From positions 1,632,001 to 1,696,000 of the forward strand of contig OY762964.1 in NCBI GenBank assembly GCA_963667035.1: a stretch of DNA of 64,000 nucleotides. The letters run 5' to 3'. Source of the stretch: Candidatus Cloacimonadales bacterium. GTDB lineage: Bacteria > Cloacimonadota > Cloacimonadia > Cloacimonadales > JAFGVF01. Shown piece by piece: positions 1 to 64,000 of this stretch. The translations under genes were made by a program, and so were the position numbers. Each line of letters starts with the position of its first letter. The stretch's first letter is position 1. The notes under the pieces were generated by a model. The model made no database searches. It was given only the letters and a program-made list of their open reading frames with translations, and had not been told where the DNA came from.

Positions 1-232
1 TTTCGGGTTCAGACGAAGTATACTACACAGTGTACGCAGGACGTACTCTGCTTTATTTGTAAAACTATCATCTGTTTTGATGAGAATATTAATATTGGGG
101 AAACTGTCCATCGCTTACCAAGCCTCTATATTTTTAGACAATTTATACTTATTCTCTAATAAATCAAGAAATTTATGAAACTTTTTCTAACTGATTGATA
201 TACCTAATTTTACTAATTTGCTCCTTTCATAG

Positions 233-1045
233 TTATCTTATATTCTTAGCTGTAGAGCACATTGTCGTTACTGTCATGAGATAACGGTAAAATTCTTTAT
301 AGTCATGAGCCTCATATTCTGTCTTTCGAGGGGATACGGTTGTTACTCCCGGAATTATTCCCGCCAGATAAGCTCTGACTGAATCGGTAAATGTGATTTC
401 TACTTTCACAGGATACTTTAAAGCAAGACACTTAACTTCTGTTTTCACAGTATCTTTCCCTGCTCTTATGAGTTTGTTTTTGATAACAATCGGTGGCTCC
501 ATAACTCCTGAAAAACGGGATATTGCCGTTTTGCTCTCAACGAATACAGCATTGTGAAAATGTTCTTTGGCAAAATCAACACCTTTATTGTCACCGTAAT
601 AGCAAGCTGTAGGTACTCCCAATTCCGAGCTGTAATAGCTATTTATAAGAGCTTCATCGACAATCTGTCCATTAACCTTTACTTCATAGAACGAAGAAGA
701 GGAGTAGCTGTGATCCATCATTCCGCCACCACCTATCGGACTATGATATCCGAATAGGATTAGTTTATCGAAACTTGAATCCAATCCTTCAACCATATAG
801 AATGTTCTAGGATATCCTCTCACCAATTTCACGTATTCAGGCATCATATCCCAATGGATGTTATTTCCGTCATTATGTGAGTCACAAAGCACAATTTCCG
901 CATCGGGATCAGCTTCTTTAATCCCTTTCATGTATGATAATATCTGTTCGGTAGCATGCTTTTCATGGCGAAAGCTATTCTCGGTTTCTCTCCAGAAAGC
1001 AATTCCTGCTATTCCTTCAAAATCAAACGATATAAAGTATTTCAT
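233..1045 (-). CDS. dppA: D-aminopeptidase, peptidase M55 family
   Basis: N-terminal SFDFEGIAG, DSH, GYH and DHSY motifs typical of M55; 270 aa. Confidence 0.85.
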   Translation of the reverse strand: MKYFISFDFEGIAGIAFWRETENSFRHEKHATEQILSYMKGIKEADPDAEIVLCDSHNDGNNIHWDMMPEYVKLVRGYPRTFYMVEGLDSSFDKLILFGYHSPIGGGGMMDHSYSSSSFYEVKVNGQIVDEALINSYYSSELGVPTACYYGDNKGVDFAKEHFHNAVFVESKTAISRFSGVMEPPIVIKNKLIRAGKDTVKTEVKCLALKYPVKVEITFTDSVRAYLAGIIPGVTTVSPRKTEYEAHDYKEFYRYLMTVTTMCSTAKNIR

Positions 1046-1053
1046 ATTATCTC

Positions 1054-2364
1054 CTATCCTGCATGATTCTTAATCCAGTCCGATATATCCTTAATCACAT
1101 TTTTGGAAACAAATTTCTTCTCTTTATAGCTATCGGGTGTTGATTTCCCTTTGCATTCCATGAAAAGATGATCAAGTAGGGGATAACTTATAAACGAGAA
1201 GTTATCACTATTCACTCCTGCAGATTTCCACTCTTTAAAATCTACCATTGTCACTTGATAATCCTTTTCCCCTTGCATCACGAGTATGGGATAAGCCATT
1301 TTCATAAATTCTGCTACTTGGTCATAACTGTTCAGATAGAGCCAATATGGCTTTGGTAAATCCAATAATAACGGATTTGTTTCGACGCTATCATTCGTTA
1401 AATTCTTGATTACCTTCACTTGCTCTTCAGTCTGTTTTAGAATTTCGTTTTCATCAGCATCCGTTCCATTCATAGCAAATATTTTACGGTACTGTTCCAG
1501 TATCACATCTTCAAGCTTAAAGGCCGTGCCTGCCATCATTATATATCCTGAAAAGCTATTATTGTCGTTAGCTATACCGGGGATAATCGTTGCTCCCAGA
1601 CTATGTCCTAAGAGGTAAATCTGTCTATTCGGGAATGTTTGTTTTGTCCATTCGATTGCAGAGTTAACCTCTGTTATGTATTCGTCTTCCAGAGTGAAAT
1701 CAGGTATATCATTCATAATCTGCGGATAATCTTTAGTTCGTTTATTCCATCTTACAGTTGCTATACCTTTATTTCCCAATCCATAAGCAATGTCTCTGAA
1801 AGGTTTTCTACTATATATACTTTCATCCATATCATTAGGACCGGAGCCTGTTATCATTAATACTACAGGATAAACTTTTGTATCTTTGGGGATTACTGAT
1901 TTACCTTTAATTTTATAATTTCCGCAATTGAATGCTATATCTTCCTCTGTGATGTTTTCCTTGTTGAGATAATCGGGGAGTACAACCTTCTCTTCCGGTT
2001 TCGGTGTTGAGGACATTGTAAAGAATAATCCGGCTATCTTGTCTTCGGTATCTACCGTAATCTTCATATCCATTACCGCATTTTCAAAGTTTAGACTAAG
2101 AATAACTATGCTCATATCGTTCGTCTTAGTTAAGTCCTCTTTAATAATTCCGTTGAGTTTTCCCATTTGAAGAGGTAGAGTTTCCCAAATCTCTTTTAGT
2201 TTATCTTCCGATAAAGCGTTTTGCATAATAGTTGAACTCATTTCAAAGGCTTTGTTGTACATACCTTCATTGAGATAATTGTAATACATTTTAGCTGTGG
2301 AAACCTCGTCAGCACATAACATCGCTACACCGAAGATAATTAAGGATAAGATTATATATCTCAT
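1054..2364 (-). CDS. Secreted alpha/beta hydrolase with N-terminal DUF3887-like domain
   Basis: Signal peptide; GSGPNDMDE, GHSLG nucleophile, QGEKDYQV, LDHLF. Confidence 0.85.
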   Translation of the reverse strand: MRYIILSLIIFGVAMLCADEVSTAKMYYNYLNEGMYNKAFEMSSTIMQNALSEDKLKEIWETLPLQMGKLNGIIKEDLTKTNDMSIVILSLNFENAVMDMKITVDTEDKIAGLFFTMSSTPKPEEKVVLPDYLNKENITEEDIAFNCGNYKIKGKSVIPKDTKVYPVVLMITGSGPNDMDESIYSRKPFRDIAYGLGNKGIATVRWNKRTKDYPQIMNDIPDFTLEDEYITEVNSAIEWTKQTFPNRQIYLLGHSLGATIIPGIANDNNSFSGYIMMAGTAFKLEDVILEQYRKIFAMNGTDADENEILKQTEEQVKVIKNLTNDSVETNPLLLDLPKPYWLYLNSYDQVAEFMKMAYPILVMQGEKDYQVTMVDFKEWKSAGVNSDNFSFISYPLLDHLFMECKGKSTPDSYKEKKFVSKNVIKDISDWIKNHAG

Positions 2365-3020
2365 ATCTCAGTCCTTTTAAAGAGTATGAATGAATAAACA
2401 ACCGGTATCAGTACACATAGCATAAAAACGGCAAATGCTACTATTGAAGCTATAGGTTGTCTGGGAAACATTGAAGCAACAGCTGTGACGACACCTCCCA
2501 TTACAAAGCTTTTTCCTCCTAGTCTGTGTGTCTTATGCCAATTTTCTTCGGAGTTTAATGCCCAAGGTGTTCTAATTCCGGCAAAGAAATTCTGGGGTAT
2601 CTTAGGTAACAGATTGCCAATTGCCACAAACATAATACCGATTATTGCCAATACGTAGTTACCTCTTTCGCCTATCTGAGGATATTTAGACAGATACATG
2701 CTGTAAATATGGATAAGTCCGAAAAAGAAGTTCATTAATCCGGTGAACTGAGGTATTATCTTTTTGAATCTCTCTTTACCTTCTCTGTATTTCGGTGAGA
2801 TAAAGGGAAGAAGTACCATCAATAATAAAATGAAGACGTTCGTCCCTATGAACAATGCCGAGGCTTTTAATATCGGCATCCATCCGTCTACTTCTCCTCT
2901 TATGTTCCAATGAGTAGGGATTACGGCTCTGCTTCCCATTGTTATAAAGAATCTCATAGAAACTATGATTTGTAATAGAATAACAGTTAAACTCAATATG
3001 TATTTCTTAATGCTTTTCAT
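2361..3020 (-). CDS. SdpI-family membrane immunity protein (DUF1648)
   Basis: IPTHWNIRGEVDGW, N-x-x-x-GIRTPWAL, WHKTHR motifs; multiple TM segments. Confidence 0.85.
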   Translation of the reverse strand: MKSIKKYILSLTVILLQIIVSMRFFITMGSRAVIPTHWNIRGEVDGWMPILKASALFIGTNVFILLLMVLLPFISPKYREGKERFKKIIPQFTGLMNFFFGLIHIYSMYLSKYPQIGERGNYVLAIIGIMFVAIGNLLPKIPQNFFAGIRTPWALNSEENWHKTHRLGGKSFVMGGVVTAVASMFPRQPIASIVAFAVFMLCVLIPVVYSFILFKRTEI

Positions 3021-3300
3021 TCTTTTCTTCCTTTTTAATAGTGATTATATCCATGAAATATGCTACTACATCCTCAAACACTGATGTGTTAAGAAAGTAA
3101 TGAACATATTGTCCCTTCTTCTCTGAATATACTAGATTGGCATGTTTTAGAAGTTTTAAATGCTCGCTAACTGAGGGCTGAGCAATCGAGAACTCCTTGG
3201 CAATATCCCCGACGGTCAGATTATCGTGATTCTTAAGTAGCTGAAGAATCTTTCTTCGATTGGGATCTGACAGTGCTTTGAATACATTATCTTTTAACAC
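3007..3300 (-). CDS. ArsR/SdpR-family transcriptional repressor
   Basis: FKALSDPNRRKIL...SVSEHLKLLKHANLV...KGQYVHY; directly upstream of SdpI-like gene. Confidence 0.9.
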   Translation of the reverse strand: MLKDNVFKALSDPNRRKILQLLKNHDNLTVGDIAKEFSIAQPSVSEHLKLLKHANLVYSEKKGQYVHYFLNTSVFEDVVAYFMDIITIKKEEKNEKH

Positions 3301-3417
3301 ATAAACTCCTTTCTTAGATATATAGGTAATAAACTATACGCCTATGTGACTGTCAATGTTTTTCTCTTATGAATGTGATTCCTTAACGGTTTTGCTTCAT
3401 AAACAGTGCAGTTTGCA

Positions 3418-3448
3418 ATAGCTTACGCTATTTATACCTTCTATAAAT
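3418..3448 (+). repeat. Left copy of 31-bp direct repeat flanking the prophage
   Basis: ATAGCTTACGCTATTTATACCTTCTATAAAT, identical to 32424-32454. Confidence 0.95.
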
Positions 3449-3455
3449 AACCGCC

Positions 3456-3672
3456 GACACCCAAAATGGCGAATCTTGACAAGCAAAATGGCGAAAGTTT
3501 GCCTTTGTTTTGTGTAACTCTAAATATTTGTTGATTTAGCCTTTCCTTAGTTGGTCACACTATTTACCTTAGTCTTTCCTTAGTCACTTTCCTTAGTCAC
3601 TTACATTTGCCTTAGTCATTGCCTTTATTGACACCCAAAATGGCGAAAGTTTGCCTTTGTTTTGCCTTAGTC
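3456..3672 (+). repeat. Prophage tail-side end: candidate transposase-binding repeats
   Basis: AAAATGGCGAA at 3463, 3485, 3637; several CCTTAGT copies 3545-3670; 3632-3648 is the exact reverse complement of 32214-32230. Confidence 0.8.
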
Positions 3673-3848
3673 GATAAAGTAATCCCTTGCAAAAAATGTC
3701 ATAAAAAAAAAGCCCTCCTTAAAGAAAAAAGAAGGCTTGTACCATATTATGAAGGCTATTAATCCTTCAGTATACTAATTGAACACAATACAAATTGTGT
3801 CAACTATGCTCTTACCGGCACGTCATACATGTCTTTATTGCATAGAAT

Positions 3849-4751
3849 TTATGTCTGAGAACCTCCGGAAGCAGTAAATGATGCCTTTTTAAATACTACA
3901 GAAAGAATATAGGTTTTACCCACAACCAAACTGTGTAAATCAATAGCATCTAGGTGATAAATAATGCCCCCTACTACTGGATATGACCCCGGTTTCTTTG
4001 AGTAAGTAAAAATAGGATCGAAACTAGTGCCGTTATCAATATCCAAGTTAAGGCAAACACCCCTAGATATATGGGTCAAAGAAGAGTCTAGATCAGGCTC
4101 TAATGCTAAAAGCTCTTCTTCGGTAACTGATTTAGTTGTTCCCGTTGCAGTGAAGTAGTAAGATACTTGATATACCCTAGAGTATTGCGATTGCGAACGC
4201 TCATCTAGATCGTCAATAACTTCGTCCAAAGGTTCACCAGCGTGCGTCAGGTTAGCACTATCCTTTGCATCTGCATTAAGTTTTTCAGGAGCAATCGTGC
4301 CATCAGAAATACTGGCACCGGTTATAGTCTCCTGCATAATATTGCTGTCATTGACAGATTCTTGAGCCAGCTTAGAGTTACTAACTGCATTAGCTCCGAT
4401 TTTCGTACCTATAACAGCTCCATCAATAAGCTGAGTGGAGCCAATAGCACTACCGGCAATCTTGCTCCCTGTAACAGCTTCATCAGCTATTTTATCTCCA
4501 TTTACAGCCCCGTTTTTAATAGCTTCAGCTGTCACTTGACCGACTGTACATCTGAATCCTGAATCATGATAAGATGCATCTCTATTATCCCAAAGTTCAT
4601 AATACCCGTCAGGAACATTATCATTTGAATAGTATCCTGAATTATTCCCATCAAGAAGCTGAATCTCAGTAGCTCCCTGTATCAATTTTACGGTCAAGCC
4701 GGTTACTGCATTACCGGAGCTGTTCTCAAATTTTAAGCCAAATTTTGCCAT
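3849..4751 (-). CDS. Putative tail fibre / receptor-binding protein
   Basis: Last gene of tail operon; central 10-aa repeats (AVxxxKIAxx) seen in phage tail fibres. Confidence 0.6.
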   Translation of the reverse strand: MAKFGLKFENSSGNAVTGLTVKLIQGATEIQLLDGNNSGYYSNDNVPDGYYELWDNRDASYHDSGFRCTVGQVTAEAIKNGAVNGDKIADEAVTGSKIAGSAIGSTQLIDGAVIGTKIGANAVSNSKLAQESVNDSNIMQETITGASISDGTIAPEKLNADAKDSANLTHAGEPLDEVIDDLDERSQSQYSRVYQVSYYFTATGTTKSVTEEELLALEPDLDSSLTHISRGVCLNLDIDNGTSFDPIFTYSKKPGSYPVVGGIIYHLDAIDLHSLVVGKTYILSVVFKKASFTASGGSQT

Positions 4752-4754
4752 TAT

Positions 4755-5195
4755 TTAGACCTCCTGTACATGTTCAGAACTGAAGGAGAAAATACCTTCA
4801 GTCACGTCAATATTGCTTAAAGTTTCGTAGTTCGAAGAGAAAGTAAGCTTCCATGTATCTTCCATAGTTCGCAGTTTATCAGAAGACTTTGGAAGCTTCT
4901 CAATCTCTATAGGATATGTATATTTAACATCCTGCATATAGTACTGCACATATAGATCATCGGCAGTCTTAATAAAGTCAGTTACTTCATGATATAGCGT
5001 AGCATTACCTATCACTGTCAGGTCGATACTATCCTCATAATAAGGATATCTTCTAATTCTGACATAAGGATTAATCTTTGAGCGTTTATCTATCTTATAT
5101 TTAAGTCCGGGAGTGCGTTCTATTATTCCAAACGGAATAATTTTTAGCTGAACCTGTCCGTAAGGAGTTATATTTATCAATGTAATTTCAATCAT
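4755..5195 (-). CDS. Putative tail-tip protein
   Basis: Position in tail operon, overlapping stop/start; no recognised motif. Confidence 0.45.
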   Translation of the reverse strand: MIEITLINITPYGQVQLKIIPFGIIERTPGLKYKIDKRSKINPYVRIRRYPYYEDSIDLTVIGNATLYHEVTDFIKTADDLYVQYYMQDVKYTYPIEIEKLPKSSDKLRTMEDTWKLTFSSNYETLSNIDVTEGIFSFSSEHVQEV

Positions 5196-6559
5196 ACAGC
5201 TGCCTTAATAATGGTCTCTTGAGTTATTGGATTTATAGTTACTTCAAAGATTGTCAGCACGTCCGGAATATAATCGGGAATATGAGCAACCTGACTGATA
5301 TTGATGCTTCTATTAGGTGTCACTGAAGGAAAGATCCAGCCATCGAGTTTTATTCTTACTTCCCACGTATAAATCGTGCTATATGATTCTAAAACATAGT
5401 TTCTTAGAGTTGTTGTATCTCCTCTTAAAACATCCAATACCGATGTATCTATTGCATCAAAATCAGCTCTATAATAGTCAACATCAACAACCAAATCATT
5501 CGGAATCTGAAATACCGGTAAAGGTGTTCTGGTCCCGGCATTCAAATTCCAAGGATACGACTTCTCAACTGTCAAGACAGCTCCATAGCATAACAGAAAT
5601 GCTTTCAGACAATCTTTAACATTAACGAAGTCGTCTTCGCTTTTACCATAATGCATAATATTGAATCTCGGACCTGTATATACAAGCTTATCATCCCCGC
5701 TTGCATCTTCAACAACCATAGTATAATTAGAATGACTAAACTGTTGCGAACCCAAGTTTAGTTCTTCTAACATTGCATATTTACGATTAATTCTATCAGT
5801 TCTAAAAAAAGATTCATTTATCTCTACACGACCTTCCTTGGTTTCTGACGCAGAACTTTCATCTATGAGCTCAAGACAATAGCCATTAAAATATTTGTAT
5901 TGCTGTATTATCTGCGTTATCTGCCATTTGCTGTATCCCAAAACAGTAAATAACAATCGATAGGAAAGAGTAACAACATATAACTCTCTATCAGGACTGT
6001 TAAGTAATATAAATCCGGTATAGTATGTAGTATTAGTCCCTGCGGTATAATTACTGTTGATAGCCTTGACTTCAAGCCTTAAATCTTCATTAACGTAATT
6101 TATATGATCTTCAATATAGCAGTTAAATCCACAGATACTTTCAAATGCATCTTCAGCTACATCAAGCACATTTCCGGATAATGGAGCTACTTCTATATCA
6201 CTTGCTTCAGCTAAAATGCCTAGCTTATCATAAGCTGTAATAGTGATGTTTTCCGTTTTCCCGTCAGGTTTGCATTTCTTCGGATCAATATATCCGATAA
6301 AGAGATTACCTTCTGGAGGATCATCTATTAAATTACGGTCAATATGCAAAAGAAACTGGCTAATTTCGGACATATCTTGAACAATATTGTTCACAACCCA
6401 TTCATCAGTATCAATCGTTAAAACAACCCTCTGTGGCTCGTAGTATTGAGCCTTAGTTCCTTGAAGTTTGGAAGTACCAAAATCAAGATTCATTAGCTTG
6501 CTTCCGGGTAGCATGTATGAATAAGTATTTGTGATAGTGTTAAAGAATCTGATTCTCAT
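5192..6559 (-). CDS. Putative tail hub/baseplate protein
   Basis: Follows tape measure; 'ITITAYDKLGIL' resembles tail hub proteins. Confidence 0.5.
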   Translation of the reverse strand: MRIRFFNTITNTYSYMLPGSKLMNLDFGTSKLQGTKAQYYEPQRVVLTIDTDEWVVNNIVQDMSEISQFLLHIDRNLIDDPPEGNLFIGYIDPKKCKPDGKTENITITAYDKLGILAEASDIEVAPLSGNVLDVAEDAFESICGFNCYIEDHINYVNEDLRLEVKAINSNYTAGTNTTYYTGFILLNSPDRELYVVTLSYRLLFTVLGYSKWQITQIIQQYKYFNGYCLELIDESSASETKEGRVEINESFFRTDRINRKYAMLEELNLGSQQFSHSNYTMVVEDASGDDKLVYTGPRFNIMHYGKSEDDFVNVKDCLKAFLLCYGAVLTVEKSYPWNLNAGTRTPLPVFQIPNDLVVDVDYYRADFDAIDTSVLDVLRGDTTTLRNYVLESYSTIYTWEVRIKLDGWIFPSVTPNRSINISQVAHIPDYIPDVLTIFEVTINPITQETIIKAAV

Positions 6560-8844
6560 CCTAACTTCCTACTTCTAGCTCCCTGTTCACTGGCATAGTG
6601 CACTTTGCTCGGGTCAGCCTCTTCGACAATCTTGTTTGGATCAATATATACTTCAGCACTAAACTGCTTATCATTCATCACCTGTTTCAGTGATCTAATT
6701 TCATTGATTAAATCAGTGTTATCCTGAACTGGATAACTCGCAGTTGTAGAGATTGCTTTCCGGCTTACCGGTGCTCCATAATTCAAGGCATCAAAATAAT
6801 CTTTTCCATATATATCTACAACGCTTTTACGCATGATATATTCTCCACCTTCAGCTTCCAGATTTATTCCACCGGCGGAGTGTGGTGGACCGACTAAATA
6901 GCCACCCATAGCAGCTTTAAACTTTTGCTCAGAGATAGTAGCAATCTCAGCAACACCGATTGCAGACTGTATTGCCGCCATACCAATAGATATAGGTGGA
7001 GGATATGCAGCAATAGCCTTAGTCACACCTTCTGCCGTGTTCATCGTAGCATTAGCATATGCAAGAGCTTTGCCAATATTGAACATAGTTTTTGACTGTT
7101 CTTGGTAAGCACTCATCAACCTACTTCCGGCATTCAAAATAGCTTTAGACCCAGACAAATATAACTTCTTCCTATCAGCATTAACTTGCTTCTGTTTGGT
7201 AGCAATCTCATCTTCCAATGCAAGCCTTCTGTCTGTACTCATTATCTCCTGAGCAAGAACTTCATTTAGATAACTGATATAGGCTTCCTTCTTCTTGAAT
7301 TGACTCATAGCTGAGTTATTGTAATCTTCTTCATAAAGCCTATTAAACTCATCACGCCACTCTTGCCGAACGCTTTTACCCCAGGACATATTTGCTACCT
7401 TCATATCACTCAATGCAAGAGCATATTCTTTGGACTGGTCTCCATAGGTTTGTTTTACGAATCTCAAGTACTCAAACTGTGCTTGCTTGAGTTCTTCAGC
7501 AGTTGCAAGCCCTACATCTTTCTGAGTTCTCAAAAGCTCAAGTTTCTCAATATATCGCTGCTTCTCAGTCTCTATTTCTTCATTCTTAAGCTTCTCTTTC
7601 TCAGCTTGTGCTGCTTCTTCTCTTTCTATCTCCTCTTTAGCATACTCCTTATCAATTGCTGCAGATAATTCCTTCTCAAGTTCAGTCAAAGCAACATCAG
7701 CTTCAATCTTAGCCTGCTTAAGCTGTTGCCTTTTCGCATTCTCAGCCTGTTCCACAGATAAGTTTTGCTGTTTTGTTGCTTTGAGTTTATTAAGTACCTC
7801 AATCTCTTTTTCAAGTGCTTCTCTTCGTAGAGCATTATCATTAACAATGGCAACCGCTGCATCATTGGAGATGGACATGTCCGCCATAGTAGCTCTGCTT
7901 TTTTCCTGAAGTTTATCAACATTTCTCTGAGTAACTGCTATCTGTTGTTCAATGGAATCAATGCTTGAAGAGCCCCATAATTCAGAAATTGCAAATGCAT
8001 CTTTCATGTAAACATTGCTCTCTTGAGACCAATCATGAATCATGCTAAACATCTGAGTCATCTTTGGAACTATGTTGTTAAGAATAGGCACAAAACTTTC
8101 ACCCAGAATCTCTACAAGGTCACTCCAGTTGCTTGATAACATCTTAACAGGGTCAGCCATTGCTTCAGCCGCACCCTGAGTCTGACCTTCAAGTGCAGCA
8201 AGAATCATTCTTTGGGCATCTGCCTTCTTGTTAGCTTCCACTAAAGACTTAATCATCTCCTTCTCGGTTTCAGTGAAAGTAACACCAACTCGTGCCAGTG
8301 CTGACACACCCTTAACCGGGTCTTCTAATGCTTTACCAAGTTGTATTGTGGAGGACTTAAGATCTTGCCCGAATTGAGCAGATAAATCCATTGCGGCTTT
8401 TGTAGCTCTATCGAATACATCCGGGAGATTAATACTTTTAAAAGTCAGGAAATTACTGATCACTTCATTACTAATTACTTCATCGCCCAATCCGGTTGTT
8501 GCTTGAATTCTTGCAGCGAGACTTTTAAAGTCTTCAGACACAAGACCCAATTGGTTACCGGTAGCTTTTAAGGTGTTTTGCAGTTTCCTGTCAGCTTCCT
8601 CCTGTGCTCTATATGATTGATAAACAGTGCTAACAACACGGTTAACAGCCATATATGCCATTCTTACACCTTGAGCAGCAACTGTAAGGTCTCGGAGCCT
8701 TGCAACTGCGTCTTTTCCATCAACTTTTACCTTGGTGGGAGTACCGGCATCTTTCTTCAGCTTCTTAAGATCGTCGGCAACATTCTGAAGAGTAACCTCT
8801 GCCTTCTTCCCATCAATAATCAGTTCGAGTTTATACTTTTCCAT
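6556..8844 (-). CDS. Tail tape measure protein
   Basis: Ala/Lys/Glu-rich coiled coil; QLGKALEDPVKGVSALARVGVTFT and GPPHSAGGINLEAEGGEYIM motifs typical of TMPs. Confidence 0.92.
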   Translation of the reverse strand: MEKYKLELIIDGKKAEVTLQNVADDLKKLKKDAGTPTKVKVDGKDAVARLRDLTVAAQGVRMAYMAVNRVVSTVYQSYRAQEEADRKLQNTLKATGNQLGLVSEDFKSLAARIQATTGLGDEVISNEVISNFLTFKSINLPDVFDRATKAAMDLSAQFGQDLKSSTIQLGKALEDPVKGVSALARVGVTFTETEKEMIKSLVEANKKADAQRMILAALEGQTQGAAEAMADPVKMLSSNWSDLVEILGESFVPILNNIVPKMTQMFSMIHDWSQESNVYMKDAFAISELWGSSSIDSIEQQIAVTQRNVDKLQEKSRATMADMSISNDAAVAIVNDNALRREALEKEIEVLNKLKATKQQNLSVEQAENAKRQQLKQAKIEADVALTELEKELSAAIDKEYAKEEIEREEAAQAEKEKLKNEEIETEKQRYIEKLELLRTQKDVGLATAEELKQAQFEYLRFVKQTYGDQSKEYALALSDMKVANMSWGKSVRQEWRDEFNRLYEEDYNNSAMSQFKKKEAYISYLNEVLAQEIMSTDRRLALEDEIATKQKQVNADRKKLYLSGSKAILNAGSRLMSAYQEQSKTMFNIGKALAYANATMNTAEGVTKAIAAYPPPISIGMAAIQSAIGVAEIATISEQKFKAAMGGYLVGPPHSAGGINLEAEGGEYIMRKSVVDIYGKDYFDALNYGAPVSRKAISTTASYPVQDNTDLINEIRSLKQVMNDKQFSAEVYIDPNKIVEEADPSKVHYASEQGARSRKLG

Positions 8845-8983
8845 AACTACTCCGCAATACTCGCTTGCTGTCTCACTTTATGAATAACCATTAAACGGTC
8901 GAAAGCCTCAAAGAGGCTTAAACGATCCAGATCTGTATAGCTGTAACCTAAACTCACAAGCATAATCTCAACTTCAACCCAGC

Positions 8984-9271
8984 TTAATCCTTTTCCTTCG
9001 GTATCGGTTCCGGCTTCGGAATATTTTCGCTTGATTCGTCCGGTCTCGATGTTAAGTAGGTAAAAAAATCATTAATGAGTTCTACCCCCCTCATCCCGTC
9101 AATTCTCTCAGCTTCAGGTTCATCATCATCCTTCAAAGCATTAACTAGGTCACGACCTGCGAGGCTGTTATATAGATCCCATTTGCTTTTTGCCTCGGTT
9201 TGATCATATCCATTTTCTTCAAGCACTGCTAGTGCCTTAACAAATTTAGGGAACGGTATTGTCTTTTTCAT
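8984..9271 (-). CDS. Tail assembly chaperone (gpG-like); -1 frameshift form extends to 8847
   Basis: Immediately upstream of TMP; T TTT TTT slippery site at 9062-9068; -1 frame open to TAG at 8847-8849. Confidence 0.8.
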   Translation of the reverse strand: MKKTIPFPKFVKALAVLEENGYDQTEAKSKWDLYNSLAGRDLVNALKDDDEPEAERIDGMRGVELINDFFTYLTSRPDESSENIPKPEPIPKEKD

Positions 9272-9280
9272 TGCATAACC

Positions 9281-9466
9281 TCATAAAAAGTATAGTAGTT
9301 TTATTAGTCCGGCAATCAAGGCTCCGGCAATTATACCAGTTAGCCATGTATTGAATTTTAAAGTTGTTTTGATTTTAACCATTTCGTATTTTAGCCCTGG
9401 CTTTCCATTACCGTAAACCGTGTGTCTAAGTTCTTTAACATCCCTTTCAAGCGATTCTTTGTCCAT
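9281..9466 (-). CDS. Small membrane protein, holin/XhlA-like
   Basis: Coiled coil, GNGKPGL, single C-terminal TM; ATG at 9466 has AGGAGG RBS. Confidence 0.55.
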   Translation of the reverse strand: MDKESLERDVKELRHTVYGNGKPGLKYEMVKIKTTLKFNTWLTGIIAGALIAGLIKLLYFL

Positions 9467-9732
9467 TAATCCTCCTGTGATTCTTCCCACTTAGAATTAC
9501 CAACTACATCATCTATTCTTATTTGTGGATATTCATCTAATAATGTTGGACATCCTGATTCTTCATGATATGAAATTATTGCTTGATTAGATCCATCAAT
9601 ACTAACCCTAACTGAAGATAAAGAATACCTAGCACCAATATCTGGACATTCTCTAATAAGATCTTCCCAAATATGGCATAAAAAATCATAAGGAACCTCT
9701 TTATACAGCCTTCTCAATTGTTGCTCCTCCAT
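9466..9732 (-). CDS. Small phage protein
   Basis: Open frame between neighbours; 'VRVSIDG' resembles small proteins following LamG-type phage genes; start uncertain. Confidence 0.5.
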   Translation of the reverse strand: MEEQQLRRLYKEVPYDFLCHIWEDLIRECPDIGARYSLSSVRVSIDGSNQAIISYHEESGCPTLLDEYPQIRIDDVVGNSKWEESQED

Positions 9733-10429
9733 GTAATATAATTCTTTTATTTTTATAACCTAAGTTCGGGGTTAAAACCTGACCTGATTCGGTAAAACTC
9801 TTTTCAAATGGGAAATAATAGGCTAATTTAGACTTGTCCAAATATGTTCTTGGATCTAATTTATCTTCATTGTAAGCTGATCTTTGATTGGGGGTTATAT
9901 TGCCAAAATAGATAATTAAGCTTGAAAAGTCTGCCTCAACAAATCTATATGTTGAATAAAGGCTATCACCAATACTGAAATAAGATAAGCCGTTATATGT
10001 TGATTCACCTTCGCTGAGCTGGTTTACACCATTTAGCAATAAAGATAAGTCTCCGGAACTAACAACTGGATATACACTGTTAATTTCTAGAGTATAAAAT
10101 TGATTTAGGTCTATATCTTCAGTAGTTCTTGATATTAAGTTACTTTGAGAATCAAGCCAACGACTATCTCCAACCATTAAATTGTTATACCGTTTTAAAA
10201 CATAATCAAATGGTGTAGAATCTGGAAGCAATCCCGTGAATATCTGTTTGTGCGTACTTGAGCGTATTTTCACTTTTGTCATTATAGTCACATGGCTTAC
10301 ACCACTAAAATCAAGATTTTCTCCTTCCATAGTAGCATAACCGTCAATACCACCCAATCGTAGTACATGCTTATTCACATACCTTTTAGCTTTATTCTTC
10401 CAAACATTTAAACCTAATACCAAGCTCAT
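9701..10429 (-). CDS. Phage structural protein with LamG/concanavalin-like fold
   Basis: 'LRLGGIDGYA', 'LLLNGVNQ', 'FSIGDS', 'LAYYFPF' pattern. Confidence 0.55.
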   Translation of the reverse strand: MSLVLGLNVWKNKAKRYVNKHVLRLGGIDGYATMEGENLDFSGVSHVTIMTKVKIRSSTHKQIFTGLLPDSTPFDYVLKRYNNLMVGDSRWLDSQSNLISRTTEDIDLNQFYTLEINSVYPVVSSGDLSLLLNGVNQLSEGESTYNGLSYFSIGDSLYSTYRFVEADFSSLIIYFGNITPNQRSAYNEDKLDPRTYLDKSKLAYYFPFEKSFTESGQVLTPNLGYKNKRIILHGGATIEKAV

Positions 10430-10436
10430 ATAACAC

Positions 10437-11177
10437 CTACACTATATCAAACTCAAACTCAACGGTCTGAGCTTCAGCTCCGGAGTTTTTAAGCTTAAAT
10501 GAAGCTATTCCACCACATCCTTTTATAAGACCATCAGGAAGACTGGCAGGAATTAAATCAGCATCAAGAAGTTTAATATCTGCTCCCGAATTCGAAAAAC
10601 AAATCTGTGCAGCTCTTACGGGTACGGCTATCTCCAAAACCTCACCTGCAGGGATTGATACCGGGCTGAAACAAATAGCTTCAAGTTGAATATTACTGAT
10701 AGTGATAATCCCCTGTGTTGATGTGGTTTGTGAAGCAACCAACTTGAAGTCATTCTCCACATTATCAACATAAAAAAATACTCCATGATTACCTTCAGTA
10801 AACGGAAGGTTTACATCTGCAGACGCAATACCTCCACCGGCTTCATCATCATCAACCAAGGTAAGTGCAAAGTCACCATCAGGTATAGCTTCTATAGCTA
10901 CAGTATACTTCAGAATACATCTGGTTCTTGTAACATCGGTCAAACTCTTCTGAAGACCACGGATATAGTTCTCAACTGATTGAACAATGCTACCGGTAAG
11001 ACCATTAGCAAATGTCAACTGGAATCCGGTACTCTCGGAAGTAAAACCTGTAAGAGTAAAATCTCCGGGAGTGTTTGATAAAAATGTATGAGTGCCACCA
11101 TCATGGTGCTGCCAACCATTAGCTACTGGAAGGATACCGTGATTCAGATCTCTTGGCATTAAATTGTATTTCTTCAT
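10437..11177 (-). CDS. Phage structural protein, beta-rich
   Basis: Start moved to ATG 11177 (AGGAG RBS); the ORF-track extension runs through repeat hairpins. Confidence 0.6.
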   Translation of the reverse strand: MKKYNLMPRDLNHGILPVANGWQHHDGGTHTFLSNTPGDFTLTGFTSESTGFQLTFANGLTGSIVQSVENYIRGLQKSLTDVTRTRCILKYTVAIEAIPDGDFALTLVDDDEAGGGIASADVNLPFTEGNHGVFFYVDNVENDFKLVASQTTSTQGIITISNIQLEAICFSPVSIPAGEVLEIAVPVRAAQICFSNSGADIKLLDADLIPASLPDGLIKGCGGIASFKLKNSGAEAQTVEFEFDIV

Positions 11178-11193
11178 ATCAGCTCCTATAAAA

Positions 11194-11220
11194 ACTGGGA
11201 ACGCAGGCTTCTTGCTTGCA
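11194..11220 (+). repeat. REP-like hairpin repeat (ACTGGG family), intergenic
   Basis: ACTGGGAAC-GCAGGC-TTCTT-GCTTGC-A. Confidence 0.8.
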
Positions 11221-11269
11221 TCTTTTAGAAAGGGCGTCAAGAAGACGCCCTACAGTAGAGTGTTTCAGG

Positions 11270-11428
11270 TTAAGCAAATGCATCTTCAACGATTGATTCC
11301 AATATTTCAACCGCTTCATCGTCAATTGTGTTGTCAGTTCTCTTTGCAAGCTCTTTGAGAAGAGTTATAGCGAAAGATGCTAATTTCTCAGCTGGTAGTT
11401 TCATAAGATACTTAAGTATCCATTTCAT
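11270..11428 (-). CDS. Small phage protein, 52 aa, not on ORF track
   Basis: GGAGG RBS; MKWILKYLMKLPAEKLASFAITLLKELAKRTDNTIDDEAVEILESIVEDAFA. Confidence 0.75.
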   Translation of the reverse strand: MKWILKYLMKLPAEKLASFAITLLKELAKRTDNTIDDEAVEILESIVEDAFA

Positions 11429-11442
11429 AATAACCTCCGTGG

Positions 11443-12129
11443 TTATGATTCAGTAATTGAGATGTCTTTGATTAATTCAAGGGCATCAACATCAAGTGTT
11501 ACTATTTCTATTTCGAAGCCGACAGATTCTGCAGTTAGCATTACCTGACTTGCTTCAGTGATAAAATTGATTGAATAAGAACCCATTATATCAGTCTCAT
11601 CATTAACTTTTACTTCATTGAATTGAGTTAATGTAACTTTCACACCATTCTCAGGCTCTGAAGTACTAGCATTAGTAACAACTCCGGAAACTACAGCTTC
11701 CGAAAGAACTAGGACTTTTGAGTCTACTGTCTTTTCAGCATTGAAAGTAATAAGAGATAAGTCTCCTGATTGGGTGATTGTTTTAGTACTGGCTCTACCA
11801 TCATAAATCCAGAATAAAGTATCTTTTTCGTTTGGATCCAGAAGGATGATATCAATCTGTCCACCGGTCAAGTCTCTCAATACATTAAGCTGTAATGAGT
11901 TTAGCCAGATTCGGTCAATACTTGCAGCTACTTTTTCGCTGACCAAGTAATCTGTTCCATCTGCAAGACGTGCATTCTCGGGGCTTATCTTAAGCTTATT
12001 GCTCTTCACAACATCAACATAAGTAAAACCAAGTACTTCAAGTCCCGCTTGATTTATGTTATCAGGCACAATTTCACTTATATCAATGCTTCCGGCTCTT
12101 TGTCTGATGTAGATATCAAAGTACTTCAT
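11443..12129 (-). CDS. Tail-tube paralogue with C-terminal Ig/carboxypeptidase-regulatory-like domain
   Basis: N-terminal half aligns by eye with 12138-12572; C-terminal VSGVVTN...GVKVTL...TDIMGSYSI...VGF. Confidence 0.6.
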   Translation of the reverse strand: MKYFDIYIRQRAGSIDISEIVPDNINQAGLEVLGFTYVDVVKSNKLKISPENARLADGTDYLVSEKVAASIDRIWLNSLQLNVLRDLTGGQIDIILLDPNEKDTLFWIYDGRASTKTITQSGDLSLITFNAEKTVDSKVLVLSEAVVSGVVTNASTSEPENGVKVTLTQFNEVKVNDETDIMGSYSINFITEASQVMLTAESVGFEIEIVTLDVDALELIKDISITES

Positions 12130-12137
12130 ACATCCTC

Positions 12138-12572
12138 CTAACTAAGCGAAACAAAGCTCTGTGCAGGAGCATTAACTGAAGCTTCTTTAGCACCGGAAAC
12201 TGCTACTTTAAGTGTAGCACCTGACTCAGCAGTAATCTTAGGATAAAGTCTCACATTCTCAAGGTAAGGACAAAGGGTTAGCTGATCGGGATCCACAAAA
12301 AGCACATCGACTTTCTGATTAATCATCAAGCTTCTCATATTATTGTAATCAACTCCACTCACCTTGTCAGCAGTAAAGTCTGTTACAGTCTCCTCGCTAT
12401 CAGTGCTGGAAGTACCATCAGCTAAAGCGTTCTGTGCTTTTGGCGACAGTTCCATTTTGTTCTTCTCAAGAAGATTGTCATACTTAGTCCAACCGGACGC
12501 TAAACCTGCATAAGTTGATGGAGGAGTTGCATCGTGGGCTCTAACATATACTTCTTTATAAAATCTTGCCAT
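12138..12572 (-). CDS. Putative major tail tube protein
   Basis: Size 144 aa, position after capsid, beta-rich Ser/Thr/Ala composition. Confidence 0.55.
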   Translation of the reverse strand: MARFYKEVYVRAHDATPPSTYAGLASGWTKYDNLLEKNKMELSPKAQNALADGTSSTDSEETVTDFTADKVSGVDYNNMRSLMINQKVDVLFVDPDQLTLCPYLENVRLYPKITAESGATLKVAVSGAKEASVNAPAQSFVSLS

Positions 12573-12589
12573 TTTACACCTCTAATAGG

Positions 12590-12613
12590 TGGGGTATGCA
12601 TATGCATACCCCA
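12590..12613. repeat. 24-bp perfect palindrome between capsid and tail tube genes
   Basis: TGGGGTATGCATATGCATACCCCA. Confidence 0.85.
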
Positions 12614-12619
12614 ATATGT

Positions 12620-13522
12620 TTATGCATCATTATCAGTTGAATCGTACTTAACGTAGATGTACTTGTCTGCGAGCTTTAACTCACCCCAAGCACTCCAGAC
12701 ATTGATGATATCATTGACTTTAGTAGCACTTGGTTGAGTCTTTTGACTGAACTTCTTCTGGAAAGCAGCACAAGCAGCTAACTTTTGATAGAAAATAGCA
12801 CACTTGTTAGTGTTGTTTTCTGCTGTCTCGCTGATAGTACCGTCGTCATCAACCAGAGGGCAATCAGCTTGCATTATAAAGTCAAAGCCATGAGCATGAC
12901 CAACGTAACCGTCATAGATTACACCCTTAGCGTTTGGATTTTTGCTAACATCTGAGAAATTGGAAATGCTAGTTAAATCATTAGCATACTCCGGACTTAC
13001 GATGCAGAATCTATCCTTTTGGGGTGCTTTTTGTTTATCAAGTGCAACCTTAGCTGCTTGAATATCTTCTTCAGTTAATTTTTTGTTAGTTGTATCTGCT
13101 ATAGGCACTAAATGCACAGGTGCTGAGACAGGAACACTATTAACTAAGAGATTCATAATACGTAGATTACTTTCGTCTCTAATAGCATCTTTGGCGTTTA
13201 AGCCCTGCTCATTGGTCTCGGCAATATCAGACTGAGCCTTATCAATGTCATAAACATTGAAAAGATAACCTATCTGAAGATTCAGATTAAGAGTAGATAC
13301 TGATTTACCGGAATCATCTGGTATATCGAACTCTGCCTTCAAAGCTTTCGTTTGAGCCGAATTAGGTATCAGCTGAGGAATGTTGATAGATTCTACTTTA
13401 TTCCCCTGAGCTCTTTTGGTTAAGTCAACAATAGTGTCAATGAGCCACTTCTGGTTTCCAAGACGCTCTCGAATCATTTGCTGGAGTGTTTTATTGCTCC
13501 AAATCTGAGGATTATATCCCAT
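12620..13522 (-). CDS. Major capsid protein
   Basis: Follows protease; PQIWS N-terminus, LDKQKAPQKDRFCIVSP, GYVGHAHGF motifs of HK97-fold coat proteins. Confidence 0.85.
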   Translation of the reverse strand: MGYNPQIWSNKTLQQMIRERLGNQKWLIDTIVDLTKRAQGNKVESINIPQLIPNSAQTKALKAEFDIPDDSGKSVSTLNLNLQIGYLFNVYDIDKAQSDIAETNEQGLNAKDAIRDESNLRIMNLLVNSVPVSAPVHLVPIADTTNKKLTEEDIQAAKVALDKQKAPQKDRFCIVSPEYANDLTSISNFSDVSKNPNAKGVIYDGYVGHAHGFDFIMQADCPLVDDDGTISETAENNTNKCAIFYQKLAACAAFQKKFSQKTQPSATKVNDIINVWSAWGELKLADKYIYVKYDSTDNDA

Positions 13523-14574
13523 TACTCACCTTCCTTTTGGGTATAAGGATCCCATTCAGATTCAAGTTTCCCTGCAAGGGCCTCATTCTTCTCGCAAAGC
13601 TCAATCCATTCAGCTTGATGATTAAGGTAGTAGCCATAATCTTTTTTAGCTGTAGGAGTACCGCTTTCAACCGGTTCAGTCACATCAAGAGTTGTTACCT
13701 TCTTGCTTGCGAGATACTCGTTGAAAAGCTTCTCATCTTTTGCATAAAGGCTCATTGCAAAGTCCTTCTCACTTGGAAGAAGCTTTTTCTCTGCAATAGC
13801 ACTATTAACTGCGGCTTCAGCATTAAGTTTGTTCTGTCTGGCTTCAATCTCAGTGATTTTTTCCTTCAAAGAACTGTTATCTGCAGCTAACTGCTGCACT
13901 TTTAGGAGAGCTTCCTGTTCGTTGGAGCATCCTAACACTTTTAAGAGTTCGTCCATTTTCAGACCTCCATCTGTTGGTGTATTTTGTATCTCCTCAGGAA
14001 GCGTCCAACCATGACTCATTGCGTATGCAACGATATCGTAGTGTGCCTTTGAGGATTTATTTGCATTAAAAATTGAATCACAGAAACCATTAGTCACAGC
14101 TTCCTTAGCTGCATACCAGGTCTCCTTATCCATTGCTTTAATAAGTTGCTCTTTTGTAAGTTTTGAACGGGTTTGATATGCCATTATCATATCATCTCTA
14201 AACTTGTCTAACAACTCAGCCATTTCTCGAAGTTTCCTTGAATTTCCTCGAGCATCTATCCAAGGATTATGTATCATGAACCTGGCTGTCTCAGCTATTT
14301 CAACACGATCTCCAGCCATAGCTATGATTGTTGCTATTGATGCGACAGTACTATCAATCATTACTGTAATCTCTTTAGGACATGATTTCAGATAGTTGTA
14401 TATAGCCAGCCCCTCATTAATTGAGCCACCCGGAGAACTTAATCTCACCGTTAACTTCTTAGCTGTAATCCTATTCACAGCTTCAGTCACCTTCTGTGCC
14501 GAAACGCCCCAACGTGAAATCTGATCATAAATCCAAATCTCATGCTGACCTTGTTTATTCATGTATACTTTCAT
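13522..14574 (-). CDS. ClpP-like head maturation protease with C-terminal scaffold
   Basis: LSSPGGS, ASIATIIAMAGD, FMIHNPW, ETWYAAKEAVTNGFCD; coiled-coil C-terminus. Confidence 0.93.
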   Translation of the reverse strand: MKVYMNKQGQHEIWIYDQISRWGVSAQKVTEAVNRITAKKLTVRLSSPGGSINEGLAIYNYLKSCPKEITVMIDSTVASIATIIAMAGDRVEIAETARFMIHNPWIDARGNSRKLREMAELLDKFRDDMIMAYQTRSKLTKEQLIKAMDKETWYAAKEAVTNGFCDSIFNANKSSKAHYDIVAYAMSHGWTLPEEIQNTPTDGGLKMDELLKVLGCSNEQEALLKVQQLAADNSSLKEKITEIEARQNKLNAEAAVNSAIAEKKLLPSEKDFAMSLYAKDEKLFNEYLASKKVTTLDVTEPVESGTPTAKKDYGYYLNHQAEWIELCEKNEALAGKLESEWDPYTQKEGE

Positions 14575-14592
14575 ATCAAAACCTCTGATGCC

Positions 14593-14674
14593 ATTATACT
14601 CAGAAATTTTATTTTATTGAAAAAAGTCCCAAAATGGGACTTTTTCGGACATTTCCGCCTTTTTGCTGTAAGAT
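14593..14674. promoter_or_regulatory. Divergent late promoters with central palindrome
   Basis: TATAAT on - (14593-14598), TAAGAT on + (14669-14674), AAAAAGTCCCA-aaa-TGGGACTTTTT at 14621-14645. Confidence 0.6.
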
Positions 14675-14699
14675 GACTTCAGAACATGAAGGAGGTCTT

Positions 14700-15089
14700 A
14701 TGGACTTTGAGAAGTTGATAAAAAGCGTGATCGATACGCTTAAAGAATCAAAGAAATTTAAGCAAGTTGAAGAGTATGACGGTCAGTTCGAGATTCTTGA
14801 AAAAATCTCAGCATTTCCACCTGCAGCTTTCGTTGATATCGAAGGTGACACCAACGAAGGTCAAACCCAAATCTCAGAAGATGTAACCCTATCAATTCGC
14901 CTATTTTGCTCTAAACTAATGGGGCAAGTATCAGGCATTTATGCACTACGTGCATACTGCCTAACCCTTAACGGTCTAGCTGTCAAATACAAGGATGAAT
15001 ACATTGGTCGCATGCACTACCAATCTTCTGAGCAACATGTTAATCTTCCGGGAGCAAAGACCTGGAAAATCAATTTCTCAGTGAGGTAA
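14700..15089 (+). CDS. Mu Gp37-like tail terminator/completion protein
   Basis: GGAGG RBS before ATG 14700; 'VEEYDGQF...PPAAFV' motif. Confidence 0.65.
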   Translation: MDFEKLIKSVIDTLKESKKFKQVEEYDGQFEILEKISAFPPAAFVDIEGDTNEGQTQISEDVTLSIRLFCSKLMGQVSGIYALRAYCLTLNGLAVKYKDEYIGRMHYQSSEQHVNLPGAKTWKINFSVR

Positions 15090-15091
15090 CT

Positions 15092-15475
15092 ATGGATATT
15101 ATCACAGTAACTGAAGTTTTGGATTCTATAGCGAATCAAGCGTTAAGATCCGTTCTAGAAGCAGAAGAAAATGTCCAAGGCTATATTGATTCTCGAGAGA
15201 AATGGGTTGAGGAACAATTAACCGGCACTCTGACTTTCCCATTAACTGAAGTACCGGAAACTCTCAAAATTGCCCTAATTGATATTGTAGCATTTGATTG
15301 CTACAAAAAAAACGATGCAACTGATGTTCCCAACACTGTCAGAGACGCTTATAAAGAAGCCTTAAAAGCCATTAACAACATCAAATCAAACAACACAATC
15401 ATAGACCCAGAGCAACAACCTGATACTTCAATTCAGTTCACAGTTGCCACTAAGTTCTTCACGGAGCCACTATGA
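15092..15475 (+). CDS. Mu Gp36-like (DUF1320) head-tail adaptor
   Basis: 'FPLTEVPETLKIALIDIVAFDCY...VRDAYKEALKAINNI'. Confidence 0.75.
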   Translation: MDIITVTEVLDSIANQALRSVLEAEENVQGYIDSREKWVEEQLTGTLTFPLTEVPETLKIALIDIVAFDCYKKNDATDVPNTVRDAYKEALKAINNIKSNNTIIDPEQQPDTSIQFTVATKFFTEPL

Positions 15476-15972
15476 TTATCGACCAATCGACCATGAAGAT
15501 TATCGCTAACACTGCAGCTAAAAAAATTAAAGCAAGAATAAGGGCTGGTGGAATCAAACCACCTTCTAACAATGGTGGTAGAACTCTCATCAAATCAGGT
15601 AAACTAATCAACTCTATAAAATACCGAACCCAAGGACAGAAGGTTATAATATCTGCAGGTGGGGGTCTTAAGTATGCAGCAATCCAACATCAGGGTGGTG
15701 TTATCAGACCTAGAAAAGCAAAGTATCTTGCAATCCCACTGACAAAGGCTGCTCAAGTTAAAAGCCCGAGGGATTTCGAGAACACCTACATACACAAAGG
15801 TGTCATCTTCCTGAAGGTTGATGGCGGTAAAGACATAGCTCTGTATGCTCTAAAGAAATCTGTAACCTTACCGGCACGTCCTTACATGTATCTGACAGAT
15901 GCTGAGATGACAGATATACACAGAATCCTTGGAAAGGAGATGTTAAAAAATGGCACATTCAAAACCGACTAA
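15472..15972 (+). CDS. Phage virion morphogenesis protein (Mu gpG-like)
   Basis: LIKSGKLINSI, KYAAIQHQGG, LPARPYM motifs. Confidence 0.85.
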   Translation: MIIDQSTMKIIANTAAKKIKARIRAGGIKPPSNNGGRTLIKSGKLINSIKYRTQGQKVIISAGGGLKYAAIQHQGGVIRPRKAKYLAIPLTKAAQVKSPRDFENTYIHKGVIFLKVDGGKDIALYALKKSVTLPARPYMYLTDAEMTDIHRILGKEMLKNGTFKTD

Positions 15973-16393
15973 ACTCGAAGCTAAAAGATTATATCTCGAA
16001 GGTAACAACATCAACGATATATCTGCAGGAATGGGAATCCCACGCTCAACCATTGAAAAATGGAAACGTAATGAAGACTGGGACTCAGAATTCACGCAAT
16101 ACTCTGCTCATCAGTTGGCAGAAGACATGCAGAAAGAGTTCTATCTTGGTGTCAAGAAGGCAATTAAAGAGGGGAAACTAACTGACCCGGGTACGGCTGA
16201 TGCCCTACTTAAATCAAGTCAATTAATGGCGAAAGTAATCCCAGAGAAAGTGCTACTGTCTAATCTTATGAAAATGCTCAAGGACCAAACTGAATACTTC
16301 CAACGCTTCGCTGATGATGACTTTGTCCTCGAATGGGGAAAGCACCTTCAGGGATTAAGTGAGTTTTTAAGGAAACGCTATGGAACGGAATAA
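15950..16393 (+). CDS. Terminase small subunit (HTH)
   Basis: AKRLYLEG...ISAGMGIPRSTIEKWKRNEDWD; upstream of TerL. Confidence 0.75.
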   Translation: MAHSKPTKLEAKRLYLEGNNINDISAGMGIPRSTIEKWKRNEDWDSEFTQYSAHQLAEDMQKEFYLGVKKAIKEGKLTDPGTADALLKSSQLMAKVIPEKVLLSNLMKMLKDQTEYFQRFADDDFVLEWGKHLQGLSEFLRKRYGTE

Positions 16394-17876
16394 AATGACC
16401 CCGAAGGAGTTCGATCAGCAGCTTCAAGAACTGATTGCAAATATCCAGCAAAACTGTACTCCATTCAAACACGATACTCCGGAAGAACAGAAAAAAAGAT
16501 TAGAACGTGCGTCCAAGGACTTCTTCTACTTTGCTAAGACCTATTTCCCACACTATATCAAAGCAAATCCATGTAAGAAACACAAAGATATTCACCATAT
16601 CACCGAACGTGAAGGTATTCATGCTGTAGCAGGATTTAGAGGATTTGGTAAAACTACACTGTTAGCTATTATCAAACCTATCTGGCGTGCTCTATTCGGT
16701 CAATCTAACTTTGTCATTGAAGCTGCTGAAAATGAACGACTAGCAACCAATAGGAACAAAGAGATTAAAGCTAATGTTCTCATGAACAATCGTATCATCT
16801 ATGACTTCAAACCACAGGTTGAAGGTGAAGTAAATGACTACATTCTGAGTGGCACAAGGTTTAACTGTAAATTCTTAGCACGTGGCTATCAACAGCCTGT
16901 TCGTGGTCTTTTTCACTATGGTAACAGACCTGATTTCATTGTTGTTGATGATCTTGAATCTCATCTGTCATTCAATCCTCGAATAGCTGATGAGAAGCTT
17001 AAGTTTGTACAGGAAGAGTGCTTTGGTGCTTTCCAAGCCGGACGTGGTACAGTTGTATGGCTTGGAAATCTGACTCATCAAACCTCTGCTTTCTTTCTCT
17101 TTAAAAAGAAGTGTGAGAAAGTAACTTCTAAAGATCTAACTTTCACAATCGTTCGTTCTTATGAAGTTGTGAAAGGTCGTAGAGTACCAACCTGGCGTGA
17201 GGAGTACCCTCTTCAAGTACTTGATAGAATTAAGCATATTATGGGTACTGCAGGTTTCGAGCGTCATTATCAAATGAATCCAATGATTGAAGGGCTTAAG
17301 TTTAAAGCTGAATGGATTAGATATGAGGACTTCCCGACTGAGTTTGAGAAGATAATAACCTACGTTGACCCATCGCTCAGCAGTAAGAAAACTGCTGACT
17401 ACAAAGCTATCATCACGCTTGGATATGCCAAAGGCAAATATTACCTGCTTGATGCCTGGATTAGAAAAGCATCCATCGACACTATGTTGCACTACCTTTA
17501 CAAACTGGATAAGGAGTACAACACACTGATATTCATGGAAGCTAACTTTTGGCAATCTATTCTGTGGGAGTTTATTCCTGATATTTCAACGTCCTATGGT
17601 TATTACCTTCCGGTGTTTGCTGTCATTAATTCAGAGAAGAAGGAAGTACGTATTGAGAAACTTGAACCACCTTTTGAGCGTGCTCGTATCATTTTCCCAA
17701 AAGACATGAATGACGATATCCAACTCCTGATTGAAATGCTACTGGGCTATCCTGACCATCCTCACGATGATGGTCCGGATGCTCTCTCTGGAGCCGTAAC
17801 TGAATGCAAGATAAATCGTGAAGTCTCCTATCAACCGGTAGGACAAAAACGGACAAGTTTTAAACAACTAATGTAA
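16380..17876 (+). CDS. Terminase large subunit
   Basis: FRGFGKTT Walker A, RPDFIVVDDLE Walker B, YVDPS and HDDGPDAL nuclease motifs. Confidence 0.95.
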   Translation: MERNKMTPKEFDQQLQELIANIQQNCTPFKHDTPEEQKKRLERASKDFFYFAKTYFPHYIKANPCKKHKDIHHITEREGIHAVAGFRGFGKTTLLAIIKPIWRALFGQSNFVIEAAENERLATNRNKEIKANVLMNNRIIYDFKPQVEGEVNDYILSGTRFNCKFLARGYQQPVRGLFHYGNRPDFIVVDDLESHLSFNPRIADEKLKFVQEECFGAFQAGRGTVVWLGNLTHQTSAFFLFKKKCEKVTSKDLTFTIVRSYEVVKGRRVPTWREEYPLQVLDRIKHIMGTAGFERHYQMNPMIEGLKFKAEWIRYEDFPTEFEKIITYVDPSLSSKKTADYKAIITLGYAKGKYYLLDAWIRKASIDTMLHYLYKLDKEYNTLIFMEANFWQSILWEFIPDISTSYGYYLPVFAVINSEKKEVRIEKLEPPFERARIIFPKDMNDDIQLLIEMLLGYPDHPHDDGPDALSGAVTECKINREVSYQPVGQKRTSFKQLM

Positions 17877-17888
17877 AGGACACAAGAT

Positions 17889-20618
17889 ATGATAAAAGAA
17901 TTTTTTGCACGTATTTTCCCGACTAAATCCCCGGAAATACCCGACACTAAAACGATAGGAGTCACTGCTCCAGATACTTCAGAATACTATTCTCTCGCTT
18001 TTGAACCAAATACAATCAAAGCAGCATTCAGTGCTAAAGAGTATGATGGCTCAATCTCAGACTTACATAATCTCTTCAGCACCTTCCTTGAGGCAGACGA
18101 TAATGCCGGTGGTTGTGTTGAAGTTAGAGAAGAAGCTCTTAAGGCTGCTATTCCGGTAATCACCAACACAGACCTGAGTGATAAACAGCTTGAGGTTCTG
18201 AAGCCAATCCTTGCTAGTATCTGGTCTCCCATGGCTGAAATGGTTGTTGAATACAAGCTCTATGGTCATCTATTCCGTCAGATCATATGGGACTTTGATG
18301 GTTCTATCTGGAAACCTAAAGAATATCGTAGTTACAAAAACGTTGATTTAAAGCTCAAAGATGGTGAACTATGTTTGTACCTTGAAGATGAGAAGAAAAC
18401 GCTCAATCCCCTCAAATTCTTCGCTTTAACAAGAAAGAAATCACCTCTACAAGGATTGTTGAAGTACTACTGCTTCGCTTTTTTTTCAATTAACAACTGG
18501 GCTGCTTTTACCGAAGTCTTCGGGAAGCCATACATTGTGGGTAAATACTCACCACAAGCAACAAAAGCAGATAAAGACAAACTATTTGAGTTTATTTCTT
18601 CTGCAGGTAACGACATGGCAGGTATAATCTCAGAGTCAACTGCTATTGAGTTTATGCACTATGCCGACAAACAAGCTTCTTCTGACCTATATTCTAATTT
18701 AGTAAAATTTACACAGGACCGTGTAACCCGTAGAATCCTTGGTCAAACTCTCACGACAACTGCTGAAAAAACAGGTTCTTATGCTCAAAGTAAGGTTCAC
18801 AATCTTGTCAGAGAAGACATCCTTGCCGGTGACATCAGAGATGCAACAAATCTGCTACAATTCCACATAAACCAAATAGCAGCTATCAACTTAGGAATAG
18901 AAGGCATAGAGATTAAAATTGAGCCAACCTCTCAAAAGGATCTCAAAGAACGTATCAATATCGATGAGAAACTGAACAATATCATTGTGATCACACCTGA
19001 TTACTTCTATGAAACATACGGTATCCCAATTCCCAAGGACGGAGCTAAGTTCAAAGAAAAGGAATCAACCTCCCCTTTTCACGGTAGGGAGCAAGGTAGT
19101 TTGTCAGAGCAAAGCGACAACGGACTTCATCTGCTCCCTACTGGACTGGGTACGCGAGCTTCTAGCTCGCAATCCTCTTTACCTACAGCCTCACAAAAAG
19201 CTTTAGTGTCCGTTAGAAAGCGTGTCGACAACCTAAAATCGTATCAGGAAGTCAAGGATTTGGCATATCCCACCGACTTATATCTTGCTCTGGGAAATGA
19301 CATGTGGAGCATGGTTCTGAATAGCTACATCAAAGTAAGAAAACAACAAGGTAAGAAGACCAAACTGGGTACGCAAGCATCCTTGCTTGCAACTGGGACC
19401 GCAGGCATCTTGCCTGCCACTGGGAACGCGGACATCCCTGTCCGCACTGGGTACGCAGGCATCTTGCCTGCACAATCCCTCGAATTCGAGTTCGAGTTCA
19501 CAGACCAAGATATTGAAGCACTGAACGCTTTCAGATCTGAAAGTTTTATCGTTGCCGGTGTTTCATCTCAAAGTGTCCTAGACCTTGTCAAAAACGAAGC
19601 CGAGAAGGCTTTCACTGAGGGTCTTGATTTCACTGAGTTCCGGAAGAATTTGAAGCTTCAGGGATTCGAACCCAAAAACCCATATTACTTGCGTACAAAC
19701 TTCAATACAGCCTTTGCAAACGCTCAAGCTGCTGCCAAATGGCAAAACATACAAGAGGACAAGAAGCTCTTCCCATACCTCCGTTATGTCGCTATAATGG
19801 ACGGTAAAACAAGAGATGAACATGCAATCCTTCATAATATTATCAGACCGGTTGAAGATCCTTTCTGGAATGACCACACTCCACCGAACGGCTTTAATTG
19901 CAGGTGTGATTTAGAACAGGAAACACCGACTGAAGCTGAAAATGATCCTGGACTAAAGAGACCTATCCCACCAAACACAAATGTCCCACCGGAATGGCGT
20001 CGCAATGCCGGCAAAGACAAAACCCTCTTCGGTTCCTGGTTATCCTGTGAAGATGCTAAGAGTCTTCAGGATGCAAATCCGGGCATCAACCCTATGGCTC
20101 TTAGGCTACATCTTTTCTATGCCTTAAAAAAGCATTGTCCTTTGCTCTACGCAAAGAAAGCTCCTGAGCTTGGGCTGAAGGAATGGGAGAAACTTAAAAC
20201 TCACAAACTACCGGAACTCATAGACACCAATGGAATGACTCGTGAAGACTTGTTTAAGTTATGGAAGAAGAAAATGAATGATAGTATTGTCATCGATGCA
20301 ACCAACGACCCTGTTAAACTAAAGAGCTCAGTTTACAAATGGAATCAAAAAAAGAATGGGAAACTTGAGTATAGCGATAAGAATCTTCAAGGTAGATTCA
20401 GGTACTTGAACTGCATAGAAGACACTCTTAAGAATCCAACGGAGATATGGGGACAAGAGGATAGAAAGCGTTTCAGATATATCAAGAAATACGAAACCGG
20501 TGTTATGGTTGTAACCGAAGTTGAAGCCGATGGCAAAGCTGGTATGTTTAATATCATAGCGTCAAATAAAGGCTATATAAATGCACGCCGTTCAGGCTTC
20601 TTAATCTATTCCGAATGA
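17889..20618 (+). CDS. Portal (DUF935-like) fused to MuF head protein and C-terminal PBECR2-like nuclease-fold domain
   Basis: WAAFTEVFGKP, ILGQTLTT, GSYAQSKVH (portal); DGKTRDEH, DPFW..TPPNGFNCRC (MuF); DTLKNPTEIW..RYIKKY..YINARRSGFLIY. Confidence 0.88.
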   Translation: MIKEFFARIFPTKSPEIPDTKTIGVTAPDTSEYYSLAFEPNTIKAAFSAKEYDGSISDLHNLFSTFLEADDNAGGCVEVREEALKAAIPVITNTDLSDKQLEVLKPILASIWSPMAEMVVEYKLYGHLFRQIIWDFDGSIWKPKEYRSYKNVDLKLKDGELCLYLEDEKKTLNPLKFFALTRKKSPLQGLLKYYCFAFFSINNWAAFTEVFGKPYIVGKYSPQATKADKDKLFEFISSAGNDMAGIISESTAIEFMHYADKQASSDLYSNLVKFTQDRVTRRILGQTLTTTAEKTGSYAQSKVHNLVREDILAGDIRDATNLLQFHINQIAAINLGIEGIEIKIEPTSQKDLKERINIDEKLNNIIVITPDYFYETYGIPIPKDGAKFKEKESTSPFHGREQGSLSEQSDNGLHLLPTGLGTRASSSQSSLPTASQKALVSVRKRVDNLKSYQEVKDLAYPTDLYLALGNDMWSMVLNSYIKVRKQQGKKTKLGTQASLLATGTAGILPATGNADIPVRTGYAGILPAQSLEFEFEFTDQDIEALNAFRSESFIVAGVSSQSVLDLVKNEAEKAFTEGLDFTEFRKNLKLQGFEPKNPYYLRTNFNTAFANAQAAAKWQNIQEDKKLFPYLRYVAIMDGKTRDEHAILHNIIRPVEDPFWNDHTPPNGFNCRCDLEQETPTEAENDPGLKRPIPPNTNVPPEWRRNAGKDKTLFGSWLSCEDAKSLQDANPGINPMALRLHLFYALKKHCPLLYAKKAPELGLKEWEKLKTHKLPELIDTNGMTREDLFKLWKKKMNDSIVIDATNDPVKLKSSVYKWNQKKNGKLEYSDKNLQGRFRYLNCIEDTLKNPTEIWGQEDRKRFRYIKKYETGVMVVTEVEADGKAGMFNIIASNKGYINARRSGFLIYSE
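19084..19171 (+). repeat. GTAG...CTAC hairpin element plus one ACTGGG REP-like unit, in frame in portal-MuF linker
   Basis: GTAGGGAGCA(19084-93)/TGCTCCCTAC(19132-41); ACTGGGTAC-GCGAGCT-TCT-AGCTCGC (19145-70). Confidence 0.8.
19364..19472 (+). repeat. Four tandem REP-like units (27-28 bp), translated in frame
   Basis: Units start 19364, 19392, 19419, 19446; encode LGTQASLLA-TGTAGILPA-TGNADIPVR-TGYAGILPA. Confidence 0.92.
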
Positions 20619-20630
20619 TCCATATAAATC

Positions 20631-20659
20631 AAAAGAGGAGACCGATGTCTCCTCTTTTT
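20631..20659. terminator. Bidirectional rho-independent terminator
   Basis: AAAGAGGAGAC-cgat-GTCTCCTCTTT followed by T run, between convergent genes. Confidence 0.75.
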
Positions 20660-20781
20660 CTTATAGTTGACCGTTTCCCTTCAACGAGCCATGCGGTTAA
20701 TCCGTTTAGGCAATGTTAATCTTTATCACTCAATCATTCCTGTCAACATCTATATTCATTACAAGACGTTCCTTTTTTAGT

Positions 20782-21027
20782 TTATAATCCGAGTTCTTTT
20801 AGCTTGCTAAAGTCTATACGCAACACTACATAATTAATTCCTCTTACTTCAAGTTTATCATCATAGCAACTTACCTTGATATTGCGTGATAATGTTTTTC
20901 CGTCTTCCCACGTTTCGATAACATGCTCAACACCTGTCTCTCTAGTTAGATTTATGGCTATTCTTACCATTTCTTCTAAAGTTCTATGGTAACTGTCATT
21001 AATCATCTCGCCAAAACTTTTATACAT
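20782..21027 (-). CDS. Small hypothetical protein (moron-like)
   Basis: AAGGAG RBS; AT-rich upstream with TTGACA on - at 21071-21076. Confidence 0.6.
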   Translation of the reverse strand: MYKSFGEMINDSYHRTLEEMVRIAINLTRETGVEHVIETWEDGKTLSRNIKVSCYDDKLEVRGINYVVLRIDFSKLKELGL

Positions 21028-21162
21028 ACGCTTACTCCTTTATAGCTTAATAAATACATTTAAATTATAATGTCAAATACAAATCATAATATCAAGAGCT
21101 AAGGAGTTCGTCATACTGAAAGGAAAACGGACTTCTTCAGCTCCGGCAATATGTGATAAATC

Positions 21163-21528
21163 TCAACTCCCATAATAGATATTCCTAGCAGTCTTTACAC
21201 TCATGAAGTACTTAGGTGCAACGACAGAAAAGGCTTCCTTTGCCTTGTAACCGGCACCAATTAAGCTATCTATCTCCTTAACTATTTTAGTATTTCTAAC
21301 AAGCTTAGGGTTCTTAGTTTCACGTTTTTGTAACTCAGGAGGCTTCCGTCCGGGATAAACTCGTTTAAAAACATCGGCATAAGAAGCAGTTCCGGGAGTT
21401 AAAGATGCCAATCTCTTTCTATTAGCTATTTGTTCCTGAAGATAGTACTTTCTCAATGTGCAATTCTTTCGTATTACTGGAGTACACGTATCCTTATGTC
21501 TGCAAGCTTTTACTGAGCACTTTATCAT
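21163..21528 (-). CDS. Putative late-transcription activator (C-terminal HTH-like)
   Basis: Last gene of early/middle operon, as Mu C/Mor; 'RNTKI...VAPKYFMSVKTARNIYY'. Confidence 0.5.
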   Translation of the reverse strand: MIKCSVKACRHKDTCTPVIRKNCTLRKYYLQEQIANRKRLASLTPGTASYADVFKRVYPGRKPPELQKRETKNPKLVRNTKIVKEIDSLIGAGYKAKEAFSVVAPKYFMSVKTARNIYYGS

Positions 21529-21544
21529 TTACTATTCTCCCCTT

Positions 21545-21597
21545 ACTGGGTACGCGAGCTTCCAGCTCGCACTGGGACCGCAGGCATCTTGCCTGCA
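21545..21597 (+). repeat. Two tandem REP-like units, intergenic
   Basis: ACTGGGTACGCGAGCTTCCAGCTCGC + ACTGGGACCGCAGGCATCTTGCCTGCA. Confidence 0.9.
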
Positions 21598-21625
21598 TTT
21601 TTTCCACTATTTCCCACCAAGTCCA

Positions 21626-22234
21626 TCATTCTTCCTCCTGGTTACTAAGTGGCTTCCCGGTCTTCTTATCTATTTTCAAGGTTGAAGGATTAGGAACCTT
21701 ACCTTCAGTTTTCTCTCGTTGTACTCGTTCCAATCGCTCCATATTGCTCTCATATCGCCAAGTTTTGGTAGCTATCTCAGATTTTCGCTTTTCGGCTATT
21801 CTTTGCGAGTTCTCTGTTCGAGACTGGTCGGAATACCATTCATTCAAATAGTTCTCAAATTTCTTGGAAAATAGCGTTGCAGGACGCAAGAACTTACTCC
21901 AGTCTGTTTGATTATCATCGCAGTTCAACCAATCCTTGCACTTGATATCGATAACATGCTTGAAATCATCTAGCGTATACTTGTCGTTGATGAGTCCTTG
22001 AATCAACCTTCTCGTTTCACTATTACTAGCTCTGAAGTGTTTCCCGGTCTTTTCATTTAGATAGTTAACCACGCTTTCAATCATCTCAGTATTCTCTGTA
22101 ACCTTTGACTTCTTAGCCTTTAAACTCTTTTTAACCCGGTAGAGGAAGTTGCGGATCTTTCCATCCACAACATCCTTACCAAGCTCTTCAGCTAACGCAT
22201 CATACAACTCACGAGGGAATGACATTCTAACCAC
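21626..22234 (-). CDS. Protein with conserved phage C-terminal (Phg_2220_C-like) domain
   Basis: VVNYLNEKTGKHFR...DFKHVIDIKCKDW...FLRPATLFSKKFENYLNE. Confidence 0.85.
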   Translation of the reverse strand: MVRMSFPRELYDALAEELGKDVVDGKIRNFLYRVKKSLKAKKSKVTENTEMIESVVNYLNEKTGKHFRASNSETRRLIQGLINDKYTLDDFKHVIDIKCKDWLNCDDNQTDWSKFLRPATLFSKKFENYLNEWYSDQSRTENSQRIAEKRKSEIATKTWRYESNMERLERVQREKTEGKVPNPSTLKIDKKTGKPLSNQEEE

Positions 22235-22901
22235 CTATCATAGTGTGCATGTTCTCTGTTCTGGAAGCTATCCCATCCTTATAACCTTGAACGAATGCTT
22301 CATCATTTACCTTTGTTTTTCGAGGTTTACGATGTTGAACAGGACTGTACTTCTCCTTACAATACTCAACAACTGCTTCAGGAGTTGCTAACACTAAACC
22401 GTACTTCTCTACATTTTGTGCATATCTCCTTTGCAGACCGACTATGAATCCAGTGAAGTAGCTGTTCTTAGCTTGATTTATATGTTTCTGATATCTTTTA
22501 CCTCGCTTAAACCTCAACCCTGCCTTGTATTTCTTTAAGAATATACGCCACAGTTGCTTGAGTGAGTTCACAGCAAAGTGTGCAGACTTTTCAGCGATTT
22601 CGACATCTGACTCCATACCAATAAAAGCAAACTGCCCACCACTACACAAATCGACGAGTTTGCAGTTGAAATTGTACGCTATAACAGACATCAAATCTCT
22701 GTACCACTTCGGAAGAGTAGAGTAACCAGAATCTCTCTTCTTATCAGATACTTTTTCAGTATCAATCTGCTTCATCCCCAGTCCAAACTTCATAGCAATC
22801 TCCTGAGCCTTCGCTAAAGCAGCGAAGGCTTCATTCTGATTAGGAGATCCAGAAAGCTTCAGAAGTTTACTTATCTTCTCTTGAGCTTGTTCTTTAGTCA
22901 T
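22227..22901 (-). CDS. DUF2786-domain protein
   Basis: EKISKLLKLSGSPNQNEAFAALAKAQEIAMKFGL. Confidence 0.85.
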   Translation of the reverse strand: MTKEQAQEKISKLLKLSGSPNQNEAFAALAKAQEIAMKFGLGMKQIDTEKVSDKKRDSGYSTLPKWYRDLMSVIAYNFNCKLVDLCSGGQFAFIGMESDVEIAEKSAHFAVNSLKQLWRIFLKKYKAGLRFKRGKRYQKHINQAKNSYFTGFIVGLQRRYAQNVEKYGLVLATPEAVVEYCKEKYSPVQHRKPRKTKVNDEAFVQGYKDGIASRTENMHTMIGG

Positions 22902-22905
22902 ATAT

Positions 22906-23520
22906 CTAACTCAACTTAGTTTGATATTTCGACAATTGCAACCCAAGGTCATCCCATGCAAAACTAGGGAAATCAGGCTTATATCCATTTACGTCTCTGT
23001 GAGATAGTATCGTTAACGGTTTGCCAAAGATTGTGTTATATTCAACCATCAACTCATGAAGTGACCTGATTTGCTCAGGAGTTGGGTGCTGATAAAAAAC
23101 ACCTTTCAACTTTTCCCAATGAGTACCTGTTTTAATCTCAGGTTGCACACCCCAGGATACCAAGGCAATTCCAATAGATTGTGAATCCATTGTGTTGCCT
23201 TTTCCGGTATGATTGGCATATCTAATTGTAGGATCAACACATCTATAAATTGTGCCATCTCGGTCAATAATGTCATTGTATACAACTGATCCATCACCCA
23301 CTCCATCACCATCAATATCGTGACGATTATTGAGCCAGTTAATAGCCGATTCAGCACTACCGGAAGCCGTCCAGTGAATCACAATTCGCTTTGGTTTGCT
23401 ATTGTTCCCTTTTGCAAATGAATTATCTAAGAACATTAATCGCTTATCTACAGTCTTCAGAGCCCAATCAAACACAGGGCTGTATTTAAACTCTGTCATT
23501 TTTCTCTTTGCATTTTGCAT
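22906..23520 (-). CDS. N-acetylmuramoyl-L-alanine amidase (Amidase_2), probable endolysin
   Basis: IVIHWTA, IIDRDGTI, ANHTG, SIGIAL, ILSHRD. Confidence 0.85.
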   Translation of the reverse strand: MQNAKRKMTEFKYSPVFDWALKTVDKRLMFLDNSFAKGNNSKPKRIVIHWTASGSAESAINWLNNRHDIDGDGVGDGSVVYNDIIDRDGTIYRCVDPTIRYANHTGKGNTMDSQSIGIALVSWGVQPEIKTGTHWEKLKGVFYQHPTPEQIRSLHELMVEYNTIFGKPLTILSHRDVNGYKPDFPSFAWDDLGLQLSKYQTKLS

Positions 23521-23532
23521 TAGTAACTCCTC

Positions 23533-24159
23533 CTACATGCTAGCGTAATTAGTGCCAATCTTAACCCAATCAACATACACTTTCACACCCTTACCTCTAT
23601 CCTCTTCAACTTCTTTTTTCACAGAGATATCGGTGTAAGACTTCTTCTCAATCACCTTCATGTTCTCAAGGATCAATTTCACTGCTTCCTGATATGGCTT
23701 ATCTTTGAACCCGTAAGAACACAGCTTATTAAGCTGGCTCTTGGAAATTTTACCGGATGATTTCACAGTCAGAACATCCTTCAGGATTATCCTGATCTTT
23801 TGGTTCAGATCTGGTTGAAGGTTTTCGACCCATTCGGAAATCATTTGGATACCGGCAGAAACATTGGTGTCGATAGCTACTATTTCAGAGAACTTAGTTT
23901 CAACCTTGATTGTGCCGTCTGCAGAATAATCTACGGCAAAGCCATCCCACTCGGTGAGCCCGGTATCTTTAGCTTTCTTATCAAGGTACTCTTCAGTAAG
24001 ATCTTTTTCAATACCTCGTGAGCGTATCATTGCTTTCACGATTGCCATCCTAGTTTTGTACATCTCACGTACATAGATGTCAGCATCCACAACCTCTGGG
24101 CGGAGTAACTCCGCCCTTACATTGCCATCTGCTGTTTTTATGAACTTAGGTCTGCTCAT
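23533..24159 (-). CDS. DUF3164-like Mu-type early protein
   Basis: 'YSADGTIKVE...IDTNVSAGIQMISEWV' pattern. Confidence 0.6.
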   Translation of the reverse strand: MSRPKFIKTADGNVRAELLRPEVVDADIYVREMYKTRMAIVKAMIRSRGIEKDLTEEYLDKKAKDTGLTEWDGFAVDYSADGTIKVETKFSEIVAIDTNVSAGIQMISEWVENLQPDLNQKIRIILKDVLTVKSSGKISKSQLNKLCSYGFKDKPYQEAVKLILENMKVIEKKSYTDISVKKEVEEDRGKGVKVYVDWVKIGTNYASM

Positions 24160-24779
24160 ACCGGTTGTCCTCCCTGTGTTGCTTCATCTTCAAAACGACG
24201 CTGACGCTCCTTAATGATCTCTTTCAAATCATCGAGATCAGCATCTTGGAAGTAGAGAGCTAGTTTGAAATCTAGCTCTTTCCGGGAACAGTTAAAGAAT
24301 GTGACCATATTCTCTAGATATTGTTCAATCAACAGGTCTTTAGAAGAGCGTTTATTCTCTTTTTCTTGCTGTCTAATCTCTTTGATCTTATCCTTCAGGT
24401 CTGCAGTGTTCATACCTTTGGCACATTCAATCCACTCTTCTTGTTCAGCATAACTCTCAGCTTTCTCTACAAATGGACGCACCATATCAAGACGCTCAAA
24501 ACCAATTTGCTTAAGTTCAGCTTCATCAATATCAAGCTCTTCTGAGTAAAGCTCAAATGCTTTGATAATCTTAGCTGCGAGGGATGATTTTAGGTTATAC
24601 TCAACCTCAACAAAGTTCTTAAAGCTCTTATAGCCTTTGATTTTAAAGCTACCTTTTCGCTTGATATCTGAGAGAACCTGTCCTAACATCAGATACTTCT
24701 CTTCAAGTGTTTTCATCAGGATGTTCACAGACTCGAACTTCTCCTGTGGTGTCATTTCCATGCTCAATTCTTTTTCCAT
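24156..24779 (-). CDS. Hypothetical phage protein, probable DNA-binding
   Basis: LGQVLSDIK...GYKSFKNFVEVEYNL motif; coiled-coil C-terminus. Confidence 0.55.
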   Translation of the reverse strand: MEKELSMEMTPQEKFESVNILMKTLEEKYLMLGQVLSDIKRKGSFKIKGYKSFKNFVEVEYNLKSSLAAKIIKAFELYSEELDIDEAELKQIGFERLDMVRPFVEKAESYAEQEEWIECAKGMNTADLKDKIKEIRQQEKENKRSSKDLLIEQYLENMVTFFNCSRKELDFKLALYFQDADLDDLKEIIKERQRRFEDEATQGGQPV

Positions 24780-24789
24780 TCATTACTCC

Positions 24790-24981
24790 TTACTTTCTTA
24801 AGTCTTCTATCTCTTCAACTTGCTCAATCTTGGATATTGTTGTGCACCATTGCCTATGATTGAGCCAATCTACCATCTGTCCAAAGTCATCAGCAGTGAC
24901 CTTGGTAACCTTCTTCACAGTATTAGAATCATCACTTGTGTGAGTGATTTCCCATAGTTTAACTCTCATTCTTTGCTCCAT
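24790..24981 (-). CDS. Small hypothetical phage protein
   Basis: Fills gap in co-oriented operon. Confidence 0.5.
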   Translation of the reverse strand: MEQRMRVKLWEITHTSDDSNTVKKVTKVTADDFGQMVDWLNHRQWCTTISKIEQVEEIEDLRK

Positions 24982-25342
24982 ATGTCTTAAGTACTGCTAT
25001 CAGTTGCTTGCGTTCTTTCTCGGTCAGACTCGTTAATCGAGACTTACCGAACTTCTTATCGATATACTTCTTAACTCGTCCGATGTTCCATCCTGCCAAA
25101 GTCATCAGCTTCAAAAGGTGTTCCTCTTTCGGACTATATTGCTCATCATATTGTTGCCCCCCGGAGATAAGGTTCTTTATCTCCACCAGGCATGGAATTG
25201 ATAATCCTTTGAGTGTCCTACCATAACCCCAGCCTTCCATCATATCTTTACGGTCATCTGCAGAGATCTTGCGTTTACTACATTCGATATTGATGGCAGC
25301 TTTAAGCTTGTTTGATGTTTGAATGTAGTTCTTAGACATCAA
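24959..25342 (-). CDS. GemA/DUF1018-like Mu regulatory protein
   Basis: 'ISADDRKDMM...TLKGLS' and 'LTEKERKQLIAVLK' pattern. Confidence 0.6.
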   Translation of the reverse strand: MMSKNYIQTSNKLKAAINIECSKRKISADDRKDMMEGWGYGRTLKGLSIPCLVEIKNLISGGQQYDEQYSPKEEHLLKLMTLAGWNIGRVKKYIDKKFGKSRLTSLTEKERKQLIAVLKTYGAKNES

Positions 25343-25895
25343 GCTTCCCCAATCTTCTTCTAATTTCAGCTATTTCAGCCTTAACTTTTGCCCTTCTTGC
25401 AAGATATTCAGGATCTTTATATGCACTTGGTTTTCTTAATTTTGCTGCTTGTTTTCTATATGTTCGGTAAGTTAGTAAATTATCTGGGACATCATCTTTT
25501 ATCTTAATGATCATGCCGTTGTAATGTTCTATACACCCAATGACTTCTAGACAAAGGCAGTAGCGATAGATTGTTTCTACACTTCTGCTACAAGCTTCTG
25601 CAACTGTTTCAATATATTGCTTCTCAGATGAAGTAACTCTGAGAATTTGATTGATGATAGCAATCTTAGGAACCCAATCCCATCCCTGACTCGGTAGCTC
25701 CAATGGAGCCAATTTATAAATCGTGCGACCGTTAACAACTCCAGCCTTAACAATAATCCCTCTCTTCAAGAAATCGCTGAAATAGCTTCGTACATTCTCA
25801 ACCTTTACTCCGGTAATGCTGCTAGCCTTGTTTGCTGTAAAAGCTCCGGAAGAGTTAATACAGAACTTGCGAACCATCTCCTTATAATTCACCAT
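25332..25895 (-). CDS. Hypothetical winged-HTH-like protein
   Basis: Follows ATPase; two HTH-like segments. Confidence 0.5.
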   Translation of the reverse strand: MVNYKEMVRKFCINSSGAFTANKASSITGVKVENVRSYFSDFLKRGIIVKAGVVNGRTIYKLAPLELPSQGWDWVPKIAIINQILRVTSSEKQYIETVAEACSRSVETIYRYCLCLEVIGCIEHYNGMIIKIKDDVPDNLLTYRTYRKQAAKLRKPSAYKDPEYLARRAKVKAEIAEIRRRLGKLDV

Positions 25896-26604
25896 TAGCT
25901 ACCTTCCTATCTAATATTTCTAATACTTTTTCTGCTTGTCTAAGATCATAATGCCCTGTTGAGTTCCCTGCATCTTCACCTAATTTTGAAAGAACCCACT
26001 TGATCACACTATCATCAATTTTAAATGAACGCCTTTGATTTCTTAAGAACTCAACAAACTCGGTTTTTGTAAGTCTTTTGAATTCAGTGACCCTAAGCAC
26101 ACGGTTGAAATAATGAGTATTGAATCTGAGGATCTTTCGATCGAGGTTCTCTTCTCCAACGAATACTACTACGCAATAAGTTGTATCAAGTAAGTCTCTG
26201 ATACCCTCAAAGATATCCCTATTCTTTCTGTCCATTCTCACTATGTGGTCTACTTCATCAATATAGATGACTGTATTGGGGTGATTCTCTAAGATCTCAC
26301 GAATCCCTGCTTTCATCATCGAGGCACGGCGTCCAACATGTGGGTATTCATTATGTAGCTTTGAAAGCTGGTGAAACATCCGTTCAAAAAAGCTCAGTGG
26401 TGTGTCTTGGCAGTCTGTGCGTACTAAAACAGACGATTCTTGTATTAGTGACATTTGTGTAGCCCATCTGCTTTTACCTGTAGAGGTGATTCCTTGGACT
26501 ACCATAGCTCCTACAAGCTCATCAACATCTCGTGCAAGTACTTCATTTAAACATCTCTCTGCTTCTTTTGTGTACTTGGTATCAACATAATGCAGATTCT
26601 TCAT
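25882..26604 (-). CDS. MuB/TniB-like AAA+ transposition ATPase
   Basis: GITSTGKS Walker A, IYIDEVD Walker B, IRDLLD..VVFVGE; overlaps transposase stop. Confidence 0.88.
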   Translation of the reverse strand: MKNLHYVDTKYTKEAERCLNEVLARDVDELVGAMVVQGITSTGKSRWATQMSLIQESSVLVRTDCQDTPLSFFERMFHQLSKLHNEYPHVGRRASMMKAGIREILENHPNTVIYIDEVDHIVRMDRKNRDIFEGIRDLLDTTYCVVVFVGEENLDRKILRFNTHYFNRVLRVTEFKRLTKTEFVEFLRNQRRSFKIDDSVIKWVLSKLGEDAGNSTGHYDLRQAEKVLEILDRKVANGEL

Positions 26605-28703
26605 AGTTTGACTCCTATTCCATTTAAGTCTATCTTCTTCAGTTGTTCTTCAGTTAAAATCGAACCTGCTGACTCAGGGGTTAGTTTTGGAGGGGGAACA
26701 TCAGCAGGTTCGAGCGTGAGGGTATTGACCTTGTTTTCTTTCTCAGGAATATGTTCAGGAGAAGGAATTGGTATTTGTTTTGGTTTAGCTTTCTCTTCGA
26801 TGTAATTCTGATCTGTAATCAAGTGTATATCTTCAGGAGTAGTAATCTCTAAAGGATTGCGTTTTACATATAAATCAGTTGCTTCAGACAGCTTTTGAGC
26901 AGCTTTCTTAGCTTCTTTCTCAAGCTTTCGGTGTAGTTTCAAGGTGTCAGCAAGTTGCCTTCTATCAAGTTCTGCAGTATCAGATAGCTTGTAGTGTGGA
27001 TGGTGCAATTTCTTAGCTTCAGCTTGGCAAACAAACTGATCATCTACATAAACAAGCACTGACTTAATTGACCAAGTGTCATATCTTACCAAGGCACGCT
27101 TTCCTACATGATCAACTAATACAGGAGACCAGTAATCTACTTTCTGAACCCTTACACCTTCATTGCTAATTTTAACACTCGCTTTTTCAAGCATAAGGTG
27201 GTTGAGCTGCTTAGAGGAGATTAACCTGGATACTGGAGCTTTAAAAGCTTCAAGTACTTCTAAAGGTTTGCGTCCATCAAGCCCTTTATGAGGTGTCATT
27301 CCGTAAATATTGATCATCCACGCATTAAGACACATCTTAAACTCTTCTATAGGAATCGGAGATCTATCATTCAGGCTTGCTGTGAACTTCTCATTACGTT
27401 TCATAGAAGCTGGTTTTGCCTGATTATTTTCTCCTCTCCAACTCTTATGGAAACGTTCAAAACCGTTCTGCATAGTAAGCCAGAAGCGTTCTATCACTTT
27501 TGACTTGGCGTTATATGGTTGAGAGAAACTGACAACTATTCCAAGTGCATGATAGATACCTTCAAGTTGTTCTTCAGGTAGCTTAGGTGCTTCAAGTCCT
27601 TTTCTGGTTGAGCCTATGAATATCTTGCTTCTATAAGCCTTACCATTGTCTATTTGCACAAGCTTTGGAATGTAACCAGTAAACAAGCAGCTATTTCTAA
27701 AGCTCAGTTTGATTACATCTGCATTCTCTGTACGATTTATACTTAAACCCACACACATCCTACTACCTGCATCAAACCACCCAATAAGTGTTGGACGGAA
27801 TACATTCCCGTTCTCATCCATCACATCAAGGTTCATCTCTTTGCCGTCAGAGACCCACATGTCACCCGGTTGTATCAAGCTCCAGTCTCTTTGAACCGTA
27901 GGAAGAACTTTCTCACGAAAATGCTTTGTACCTTTTCGAAGCAGATTCCATAAGGGACGATTTTTATCCTGCCAATCCTTAACAAAACGATAAAGAGTGT
28001 AACTGGTGACTGGTATCATCTTTCCTGCTAATCGATATTCATGCTCAACTTGAGAGATTGCAGACATGATAGGAATCTCACTATCTCTTTTCAGGTAAGC
28101 CAATAACCTAATCTGCACATCTGGGGGGACATTATGACCGTGAGACCGCTCATAGTTAGGCATCAAAGCCCTGTAATCACCGTTGGCATCATTTAAATCG
28201 TGTTCCCAACGCTCCAATGACCTAGGTGAGATCTTTTTCAATCTTGGTTCTGCCCAACTGTATAGTCCGGCTTTGTAATTCAGCACAAAGTCCTTTCTCT
28301 GTTTGGTTATGCTTCCGGGTGTAATCCCGGCAAGAAAGCGTCGAACAATCTCAGCCTTTACAATAGCCTCACGTTCATGCTTCAGGGTAATCTTGCTCTT
28401 TTTCTCCGGGAAAACAGACAACTCGTTAAGAATTGAATCATCTATACTACTGGGTACGTGAGCTTCAAGCTCACTGGGTCCGCAGGCATCCTTGCCTGCA
28501 TCATTTTGCATTTTGCATTCATCATTTAGCATTTCGACCGGGACGGTCGGTGCTTCAACCCAATACAAGAAAACCTGTCCACCCTTACCACGTCCGGGAA
28601 CAGACTTACTTTCAAGCTTGCCGTTACTACCCCAGTTACGGATAGTCCGAGGGCTTACTCCAAGAGCCTCTGCTGCTTCGTTACAAGTTAACCATTTCTT
28701 CAT
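26601..28703 (-). CDS. Mu-like DDE transposase
   Basis: N-terminal HTH; WVSDG, IDNGKAY, AKSKVIERF triad; PHKGLDGRKP; VRYDTWSI C-terminal domain. Start set at ATG 28703 (GGAG RBS). Confidence 0.95.
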   Translation of the reverse strand: MKKWLTCNEAAEALGVSPRTIRNWGSNGKLESKSVPGRGKGGQVFLYWVEAPTVPVEMLNDECKMQNDAGKDACGPSELEAHVPSSIDDSILNELSVFPEKKSKITLKHEREAIVKAEIVRRFLAGITPGSITKQRKDFVLNYKAGLYSWAEPRLKKISPRSLERWEHDLNDANGDYRALMPNYERSHGHNVPPDVQIRLLAYLKRDSEIPIMSAISQVEHEYRLAGKMIPVTSYTLYRFVKDWQDKNRPLWNLLRKGTKHFREKVLPTVQRDWSLIQPGDMWVSDGKEMNLDVMDENGNVFRPTLIGWFDAGSRMCVGLSINRTENADVIKLSFRNSCLFTGYIPKLVQIDNGKAYRSKIFIGSTRKGLEAPKLPEEQLEGIYHALGIVVSFSQPYNAKSKVIERFWLTMQNGFERFHKSWRGENNQAKPASMKRNEKFTASLNDRSPIPIEEFKMCLNAWMINIYGMTPHKGLDGRKPLEVLEAFKAPVSRLISSKQLNHLMLEKASVKISNEGVRVQKVDYWSPVLVDHVGKRALVRYDTWSIKSVLVYVDDQFVCQAEAKKLHHPHYKLSDTAELDRRQLADTLKLHRKLEKEAKKAAQKLSEATDLYVKRNPLEITTPEDIHLITDQNYIEEKAKPKQIPIPSPEHIPEKENKVNTLTLEPADVPPPKLTPESAGSILTEEQLKKIDLNGIGVKL
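28449..28500 (+). repeat. Two overlapping REP-like units inside transposase linker
   Basis: ACTGGGTACGTGAGCTTCAAGCTCAC / ACTGGGTCCGCAGGCATCCTTGCCTGCA; read as AGKDACGPSELEAHVPS on -. Confidence 0.88.
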
Positions 28704-28734
28704 AACTTCTCCAATATAGTGTGTAATAGCCCTC

Positions 28735-28788
28735 ACTGGGTACGCTGGCATCCTGCCGGCACATAACCACCCGGTGAGGGTTGGTTAC
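28735..28788 (+). repeat. REP-like unit plus adjacent hairpin upstream of transposase
   Basis: ACTGGGTACGCTGGCATCCTGCCGGCA then TAACCA-CCC...GGG-TTGGTTA. Confidence 0.75.
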
Positions 28789-28791
28789 ACA

Positions 28792-29742
28792 CTATCGTTG
28801 GGACGATATTTCTTTATTTGGTTGCTTCTTGGTCGCTTCACCGGGAAGGAGTCCCAGCTCATTCCAACCCTCGCAGGTAGATACTGCATCACCATCCTCT
28901 AAAACAATACCTATTACCATATTCAATAAGTTTAAAGCTGCACCGCGTGCCGTAAGTGTGAGCCTATAAATGTCTACCTCGCTAGGTTCTGGGACGAATA
29001 TACCCCTGTTTTGAATTAGGTCCCTTGTGAGCTTTAAATTACCCAAGTCTGATTCTGCTCTCAACAAGGATATACGCTGATAGAACATATCTGAGACATC
29101 TTCACCATCAATGGTAAATATTGGGTTGCGGATAATAGAACTGGAACCGCAGGCATCCTGCCTGCACTCTTTCCCCTTCTCCACCGCCCTAATAACATAA
29201 AGCTCTCCTTCCTCACTAAGCTTCAGACCATGAGCCTCTAATGCATCATCAAGCTCACTCCAACACTCCATCGGGAGCAGGGATATAGCTTTCGAAAGAC
29301 CTGTTTCCGGAGGAATTGATATTGAATTAAAGATCGGAAGTGCTCTAAACCTATCAAGTACCTGCCGAACTATCTCATTAATACGTTTAGTGACTGAGTT
29401 ATCAGCTCCAAAATCTCCCGTGTAAGGACGCTTAGGTGCGTCAGATGGTGATAGGTCTGCTATTACTGCCTGTCCCTGAATGTCCCTGCCTGTCCCTTCA
29501 GGCTCCGGTATCTCGTAAGGATGCTGTCGAAGCAGCCCAATTATAGGTTCCACGCACCAATAATAGTAAGTTCTGATGCCGCCGTAATCGCAGATTACAG
29601 CTAAAAAACTCACATCGGTTATTTTAAACTCTACCTTACCAAGGTACCAAACTTGACCCTCTTCTAGCTCCACTCCGTGGAGATATACCTTCCCTTCAAT
29701 AATCTCCACTCCATTATCAATTATGCATTTGTCATTCTTCAT
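28792..29742 (-). CDS. Hypothetical early protein containing a REP-like unit at 29140-29166
   Basis: 316-aa ORF with GGAGG RBS in early operon. Confidence 0.6.
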   Translation of the reverse strand: MKNDKCIIDNGVEIIEGKVYLHGVELEEGQVWYLGKVEFKITDVSFLAVICDYGGIRTYYYWCVEPIIGLLRQHPYEIPEPEGTGRDIQGQAVIADLSPSDAPKRPYTGDFGADNSVTKRINEIVRQVLDRFRALPIFNSISIPPETGLSKAISLLPMECWSELDDALEAHGLKLSEEGELYVIRAVEKGKECRQDACGSSSIIRNPIFTIDGEDVSDMFYQRISLLRAESDLGNLKLTRDLIQNRGIFVPEPSEVDIYRLTLTARGAALNLLNMVIGIVLEDGDAVSTCEGWNELGLLPGEATKKQPNKEISSQR

Positions 29743-29746
29743 TCTT

Positions 29747-30034
29747 CTATCCCCTCCAACCGGAATAAATTGTTCTTATTTGGTTAGTAAAAATGGTGTT
29801 GTGATTCCACTCCACATAGTACTCATCAACAGACATAAACACTTTGAATAACCCTTCTATTGGGTTGTAATGTACTTGTAGGTAAACCTCCTCAGATAGC
29901 CCGGTAACAATACCACGCTGAGTAAACTTAACGTTGAGCTTTGTAGTTTCCCTAATTGCCTCCACAAACGCATTCAGACTCATCTTATCACGCTTCACGT
30001 TCAGTTCTTTCTTCTCGCATCTTACATCTTCCAT
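29747..30034 (-). CDS. Hypothetical early protein
   Basis: Co-oriented, TAATG coupling. Confidence 0.6.
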   Translation of the reverse strand: MEDVRCEKKELNVKRDKMSLNAFVEAIRETTKLNVKFTQRGIVTGLSEEVYLQVHYNPIEGLFKVFMSVDEYYVEWNHNTIFTNQIRTIYSGWRG

Positions 30035-30270
30035 TATTTCACCCCTCGTGAGAAATCAGTAGATTCATTATCGCTCATGAACTCATTATGAGCTTTCTCA
30101 AGTCTCTGCTGAATGTCCTTGAACTTTCGTTGATATGACTCAACTTCGAGAACTTTATCCTGAAAACGCCCCTTAAGCCTTGCTTCTTCAATGAAGCAGC
30201 GAATTGCAAAAACTATCAGGATGATGCAAATCACTGAAATAGTGATGACGGTTATATATATATCAACCAT
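30034..30270 (-). CDS. Small membrane-anchored coiled-coil protein
   Basis: AGGAGG RBS; N-terminal TM. Confidence 0.6.
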   Translation of the reverse strand: MVDIYITVITISVICIILIVFAIRCFIEEARLKGRFQDKVLEVESYQRKFKDIQQRLEKAHNEFMSDNESTDFSRGVK

Positions 30271-30282
30271 TTGACTCCTCCT

Positions 30283-30546
30283 TTACTGCATACGCGAGCT
30301 TCCGGCTCGCATTTTCCCGGACACAACTGCCAACTCCTCGGAAAAGTTTGTTACTATCCATGAATATACCTTTGGATTGTTACGCCTCCCATTCACCACA
30401 GCTCCAACCATCTGGGGTCCCACTTCACAGACACCTTGATCATGTAGCATGAAGGAGATCCATGAAGGTGAGTATCCTCCATTTTTAAGCACTATTGCCG
30501 CCTTCAACTGCTCCGGTGTGTAATTGACTACTTTTGTCTTTCCCAT
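30283..30546 (-). CDS. Ner/Cro-like DNA-binding protein
   Basis: 'YTPEQLKAAIVLK...VGAVVNGRRNNPKV'; near start of operon divergent from repressor; 3' end is a REP-like unit (30285-30311). Confidence 0.6.
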   Translation of the reverse strand: MGKTKVVNYTPEQLKAAIVLKNGGYSPSWISFMLHDQGVCEVGPQMVGAVVNGRRNNPKVYSWIVTNFSEELAVVSGKMRAGSSRMQ

Positions 30547-30555
30547 AGCTAATTC

Positions 30556-30744
30556 CTATAACTCTTTCTTGATTTTATTGATTACTGACCCAATATCTGC
30601 ATAGCGGCTTGCACCCATGCTCATTATTAGGTCCTCGGTTGTCGTGAAACGCCCATCCTCGTCTTCTTCAAGATCGTAATATGTTTTCTTTAGAACATAT
30701 TCCACGATTTTAGCCTCTTCAGCACTTATCCTTAAAGTCACCAT
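30556..30744 (-). CDS. Small hypothetical early protein
   Basis: AGGAGG RBS; first gene of early operon. Confidence 0.65.
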   Translation of the reverse strand: MVTLRISAEEAKIVEYVLKKTYYDLEEDEDGRFTTTEDLIMSMGASRYADIGSVINKIKKEL

Positions 30745-30810
30745 ACCTAGTACCTCCTATTTTATGTTCTTGACTTTTATTCCTTCGGTGTTTTTGTAGA
30801 TACAGTGACA

Positions 30811-30864
30811 TAAATATGTAAATTCTACATATTAGTCAAGCTGTTTTATGCAATAACTACATAA
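30811..30864. promoter_or_regulatory. Immunity-region operators and early promoter
   Basis: AATATGTA-N5-TACATATT (30813-33) and TTATGCA-N5-TACATAA (30846-64); on - TTGACT (30834-39)-17-TATTTA. Confidence 0.65.
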
Positions 30865-30874
30865 AGGTGTTTTA

Positions 30875-31516
30875 ATGATTGGCAAAAGATTGAAGGAAAT
30901 TAGGATATCTCAAGGACTTACGCAAATGCAAATTTCTTCAGTATTGGAGATAAATCAGGGCAATTATAGTAGGTTAGAGAAGAATAACATAGAACCGAAT
31001 ATGCCATTATTACATAAAATCAGTAAACTATATAGTGTTAATCTGCATTGGCTCCTAACCGGAGAAGGTAATATGCTTCTTGATTCTCCTGATTTACCTA
31101 AAGTCTCATTCCCAGTAACTCACGAGATGAAAGAAATCCCTATATCTGCTGAAATCTCAGCCGGGGAACCAATCGAAGCAATCGACCACGAGCTTGGTGT
31201 TGTCCAGGTCTCCAGTGCATTACCTGTAGAGAGCCTTGTAGCATTCCGGGTAAATGGTGCAAGTATGAAGCCTGTAGTGCAGCATAATGATATTGTGATT
31301 ATCAACCGGGACTGTCTTGAAGATTGTTATGATAACCGGATAGTAGCTGTAAGAATAGATGATGGTATCACCCTAAAGAAGTTTGTCCTGGATCATGAAA
31401 GTAAAAATGCCTGGTTATTCCCTTTCAATCTTCAGTACAAACCAATAAAACTCAATGACAACATGGATATCAGAATCATAGGAGTATTGGACTATCTAAT
31501 AAGATCTTTTAAGTAG
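30875..31516 (+). CDS. CI-like repressor, XRE HTH + S24 peptidase
   Basis: RLKEIR..GLTQ HTH, VNLHWLLTGEG, SAG cleavage site, VNGASM and TLKK catalytic residues. Confidence 0.95.
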   Translation: MIGKRLKEIRISQGLTQMQISSVLEINQGNYSRLEKNNIEPNMPLLHKISKLYSVNLHWLLTGEGNMLLDSPDLPKVSFPVTHEMKEIPISAEISAGEPIEAIDHELGVVQVSSALPVESLVAFRVNGASMKPVVQHNDIVIINRDCLEDCYDNRIVAVRIDDGITLKKFVLDHESKNAWLFPFNLQYKPIKLNDNMDIRIIGVLDYLIRSFK

Positions 31517-31525
31517 GAGGAATTT

Positions 31526-32194
31526 ATGTGGTTTGTTTTATTGCTAATAATCGCTATTGTTGTTTATGCAATCTATAAGAAGTATTTCACGAAAGTTATC
31601 ATTAATGGTCAAACTAAAATTGTTCCATTGAGTAGCCTCAAATCGGATTATATCTCCACCCGTTATCCTAAAGGTATTGAGTTCGAAATGACAGGAAATC
31701 GCTTAAGAATCGTTTATGAATCTGCTAAGATAATTTCTGAAACTAAGAATATGGGTACTCTTATCAGTAGATTACATGTTCTCTTAGATAATTTAAGCAA
31801 GCTAGAAGAGTTGTCCATCGATGAGATATACAGTAACTACGAAAGTTTACTGCTTGAGTTTGTGACAAAAGGTAAATTAATAGATTCAAAGATAGCTAAT
31901 TTTAAGAGTTTTAGAGATAATATAACATGCCCTTATTGCAGTCATTTGTTCGATAAACCCGTAAGTCGAATGAGAAACTGTCCTCAGTGCAAAAATAAAA
32001 TTATCAGAATAAAAGATAATGATACTGCATTCTTAGTTACAGAAGCTGAAGCAACTGAAATATCGAATGTGTTAAGCAGACATTCATATCAATGGGAGTC
32101 TGACTTCATCTCTGATTTCCCTGAAAGATTTAAAGAGTATGAAGAGCTATTTTTACCTGAACTTTTGTATGGTGAAAAGAAAGAGGAAAGTTAG
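31526..32194 (+). CDS. Membrane-anchored zinc-ribbon protein co-transcribed with repressor
   Basis: N-terminal TM; CPYC-x11-CPQC. Confidence 0.7.
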   Translation: MWFVLLLIIAIVVYAIYKKYFTKVIINGQTKIVPLSSLKSDYISTRYPKGIEFEMTGNRLRIVYESAKIISETKNMGTLISRLHVLLDNLSKLEELSIDEIYSNYESLLLEFVTKGKLIDSKIANFKSFRDNITCPYCSHLFDKPVSRMRNCPQCKNKIIRIKDNDTAFLVTEAEATEISNVLSRHSYQWESDFISDFPERFKEYEELFLPELLYGEKKEES

Positions 32195-32205
32195 CAGGTA
32201 CTAAT

Positions 32206-32411
32206 TAAGGCAATTTCGCCATTTTGGGTGCTAACATTTTCGCCAAACTGCCTGCTAACATTTTCGCCAAACTGCCTGCTAACATTTTCGCCATTTTCCT
32301 GCCATAATTTTCCATTATTTTACATTTTCGCCATTTTGCGATTTCGCAATTATTCGCTATAAACCATTATCGCTAAATGTATTTACACGACTAAGGCAAT
32401 TTCGCCATTTT
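32206..32411 (-). repeat. Prophage repressor-side end: candidate transposase-binding repeats
   Basis: TTTCGCCA at 32214, 32238, 32262, 32286, 32326, 32400; 24-bp tandem TGCTAACATTTTCGCCAAACTGCC x2 plus partial (32229-32293). Confidence 0.85.
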
Positions 32412-32423
32412 CCCTGCCCCCCT

Positions 32424-32454
32424 ATAGCTTACGCTATTTATACCTTCTATAAAT
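32424..32454 (+). repeat. Right copy of 31-bp direct repeat
   Basis: Identical to 3418-3448. Confidence 0.95.
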
Positions 32455-32484
32455 CCCCTTGCTGTGTAGATACTACCAACCCGT

Positions 32485-32568
32485 TGTTTTTGCACTGTGA
32501 TTCCACTGTGAACGCACTATCCACGCACTGAAACACCGGGTTAACAGTGCCTGCACAGTGCAAAAACA
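32485..32568. repeat. Inverted repeat with reiterated CACTG/CAGTG units
   Basis: TGTTTTTGCACTGTG (32485-99) / CACAGTGCAAAAACA (32554-68). Confidence 0.75.
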
Positions 32569-32824
32569 GTGGAAAGATTCTGCTTTAGTGAAACATCTAC
32601 TCAGAGAGAAAAAATGGAGTTCTATTGTGATGAATCATTTGAAACAACATTCAGGTTTTGGAGCAAATAAATGTCTGCAAAGTTAAAGGCATAGAGATAA
32701 TCGTTAAGGATTTGTATGTAAACCGTATTACTATCAGCGAAGGAAAGATAAAGATGTGAATAGTAATCAAACATGCTGTTGACAACTTTCAACGAAAATT
32801 AAATATGTTTAACAAGGAGACAAA

Positions 32825-33025
32825 ATGGATAATATTGTTGGAAGAAGAATTATTGCAGAAGTTAATGGAAAGAAACAGACAGTTAGAGTGAAGTTAATAA
32901 ATAATAGATTGGAAGTAACGGACTGGGATACCGGACATGAGATTATCAAGTTCAGAGTGGTGAATGCAAATCCTGTAAATCCAATAGTAGTAATCAGTTC
33001 CATGGAATGTGAAGATGAAAAATAG
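32825..33025 (+). CDS. Small hypothetical protein
   Basis: AAGGAG RBS; overlaps next gene. Confidence 0.6.
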   Translation: MDNIVGRRIIAEVNGKKQTVRVKLINNRLEVTDWDTGHEIIKFRVVNANPVNPIVVISSMECEDEK

Positions 33026-33908
33026 AATTGTAACGGTCTTGTTGTTTTGCGGACTGTCTTTGCTGTCAGCAATAGAGATTTGGTTACCTCCTTCCAATAT
33101 TGCATACCCGTTTGTAAAAACTTGTGAAATGAACGAGAAGCTCGATTATAGGCTTTATAGAGATGTCAATACCGAGCTGTTACCGGTTTTGATAAAACAG
33201 AAGAGCGGTTTGTATCTGTTACCTGCGAATGTTGCATTAAAGCTTTATAATAGTGGTGTTAATATCAATGTTATAGCAGGATTCTCCACCGATATGTTGA
33301 AGATTCTGTCCAATGATGAGGGTGTTGTCTCCATAAAAGATTTAGATAAAAGAGAGTTCATAGCAGGTGGTCAGGGAAGTTCTCCCGATATTATATCTAA
33401 GCACCTTTTTAATTCTTATGAAATAGCACCGAATTACCAATATGGAAGCTCTCCTGAAATTGCCAGATTCTTTGTTGCGGGGAAATACAAAAATGTGATT
33501 CTTCCTCAGCCATTGGCCGAGTTTGCAGTATACAAATCAAAAACTGAGATAAAACAGTTTAACGTAACTGATGAATGGAAGAGAATACACACGGATAGTG
33601 ATGGAATTCCACAGCTGGTTTTGGTTTCTATCAATACGGATGGTTTAGTAAACACCGATGAAGTTTTAGAGTCATTCTCGAAGTTTGAAACGCTTATGAT
33701 CGAAGACAAGAAGAGTTCTGCTAATGATATAAAAGAATTGTTAGGTTATAAGTTCCCCGAAGAAGTCATAATGAGAAGCATTGCTCCGATTAATGTCTTA
33801 AAGGGAGATAAAGCAAAAAAAGAACTTAATGATTATTACAAAGCTATTATGGCTTTAGAGCCAAAGTCGATTGGCAGCAAATTACCCGATGAAGAGTTTT
33901 ATAACTAA
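33009..33908 (+). CDS. NitT/TauT-type ABC transporter substrate-binding protein
   Basis: Signal peptide, LPANVALKLYN, GQGSSPD, LPQP; precedes permease and ATPase. Confidence 0.8.
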   Translation: MKMKNRIVTVLLFCGLSLLSAIEIWLPPSNIAYPFVKTCEMNEKLDYRLYRDVNTELLPVLIKQKSGLYLLPANVALKLYNSGVNINVIAGFSTDMLKILSNDEGVVSIKDLDKREFIAGGQGSSPDIISKHLFNSYEIAPNYQYGSSPEIARFFVAGKYKNVILPQPLAEFAVYKSKTEIKQFNVTDEWKRIHTDSDGIPQLVLVSINTDGLVNTDEVLESFSKFETLMIEDKKSSANDIKELLGYKFPEEVIMRSIAPINVLKGDKAKKELNDYYKAIMALEPKSIGSKLPDEEFYN

Positions 33909-34629
33909 CAAACTGCTTCCTTTCCTTGCTTTTATTGTTATCTGGCATGTGGCATCGCTGTTCTTTAGTAAGCTGATATTGCCATCACCAATTGATGTGG
34001 TTGGTGTTATTGTTAATATATTTCAAAGTGAATCCTTTTATACTTCTCTATCCATAACCTTGCTTCGCTCAGTCGGAGGTTTAATTATATCTCTGATTTT
34101 AGGAGTAATAATAGGTTTTGTCATGCATTTCTCAAAGATAGTCAATTCCATTATGCATCCGGTTTTGATAGTTCTTCAATCATTACCGATAATTTCATGG
34201 ATATTATTAGCATTGATATGGTTTGATAGTTCAATAATCCCCGTCTTCATTGTATCCGTTTCTACGCTTCCCATTATTGTTTTGAATGTGTATGAGGGTC
34301 TGAAAGAGATTAGTAATGACTATTTAGAGTTAGTGAAATTCTATAAACTTGGATTTATGAAGTGCCTCAAAGGACTCTATTTCCCAACCGTGATAACTTT
34401 CATAGTCTCAGCTTACAAAATAATAATTGGTTTGTGTGTAAAGACATCTGTAATGGCTGAGGTTATAAGCAGAGTGAAACATGGGATAGGTAATGACTTG
34501 AATCAGGCCTGGATTAACATAGATACTACAGAAGTACTCGCTTATACGGTTATAATAGTTTTATTCACATATATGCTTGAGCGAGTGTTATCTTTGAGCT
34601 TCAATAAAGTCTTAAGGAATTACAGATGA
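33871..34629 (+). CDS. NitT/TauT-type ABC permease
   Basis: LILPSP, QSLPIISWILLALIWF, VMAEVI. Confidence 0.9.
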   Translation: MAANYPMKSFITNKLLPFLAFIVIWHVASLFFSKLILPSPIDVVGVIVNIFQSESFYTSLSITLLRSVGGLIISLILGVIIGFVMHFSKIVNSIMHPVLIVLQSLPIISWILLALIWFDSSIIPVFIVSVSTLPIIVLNVYEGLKEISNDYLELVKFYKLGFMKCLKGLYFPTVITFIVSAYKIIIGLCVKTSVMAEVISRVKHGIGNDLNQAWINIDTTEVLAYTVIIVLFTYMLERVLSLSFNKVLRNYR

Positions 34630-35318
34630 TTAAGATAACCAATCTGACAAAGAGTTTCGATGATAACATGATATTTGAGAATCTTAATCTTACCATTAAT
34701 TCAGGGAATACCGTGATTTTAGGACCTTCAGGTTCCGGAAAAACAACTCTTCTAAGACTGATGGCAGGACTGGACCATAGTTACAAAGGGCAAATTGTTC
34801 ACGAGCATAGCAGCCTGAGCTATGTATTCCAGGAGGATAGACTCTTGCCTTGGAAAACTCTGAGACAGAATATAGAATTTATCATCCCGAAGCCTAATGT
34901 ATTACAGGCAAGAATCGAGAATGTCTCCCAATCTCTTCATATTGATGATTTGCTTGATAAGAAGCCTTACGAGTTAAGCGGAGGACAAAAGAGAAGATGT
35001 GCAATTGCCAGAGGTTTTATATATCCTTCCGAGACAATTCTTATGGATGAACCTTTCAGTTCTTTGGATCTTTATCTGAAACTCAAAATTATAAGTGATC
35101 TAAGAGCTCTATTGGAAGAAGAAGATAGAAATATGATATTGATTACTCATGATATAAATGAAGCTTTACTTCTGGCAGATGAGATAATTATCTTTAAACA
35201 AACACCGATAACCGATTACAAGAGAATAAACATAGATTTGAAGCATAGAAGAATTGATGATGATGAGTTCAGTAGATTGGGCAGTGAAATCTATCATTAT
35301 TTATTGGAAAGGAGTTAG
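34626..35318 (+). CDS. ABC transporter ATP-binding protein
   Basis: GPSGSGKTT, LSGGQ, ILMDEPF, ITHD. Confidence 0.95.
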   Translation: MIKITNLTKSFDDNMIFENLNLTINSGNTVILGPSGSGKTTLLRLMAGLDHSYKGQIVHEHSSLSYVFQEDRLLPWKTLRQNIEFIIPKPNVLQARIENVSQSLHIDDLLDKKPYELSGGQKRRCAIARGFIYPSETILMDEPFSSLDLYLKLKIISDLRALLEEEDRNMILITHDINEALLLADEIIIFKQTPITDYKRINIDLKHRRIDDDEFSRLGSEIYHYLLERS

Positions 35319-35320
35319 TT

Positions 35321-35695
35321 ATGATATATGGAATCGGTACTGATATTATTGAAATAGAAAGAATTGAAAAGAGCTTAACTAAGACTCCTACAATGAAAGA
35401 TAGACTGTTTCATCAAGCTGAGCAAGACTACTGTGAGGATAAAACTCGGAAGTATGAACACTATGCAGCTCGCTTTGCTGCAAAAGAAGCGTTTCTTAAA
35501 GCTTTGGGAACAGGACTTAGAGACGGTCTTGCCTTCCATGAAATTGTTGTGATGAATAATAAATTGGGAGCTCCTTCATTCAAGCTAATAGGTAAAAGTA
35601 AAGAGATAGTTGAAAGCCTGAATCTTGTCTCGATAAAGGTTTCTATGTCCCATGTTAAAGAAACTGCTATCGCCTTTGTAGTTATTGAAAGATAA
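35321..35695 (+). CDS. acpS: Holo-ACP synthase
   Basis: GIGTDIIEIERI, AARFAAKEAFLKALGTG, VSMSH. Confidence 0.95.
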   Translation: MIYGIGTDIIEIERIEKSLTKTPTMKDRLFHQAEQDYCEDKTRKYEHYAARFAAKEAFLKALGTGLRDGLAFHEIVVMNNKLGAPSFKLIGKSKEIVESLNLVSIKVSMSHVKETAIAFVVIER

Positions 35696-35774
35696 TCCTA
35701 CAAGTCTTCTACTTGACTTATGTAGTTACAGATTCGATTATGCTAGGAGAACAAGGTTCTTCTTATGTTTTCAA

Positions 35775-36350
35775 TTATCTTTTATCTTCATTCGGAGTGT
35801 AGTGAATATCACCACTATTATTGATAGAAGTATACTTATCAAGTAGTTTTTCCATCTCAATTCTTGGTGTAATATACTTTGGTCCACCCCAAAATCCTTT
35901 ATTAAGTATATCTAAGCGTTTTAAGAAATCCCAATCTTCTAATGAGGATTTACCTGCCTTAAAAAAATTAAGATTGTAAAGCATGTCATTTTGTACTCCG
36001 AGATTTTTTCTGTCTCCATTAGTTCTATAAAGCCTTATTTCTCCTAAAAGAGCTTTAAGGGAAACAGGGGAATACATATGAATCGAATAGCACACTTGTC
36101 TATAGAACGAATCATTTATAATCACATCAATGTCTTTCAATAGTTTATTGGTGACATTGGGAATTATGAAAGAGAAATATGTCTTAGAATTAGTAACAAA
36201 CCAGCATTTCCGCCTACATAAATATATCAGTCTAATATTCCAAGTTCCAAGTGGGTGATCTGTTGCCTCGTCAGAAGCTTTATCCAACTTAAAAGGCAGA
36301 GTCTTTTCTAACTTAGTGCTTAAATGAAATCGAGTAATCATGTTAATCAT
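35775..36350 (-). CDS. Hypothetical protein (DUF6933-like)
   Basis: LGTW...RRKCWFVTNSKTYFS pattern. Confidence 0.55.
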   Translation of the reverse strand: MINMITRFHLSTKLEKTLPFKLDKASDEATDHPLGTWNIRLIYLCRRKCWFVTNSKTYFSFIIPNVTNKLLKDIDVIINDSFYRQVCYSIHMYSPVSLKALLGEIRLYRTNGDRKNLGVQNDMLYNLNFFKAGKSSLEDWDFLKRLDILNKGFWGGPKYITPRIEMEKLLDKYTSINNSGDIHYTPNEDKR

Positions 36351-36391
36351 CCTTTAGAAGTAATATGAAATAGTATATACACTTTGTTAAA

Positions 36392-36853
36392 CTAGTGATT
36401 AGAAAATCCCAGTTGTCGCCAAGCTTCATAGAGCATTATTCCAACACTGTTTGCAAGATTAATGGATCTGATGTTATCAGTCATTGGGATCGTAATGTTC
36501 ATCTCTTTATGAGCAAACAGGATACCTTCAGGAATTCCGCGAGATTCGGGTCCGAATATCAAAGCATCCTCTGACTCAAACTTAACATCGGTATATAGTT
36601 TATCAGTTTTTGTTGTACAATAGAATATGTTTATATCAGGATACTTTGAGATGAAATCCTCATAGGAATCATGCATTATAAGAGTGAGTTTATCCCAATA
36701 ATCAAGTCCGGCTCTCTTTAAATGTTTATCACTTAAGATGAACCTCATTGGTTTTATAATATGAAGTTCTGCTCCGGATCCGACGCATAGTCTTCCTATG
36801 TTTCCGGTATTAGCAGGAATCTCAGGTTGATATAATACTATTTTAAATGGCAT
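36392..36853 (-). CDS. trmL: tRNA (cytidine34-2'-O) methyltransferase
   Basis: PEIPANTGNIGRLC, RAGLDYW, FGPESRG, RSINLANSV. Confidence 0.95.
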   Translation of the reverse strand: MPFKIVLYQPEIPANTGNIGRLCVGSGAELHIIKPMRFILSDKHLKRAGLDYWDKLTLIMHDSYEDFISKYPDINIFYCTTKTDKLYTDVKFESEDALIFGPESRGIPEGILFAHKEMNITIPMTDNIRSINLANSVGIMLYEAWRQLGFSNH

Positions 36854-37597
36854 TTATACTCCGAAAAGGAACCAGGCAACTACAAAGTCGAAGATAAGAA
36901 TTAGTATAGAAGAATAGACAACGGAAGAAGTAGTCATTTTACCGACTCCTTCTGCACCGCCTTCAGTTAAGCTACCGCAGAAACAGGCAACAGATGTTAT
37001 AATAAATCCGAATACTAATGACTTAATCAATCCACTCCATAAGTCGAACGGTTCAAAATAGTTTTGCATATTGCTAAAGAATGTATGAAAGTTTATTTTA
37101 TACTGATATATTGAAAACACATAAGCTGAAACTATACCAAGTAAGTTTGCTATTACAGTTAGGATAGGAACCATTATTAATCCTGCAACTATTCTTGGCA
37201 TATATAGATAGTCGTGAGGTTCCACAGCTAAAGCTTTTAAAGCATCAATCTGCTCCGTAACCTTCATTGTTCCTATTTCAGCAGTAAGAGAAGCTCCTAC
37301 TTTACCTGTTAAAACTAAGGCTGTTAAGACAGGGGCAAGCTCAGTCATTGTTGATTTCCCAACCATAACTCCTATGTAGTCCAAAGGAATAAATCCTTTT
37401 GTCTGATATATAGCTTGAAGAGCTGTAACTAGACCGGTAAAACCTGATGTAATAGCTATTAGGAGTAGTGAGTCTACACCTATTCTTTTCATTTGCTTTA
37501 TAATCTCGAAAAGACGTTTGGGTATATTGGGAAGAAACTTTAAACATTTTCCCGTGAATATCGCATATTGCCCAAGTCTTACTAGAAATGTTAACAT
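36854..37597 (-). CDS. MlaE-family ABC permease
   Basis: ELAPVLTALVLTGKVGASLTAEIGTMKVTEQIDAL, GGAEGVG. Confidence 0.9.
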   Translation of the reverse strand: MLTFLVRLGQYAIFTGKCLKFLPNIPKRLFEIIKQMKRIGVDSLLLIAITSGFTGLVTALQAIYQTKGFIPLDYIGVMVGKSTMTELAPVLTALVLTGKVGASLTAEIGTMKVTEQIDALKALAVEPHDYLYMPRIVAGLIMVPILTVIANLLGIVSAYVFSIYQYKINFHTFFSNMQNYFEPFDLWSGLIKSLVFGFIITSVACFCGSLTEGGAEGVGKMTTSSVVYSSILILIFDFVVAWFLFGV

Positions 37598-38932
37598 CTA
37601 TTGTTGTTCCAATGGCTTAAAGCAAGTGTATTCTCTTTCCCATCTGAGTTTTACCGCATTGGTAGCACCATGACGGTTCTTGCCGACAATAATCTCGGCA
37701 ACATTGGGTTCTTCAGATTCCTTGTTATAATAGTCATCACGATAAATAAACATAACCATATCGGCATCCTGTTCAATTGCTCCTGATTCCCTTAAATCCG
37801 AAAGCATAGGACGTTTGTCTGGTCGGGATTCCAAACCACGGTTTAGCTGTGAAAGTGCAATTACAGGTAACTCCAGCTCTTTTGCTAAAACTTTCATAGC
37901 ACGTGATATTTCTGAAATCTCCTGCTGTCTGTTGTCTCTATTATTGGATGATGACATCAATTGCAGATAGTCAATAACAACTAGATCAAGTCCACCAAGT
38001 TCTGCTTTCAATCTTCTTGTTTTAGCTCTAACATCAAGAGCAGTATTAGTACCCGTATCATCTATATAGATATCCTTAGTTGAGAACTCTTTAGCCACAT
38101 TAGTGATTCTGGTCATTTTCTGCTCGGTTAGCCCATATCCTTTAATCATTGATTCCATCTTGACTTCTGTCATAGAACTGAGCATTCTCATAACAACTTC
38201 ATCCGCTCCCATCTCCATTGTGAAGATTGCAACCTTCTTATTACTAAAGACTGAAGCATTCAAAGCTAGATTTAAAGCAAAAGCTGATTTACCCATAGCA
38301 GGTCTGGCAGCAACAACTATAAATTGACCGGGTCTGAAACCTCCGGTCACTCTATCAAGATCCGGGAATCCTGAAACAATAACATCTGTTTGAGTGTGCG
38401 ATGATTTCACTTCTTCAATATGTGTTAGGGTCGGATCAATAACATCCGCAATCGAAAGAAATATCTTTGAACCGGGTCTTTCTGCAACTTCAAAGATTAA
38501 CTGTTCTGCCTTATCCACTATTTCTTTTGAAGATAAATCAGAGCTTCTGGCTGTCTCAATGATGGTGTTACAGGATTCAATAAGCATCCTTAAAAGGGAT
38601 TGGTCTTCAACTATTTTGGCATGAAACTCAAAGTTGGCACTTGATAAAACAACATCAGATATTTCGTTAATGTATTCGGCACCACCTACTTTATCAAGAA
38701 TCTCTTTTCTCTTGAGACGATTGATTATGGTTATAGGATCGGCTTCAATGTTCTCTTCGTATAACTCAATCATGGTCTTATATATCATTCTATGAGCGGT
38801 ACGATAGAAGTATTCCGGTTTTAGCTCTGTTACACCTTGTGAAAGCGTTGCTTGATCTATCATCATTGCTGAGAGTACAGCTGCTTCTGCATTAATATCA
38901 TAAGGTAATTTTCTTTGTGAAATATCTGACAT
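37598..38932 (-). CDS. dnaB: Replicative DNA helicase
   Basis: AARPAMGKS, VIDYLQL, ALSQLNR, SDLRESGAIEQDAD; start at ATG 38932 (AGGAG RBS). Confidence 0.97.
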   Translation of the reverse strand: MSDISQRKLPYDINAEAAVLSAMMIDQATLSQGVTELKPEYFYRTAHRMIYKTMIELYEENIEADPITIINRLKRKEILDKVGGAEYINEISDVVLSSANFEFHAKIVEDQSLLRMLIESCNTIIETARSSDLSSKEIVDKAEQLIFEVAERPGSKIFLSIADVIDPTLTHIEEVKSSHTQTDVIVSGFPDLDRVTGGFRPGQFIVVAARPAMGKSAFALNLALNASVFSNKKVAIFTMEMGADEVVMRMLSSMTEVKMESMIKGYGLTEQKMTRITNVAKEFSTKDIYIDDTGTNTALDVRAKTRRLKAELGGLDLVVIDYLQLMSSSNNRDNRQQEISEISRAMKVLAKELELPVIALSQLNRGLESRPDKRPMLSDLRESGAIEQDADMVMFIYRDDYYNKESEEPNVAEIIVGKNRHGATNAVKLRWEREYTCFKPLEQQ

Positions 38933-39170
38933 ATTTGCTCCTGTATCGTTTAACAATTTCGATTAATTTTCTTTATCACGACTAAGGTCAAGCTTTTTCA
39001 AAAATAGTTTACTAAAGTTGTCCTTGTTTACAGATTATGACAAGAATAGTAATCATTACTAGGCGTTTTCTAATAAAAAGACTTGCTTTATACAAAAGAT
39101 TTAATTAGCATTTTTTTTGGAATATCTTTGGCATAGATATAATTTCGATATTTATTATGAGGAGTAGTAT

Positions 39171-42100
39171 ATGAAGTTGAGAATCTGTTTTATTACTATA
39201 ATGTTAGTGGTAGTGTCATTTGTGTTTGCTGTTAAAGGAGTATCGTTTGAATCAAATAATAATCAGGTCATAATCAACTATAATGCTAACTCCGAAGAAT
39301 CATTTCTTGTTCGTATTCCCAATACAGGTAAGGTAGAAGTTAACTGGAAAGTTGAATTTGAGAATGGTAGTATTGCATCAGGCATGGGAGATAGTCAGTT
39401 GTTTCTAATCAGTACACCAGCTATTTATAGAGATTTACGTGTCGTCTCTGTAAAGATTAACAAGAATGAGACGATAAAACAACTTACAATTGCTCTAAAT
39501 ATAGATAGAGATGTTCCGGGAACAAATGAAAAGATAAACTGTAAAACTGTCTCAAGATCTTTCAACGAGATATATGACAACACTGTTATTAATTACACTC
39601 CCGAGAGAAATCTAAGTAAAGACAGAATCCTGTATTTTTATCCCGAAGAAGTCGAAGAATATGTTACAGAGTTGGGTAACTGGAAGCTACGAACCGGTTT
39701 TGAAGTTGAGTACTATCCACTAACTGCAGAGACAAACACCACTGCTTGGATTTATAATGAGATTCTGCAAGCGTATAACACCTTCAATCCACCTTCATTT
39801 GTTGTGCTGTTTGGAGATGTTAATGGAAATTACCATCTTCCTACTCATTGGTATGATTATCCTACGGGAACAGCTGAAGGAGATCATCCTTATGCAACTC
39901 TAGAAGGTAATGATATAGTTGAAGATATAGCTATCGGTAGAGTCTCATTTAGTACAACAAGTGAGCTCTCTACAATTATTCATAAAATTAAACTCTATGA
40001 AGGAATGCAGAATGTTCCTTTAGGATGGCAAAACAGAGTTTTATTGGTAAGTGATACGGATGAATCGGGTATTTCAACTTACACGACTAATCAATACGTG
40101 AAAGAGATAATGTCTAATTACAATAATGATTTTGCATTTACCGAACTTGTAGGAACCAGTCCGAGCCCAAGTCTTATGACTTCCAATCTCAATGTCGGTG
40201 TATCATTTTTTAACTATAGAGGATTTCTTGGAATGAGTGGTTGGGATGCTTACGAAGCAAATACTTTACTTAATGGTCCCAGATTGCCTATTGTCACGAC
40301 TATAACTTGTGATACCGGAAGTTTTGGAATTGGACTAAGTAGAACAGAAGCTTTCTTAAGAGCCGGAACTCCACAACTTCCTGCAGGTGCCATAGCATCA
40401 ATAGGATGTTCAACAGCAGATACTCATACATGCTACAATAATCTGGTTGATGCGTCAATATACGAAGGCTTGTTTGTTCATGATATTAAGACAATAGGAG
40501 AAGCTCTTCTCTATGCTAAGAATCAGTTGTTTACTGTTTATGGTGCTTCACAACCGGAAGTCTTACCATATAATTACCAGATTTTCAACCTTATGGGTGA
40601 TCCATCTACAGTAGTTGTTAAAGGTAATCCTTCAATTTTTACAGTAGATACTTCTGGCTTTGACGGCACAGGTTCATTACCATGCTCTATAAACGGGTTA
40701 AACGGACAGGAATACTTCTATTCACTTTGGTCGGATACTAATGGGATGATTGCTTCAGGATTTTCTTCTGCAACCGATATCAACTTACCCATTGGTATTG
40801 ATTCTGAAAGCATCAAGCTACTGATTACCTCTGAGGGTTACAAGCCTGTAGAGCAGATTATAAATGTTAATAATGAAGTTGGTTTCGGTAATCCGGTTGT
40901 TAGTATTCAAACTCAAGGTATCAGTACTGAATTCATATATCCGAATACTGCATCTTCTGTAAATGTTACTTGTAACAGTAGAGGAGTTAATCCGGGAGTC
41001 TATCCTGTATCATATTATATCATAAATAGTGATGGAGAGACAATACGAACCAATGAAGCTCAGCTTGATGTAAATGCTGATAATACTTCCGGTTTAAATC
41101 AACCGATTATTATACCGGCAATTAACAAAAGGGATTTAAGTTCAGGATTGAAACTCAGACTTGTTATCAATGCAAATGATAGTACGGCTATTGAGGTTGA
41201 TTTACCTGCTTACTCCAGTGACTTGAAAGTAACTCACGAGTTCAGTTACACAAAAACAGAGGAAATGGTATTGGGTGAAACATCTGAACTTATGGTACGA
41301 CTGGAAAATGAAAGGCCAAACGACTATACGGTTGATTGGAGTAATACTTATATTGAAGGTGCTCCTTTGCTTTCTAACATAGATTTAAATGATGAAAGTG
41401 TGCTACAATACTATACTTTCCATTGTGATGCTGACCTGGATATTAACATACAACACTATATTCCCATTACAGTTAACTTATCAATGAACAATGGGATTAC
41501 TCTTTTTTGGATTGATTATATTGAGTTCAATGTGATATACGGTGGAAGCGATAATCCGTATAGAGATAATACTGGAAGATACTCGATATTCACTAACAGC
41601 ATGAGGAATACTCCCGAGTTAATGAGTAACAACTGGATTGAATTGAATCCTGAGTTAGGTGGTAATGGAGAGCTGACAGAGATAAGTGATGAAATTGAGG
41701 AAGATGATGATGTGATTACAAGAGACTTACCGTTTGAGTTTAACTGGTACAATCAAGCATTCAGTCAAGTCTCTATTTGTTCAAACGGATGGATATCAAT
41801 GGGAAGTACCGATCAGTTCATTGCAAGAAACTGGAGATTCCCGGGACCATTAGGTCCTTCGAATATGATTGCTCCATTTTGGGATGATTTGATTACTACT
41901 AACGGGGGAGTCTATACATATAATGATGTATCAAATGATAGATACATTGTCCAATGGGATTGTTACACGCTCTTTGATAATACCCCTGAGAAGTTTCAAT
42001 TGCATTTGTACGGAAGCGGAGAAATACTATTCATATATAATGATGTTACGGCCGTAGATGATAATTATGAATTCCAGCACGGTTCATACTTTACTACAGG

Positions 42101-43136
42101 ATTTGAAGGGAATGACTCCACATGCGGATTTGAATATGCCTTCGGAAATAACTATAAACCTGAGTATCAGATTATAGAAGACGGTATGAAAATACTAATT
42201 CAAGATTCAGATACTAGTTTTAGTAATGCGTTTCTTCCTATAGTGAATTACTCTTATTCATTGCATCCGAATGAAACTAAAGAGTTTATCTTCCCGATTT
42301 GTTCTCTGGTAGGAACAGTTAATGCTGATTTCGAGATAAGTAGTATTCAGAACTGGCTAACATTTAGCGATGAAACATCATTAGAGGTTAGTGAAGGTAG
42401 TAGAAGTGAGATAGGACTGACAATTAATACTAATGGATTAGCTGAAGGTAGTTACGTATCTTGGTTGTTGATTAGCTCATCTGATAAGAGTCTTAATGGT
42501 AGAGATATTCCTGTGTCTTTAGAAATCCGTGATTCTGCGACTCCTTCCCTTTACAGGATATCTTCATTTCCATATATTGATTACACTAATGATACTCAAA
42601 TTGGTCTGATGAACTACTCAGGCTTTATAAATATAGGTGATTATTTTGAGGGAACGGTAACATCATATTTGATAGAGGCTAATCCAATGCCTATTGTTCC
42701 ATTCTTGTTGATAGAAGAAGGTGTAATCAACTTTACTGAAGAAGTTAAATCGAATTATGAGTTAACTATTACAGCTAATTCCGGTGAAAATAACGTAAAT
42801 GGTATGTTACATATCAGGGCATTCGAGAATGTTGGAGATAGTGAGAATACTCAAACTATAGACAAGCTTAACTTAACTAATTATCCTAATCCGTTTAATC
42901 CTTCAACAACTATCAGCTTTACTTTGGATAAACAAGATAATGTTGAGTTATCCATATACAATCTGAAAGGCCAGAGAATAAGCACTTTAACAGATAGAAT
43001 TCTTACAGAAGGTAACCATACGGTAAACTGGAATGGTATTGATAAACAGAACAGGCAAGTAACATCAGGTGTTTACTTTGTCAGATTAAAAACAAGTAAT
43101 CTGGAAATGACTCGTAAAATAATTCTGATAAAGTAA
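39171..43136 (+). CDS. C25 (gingipain-like) peptidase with C-terminal FlgD/Ig-like sorting-type domain
   Basis: VVLFGD, DHPY..LEGND...IAIGR, TITCDTG, FNLMGDPS, NYPNPFNPSTTISF...SGVYFVRL. Confidence 0.88.
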   Translation: MKLRICFITIMLVVVSFVFAVKGVSFESNNNQVIINYNANSEESFLVRIPNTGKVEVNWKVEFENGSIASGMGDSQLFLISTPAIYRDLRVVSVKINKNETIKQLTIALNIDRDVPGTNEKINCKTVSRSFNEIYDNTVINYTPERNLSKDRILYFYPEEVEEYVTELGNWKLRTGFEVEYYPLTAETNTTAWIYNEILQAYNTFNPPSFVVLFGDVNGNYHLPTHWYDYPTGTAEGDHPYATLEGNDIVEDIAIGRVSFSTTSELSTIIHKIKLYEGMQNVPLGWQNRVLLVSDTDESGISTYTTNQYVKEIMSNYNNDFAFTELVGTSPSPSLMTSNLNVGVSFFNYRGFLGMSGWDAYEANTLLNGPRLPIVTTITCDTGSFGIGLSRTEAFLRAGTPQLPAGAIASIGCSTADTHTCYNNLVDASIYEGLFVHDIKTIGEALLYAKNQLFTVYGASQPEVLPYNYQIFNLMGDPSTVVVKGNPSIFTVDTSGFDGTGSLPCSINGLNGQEYFYSLWSDTNGMIASGFSSATDINLPIGIDSESIKLLITSEGYKPVEQIINVNNEVGFGNPVVSIQTQGISTEFIYPNTASSVNVTCNSRGVNPGVYPVSYYIINSDGETIRTNEAQLDVNADNTSGLNQPIIIPAINKRDLSSGLKLRLVINANDSTAIEVDLPAYSSDLKVTHEFSYTKTEEMVLGETSELMVRLENERPNDYTVDWSNTYIEGAPLLSNIDLNDESVLQYYTFHCDADLDINIQHYIPITVNLSMNNGITLFWIDYIEFNVIYGGSDNPYRDNTGRYSIFTNSMRNTPELMSNNWIELNPELGGNGELTEISDEIEEDDDVITRDLPFEFNWYNQAFSQVSICSNGWISMGSTDQFIARNWRFPGPLGPSNMIAPFWDDLITTNGGVYTYNDVSNDRYIVQWDCYTLFDNTPEKFQLHLYGSGEILFIYNDVTAVDDNYEFQHGSYFTTGFEGNDSTCGFEYAFGNNYKPEYQIIEDGMKILIQDSDTSFSNAFLPIVNYSYSLHPNETKEFIFPICSLVGTVNADFEISSIQNWLTFSDETSLEVSEGSRSEIGLTINTNGLAEGSYVSWLLISSSDKSLNGRDIPVSLEIRDSATPSLYRISSFPYIDYTNDTQIGLMNYSGFINIGDYFEGTVTSYLIEANPMPIVPFLLIEEGVINFTEEVKSNYELTITANSGENNVNGMLHIRAFENVGDSENTQTIDKLNLTNYPNPFNPSTTISFTLDKQDNVELSIYNLKGQRISTLTDRILTEGNHTVNWNGIDKQNRQVTSGVYFVRLKTSNLEMTRKIILIK

Positions 43137-43137
43137 A

Positions 43138-44574
43138 CTAAACTTCGGTTCTTTTCCAACCTCCTGCCAGATATACCGATAAACCAAGCAGTGAGATAAT
43201 GAGATTACTTATTACCATAGCCCAGAAAAGACTATCATAACTGTACGGTTTGACTATATTTGCAAGTGAATCAAACAGTCTTGGGAACAAGTTGTAGATT
43301 GCAGGAAAGTGTTCATATACCTTTCCTGCAAGAATATATGTTAAAGGTATTCTAAAAAGCCATAATCTGGAAACATTCAATATCATAGTAGGTTTTGTAT
43401 ATCCCGCACCATTAAATACTCCATTGAAAACAAAGACAAAGCTAAACAGGAATGTTGCCAATGAAGTTATCTTAAACATCCTTGCTCCATGCTTTATTAC
43501 TTCAGGGTCATTAATGAACATGCTGATTAAGCTTCCGCCAAAGAAGTAAATAATTGAGCATCCGATAGACATGATTATGACAATTGTAGCCAGAGCATGA
43601 GCCACTGTTTTCTCTGCTCTCTTTATCTTTCCAGCTCCCAAATTCTGTCCTACTATTGAGGACAGAGCATTGCTTAGTCCCATTGAAGGCATCATAAAGA
43701 ATCCGGTTAATCTGTTTCCAAGTGAGAAAACGCTTATGACAACAGTACCGTATGTGTTAACAAATCCTTGAAGAAGTAAAAATCCGATACTTGTAATGGA
43801 TTGGGCTATAGAGGCCGGGATACTAATGTTTATAATTGTTTTTAGCAGTCTCTTGTCAGGAATAAGGTCATGAAGTTTTGGTATAAGGATAGCAGCCTTC
43901 CTCTTAAGGAAATATATTGCTAGTAGAGCTCCTATTATCCTAGAGAATACTGTTGCCCAAGCAGCTCCTATTATACCAAAAGCCGGAATAGGTCCAAAAC
44001 CGAAAATAGCCAGTGGATCAAGTAGAATGTTACAACTAACCGATATCAGCGAGATGGTCATTGGTGTTATTGTATCACCTAATCCATGTGAGAAGCTTTG
44101 ATAACTCATGAATATAAACATGAAAGCCATGCCAATCATGACTGTGCTTATATAGCTTATAGCATCCTGCTGTATGTCAGGAGGCACTTTCATAAGTACA
44201 ACAATATCATCAATGAATATGAAAGCAGTTAGGAGGAATAGAACAGAGAAGAAAGACAGAATCAGAATGAACTGACCGGTTACTTTCTTGATTTTATCTA
44301 ACTCTCCTGCACCTTTATACCTTGAGACAAGGGCCGTGCCTGCTACCATGAACCCGAAACCGAATGCCATGATTGTGAAAACTATAGGATATGCTAGACC
44401 TACAACCGCAACTGCTTCCAAAGCCTTTTCTGACATTTTTCCTAACCAGAAAGCATCAGTGAGATTATAGACTGTTTGAATTAAATTAGCTAACATTATA
44501 GGTACAGCCAGTTTTAACAGATTTGATAATATTGGACCTTGAGTAAGGTCTTTTCCATGTTGATTCTTATTCAT
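43138..44574 (-). CDS. MATE-family efflux transporter
   Basis: QTVYNLTDAFWLG, GLGDTITPM, NILLDPL, GQNLGAG. Confidence 0.93.
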   Translation of the reverse strand: MNKNQHGKDLTQGPILSNLLKLAVPIMLANLIQTVYNLTDAFWLGKMSEKALEAVAVVGLAYPIVFTIMAFGFGFMVAGTALVSRYKGAGELDKIKKVTGQFILILSFFSVLFLLTAFIFIDDIVVLMKVPPDIQQDAISYISTVMIGMAFMFIFMSYQSFSHGLGDTITPMTISLISVSCNILLDPLAIFGFGPIPAFGIIGAAWATVFSRIIGALLAIYFLKRKAAILIPKLHDLIPDKRLLKTIINISIPASIAQSITSIGFLLLQGFVNTYGTVVISVFSLGNRLTGFFMMPSMGLSNALSSIVGQNLGAGKIKRAEKTVAHALATIVIIMSIGCSIIYFFGGSLISMFINDPEVIKHGARMFKITSLATFLFSFVFVFNGVFNGAGYTKPTMILNVSRLWLFRIPLTYILAGKVYEHFPAIYNLFPRLFDSLANIVKPYSYDSLFWAMVISNLIISLLGLSVYLAGGWKRTEV

Positions 44575-44814
44575 CGGTACATACGAAATGATACTTGCTA
44601 TCTTGACTACCTTTTTTTGATAAAAAAGTCGTATAAATAAAATTATGCTACTATCCCGACATCTTTAATATTTAATCTGTAACCTTCAAAGTGGAAATTG
44701 ATTGACTTAAATGAGTCAAAATAAATACTGACATTAAACGAAAGGAAAGGTTGTATAAAATTTAATGGTGATAAATATCAAACTTTTAATACTCAGTTCT
44801 AAAAGGTTTCATAA

Positions 44815-44853
44815 ATAAAGAGCATTTGTCTACAGACAGATGCTTTTTTTATT
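44815..44853 (+). terminator. Terminator-like hairpin just upstream of nadC
   Basis: AGCATTTGTCT-AC-AGACAGATGCT followed by T run. Confidence 0.55.
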
Positions 44854-44863
44854 GGAGAGAAAG

Positions 44864-45685
44864 ATGAATGTAAAAGAACTTGTTCAGAAAAGCTTAGATG
44901 AAGACATTTTTACAGGTGATATAAGTACTGATTACCTCGGACTTGGAGACAGCAAAGCTTCTGCTGTTTTTGTAGCAAAAAAGGCCGGTGTTATTGCAGG
45001 TCTTACTGTCGCTGAACTTGCTTTTAAATGTGTAGATAACAATACAGAGTTTACTCCCTCTGTTTCTGATGGAGATTACGTAGAAAAGGGTACAAATATA
45101 GCACGAATAGAAGGTCTTTCATCACCTCTTTTAAAAGCTGAACGAGTAGCATTAAACTTTATTCAAAGAATGAGTGGCATTGCAACTTTAACTTATGAAT
45201 TTGTTTCTGCTTTAAAAGGAACAGGATGTAAGCTGCTAGATACCAGAAAGACAACCCCTTTACTTAGAGAACTTCAAAAGTATTCGGTTAGAATGGGGGG
45301 AGGTTATAACCATCGTTTTGGTCTGTATGATATGATAATGCTTAAAGAGAATCATATCAGAGCTGCAGGTTCAATCACAAATGCAGTGAGACTTGTGAAA
45401 GAAAGAAATACTTCCTATAAGATTGAAGTGGAAGTAACAAATGGCATTGAACTTGAAGAAGCTTTCAATGCCGGTGTAGATAGAGTAATGCTTGATAATA
45501 TGACATTGGATGAGATGAGAAGTGCCGTCGATGAGTATAAGGGTCGGATAGAATTGGAGGCATCAGGAAATGTTACTCTGGAAACTGTTAGAGATATTGC
45601 TATGACAGGAGTCGATTTTATTTCAAGTGGAGCGTTAACTCATTCCTATTCTTCACTTGATATTAGTATGTTATTTAATGAATAA
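44864..45685 (+). CDS. nadC: Nicotinate-nucleotide diphosphorylase (carboxylating)
   Basis: DTRKTTP, NHRFGLYD, LKENH, EVEV, MLDN, EASGN; GGAG RBS before ATG 44864. Confidence 0.96.
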   Translation: MNVKELVQKSLDEDIFTGDISTDYLGLGDSKASAVFVAKKAGVIAGLTVAELAFKCVDNNTEFTPSVSDGDYVEKGTNIARIEGLSSPLLKAERVALNFIQRMSGIATLTYEFVSALKGTGCKLLDTRKTTPLLRELQKYSVRMGGGYNHRFGLYDMIMLKENHIRAAGSITNAVRLVKERNTSYKIEVEVTNGIELEEAFNAGVDRVMLDNMTLDEMRSAVDEYKGRIELEASGNVTLETVRDIAMTGVDFISSGALTHSYSSLDISMLFNE

Positions 45686-45701
45686 GATAAAGGGAGCAAT
45701 C

Positions 45702-46415
45702 ATGAAGAAGCAAATGCTTACATTAGCCAGAATGCAGACTTTTGATGACAGAATCGGAGATAAGTTAAAACAGAAAGAGGTTCTTCCGCAACAACTCAAA
45801 GAACTGGAACAACATGTTGAAGATGCTGAGCAAAAAGTTAAACTTGCCAAGGAAGTTCTTGATCAAGCTCAAGTTGAGCAGAAGAATAAAGAGAATGAGA
45901 TTCAAGCAAACAAAGATTTAATTGCAAAATATGCTGTTCAATTGAATTCCATAAAAACAAATAAAGAGTATAAAGCTCTCAATAAAGAGATAGAAGGTCT
46001 TAACTCCAAAAACGCTAAGCTTGAAGAAGAGATTCTTAAGCTTATGGATGACGTGACTGCTAAGAAGAACGAACTTAAAGAAAAGCAGAACGATAAGTCG
46101 GACGCTGAGAAAGAACTTCACTCTCAGGAAGAAGAGCTTAAAAAGCTTATTAAAGCTGTAGATAATGATATTGAAGAGCTTAAGAACGAAAGAAACAAAC
46201 TTGCAAAGACTCTTCCTACACCTTTAACCAGAAGATATATACTTCTTTTAAAGAATAAGAACAGAAAAGCGGTAGTCTATAATCAGAAAAACGCCTGTTC
46301 AGGTTGTGGATACAAGATTCGTCCACAAGTTCTTTTGGAACTTGAAGATGAGAAGAAACTCCACTATTGTGAGAATTGTTCAAGAATTCTCATGAATAAG
46401 CCTTCCGATTTATAG
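45702..46415 (+). CDS. Coiled-coil C4 zinc-ribbon protein (DUF164-like)
   Basis: Long coiled coil; CSGC...CENCSRIL. Confidence 0.88.
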   Translation: MKKQMLTLARMQTFDDRIGDKLKQKEVLPQQLKELEQHVEDAEQKVKLAKEVLDQAQVEQKNKENEIQANKDLIAKYAVQLNSIKTNKEYKALNKEIEGLNSKNAKLEEEILKLMDDVTAKKNELKEKQNDKSDAEKELHSQEEELKKLIKAVDNDIEELKNERNKLAKTLPTPLTRRYILLLKNKNRKAVVYNQKNACSGCGYKIRPQVLLELEDEKKLHYCENCSRILMNKPSDL

Positions 46416-46461
46416 ACAAGAAAATATTATTTTGTCAGCCCGAAGTGTTTCACTTCGGGCT

Positions 46462-48124
46462 CAGACTGTTGACAAAAACATTCTAATTTACATGGATATA
46501 TTGTTGAAAGTCATTTTTCTTCATTTTAACTGAGTCCAAACTCAAACATGCGAGATTTTGCTCTATTTTCGTGTAAATTGGAGTTGAAAATCATGTAATT
46601 GATGATAAATTTTGCTATTAATTTCCCTAATTTACCTTTGAAAAGGTATTTTACGAGTTTCTTGATATTTTGCACAATAGCTGTTAGATAAGCTTGTTCT
46701 CGAACTCGCTCTATTCCTCGATATTTTGCATATCGGTAGCCATGAAGTTGCTTTGCATTGGCAAAGCTTCTCTCAATGGTTTCTTTTCTCCTCTTGTATA
46801 TCTCTTTCCCACATAATGTTAACCTATTCTTGTGGATTATCTCTTTGCTCTCTTCCCAGACATGACGAGTGATTACCTTTTGAGAAGACTTACTTTCTGT
46901 ACATTTACCTAGCATTGGACAATTCTTGCATTCACTAGGATTCGACTTGTATTCTTTATAGCCATCACGGCTCGTTGTTCTATAATTTAACTCTTTATTA
47001 CATGGACATATGTAAACATCCTTCCGGGAATTATATGTAAATTTTTTCTTTTTAAATAGACCTTTCTTACCTCCCTGTCTTTTGTAGCCAAGGACTCCCA
47101 TAATATTCATATCTACCAGTTGCTTACAAATGTTAATTGTATCATATCCTGAATCAAGCCCTACTGCCTGAACATTAAAACCATAAACCTTTTGTTGGAA
47201 CTGTAACCTGTCAATATAGCAGGTGCTATCATTTACATTGCCGGGAGTAATGTGAACATCGGTTATATAGTTCGTTTTATGGTCGACTGTCCTATGATCT
47301 AAGTAGAAGAAGCCTTGAGGCTTTCTATCACGGGTCATAAAGCCACTATCGGGATCTGTTGTGCTAGACTTGATATTTTTTACTTTAGGTGATGCTCCTC
47401 CTTTAAGATTGTTATCCTTAGGAGGTAAAGGTTTCTTACCATGAGCCTTCCGATCTTCATCAACGCTTGTGTTAAGATCTTCCAAGTAACTCTTGGAGGA
47501 TACCTCAACTTCAATATCCTCGAATTTACCTTTATTAGCATTTGCCTTTAGATGGGTTGAGTCGCTATAAAGTATCTTTCCATCAACTAATCCATGTTTA
47601 ATGCCTAACTTCACTATATCTATAAAAATCTCTTCGAATACGCTGCTATCATTAAATCGCCTTCTACGATTTTGACTGAAGACTGAGTGATGAGGTACTT
47701 TATCAGTTAGTCCAAAGCCTAAGAACCAACGATAAGCCACATTGACCTCTATCTCTTTGACCAATTGTCTTTCCGAGCGAATACCGAATAGATAGCCAAT
47801 AAAAAGCATTTTGAAAAGAGTAATAGGATGAATTGGAGGACGACCGGTAGTAGAACAATACAAATGCGCTGTTCTATCTAAAATGAATGAAAAATCTATT
47901 ACGCTATCGATTTTCCTTAGTATGTGATCTACCGGTACTAAATCATCTATTATTACAAATTCCATTTGGGACTGTGTGTCAGAAACTTTTTTAAGCATAA
48001 CCACCTCTAATTATGATGGTTTAAGTATAAACTAAGGGGGTTTTTGTCAATGATTGATGTTCTTATTTTAAGCTAAAAAAAGACAAAGCTATGAAATCTT
48101 ACTCATAGCTTTGTCAACAGTCTG
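46462..48124 (-). mobile_element. IS1182-family insertion sequence, copy A
   Basis: TIRs CAGACTGTTGACAAA / TTTGTCAACAGTCTG; 25-bp direct repeats 46437-46461 and 48125-48149. Confidence 0.95.
46526..48004 (-). CDS. IS1182-family transposase
   Basis: LVPVDHILRKI, GIRSERQL, AYRWFLG, DSTHLKANAN, TTDPDSG, RKETIERSFA. Confidence 0.95.
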   Translation of the reverse strand: MVMLKKVSDTQSQMEFVIIDDLVPVDHILRKIDSVIDFSFILDRTAHLYCSTTGRPPIHPITLFKMLFIGYLFGIRSERQLVKEIEVNVAYRWFLGFGLTDKVPHHSVFSQNRRRRFNDSSVFEEIFIDIVKLGIKHGLVDGKILYSDSTHLKANANKGKFEDIEVEVSSKSYLEDLNTSVDEDRKAHGKKPLPPKDNNLKGGASPKVKNIKSSTTDPDSGFMTRDRKPQGFFYLDHRTVDHKTNYITDVHITPGNVNDSTCYIDRLQFQQKVYGFNVQAVGLDSGYDTINICKQLVDMNIMGVLGYKRQGGKKGLFKKKKFTYNSRKDVYICPCNKELNYRTTSRDGYKEYKSNPSECKNCPMLGKCTESKSSQKVITRHVWEESKEIIHKNRLTLCGKEIYKRRKETIERSFANAKQLHGYRYAKYRGIERVREQAYLTAIVQNIKKLVKYLFKGKLGKLIAKFIINYMIFNSNLHENRAKSRMFEFGLS

Positions 48125-48529
48125 AGCCCGAAGTGTTTCACTTCGGGCTTTTTTTACTTATGAGACTAAACTAATTAATCAACTTCAGTGAAATCATAGA
48201 TTAGTATAAATATCTTCAACATAGATTTATAATTATTCTATTGTTTAAGTGCGAAAACAATGCTTCATTAAAAGACAAAATCATGAAAAATGCTATGTAT
48301 ACAACATCCTACTGATTATAAAGTCAATACTCAGAAAATGAGAAAATCGTTTTGCAAAAAAGGAGCCAATTAATGCAAAACGTGTAGTTAACAAATTATT
48401 TTCTATTTTATAAATCAGCTTATAATAAGCATCTAAGTGCTTTAACTGACATTAGCATAATCTTTATGTTGATAAAAAAACTGCGTTTGAAAAGTTGGCG
48501 TCCTAAGATAATTAAGATAAGGAGAAAGC

Positions 48530-50602
48530 ATGAGTGAACTTAAGCATATCAGGAATATTGGTATTAGTGCACATATCGATTCCGGTAAGACTACTCTGAC
48601 AGAAAGAATCCTGTTTTATACAGGAAGGATACATAAAATTCATGAAGTACGCGGTAAAGACGGAGTGGGTGCAACAATGGACTCAATGGAGCTGGAGAAA
48701 GAGAGAGGTATTACCATTTCTTCTGCAGCTACAAATGTTAATTGGAAGAAGCATGAAATCAATATCATAGACACTCCCGGACATGTTGACTTCACAATTG
48801 AAGTTGAGAATGCCTTGCGTGTGCTTGATGGTGCGGTTCTTGTTCTTTGCTCAGTTGGCGGAGTCCAATCCCAAACAATAACAGTTGAAAGGCAAATGAA
48901 CAGGTATAAGATTCCTCATCTGTGTTTTATCAATAAAATGGATAGAACAGGTGCAGATCCTTATAAAGTTATGAGTCAATTGCATGACAAACTTGGTAAG
49001 AATGCTGTTTTTACTAATCTTCCAATCGGAACCGGTGAAAACTTTGAAGGTATCATTGATCTTGTGAGAATGCAGGCTATCTATTACCAAGGAGCAAGTA
49101 ACGAAGAAATCGTTATAAAAGAGATTCCCGAAGAGATGATGGATGAAGCCCAGAAGTATCAAGAAATACTTATGGAAACAGCTTCAATGTTCTGCAATAC
49201 GCTCATGGAATCATATCTTGAGGGTAATGTTGATGTAGAAGTTCTTAAAGATGCTATTAGAAAGGCAACTATTGCAAGACAAATGGTTCCCGTATTAGTT
49301 GGATCAGCCTTCAAGAATATCGGCTCAAGAGTTCTTTTAGACTCGGTTATTGATTATCTTCCTTCTCCAAGCGATGTAACAAATACTGCTTATGATGTTG
49401 AACATCATGATCGTGAGATTGAGATTAAGAGTACAAGACAAGGCGATGTTGTTGCCATGGCTTTCAAACTTGAGAACCAACAGTATGGTCAGTTAACATA
49501 TCTCAGAGTATACCAGGGAACAATTAAGAAGGGAATGGATTTAATCAATCTTGCTTCTAGAAAACGCATCAAAGTCGGACGTCTAGTTAAGATGCACGCG
49601 AGTAATATGGAAGATGTAGAAGTCGCTGCAGCGGGAGATATTGCCGGTTTCTTCGGTATTGATTGCTCACTTGGTGACACATTTGTTACCGGCGATGCCC
49701 ATTTCTCTATGAAGCATCTTTATATCCCTGAACCAATTATCTCACTTGCAATTGTCCCAAAGGATAAGAGAGCTCAAGATAACATGGCAAAAGCTTTAAA
49801 TAGATTCAGTAAAGAAGATCCTACTTTCAAGTCATATTATGATGAAGAATCTAATGAGACTATCATTTCCGGTATGGGTGAACTTCATCTGGATGTTTAT
49901 ATAGAAAGAATGAAGAGAGAGTACAAGTGCGAGCTTGATATCGGTCGTCCACAAGTTGCCTATAGAGAGTCAATCAGCCAAGAAGTTAAATTCGACTACA
50001 CTCATAAGAAACAATCCGGTGGACGCGGACAATATGCTAGAGTTGCCGGTACATTCAGACCATTGGATGATGAAGACAGCAAATTCACAGATAGCATAGT
50101 CGGTGGCTCAATACCAGCTACATATATCCCTTCATGTGAAAAAGGCTTTATGTCTTCTCTAACTAAGGGTGGCTTAGCAGGATTCCCTATTGTTCAAGTT
50201 GAAATGGAACTCAGCGACGGTGCTTTCCATGCTGTGGATTCATCTCAGATGACCTTTGAAATAGCTTCAAGAGCTGCTTTCAGAGAGTATTACCATAAAG
50301 CAAAACCTTATCTCATGGAACCTATCATGAAAGTTGAAATTGAGACTCCTAATGAGTTTCGCGGTAATGTTATGGGTAGTGTGAATCAACGTCGTGGTAT
50401 CGTTATTGATACTGATATTGATGAGCAATTCACAAGAGTTATTGCTGATATTCCTTTGGTTGAAATATTCGGATATATTACTCAATTACGTTCTTTGACT
50501 CAAGGTAAAGCCGAACTTGGAGTTCAGTTCCATGCCTACAAACGAGTTCCTAAATCAATAGAAGAAACAGTACTGGAAGAGTTAAGAAAAAATAAGAAAT
50601 AA
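48530..50602 (+). CDS. fusA: Elongation factor G, stand-alone copy
   Basis: [34 protein letters not shown]. Confidence 0.96.
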
Positions 50603-50666
50603 CGTACATACAAAATAAAACTCAGAAATGGATGAGTGGAAAGAGTTATAGCTGGCTATAACTCTT

Positions 50667-52328
50667 CAGACTGTTGACAAAGCTATGAGTAAGATTTCAT
50701 AGCTTTGTCTTTTTTTAGCTTAAAATAAGAACATCAATCATTGACAAAAACCCCCTTAGTTTATACTTAAACCATCATAATTAGAGGTGGTTATGCTTAA
50801 AAAAGTTTCTGACACACAGTCCCAAATGGAATTTGTAATAATAGATGATCTTGTCCCGGAAGATCATATTCTACGCAAGATTGACAGGGTAATAGATTTT
50901 AGTTTTATTATGGACCGAACTGCTCATTTGTATTGCCCCGACAACGGTCGTCCCCCAGTGCATCCCATAACTTTCTTCAAAATGCTTTTTATTGGTTATC
51001 TATTTGGTATCCGTTCTGAGCGACAACTAATCAGAGAGATTCAGGTCAATGTAGCATATCGCTGGTTCTTAGGGTATGGGCTTACTGATAAAATACCGAG
51101 TCATTCTCTCTTCAGCCAGAATCGTCGCAGACGCTTTACTGATAGCACTGTTTTTGAAGAGATTTTCATTGATATTGTAAAACTTGGTATCGAGAATGGT
51201 TTGGTAGATGGCAAGGTTCTTTATAGCGATTCAACTCATCTGAAAGCTAATGCTAATAAAGGCAAATATGAATCAATTAAAGTAGAGACCACACCTCAGA
51301 GTTATCTTGAAGATCTAAATAAAACAGTGGATGAAAACCGAAAAGCTCACGGTAAGAAGCCACTCCCACCTAAAGACAATGACTTTAAAGGCGGTTCGTC
51401 ACCCAAAGTTAAAGAGATTAAGTCTAGTAAAACAGATCCTGACAGTGGTTTCATGACGCGAGACAAGAAACCACAAGGTTTCTTCTATCTTGATCATAGA
51501 ACCGTAGATCCTAAAGTAAACTTCATAACAGATGTTCATATTACCGCCGGCAATGTGAATGACAGTTCTTGCTATATTGATAGGCTAAAAGTGCAGCAAG
51601 AGCGTTTTGGTTTTGATGTCCTGGCAGTAGGTCTTGATGCCGGGTATGATACAGCTAATATATGCAAAGAATTAGTAGATATGGGAATCATGGGAGTAAT
51701 AGGTTATCGTCGACTTGGAGGTAAAAAAGGTCTTTTCAAGAAGCGTGATTTTAAGTTCATTTCAGATAGAGACATATACATCTGTCCAGAAGGGAAAGAG
51801 CTTAAATATCGAACAACAAACCGTAACGGTTATGATGAATATGCATCCGAGAGTAGCTATTGTAAAAACTGTCCAATGCTTAACAAATGCACCGAGAGCA
51901 AGAACCATCAAAAAGTTATCATGCGTCATGTATGGGAAGACAGTAGAGAGATTATCCATAAAAACAGGTTAACCTTTTGTGGCAAAGAGATATACAAAAA
52001 ACGAAAAGAAACCATTGAGAGAAGCTTTGCAAATGCAAAGCAACTTCATGGTTATCGGTATGCGAAATATCGAGGTATAGAACGAGTTCGAGAACAAGCA
52101 TATATGACATCAGTAGTTCAAAACATAAAGAAACTGGTTAAATACCTTTTCAATGGCATATCAGGGAAAGTGGCATCAATGTTATTAGCTTTTTATGTTA
52201 ATATATGCTCTGGTTTAGACGAATATAGAGCTAAATCTCATTATCCTGATATTGTACTCAACTAATCAGAAATAAACTTACAATGTAAAAACCCAGTCAT
52301 TTTCATAACTGGGTTTGTAAACGGTCTG
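50667..52328 (+). mobile_element. IS1182-family insertion sequence, copy B
   Basis: TIRs CAGACTGTTGACAAA / TTTGTAAACGGTCTG; 26-bp direct repeats 50641-50666 and 52329-52354. Confidence 0.95.
50787..52265 (+). CDS. IS1182-family transposase
   Basis: Same motifs and length (492 aa) as copy A but clearly diverged. Confidence 0.95.
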   Translation: MVMLKKVSDTQSQMEFVIIDDLVPEDHILRKIDRVIDFSFIMDRTAHLYCPDNGRPPVHPITFFKMLFIGYLFGIRSERQLIREIQVNVAYRWFLGYGLTDKIPSHSLFSQNRRRRFTDSTVFEEIFIDIVKLGIENGLVDGKVLYSDSTHLKANANKGKYESIKVETTPQSYLEDLNKTVDENRKAHGKKPLPPKDNDFKGGSSPKVKEIKSSKTDPDSGFMTRDKKPQGFFYLDHRTVDPKVNFITDVHITAGNVNDSSCYIDRLKVQQERFGFDVLAVGLDAGYDTANICKELVDMGIMGVIGYRRLGGKKGLFKKRDFKFISDRDIYICPEGKELKYRTTNRNGYDEYASESSYCKNCPMLNKCTESKNHQKVIMRHVWEDSREIIHKNRLTFCGKEIYKKRKETIERSFANAKQLHGYRYAKYRGIERVREQAYMTSVVQNIKKLVKYLFNGISGKVASMLLAFYVNICSGLDEYRAKSHYPDIVLN

Positions 52329-52735
52329 AAGAGTTATAGCTGGCTATAACTCTTTTTTTGTATCGCTTCCTAAAGCATTTTATCGTAAACATCCAAAATT
52401 GTGTTGCAGAGCTACCCTTTTAAGTTTCCGCCCTAAAAGTTTACATGATGTGGCAAGCAAAGACAAAATTTAATTATTCAATTAGCTAAGCATAGATTAG
52501 CACAATTGGTATAGTCGAAGTTTAAATGTGATGTATTAAAATTATCTAAATACTAACATAAATCGAAAGAAAATTTATACAATCACTAGTAATTACTTGA
52601 AGTAAAAAAACCTATAATCCATGAACTAAAGCTTGACAACAAAATAAATATTACCCCAAATTTGATGATAAGTTTATTAGTTGGTAAAGAAATTTGGAAT
52701 ATCAAAGATATAGAGGTATCTAAAACAAGGAAATT

Positions 52736-54748
52736 ATGAAAGAAATTAAGCTTTCCATGCGTATGATTCTTTTAATTGCAATGCTCTCTCAAGTCCTGAT
52801 AGTTGCACTTGTAGTCTCATATCTCTCGTTCAAATCATGTACAGGCTCAATTAAGACTTTAGTCAATCGTTCTTACATTGAAGCCAACAATAAATTGGAA
52901 GAGAAGATAAATCATTACTTCAATCCACCTATTGAAATTAACATTATTAATGAGAGCCTGATTACTGAGAAAGCAATTGATTTCCATAACCAAGAAGATT
53001 TGATTAATCATTTTAAAAGAATCATTGAAATAAGACCAACAGTGAACAGTGTATATTTCGCGAATATGGATGGGGGTTTAGCTAATGCAGGTAGGGATAA
53101 AAAAACAAACGAGAAATATATAATCTTTACGGAAGAATTCAAGAGTGGACCGTTCAAGAAGTACGGACTTAACAGCGACGGTTCACAAGGTGATTTAGTC
53201 GTTGAGTTACCAAAATTCGATGCTAGAACAAGACCATGGTTTGACCTCGCATTAAACAGTGATGATGTTGTCTGGAGTGAAGTATACATGATGGCAACCG
53301 GAGATGATCTAGGAATCACCGCGAGTAAAGCTATTCATGATACCGAAGGTAATATAATAGGAGTTCTCGGAGTAGACCTTTTCCTAACAGATATTAGTAG
53401 CTATCTGTCTCAATTGGGTATTATCGGATCCAGTTTTATTATGGAAGATTCAGGATATTTGATAGCATCATCCAATAACGCAAACCTGTTCTCAGTGGAT
53501 ACTAATAACAAGGTCAAGACTAGAATATATGCAAAAAATTCCGAATCACAAACAATTAAAATGATGGCTAATGAGCTATGTTCTCGTTATGAAAACCTGA
53601 GTAGTTTGCAGAAGGAGAGTGTGATTGAGTTCAAAGCTAATGGTGAGAGATTTCTAATTCATGTAACACCTTTTAAAGTGACCTCAGAGACAGAATGGTT
53701 GATTGTTTCCGGTGCTTCCGAAAAACTCTTCTTGGCTGAAATTAGGGAGAACAACAAAAAGACCAAGCGGTATATAATCATTGCCTTAGTTATCACTATC
53801 CTGTTTGCCTTGATTATATCTAAATTGCTCTCGGATCCGATTCATGATTTAGATGCGAAAATACATAAAATTTCATCAGGGAAATGGCTCTCAAAACCTA
53901 AGTCTTATTTCATTAAAGAGATTGATGCTCTTTCTAAAGAAACTTTTAAAATGAATGAGGCATTAGAGAAACTCTTTGAATCTCTGAATGATGAAATAGC
54001 TATTAGAAAAGAGACAGAGAAATTACTTAATATTGCTAAAGACAATGCTGAAGAAAGTAATAGATTGAAATCAAGTTTTCTTGCCAATATGAGCCATGAG
54101 CTCAGAACCCCATTATCGGGAGTATTGGGATTTTCCGAGATTCTGGGCGAGACAGAGCTTAATGAGGAGCAATTGGAAATGGTAAATGTGATTAACTTCT
54201 CTGGTAAGAGGCTATTAAGTACTCTTAATATGATACTTGATTTATCAAGAATTGAGGCAAACTCTAAGAAAGTAGATGTTAGTAAATTCTCATTAAAACC
54301 CGTGATTGAACAAGCTGTTATGCTATTCCGACCTGTTGCAGAAAAGAAAAATGTAGTCTTGAAGTTTGTAAATCACTTGATTTATGATGAAATGAATTCG
54401 GATATAAAGCTGATAGAACATATTGTTAACGAACTCATTAATAATGCGATTAAATACACTGATTCAGGGACTATTACAGTTACAAGTAGTAGTGAACAAG
54501 ATGATATGATAAAACTCCAAGTCAAAGACAGCGGAATTGGTATCCCTGAAAATAAATACAAGTTGATATTCGAAGCTTTTAGGCAAGTGAGTGAAGGTTG
54601 GGATAGAAATTATGATGGCTCAGGCTTGGGATTAACTCTCTGTAAGAAATACAGCGAGTTTCTGGGTGGTTCTATTTCTGTAGAAAGTTCATTAGGAAAG
54701 GGAACAACCTTTACCGTGATAATTCCGAGAGAAGTTGTTGAAAATTAG
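52736..54748 (+). CDS. Cache-domain sensor histidine kinase
   Basis: Two TMs, FDARTRPWF, FLANMSHELRTPL, NAIKYT, DSGIGI, GSGLGL. Confidence 0.93.
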   Translation: MKEIKLSMRMILLIAMLSQVLIVALVVSYLSFKSCTGSIKTLVNRSYIEANNKLEEKINHYFNPPIEINIINESLITEKAIDFHNQEDLINHFKRIIEIRPTVNSVYFANMDGGLANAGRDKKTNEKYIIFTEEFKSGPFKKYGLNSDGSQGDLVVELPKFDARTRPWFDLALNSDDVVWSEVYMMATGDDLGITASKAIHDTEGNIIGVLGVDLFLTDISSYLSQLGIIGSSFIMEDSGYLIASSNNANLFSVDTNNKVKTRIYAKNSESQTIKMMANELCSRYENLSSLQKESVIEFKANGERFLIHVTPFKVTSETEWLIVSGASEKLFLAEIRENNKKTKRYIIIALVITILFALIISKLLSDPIHDLDAKIHKISSGKWLSKPKSYFIKEIDALSKETFKMNEALEKLFESLNDEIAIRKETEKLLNIAKDNAEESNRLKSSFLANMSHELRTPLSGVLGFSEILGETELNEEQLEMVNVINFSGKRLLSTLNMILDLSRIEANSKKVDVSKFSLKPVIEQAVMLFRPVAEKKNVVLKFVNHLIYDEMNSDIKLIEHIVNELINNAIKYTDSGTITVTSSSEQDDMIKLQVKDSGIGIPENKYKLIFEAFRQVSEGWDRNYDGSGLGLTLCKKYSEFLGGSISVESSLGKGTTFTVIIPREVVEN

Positions 54749-54903
54749 GACAAAACATAGTGATGAGGAAAGTGTAAAGACTCTTAGGCTCAAATGTTAT
54801 AAAACTTCTTGTCTAACAGTTAATTTAAGAAAAGCATTGACATTGAAGCTATCAAGAAAAATATGTCCAACAAAGTGAAGATTATACTAATAGGAGACAT
54901 AAA

Positions 54904-55113
54904 ATGAAAAAAGGTATTCATCCTAAATATGAGAAAATCACTGTTAAGTGTGCTTGTGGTAATGAGTTTGAAGTAGCTTCCACAAAAACAAATTTAACTG
55001 TTGATATCTGTGATCAGTGCCATCCTTTCTATACAGGAAAGCAGAAGATACTTGATACAGCGGGTCGTGTTGAGAAATTCAATAAGAAATATAACAGAAA
55101 CCTTAAAAATTAG
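54904..55113 (+). CDS. rpmE: 50S ribosomal protein L31 (Zn-binding type)
   Basis: [26 protein letters not shown]. Confidence 0.97.
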
Positions 55114-55129
55114 CTTTTACTTAAATATA

Positions 55130-55165
55130 AGCATCACACTGTTTTCAATGTGATGCTTTTTTTTA
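55130..55165 (+). terminator. Rho-independent terminator after rpmE
   Basis: AGCATCACA...TGTGATGCT + T run. Confidence 0.8.
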
Positions 55166-55219
55166 TTTATAGAGAGAGCAAGAATCAGATTATTCGTATA
55201 GCAAATTAATGGAGAATCC

Positions 55220-56182
55220 ATGAATAAAGATAAAAAAAGTATAGCCGTTGGAGGTCAAGCCGTCATTGAAGGAGTAATGATGCGTGGACCAGACAAGATA
55301 GCTACTGCTATTCGAAGAGCAAGCGGCAAAATAGAGTTAAAGATTCAATCCTTTGTAAGTATTACCCAGAAGATTAAATTCTTGGGATTACCTTTGATTA
55401 GAGGTTTTGTATCGCTTATTGAAATGATGAAAATTGGTGTGGGAACCCTTACTTTCTCAGCTAATAGATGGGAGCTTGATAATCAAGAAGAGAGCAAGAA
55501 ACAGAAATCTGCAGCCGGAGAGAAAGTTGGAGAATTCTTTAGTTATGTAATCTCAATTGGACTTGCATTTCTATTATTTGGAGTTCTTCCATACAAAATA
55601 GCTGATTGGGTAAATCTTTCCAAGCAGAATGTATACTTTAATCTCGTTGCAGGATTAATCAGAATAACATTCTTCGTTATTTATCTACTAATCATAAGTA
55701 AACTCAAAGACATACATAGAGTGTTTCAATATCATGGAGCTGAGCATAAATGTGTTAATGCCTATGAGAAGGATGTCAAATTGAATGTTACTGAGATTCA
55801 AAAGATGACAACCTTGCATCCACGTTGTGGAACAAGCTTTATGTTCTTTGTTCTATTGATAAGCATCCTGATATTCTCCATTATTGATACTTTGGCTGTA
55901 GCTTGGATTTTCCATGCACCTCCTAAAGTACTTGTAAGATTAGGTTATCACCTATTGTTTTTCCCTTTGATTTCAGGAGTCTCGTACGAAATCTTGAAGT
56001 TATCGGGTAAAAATATAAATCATCCTTTAGTCAAAATGATGACAGGTCCGGGAATGGCTTTACAGAGAATAACAACTCAGCCACCTGAAGACTCAATGAT
56101 TGAATGTGCATTAGTTGCGATGAAAGCAACACTTGATATGGATTATAGCGAATTTGAAGTTACAGAAATTGGAGAAGAATAA
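55220..56182 (+). CDS. DUF1385 membrane protein
   Basis: [29 protein letters not shown]. Confidence 0.93.
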
Positions 56183-57249
56183 TGATTCCTGTGGATAAAT
56201 TAGAGGGTCTTAGAAACGAATATGAAGAGTTAAAAGTTAAGGTGTATGACCCTAAATACATGTCTGATCAACGTAGTTATAGAAAGATATCAAGGAGATT
56301 CAAAGAACTTCAAGAGATACTTGATTGTTACAATGATTGGGAAATCATATCTAACAGTATAAAAGAAAGCAAAGCAATCATAAAGAACGAATCTGATGCA
56401 GAACTGGTTGAACTTGCTGAGATGGAATTAGAAGAGAATCTTGAAATGATTGAAGAGAAAGCAACTCAATTGAAGGATTTGTTAGTACCAAAAGATGAAA
56501 ACGATGAGAAGAACGTTATCATAGAAATAAGAGCCGGAACTGGTGGTGACGAAGCTGCTTTGTTCTCTGCCGACCTGTTTAGAATGTACCAATACTACGC
56601 AGAGAAGAAAGGATGGAAGATTTCTGTTATGAGCTCTAATGCTATCGGTATTGGTGGATATAAAGAGATAATCTTTCAAGTTGCCGGTGATAATGTCTAT
56701 GGTTCTATGCGCTTTGAGAGCGGTGTTCATAGAGTTCAAAGAGTTCCGCAGACAGAAGCAAGCGGTAGAATACATACTTCTGCTGTTTCTGTGGCAGTGC
56801 TCCCTGAAGTTGAAGATATTGATATTGATGTTAAAGAAAATGAACTTAGAATAGATGTTTATCGGGCAAGCGGACACGGAGGGCAGTCGGTGAATACAAC
56901 TGACTCTGCGGTTAGAATAACCCACATAACAACCGGATTGGTTGTTACTTGCCAAGATGAGAAATCACAGCTTAAGAATAAAGACAAGGCTATGAAGGTA
57001 TTACGTGCCAGATTGTTTGATATGGAACTTGCTAAGCAAGAAGCAGAGATTGCATCACAGAGAAGATCACAGGTTGGTACAGGTGATAGAAGTGCCAAAA
57101 TCAGGACTTATAACTTCCCTCAATCCCGTGTTACAGACCATAGAATTAATTTGACATCTTATCAGCTCAACGATATTTTAACCGGAGAAATTGATGAATT
57201 CGTTGAGGCTTTGAAAATAGCATATAGAAACGAGAAAATCGAAAACTAA
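56182..57249 (+). CDS. prfA: Peptide chain release factor 1
   Basis: [19 protein letters not shown] (PxT), [14 protein letters not shown]. Confidence 0.97.
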
Positions 57250-57268
57250 ATATTTAAATGAGGCTTAA

Positions 57269-58501
57269 ATGGGGCTATTATCAGCCTTGATTATTGTAAT
57301 AATTGCATTGGTTTTATCTTTTTTCTTTGCCGGTTACGAAACCGGTGTTATCTCCGTCGATAGATTAAAACTCGAACAGGATGCAAAGAAAGATAAGAAA
57401 AGCAAAGAATTGCTATCTTTTATAGAGAATCCGGACAAGTTTCTAGGCACGACACTTTTAGGGAATAATATTACTCAAGTTGTTATAGCTTCTGTAACAA
57501 CTTTCCTTCTTAATGATATTAGCGAATTGGCCCATGGGTTTGTATCTCTTGGACTTGGCTTTATTGTTCTTGTGTTTGGTGAGATTGTACCAAAAGCTTT
57601 ATTCAGAGACTATCCCGATAAGCTTGTTCCGATGCTTTTCCCATTAATGAAGTTTTTTGCTAACCTGTTCAGACCATTTGTTTTCTTCGTGTCATTTATC
57701 AATAAGACTTTGGTAAAGATTTTTAAACTACGCTCAAGCTCCTCTTTAGCTTATCTGACAAGAGATGATATTGCCCTTTTCCTAAACTCGACAGAACAAG
57801 ACGATTCTTTTGAAGATCCTCAGAGAGAAATGCTTGAGGATGCTCTTGAATTTGCGAATTTGGAAGCCAAAAATATCATCACCCCGAGAACCGATATTGT
57901 TGCTGTGCCTGAAGACATGCCTGTTGAAGATATAATTGAACTGGCAAGAGAAGAGGGTTATACGCGTTATCCGGTATATAGAGAAAATATTGATAACATT
58001 ATTGGTATCCTCATTGTATATGATATAATCAAATCAAAGAAAAAGAACCTTATAGCTAAAGATATTATTCATGAGCCATATTTTGCACCTGAAACAATGG
58101 ATGCTGATGAGTTGCTTAAAGAGATGCAAAACAAAAAAAAATCTATGGCAATAATTGTTGATTCTTATGGAGGCACTGAAGGCATAGTCACAATAGAAGA
58201 TATTATCGAAGAGATTGTAGGTGATATTGAAGATGAATATGATAGTGATGAAGAAAGAGATGTTGAGAAATTGAGCGAAAACATCTGGTTAGTTAAAGGG
58301 GATGTTGAGGTTGATACTCTGATAGATGAGTATGATATGAATATCCCGGAAGGTGACTATGAGACTGTTGCCGGTTTGATAATAGATAAGATTAAAAGAA
58401 TACCGGTACAAGGTCAATACATAGACTTGGGAGAATTCAGTATACAAGTACTGCAGGTAACAAGAAAGAAAGTAATAAAAGTAAAAATAACCAAAAAATA
58501 G
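57269..58501 (+). CDS. Hemolysin/CNNM (DUF21-CBS-CorC) family protein
   Basis: FGEIVPKA, TPRTDI, YTRYPVY, VDSYGGTEGIVTIEDIIEEIVGDIEDE. Confidence 0.92.
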   Translation: MGLLSALIIVIIALVLSFFFAGYETGVISVDRLKLEQDAKKDKKSKELLSFIENPDKFLGTTLLGNNITQVVIASVTTFLLNDISELAHGFVSLGLGFIVLVFGEIVPKALFRDYPDKLVPMLFPLMKFFANLFRPFVFFVSFINKTLVKIFKLRSSSSLAYLTRDDIALFLNSTEQDDSFEDPQREMLEDALEFANLEAKNIITPRTDIVAVPEDMPVEDIIELAREEGYTRYPVYRENIDNIIGILIVYDIIKSKKKNLIAKDIIHEPYFAPETMDADELLKEMQNKKKSMAIIVDSYGGTEGIVTIEDIIEEIVGDIEDEYDSDEERDVEKLSENIWLVKGDVEVDTLIDEYDMNIPEGDYETVAGLIIDKIKRIPVQGQYIDLGEFSIQVLQVTRKKVIKVKITKK

Positions 58502-58519
58502 AACTCTCTTGGAGGAGAA

Positions 58520-60184
58520 ATGAAAATCGTTGAATGTGTTCCCAATTTTAGTGAAGGAAGAGATAAGTCTATCCTTGATAAAATCTCAAATTCAATTAGA
58601 GAAGTTGAGGGAGCGGTATTACTTGATGTTGATCCCGGAGCTGATACTAACCGAACTGTTTACACAATAGTGGGAGAACCTAAATCGGTAGTTGAAGCAG
58701 CTTTCCAAGCGATAAAAACAGCCTCAGAGCTAATAGATATGAGTAAACATTCAGGAGCACATCCACGTATGGGTGCTACCGATGTATGTCCTTTCATTCC
58801 TGTGGCAAATATGACAATGGATGAATGCGTAATTCTTTCTAAACAACTTGGTGAAAGAGTGGGAACTGAATTAGGAATTCCTGTTTATTTGTATGAATAT
58901 TCAGCATCGAAACCTCTATGGAAGAATCTAGCAGAAGTTAGAAAAGGTGAATATGAAGGACTTGCTAACAGAGTTGGCAAACCTGAATGGAAACCGGATT
59001 TCGGACCTCATGAATTTAATGTAAAATCAGGAGCAACTGCTGTCTCTGCAAGAGAGTTCTTGATTGCTTATAATATAAACTTGAATACTCGCGATAAGAA
59101 AAAAGCTCATGAATTAGCCTTAACAATCAGAGAAGCAGGAAAGAGAGCTAGAGATGAAAAAGGCAAAGCAGTTAAGGATGAAAATGGTGATTTCGTTATG
59201 ATTCCGGGACTCTTCAAGAATTGCAAAGCTGTTGGTTGGTATATTGATGAGTATAATAGAGCTCAAATTTCCATAAATCTGACTAATTATAAGATTACTC
59301 CTCCTCATATAGTTCTTGAGAAAGTTAGAGAACTAGCTACAGAGATGAATATTCAAGTCACAGGTAGTGAGCTTGTTGGTCTAATCCCTAAAGAAGCTAT
59401 TCTTGAATCAGGCAGGTTTTATCTGAGAAGAATGGGAGAAAGTGCCGGTATCCCTGAGAGAATGATTATTGAAACAGCTATCCAATCTATGGGGTTAGAG
59501 GATTTAGGAGATTTCGATGTAGATTCCAAAGTGATTGAATATGCAATCAAAGAAGAAGGTAAGCTTGTCGACATGACTGTCGAGTCATTCTGTGATGAGT
59601 TATCATCAGATTCTCCTGCACCGGGTGGTGGAAGTGTTGCTGCTTTATGTGCATCATTATCAGGTGCATTAACTGCTATGGTAGCCAATCTTACCATGAA
59701 CAAAAAAGGCTATGAAAAGAATTGGGCTTTAGCTGGTGAATTAGCTGAGGAAGGTCAGAAAGTCAAAGAAGCATCATTAATGGCTATTGATAAAGATACA
59801 AAAGTATTCTATGATATGATGAATGCTTCTAAGCTTCCTAAGAAAACTGAAGCTGAGAAAATTGCTCGTAATACAGCTATTCAAAATGCAACAAAAGATG
59901 CAATCCTTATCCCACTTGAAACTCTAGAGATTTCTCTTGAAGCTGTTAAATTAGCTGAGAGAATTTCTAAGATTGGAAACTCAAATGCCTTATCTGATGC
60001 TGGTGTGGCGGCAATTACAGCTAATGCTGCAGCTAAGTCTGCATACCTCAATGTTAAGATTAACATGGGAGCTGTTGAAGATAAAGCTTGGATTAGCGAT
60101 GTAATGGCAAAAGCTACTCAAATTACTAAAGAAGTTAACGAATTAGCTCTTAAAGTTGAAGCAGAAGTTTCTGCTGCTGTTTAG
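58520..60184 (+). CDS. ftcD: Glutamate formimidoyltransferase / cyclodeaminase
   Basis: VECVPNFSEGR, HSGAHPRMGATDVCPF, SPAPGGGSVAA, SDAGV. Confidence 0.93.
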   Translation: MKIVECVPNFSEGRDKSILDKISNSIREVEGAVLLDVDPGADTNRTVYTIVGEPKSVVEAAFQAIKTASELIDMSKHSGAHPRMGATDVCPFIPVANMTMDECVILSKQLGERVGTELGIPVYLYEYSASKPLWKNLAEVRKGEYEGLANRVGKPEWKPDFGPHEFNVKSGATAVSAREFLIAYNINLNTRDKKKAHELALTIREAGKRARDEKGKAVKDENGDFVMIPGLFKNCKAVGWYIDEYNRAQISINLTNYKITPPHIVLEKVRELATEMNIQVTGSELVGLIPKEAILESGRFYLRRMGESAGIPERMIIETAIQSMGLEDLGDFDVDSKVIEYAIKEEGKLVDMTVESFCDELSSDSPAPGGGSVAALCASLSGALTAMVANLTMNKKGYEKNWALAGELAEEGQKVKEASLMAIDKDTKVFYDMMNASKLPKKTEAEKIARNTAIQNATKDAILIPLETLEISLEAVKLAERISKIGNSNALSDAGVAAITANAAAKSAYLNVKINMGAVEDKAWISDVMAKATQITKEVNELALKVEAEVSAAV

Positions 60185-60203
60185 ACTTTAAACATATTAG
60201 TTC

Positions 60204-60234
60204 GGGGCAGTATTACTCTGCCCCCTCTTTTTTC
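60204..60234 (+). terminator. Rho-independent terminator after ftcD
   Basis: GGGGCAG-tattact-CTGCCCC + pyrimidine/T run. Confidence 0.7.
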
Positions 60235-60236
60235 TT

Positions 60237-62381
60237 ATGAGAATTATACTCATTGGTTTCATGGGTGCAGGAAAAAGCACTATTGGTAAAGAACTTTCTG
60301 ATAGAATGGGTATTCCTCTATATGAAACTGACACTATAATAACAGTTAGTTCAGGTAGAACTATCGATTTCTTTTTTGAAACAAATGAAGTTAAACAGTT
60401 TAGACAACTGGAAACAAATGCTTTGTTGAGTACTCCAGATAACAGTATTGTATCCACAGGAGGTGGTATTGTTGAAAGTGAATTCAACAGAGCATTTCTT
60501 AAAAAGAAGGAAAACTTTATAATTTGGCTTGACTCAGAGCCACTAAAACTTCTAAAAAGGATAGTTAAAAGTGATAGACCTCTAGTAAGAAATCTTACAA
60601 GAGAAGAATTACTTGAATTGTATTATAAAAGATATAACCTCTATAAATCTTGTGCGGATTTAGAGATTAGAGAAGATGATGAGCAGATTGTTGCGGCTAT
60701 GATTGAAAAGGAAGTTTGTATGGATAAAGCAATTAAGATTAAGGTATTACCGAATATTGGGAAAGAACTTGAAATAAAGCTCAATGAGCCTAAACGTATA
60801 TACGAGATATTCCAAATGCTTGATATGGATAGTAGTGATTACTTAAGTTTTAAGCTTAACAACTCTGCTTATGTGGATGAGCGTAAAGTTATTTATAAAG
60901 ATACGACAATCGAGTGTATAAGTATATGTCATCCTGAAGGTAGATGGATTTATCAAGATACTGCAATATTTGTTATGTCCAAAGCATTCCATAACCTCTT
61001 CCCTAACTCTTCTTTCTTTGTCGAGCATTCTGTAGGTAATGCGGTATATTGTGAAGTTTTTGAGAAAGAGAATGGCTTTAACTCTGATGATGTTGAAAAC
61101 TTAAAAAGAGAAATGCTTCATATTGTAAGCAGAAGCATGGATATTATTCAAGTACCTGTTTTCTTGAAAGAAGCAGAGAAGATTTTTGAAGAACAAAACA
61201 GAAAAGATTTTCTTAAGAATCTGAACTACTTCTCCCCTAGAGAAGTAAAATTATACAGATGCGGGAGCTATTACGACTATTATCTTAGAACTCTTGCAGA
61301 TAACACCAGAGTACTGACTAAGTTTGATTTGAGACACCAAAAGAATGGCTTCCTGTTAATATTCAATAATTGCTCTGATTCTGAGTTTATCTTACCTGAA
61401 AAGCTATTCAAAACTCATCAGGAACACGATAAATGGCTGAATATACTAAAAGTTCATAATATAAGAGATCTCAACAAACTAATTGATAGTTACGACATAT
61501 CGCATTTCATCCTTGTAGAAGAAGCATTACATGAAAAGAAAATTGCTCTTATTGCCGACCGGATTACTAAAGATGAAAGAATAAAAATTATTCTGATTGC
61601 CGGTCCTTCTTCATCCGGTAAAACAACATTTGCTAAACGGCTTTCAGTACAATTGAGAGTGTGTGGTGTTTCTCCATTTGTTATTAGCATGGATGATTAC
61701 TTCCTAGCTAGAACCCAAACTCCTCGTAAAGAAGATGGTTCTTTTGATTTTGAATGCATAGAATCTTTAGACTTACCATTGTTAAACGACCATCTCCAAA
61801 AATTAATTGATGGAGAAGAGATAGAGCTACCAAAATATAATTTCTCTTCCGGAGTATCAGAGAGAAGTTTTCAAAAGGTCAAACTCGGTCCTAATAATGT
61901 TATAGTAATGGAAGGCATACACGGAATAAATGATAAACTTACTGAATCAATACCGGCTGAAAACAAGGTCAAAATATATATAAGTGCACTTAACCAGCTT
62001 AACATTGATGATCATAATAGAATACCTACCACTGATTGCAGAAAAATCAGACGAATGGTTAGAGATAAACTATATAGAGGATACTCGGCTGAGGATACTC
62101 TTCAAAGATGGCAAGACGTAAGAGATGGCGAAGACAAGAACATATTCCCATTTCAAGAAAATGCTAACTTCATGTTTAATAGTAGTTTGACTTATGAACT
62201 GGCTGTTCTTAAGAAGTATGCAGTTAAAGTGTTAAGAAATGTTCCGACTCAATCTCCTGTATATACAGAAGCCCTACGTCTACTTGATCTTCTTAGTTTT
62301 GTGAAAGATATTCCTGAAGAATTAGTACCTGCTAATTCTCTGTTAAAGGAATTCATTTCAGGAAGTATATTCAGGGAGTAA
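60237..62381 (+). CDS. Shikimate kinase fused to long-form uridine/nucleoside kinase
   Basis: LIGFMGAGKSTIG, FRQLE, STGGGIV, RPL; then EEALHEKKI, AGPSSSGKTTF, EGIHG, RRMVRD. Confidence 0.85.
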   Translation: MRIILIGFMGAGKSTIGKELSDRMGIPLYETDTIITVSSGRTIDFFFETNEVKQFRQLETNALLSTPDNSIVSTGGGIVESEFNRAFLKKKENFIIWLDSEPLKLLKRIVKSDRPLVRNLTREELLELYYKRYNLYKSCADLEIREDDEQIVAAMIEKEVCMDKAIKIKVLPNIGKELEIKLNEPKRIYEIFQMLDMDSSDYLSFKLNNSAYVDERKVIYKDTTIECISICHPEGRWIYQDTAIFVMSKAFHNLFPNSSFFVEHSVGNAVYCEVFEKENGFNSDDVENLKREMLHIVSRSMDIIQVPVFLKEAEKIFEEQNRKDFLKNLNYFSPREVKLYRCGSYYDYYLRTLADNTRVLTKFDLRHQKNGFLLIFNNCSDSEFILPEKLFKTHQEHDKWLNILKVHNIRDLNKLIDSYDISHFILVEEALHEKKIALIADRITKDERIKIILIAGPSSSGKTTFAKRLSVQLRVCGVSPFVISMDDYFLARTQTPRKEDGSFDFECIESLDLPLLNDHLQKLIDGEEIELPKYNFSSGVSERSFQKVKLGPNNVIVMEGIHGINDKLTESIPAENKVKIYISALNQLNIDDHNRIPTTDCRKIRRMVRDKLYRGYSAEDTLQRWQDVRDGEDKNIFPFQENANFMFNSSLTYELAVLKKYAVKVLRNVPTQSPVYTEALRLLDLLSFVKDIPEELVPANSLLKEFISGSIFRE

Positions 62382-62384
62382 ATC

Positions 62385-62738
62385 ATGGCTCATTTAATCT
62401 TCTTAGGCTTGCATTACCAACCAATGGATTTAAAGTGGTCAGTAGTGAATACTACTGACTTTGATAGAGTATACAACTATCTCACACCGGAATCGGTTAT
62501 TTTTATAGATAGCGAAATGCTTAAAGACCATTTAAACTATAAAAGATTACTGATGATAAAACTAAACTCTCCGCAAGTCCAACTTTTTGCTGTTAATAAT
62601 GAAATTGATTATAACTATCTAGTATCGATTAAAGACAATGAGATACCTCAAAAGATTGAGGAAGCAACATCAAGACCTTATCTGTTTACAGATAAAAGAA
62701 ACTTTATCAAGGATATAAGCAGGATTATTCTGGACTAA
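62385..62738 (+). CDS. Hypothetical protein
   Basis: GGGAG RBS, 117-aa ORF. Confidence 0.6.
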   Translation: MAHLIFLGLHYQPMDLKWSVVNTTDFDRVYNYLTPESVIFIDSEMLKDHLNYKRLLMIKLNSPQVQLFAVNNEIDYNYLVSIKDNEIPQKIEEATSRPYLFTDKRNFIKDISRIILD

Positions 62739-63352
62739 TAGAAATCAACCGTTAACTGGGCACATGGACCATAACTCATTCTATGATGCTTGGTAACTCC
62801 GTACTTTTTGATTGCATCCAAATGCTTTTGTGTCGGATATCCCTTGTGCCGTGCAAAGCCATATTCAGGGAACTCTTTGTCCAACTCAATCATTATGCGA
62901 TCCCGAGTAACTTTAGCTAAAATTGAAGCGGCTGCTATTGATGCGTAATGGCTATCACCTTTTACAACTGCTTCCTTAGATATGTTAAGAGTTCTCGGTA
63001 ACTTATTACCATCAATCAAACAGTGTTCAGGTGCTATACTCAATTTTTCTATTGCTCTTTGCATCCCGTTTAATGAAGCATTCAAAATGTTAACTTCATC
63101 TATTTCCTTTGGAGCTACAATCTCAATACTATAAGCTAGTGCCTTATTCATAATCTCTTCAAACAAAGCTTCTCGTTTCTTCTCTGAGATTTTCTTTGAG
63201 TCGTTGACTCCTTCAATTATAATACTTCTGTCTAAAACAACAGCAGCAGCAACAAGAGGACCTGCCAGAGGTCCCCTGCCGGCTTCATCAGCACCTGCTA
63301 CTATTTTATTTAGCCCAAAAGCTTCTGTTTCATTTTGATATAACTTATTCAT
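62735..63352 (-). CDS. rnhB: Ribonuclease HII
   Basis: GADEAGRGPLAGP, NDSKK, IDGN, SIAAASILAKVTRD, HKGYPT. Confidence 0.97.
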   Translation of the reverse strand: MNKLYQNETEAFGLNKIVAGADEAGRGPLAGPLVAAAVVLDRSIIIEGVNDSKKISEKKREALFEEIMNKALAYSIEIVAPKEIDEVNILNASLNGMQRAIEKLSIAPEHCLIDGNKLPRTLNISKEAVVKGDSHYASIAAASILAKVTRDRIMIELDKEFPEYGFARHKGYPTQKHLDAIKKYGVTKHHRMSYGPCAQLTVDFY

Positions 63353-64000
63353 TCGTTGTTAAGCAGAAGAAAACCCTTTCGTATCTTTCTTCTATTTCTT
63401 CCGGTTCCATATTAATCAACGATTTAACTGGTGTAGGAGTTTTAATATCTTTTATCACGAATCCCATTTTCTCCACAGTTTCTTTAATCTCAGATATTGA
63501 ATAGACATTCTGGATATGGGATTCCGTATATCTGGTAAACCCAAATGCATTCCTTTTGAACAAGGTTAGGTTTGAGTATTGTTTAAAGTGCTTTGAATCA
63601 AAGTCAGCTTCATGTAACATCAGCAAATCATCTGTAGACTCAATATTCACAAAATCGTCAAAGTTTTCAATGCTGTTGCAAAGAGTTGAAACATCAAAGA
63701 TAAACATTCCATTCTCAGTAAGAGCTCTCTTTACATTAGCTAACATTTGCTCAACATGAGATAGCTTCAACAAATAGTTTACACTATCGAAAAGGCAAAT
63801 GATTAGATCATATTTACCTGATATTTCATCTGTCATATCTGCAAGATAGAGTTCTGGAGCATGTTTTTTCTTTGCAGCAATAGCAAGCATTGCTTCAGAG
63901 TTATCGCTAGCTACAACAGTAAACCTCTTTTTAACTAATTGACAAGAGATATTGGCTGTGCCACATGCAATTTCGAGAATACTTTTGGGTTTTGTATTCA
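63345..64000 (-). CDS. Class I SAM-dependent methyltransferase, 5' end outside window
   Basis: ILEIACGT motif read on - near 63960-63980; DLIICLFDSVNY, GMFIFD. Confidence 0.85.
   Translation of the reverse strand, partial: NTKPKSILEIACGTANISCQLVKKRFTVVASDNSEAMLAIAAKKKHAPELYLADMTDEISGKYDLIICLFDSVNYLLKLSHVEQMLANVKRALTENGMFIFDVSTLCNSIENFDDFVNIESTDDLLMLHEADFDSKHFKQYSNLTLFKRNAFGFTRYTESHIQNVYSISEIKETVEKMGFVIKDIKTPTPVKSLINMEPEEIEERYERVFFCLTTNE

Follow-up and report, generated by a model that had tools for sequence, protein, structure and literature searches.

A Mu-like prophage of a Cloacimonadales bacterium flanked by a flush 27-bp host duplication, probably left by a single transposition

The window analysed here, a stretch of 64,000 nucleotides from a Cloacimonadales genome, contains a Mu-like prophage lying between two copies of a 31-bp sequence, and it raises the question of how a phage of this type came to be bordered by so long a repeat; long exact repeats at the borders of prophages are the usual signature of an att core. 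The direct repeat, ATAGCTTACGCTATTTATACCTTCTATAAAT, occupies positions 3418–3448 and 32424–32454 with 100% identity, and an arithmetic estimate puts the chance of an exact 31-mer repeat in 64 kb at about 1e-10. As an earlier note on this DNA had described, it adjoins both arrays of phage end sites, and there are just two copies in the whole genome (closed, a single contig of 3,102,113 bp) with up to three mismatches tolerated.

It is extremely improbable that one of these copies is an artefact of assembly, absent from the cells. The prophage sits in the middle of the single 3.1-Mb contig, and Logan contigs of two source-sample runs cover both contexts on the right side, reading from the phage end into the repeat (32264–32453) and from the repeat into the right flank (32425–32518); in both runs the contigs end or branch at the repeat because a graph with k = 31 must break where a 31-mer has two contexts. 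In favour of an artefact are that these contigs bear on the right junction only and that the sample appears to be mixed, since each run comprises 0.6–1.8 million contigs. The contigs do not count as independent support because the runs come from the probable assembly sample; by reasoning, contigs built at k = 31 also give no phasing across a repeat of that length, and no 31-mer would be unique to an empty site. Four runs were covered, three of them from the probable source sample; run X4 gives no matching contig, and in run X3 the host flank is present at depth 2 and the phage part is without cover, a depth too low to count.

A Pfam scan of 46 ORFs between 233 and 36350 (the prophage with its host flanks) supports a Mu-like transposable prophage that would move without an integrase, and whose sets of transposition and Mu-type head genes are complete; it upholds the first reading of a DDE transposase and ATPase with no tyrosine or serine recombinase among these ORFs. 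The MuA-type DDE transposase (26601–28751, minus strand) has an N-terminal MerR-like HTH and matches phrog_310 (E 2e-88) and, in Pfam, Mu-transpos_C (E 7e-13), DDE_2 (E 9e-8) and, below the cut-off, rve; the ORF encodes 716 aa from an ATG at 28751 (the database version has 700 aa and starts at 28703), and its D, D and E residues align with those of its relatives. It is adjoined by a MuB-like AAA+ transposition ATPase (25882–26604, minus strand; AAA_22 and TniB in Pfam, and phrog_296, a DNA transposition protein), and directly upstream of it lies an orphan ORF of 316 aa (28792–29742, minus strand) that matches nothing in Pfam or PHROG and for which we found no homologue elsewhere. A repressor with HTH and Peptidase_S24 matches in Pfam (30875–31516, plus strand) is divergent from the early operon. 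The head and packaging module assigned by Pfam (14634–20618, plus strand) comprises Mu gp36-like, virion morphogenesis, and small and large terminase genes, together with a 909-aa fusion of Portal_Mu, Mu_F and a PBECR2 nuclease domain; the ClpP/Mu-I-type protease-scaffold, capsid and tail genes assigned by Pfam and PHROG (3849–14574) are on the minus strand and include the tape measure (6556–8844) and the tail fibre (3849–4751). The head-gene matches in Pfam are to Portal_Mu (E 6e-50), Phage_Mu_F, Mu gp36 and the Mu-like_Pro/ClpP protease, and an Amidase_2 endolysin is encoded at 22906–23520 (minus strand; Pfam).

The ends of this phage can be placed by comparison with related prophages, of which 20 were examined and ten could be resolved, using a motif-guided finder together with manual copy-to-copy comparison, the inverted-repeat score alone being noise. 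Their transposases are 33–39% identical to that of the window. Each of the ten is flanked by a duplication of exactly 5 bp and starts with TA, and eight of them read TA...TA, so that a 5-bp duplication and TA tips are typical of this clade of Mu-like prophages. GACACC is found exactly at positions 9–14 in 13 of the 20 end sequences shown, the others having near variants such as TCTCAC and AGTCAC. We note that Mu and the Faecalibacterium phage Mushu, both outside the clade, also leave 5 bp, and that together with the ten relatives this counts against a 27-bp stagger in the window.

When aligned with these ten relatives, each fixed by its own duplication, the tips of the window phage are best placed at 3448 and 32426, with 5′-TA at both, giving an element of 28,979 bp (3448–32426) with a GC content of 0.38–0.45 compared to 0.34–0.37 in the flanks. 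At the left end T3448 is followed by GACACC at 3456–3461, which are positions 9–14 from the tip as in the relatives; the right end aligns with ATGGC at positions 19–23 of the G031 near ends, and in this alignment both ends are intact up to the tip. The placement was made independently of the earlier note and arrives at the same tips and the same 27-bp duplication.

Two arrays of predicted transposase sites, in inverted orientation, lie inside the tips and adjoin the repeat. The left-end array is recognized by three repeats of GACAnnCAAAATGGCGAA on the plus strand (3456–3473, 3478–3495 and 3630–3647), and the right-end array (32211–32411, minus strand) contains four exact AAATGGCGAA sites (32215–32224, 32287–32296, 32327–32336 and 32401–32410) as well as 24-nt tandem units at 32211–32293. 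Exact copies of AAATGGCGAA number three on the plus strand (3464–3647) and four on the minus strand (32215–32410), and with up to one mismatch there are 11 in the window compared to 4.5 ± 2.1 in shuffled sequence, with none of 100 shuffles reaching 11. At each end the outermost AAAATGGCGAA begins 15 nt from the tip (3448 and 32426, respectively), a symmetry already pointed out from the first reading. A search for the 18-nt end site elsewhere gave 25 metagenome matches and one viral match, which we dismiss as chance, the shared phage DNA being at most about 25 nt and accompanied by no phage protein.

With the tips so placed, the 31 bp resolve into a flush 27-bp duplication of host DNA, GCTTACGCTATTTATACCTTCTATAAA (left copy 3421–3447, right copy 32427–32453), extended by three and one chance matches to the tips: host bases 3418–3420 (ATA) match the right tip of the phage, and host base 32454 (T) matches its left-tip base at 3448. 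Four such additional matches have a probability of about 1% at the local base composition (an arithmetic estimate), and they may point to an event that depended on microhomology.

The host origin of the duplicated segment is evident from the flanks. A dispersed host repeat, present at 32 other loci in the genome, has been cut by the insertion: its left part is the box CAGTGCAGTTTGCAATA (3396–3420, plus strand), and its right part (32454–32590, plus strand) consists of a variable spacer followed by a long hairpin with arms at 32485–32513 and 32540–32568, for which a comparison with Rfam gives only sub-threshold miRNA-like hairpin matches. A model of the insertion site with one copy of the segment was built by script and compared with paralogous copies of the repeat in the same genome. 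Five paralogues give a single collinear match across the junction (171–188 nt, 69–78% identity); for a sixth, p534, the blast match starts just past the 27-mer, and the copy fits the multiple alignment. The additional 27 nt are needed in none of the six; the paralogues have the segment once, and the duplication therefore arose with the insertion. The segment itself belongs to the host repeat family and is variable among the paralogues. An orthologous empty site, which the earlier note had proposed to look for in related genomes, was found neither in 60 relatives nor in the read sets, and this counts against the reading as a target duplication. Among these 60 genomes the flanks match only three, all of the same genus and at 68–74% identity, and in one of them (G001) the two flanks are about 250 kb apart on opposite strands; the 31-mer ATAGCTTACGCTATTTATACCTTCTATAAAT has no match in JGI metagenome contigs or in IMG/VR.

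These findings bear directly on whether the 27–31-mer is an att core, common to phage and host and used in site-specific integration. A long exact border repeat is what such a core would leave, but we consider this very unlikely here, as the 46 ORFs include neither a tyrosine nor a serine recombinase, the Mu-type tips directly adjoin the repeat and keep a conserved spacing to the predicted transposase sites, and the segment belongs to a host repeat family and varies among its copies.

We consider it likely, with a probability of roughly 70%, that the repeat is a target-site duplication produced by a single DDE transposition in which the two strand transfers were 27 bp apart. The site before insertion would have had one 27-mer between CAGTGCAGTTTGCAATA and TCCCCTTGCTGTG, in the spacer of the dispersed hairpin repeat. 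By analogy with Mu, both 3′-OH ends of the phage would have attacked the two strands of the target at points 27 bp apart, giving a 5′ stagger, and repair of the two single-stranded gaps would then have copied 27 bp onto each side. The stagger itself is suggested by one scar at a single insertion. Because 27 is 5 + 22, corresponding to about two additional helical turns, the attacked phosphates would be on roughly the same face of the helix as with a 5-bp stagger.

Several models with a short duplication were also considered. One in which an end was subsequently overwritten by host DNA is ruled out and does not apply, since both ends are intact to the tip; a 5-bp duplication within a tandem repeat already at the site is excluded by the differing flank pentamers, ATAAA at the end of the left flank and GCTTA at the start of the right flank; and a cruciform in the target (ATTTATA-CCTTC-TATAAAT) is, by reasoning, so positioned that it fails to bring the two cuts 5 bp apart. 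A secondary origin, taken jointly with other rearrangement after insertion, we regard as unlikely. Two 5-bp insertions in the same orientation and 22 bp apart, on sister chromosomes, would have recombined within the phage, and the recombinant would combine one insertion's left junction with the other's right junction, displaying a flush 27 bp. The enzyme could then stay at the 5-bp norm of the clade, and odd junctions do exist among the relatives: G031B shares an identical transposase with G031A (5 bp) and shows a flush repeat of 8 bp following a 49-nt copy of its own far end, and in G036C subterminal far-end sequence forms a 137-bp repeat and the far end is tripled. However, the repeat in the window contains no phage sequence, unlike those of G031B and G036C, and two independent insertions in one orientation are needed within 22 bp at a site without marks of a hot spot.

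If the repeat does derive from a single transposition, a further question is whether 27 bp is the normal habit of this transposase, a reading nested within the transposition explanation and not exclusive of it. Given transposition, we hold it somewhat less probable that 27 bp is the rule of the enzyme than that it is an exception, and taken overall the habit is a tentative proposal that we would sooner doubt than accept. The transposase, a singleton, sits on a long branch: a search of 1.84 billion representatives gave no homologue of more than 44% identity, and one of 5.8 billion clusters gave no close relative. A change of habit is thus compatible with the 5 bp of the relatives. Searches for related loci found nothing with the transposase protein, and only Ignavibacteria matches (25–29%) with alignment A1. 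In a quick tree the window transposase groups with P0019 and P0030 (both without genomic context; SH-aLRT 96), apart from the resolved 5-bp clade; no loci related to these two were found in viral contigs, the best match of P0019 in the class (232 genomes) is 40% identical, and P0019 is encoded on 13 JGI contigs, the longest of 499 kb. A flush 27 bp would always be expected of such an enzyme and would be rare for a 5-bp one, and in the IS1202 family the length of the duplication follows the phylogeny of the transposases, in the portion of PMC10132070 that treats it.

Against a habitual 27 bp are the ten resolved relatives and the position of 5-bp phages on both sides of the window's branch, along with the 5-bp duplication given for Mushu in the relevant part of PMC5883640. 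Alignment with the 5-bp enzymes reveals a catalytic core without any large insertion or deletion and no distinctive architecture; there is also but one insertion, with no second phage copy or solo end elsewhere in the genome, and the literature searched yielded no transposable phage described with a long duplication. The earlier note had suggested a class of phages with a very long stagger, and had named short duplications in homologous prophages as one outcome that would speak against it; with 5 bp in all ten, the proposal of a class is not supported. However, as these relatives are only 33–39% identical in the transposase, the habit of the window enzyme stays a separate matter from their 5 bp. 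Were 27-bp joining habitual, which we think doubtful, this would be the first transposable phage with a long stagger and an independent parallel to the IS1202 group in the MuA/TnsB superfamily, with the orphan 316-aa protein possibly acting as its helper.

The nearest known systems are the TA-ended prophages of the same order (G004, G005, G006, G014, G031, G079 and G141) and phage Mushu, the nearest overall being G106, which shares the inverted head module. Like the window phage these encode a MuA-like transposase, a MuB-like ATPase, an S24 repressor and Mu-type head genes, and the same-order prophages also share the 5′-TA tips, the GACACC-like box at positions 9–14 and repeated transposase sites; they differ in their 5-bp duplications and in being larger (30.5–36.8 kb compared to 29.0 kb), and the Mushu transposase is about 25% identical to that of the window. 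Escherichia phage Mu has a similar transposition module and head genes (DDE_2, Mu-transpos_C, Portal_Mu, Mu_F and gp36) and site arrays at both ends, those of the window being predicted, but its transposase shows about 23.5% identity across 56% of the query, and it has TG...CA tips with a 5-bp duplication (PMC8705779, which gives 6 bp for B3). The Leptospira WETA1-type prophages are likewise transposable with TA at both tips rather than TG...CA, and differ, by their published description, in a 6-bp duplication, a transposase of the B3/Tn552 family and a spirochaete host (PMC8705779). Set beside the two marks of the Mu family, a short duplication and TG...CA tips, the window phage has a flush 27 bp and TA...TA. 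The second departure had been remarked on in the earlier note, and the tips are indeed not TG...CA; they are not special to this phage, however, nor are they new, having been published for the Leptospira prophages, and because they are common to these and to eight of the ten relatives, TG...CA no longer defines the family (PMC8705779).

For the duplication length, the precedent of IS1202 cited from the outset holds in substance. The portion of PMC10132070 on this group describes DDE elements with TnsB-like transposases, having an RNase H fold and a beta barrel and so belonging to the same broad superfamily as MuA, with duplications of 16–28 bp, a range that includes the 27 bp of the window. 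Unlike the prophage these are 1.5-kb insertion sequences with 5′-TGT...ACA-3′ ends and one transposase of about 450 aa, and with no ATPase or phage genes (PMC10132070, same portion); the comparison is by description, and Pfam files the window enzyme with the Mu transposases.

The length of a target duplication reflects the geometry with which the transpososome engages the target, and for Mu and its relatives it is treated as fixed at 5–6 bp, in the parts of the literature consulted, and serves as a search criterion for such prophages. The 27-bp oddity is in this one insertion and not in the resolved relatives. If a Mu-type stagger of 27 bp is real, it would mean that within one family this geometry can shift in steps of whole helical turns, a possibility that the IS1202 group suggests, and the way the stagger changes could then be studied in a phage, whose life cycle is selectable. 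Even as a single exception it matters for annotation, since prophage-boundary tools would misfile insertions of this kind if they look for scars of 5 bp or take long repeats for att sites.

An exact 31 bp direct repeat (3418–3448 and 32424–32454) bounds a Mu-like prophage, as the earlier note had described, and these are the only copies of the 31-mer in the closed genome (3,102,113 bp) when up to three mismatches are allowed; the transposase gene is present in a single copy, and neither phage end occurs elsewhere in the genome. Between the repeats lies a complete Mu-type gene set. The 716-residue transposase (26601–28751, minus strand) has Mu-transpos_C, DDE_2 and rve domains and an N-terminal MerR-like HTH, and is adjoined by a MuB-like AAA+ ATPase recognized by domain and family matches. 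Elsewhere in the prophage, domain matches identify an HTH-S24 repressor, and domain and family matches identify head and protease genes (Portal_Mu, Mu_F, Mu gp36 and a ClpP/Mu-I protease) together with a terminase, tape measure, tail fibre and amidase. A domain scan of 46 ORFs in the prophage and its flanks (window 233–36350) found no tyrosine or serine recombinase, in agreement with the first reading of the sequence.

The head and packaging module (14634–20618) is on the strand opposite to the early, lysis, capsid and tail modules, as it is in the nearest relative, a prophage of genome G106 from the same bacterial order. A 909-residue ORF (17889–20618, plus strand) fuses Mu portal and Mu F domains to a C-terminal PBECR2 (Barnase/EndoU/colicin-like) nuclease domain; in Mu, portal and F are separate genes. 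Its linker between Portal_Mu and Mu_F contains four tandem copies (19364–19473) of a GC-rich hairpin repeat of 27–28 nt (ACTGGGnACGC, a 6-nt stem, a loop, the stem again, then A), which is found 12 times in the 29 kb prophage, always on the plus strand regardless of gene orientation; the other copies are at 11194, 19145, 21545, 21571, 28449, 28473, 28735 and 29140. The rest of the 3.1 Mb genome has 29 matches to the pattern; about 25 of them have the hairpin, and near 2.95 Mb several lie close together. An orphan ORF of 316 residues (28792–29742, minus strand) separates the small early genes from the transposase and lies where the GC content of the phage is highest (0.447); it has no family match and no homologue in related prophages or in a large protein search.

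Next to the left repeat, on its inner side, the plus strand carries three exact copies of the motif AAATGGCGAA; at the inner side of the right repeat the minus strand carries four. If one mismatch is permitted, the window contains 11 matches, compared with 4.5 ± 2.1 in shuffled sequence. We retrieved 20 related prophage regions, drawn from 12 genomes in the same order, and located their termini by comparing copies with one another and by a motif-guided search. All ten that could be resolved share one end anatomy: the element starts 5′-TA, a GACACC-like box occupies positions 9–14 (exactly GACACC in 13 of the 20 end sequences shown, with near variants in the others), and the far tip is TA-3′ in eight and CA-3′ in two. 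In the window prophage, T3448 is followed by GACACC at 3456–3461; the right end, read from 32426 on the minus strand (TATAGGGGGGCAGGGAAAATGGC), aligns with the near ends in genome G031 (TATAAAGTCTCACCCCCCATGGC), both having ATGGC at positions 19–23, and the outermost AAAATGGCGAA is 15 nt from the tip on both sides. From these distances and the alignment with relatives, we infer that the phage spans 3448–32426 (28,979 bp) and is flanked by a flush 27 bp host duplication (3421–3447 and 32427–32453), the placement that the earlier note proposed. The repeat gains its other four bases, ATA at 3418–3420 and T at 32454, because host and phage tip happen to agree there, a coincidence with odds of about 1% given the local base composition; a symmetric alternative, with tips at 3449 and 32425 and a 29 bp duplication, is formally possible.

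The sequences on either side of the prophage are parts of a single copy of a dispersed host repeat, which recurs at 32 further loci and has a long hairpin (window 32470–32590; ACTGTTTTTGCACTGTG ... CACAGTGCAAAAACAGTGG) matching no Rfam family; at least six copies are preceded, at 47–69 nt, by an upstream CAGTGCnnTTTGCAAT box. The first half of the 27-mer (GCTTACGC...) is conserved among the paralogues. When a one-copy model of the target site was built by script, each of five paralogues matched it across the junction in one collinear stretch (171–188 nt, 69–78% identity), and a multiple alignment of the model with six paralogues called for no additional 27 nt. The paralogues fit the one-copy model, so the second 27-mer copy arose with the insertion; the duplicated segment is host DNA that is normally single copy. 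No orthologous empty site was found, because the species-level relatives have diverged too far and their target locus is rearranged, and exact-match searches in metagenome and viral sequence collections gave no match. An assembly artefact is unlikely. Contigs of two runs connect the repeat with the phage end on one side and with the right flank on the other, branching at the repeat; these contigs cover the right junction only and come from the probable source sample, and their support is hence not independent of the assembly.

Because the repeat is flush against intact Mu-type tips, an integrase is absent and the segment is host-derived, the evidence points to a target-site duplication made by DDE transposition; that it is instead an att core is very unlikely. 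Transposition would have joined the phage ends to target strands 27 bp apart, and as 27 is 5 plus 22, or about two helical turns, both attacked phosphates may lie on roughly the same DNA face as with a 5 bp stagger. A short duplication with an overwritten phage end is ruled out by the intactness of both ends, and a 5 bp duplication within a pre-existing tandem repeat by the differing flank pentamers (ATAAA and GCTTA); a cruciform-shortened target was tested and rejected.

For its clade the phage is ordinary in what it encodes, in its ends and in lacking TG...CA tips; the length of the duplication is out of the ordinary. The earlier note pointed to the absence of TG...CA; it is real, but TA tips are the norm of this clade and are not new, having been described for Leptospira transposable prophages, whose duplications are 6 bp rather than 27 bp (PMC8705779). 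The precedent of IS1202 holds: this group of DDE insertion sequences, with transposases modelled on TnsB, is described as making 16–28 bp duplications, a range that takes in 27 bp, and the length tracks transposase phylogeny (PMC10132070). We found no transposable phage with a long duplication in the open-access literature.

Is a 27 bp stagger then normal for this transposase? We consider this less likely than not, at roughly three chances in ten. The enzyme is a singleton, with no homologue above 44% identity among 1.84 billion representatives (best full-length matches, 38–40%) and only itself and matches of at most 31% when 5.8 billion clusters were searched by word index, and its sole neighbours in a quick tree are two context-less proteins, P0019 and P0030, which leaves room for such a habit. 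However, exact 5 bp duplications flank all ten resolved relatives, and 5 bp is also described for Mushu, a Mu-like phage of Firmicutes (PMC5883640), and for Mu (PMC8705779); in the same quick tree the window's branch has these 5 bp phages on either side of it, and the catalytic core shows no large insertion or deletion relative to their enzymes. The ten other regions (G031B, G106, G083, G013, G005B, G036A–D and G050) were left outside this count because they are nested, tandem or truncated, and none has a long flush repeat of pure host sequence. Two have repeats containing phage-end sequence (57 bp in G031B, 137 bp in G036C), and non-canonical junctions therefore occur in the clade. In G031B (contig C1, loci L074–L076) the direct repeat joins the terminal 49 nt of the prophage's far end to 8 nt of flank and recurs just before the near end; the transposase of this prophage is identical to that of its neighbour G031A, which has a clean 5 bp duplication. 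In the TG...CA-ended G036C (contig C2, loci L158–L160) the far-end unit AGTGGAAAATGAAGGTGTCACTTTACA is present three times in tandem, and the 137 bp copy (90% identical) of subterminal far-end sequence is upstream of the near end; in G050A, sites resembling the far end lie immediately beyond the near end.

The proposal of a class of long-stagger transposable phages is thus not backed by the relatives, and rests on one scar. The anomaly itself is clean and genuine: the prophage represents a new, isolated lineage, with one known insertion that carries a 27 bp target duplication.
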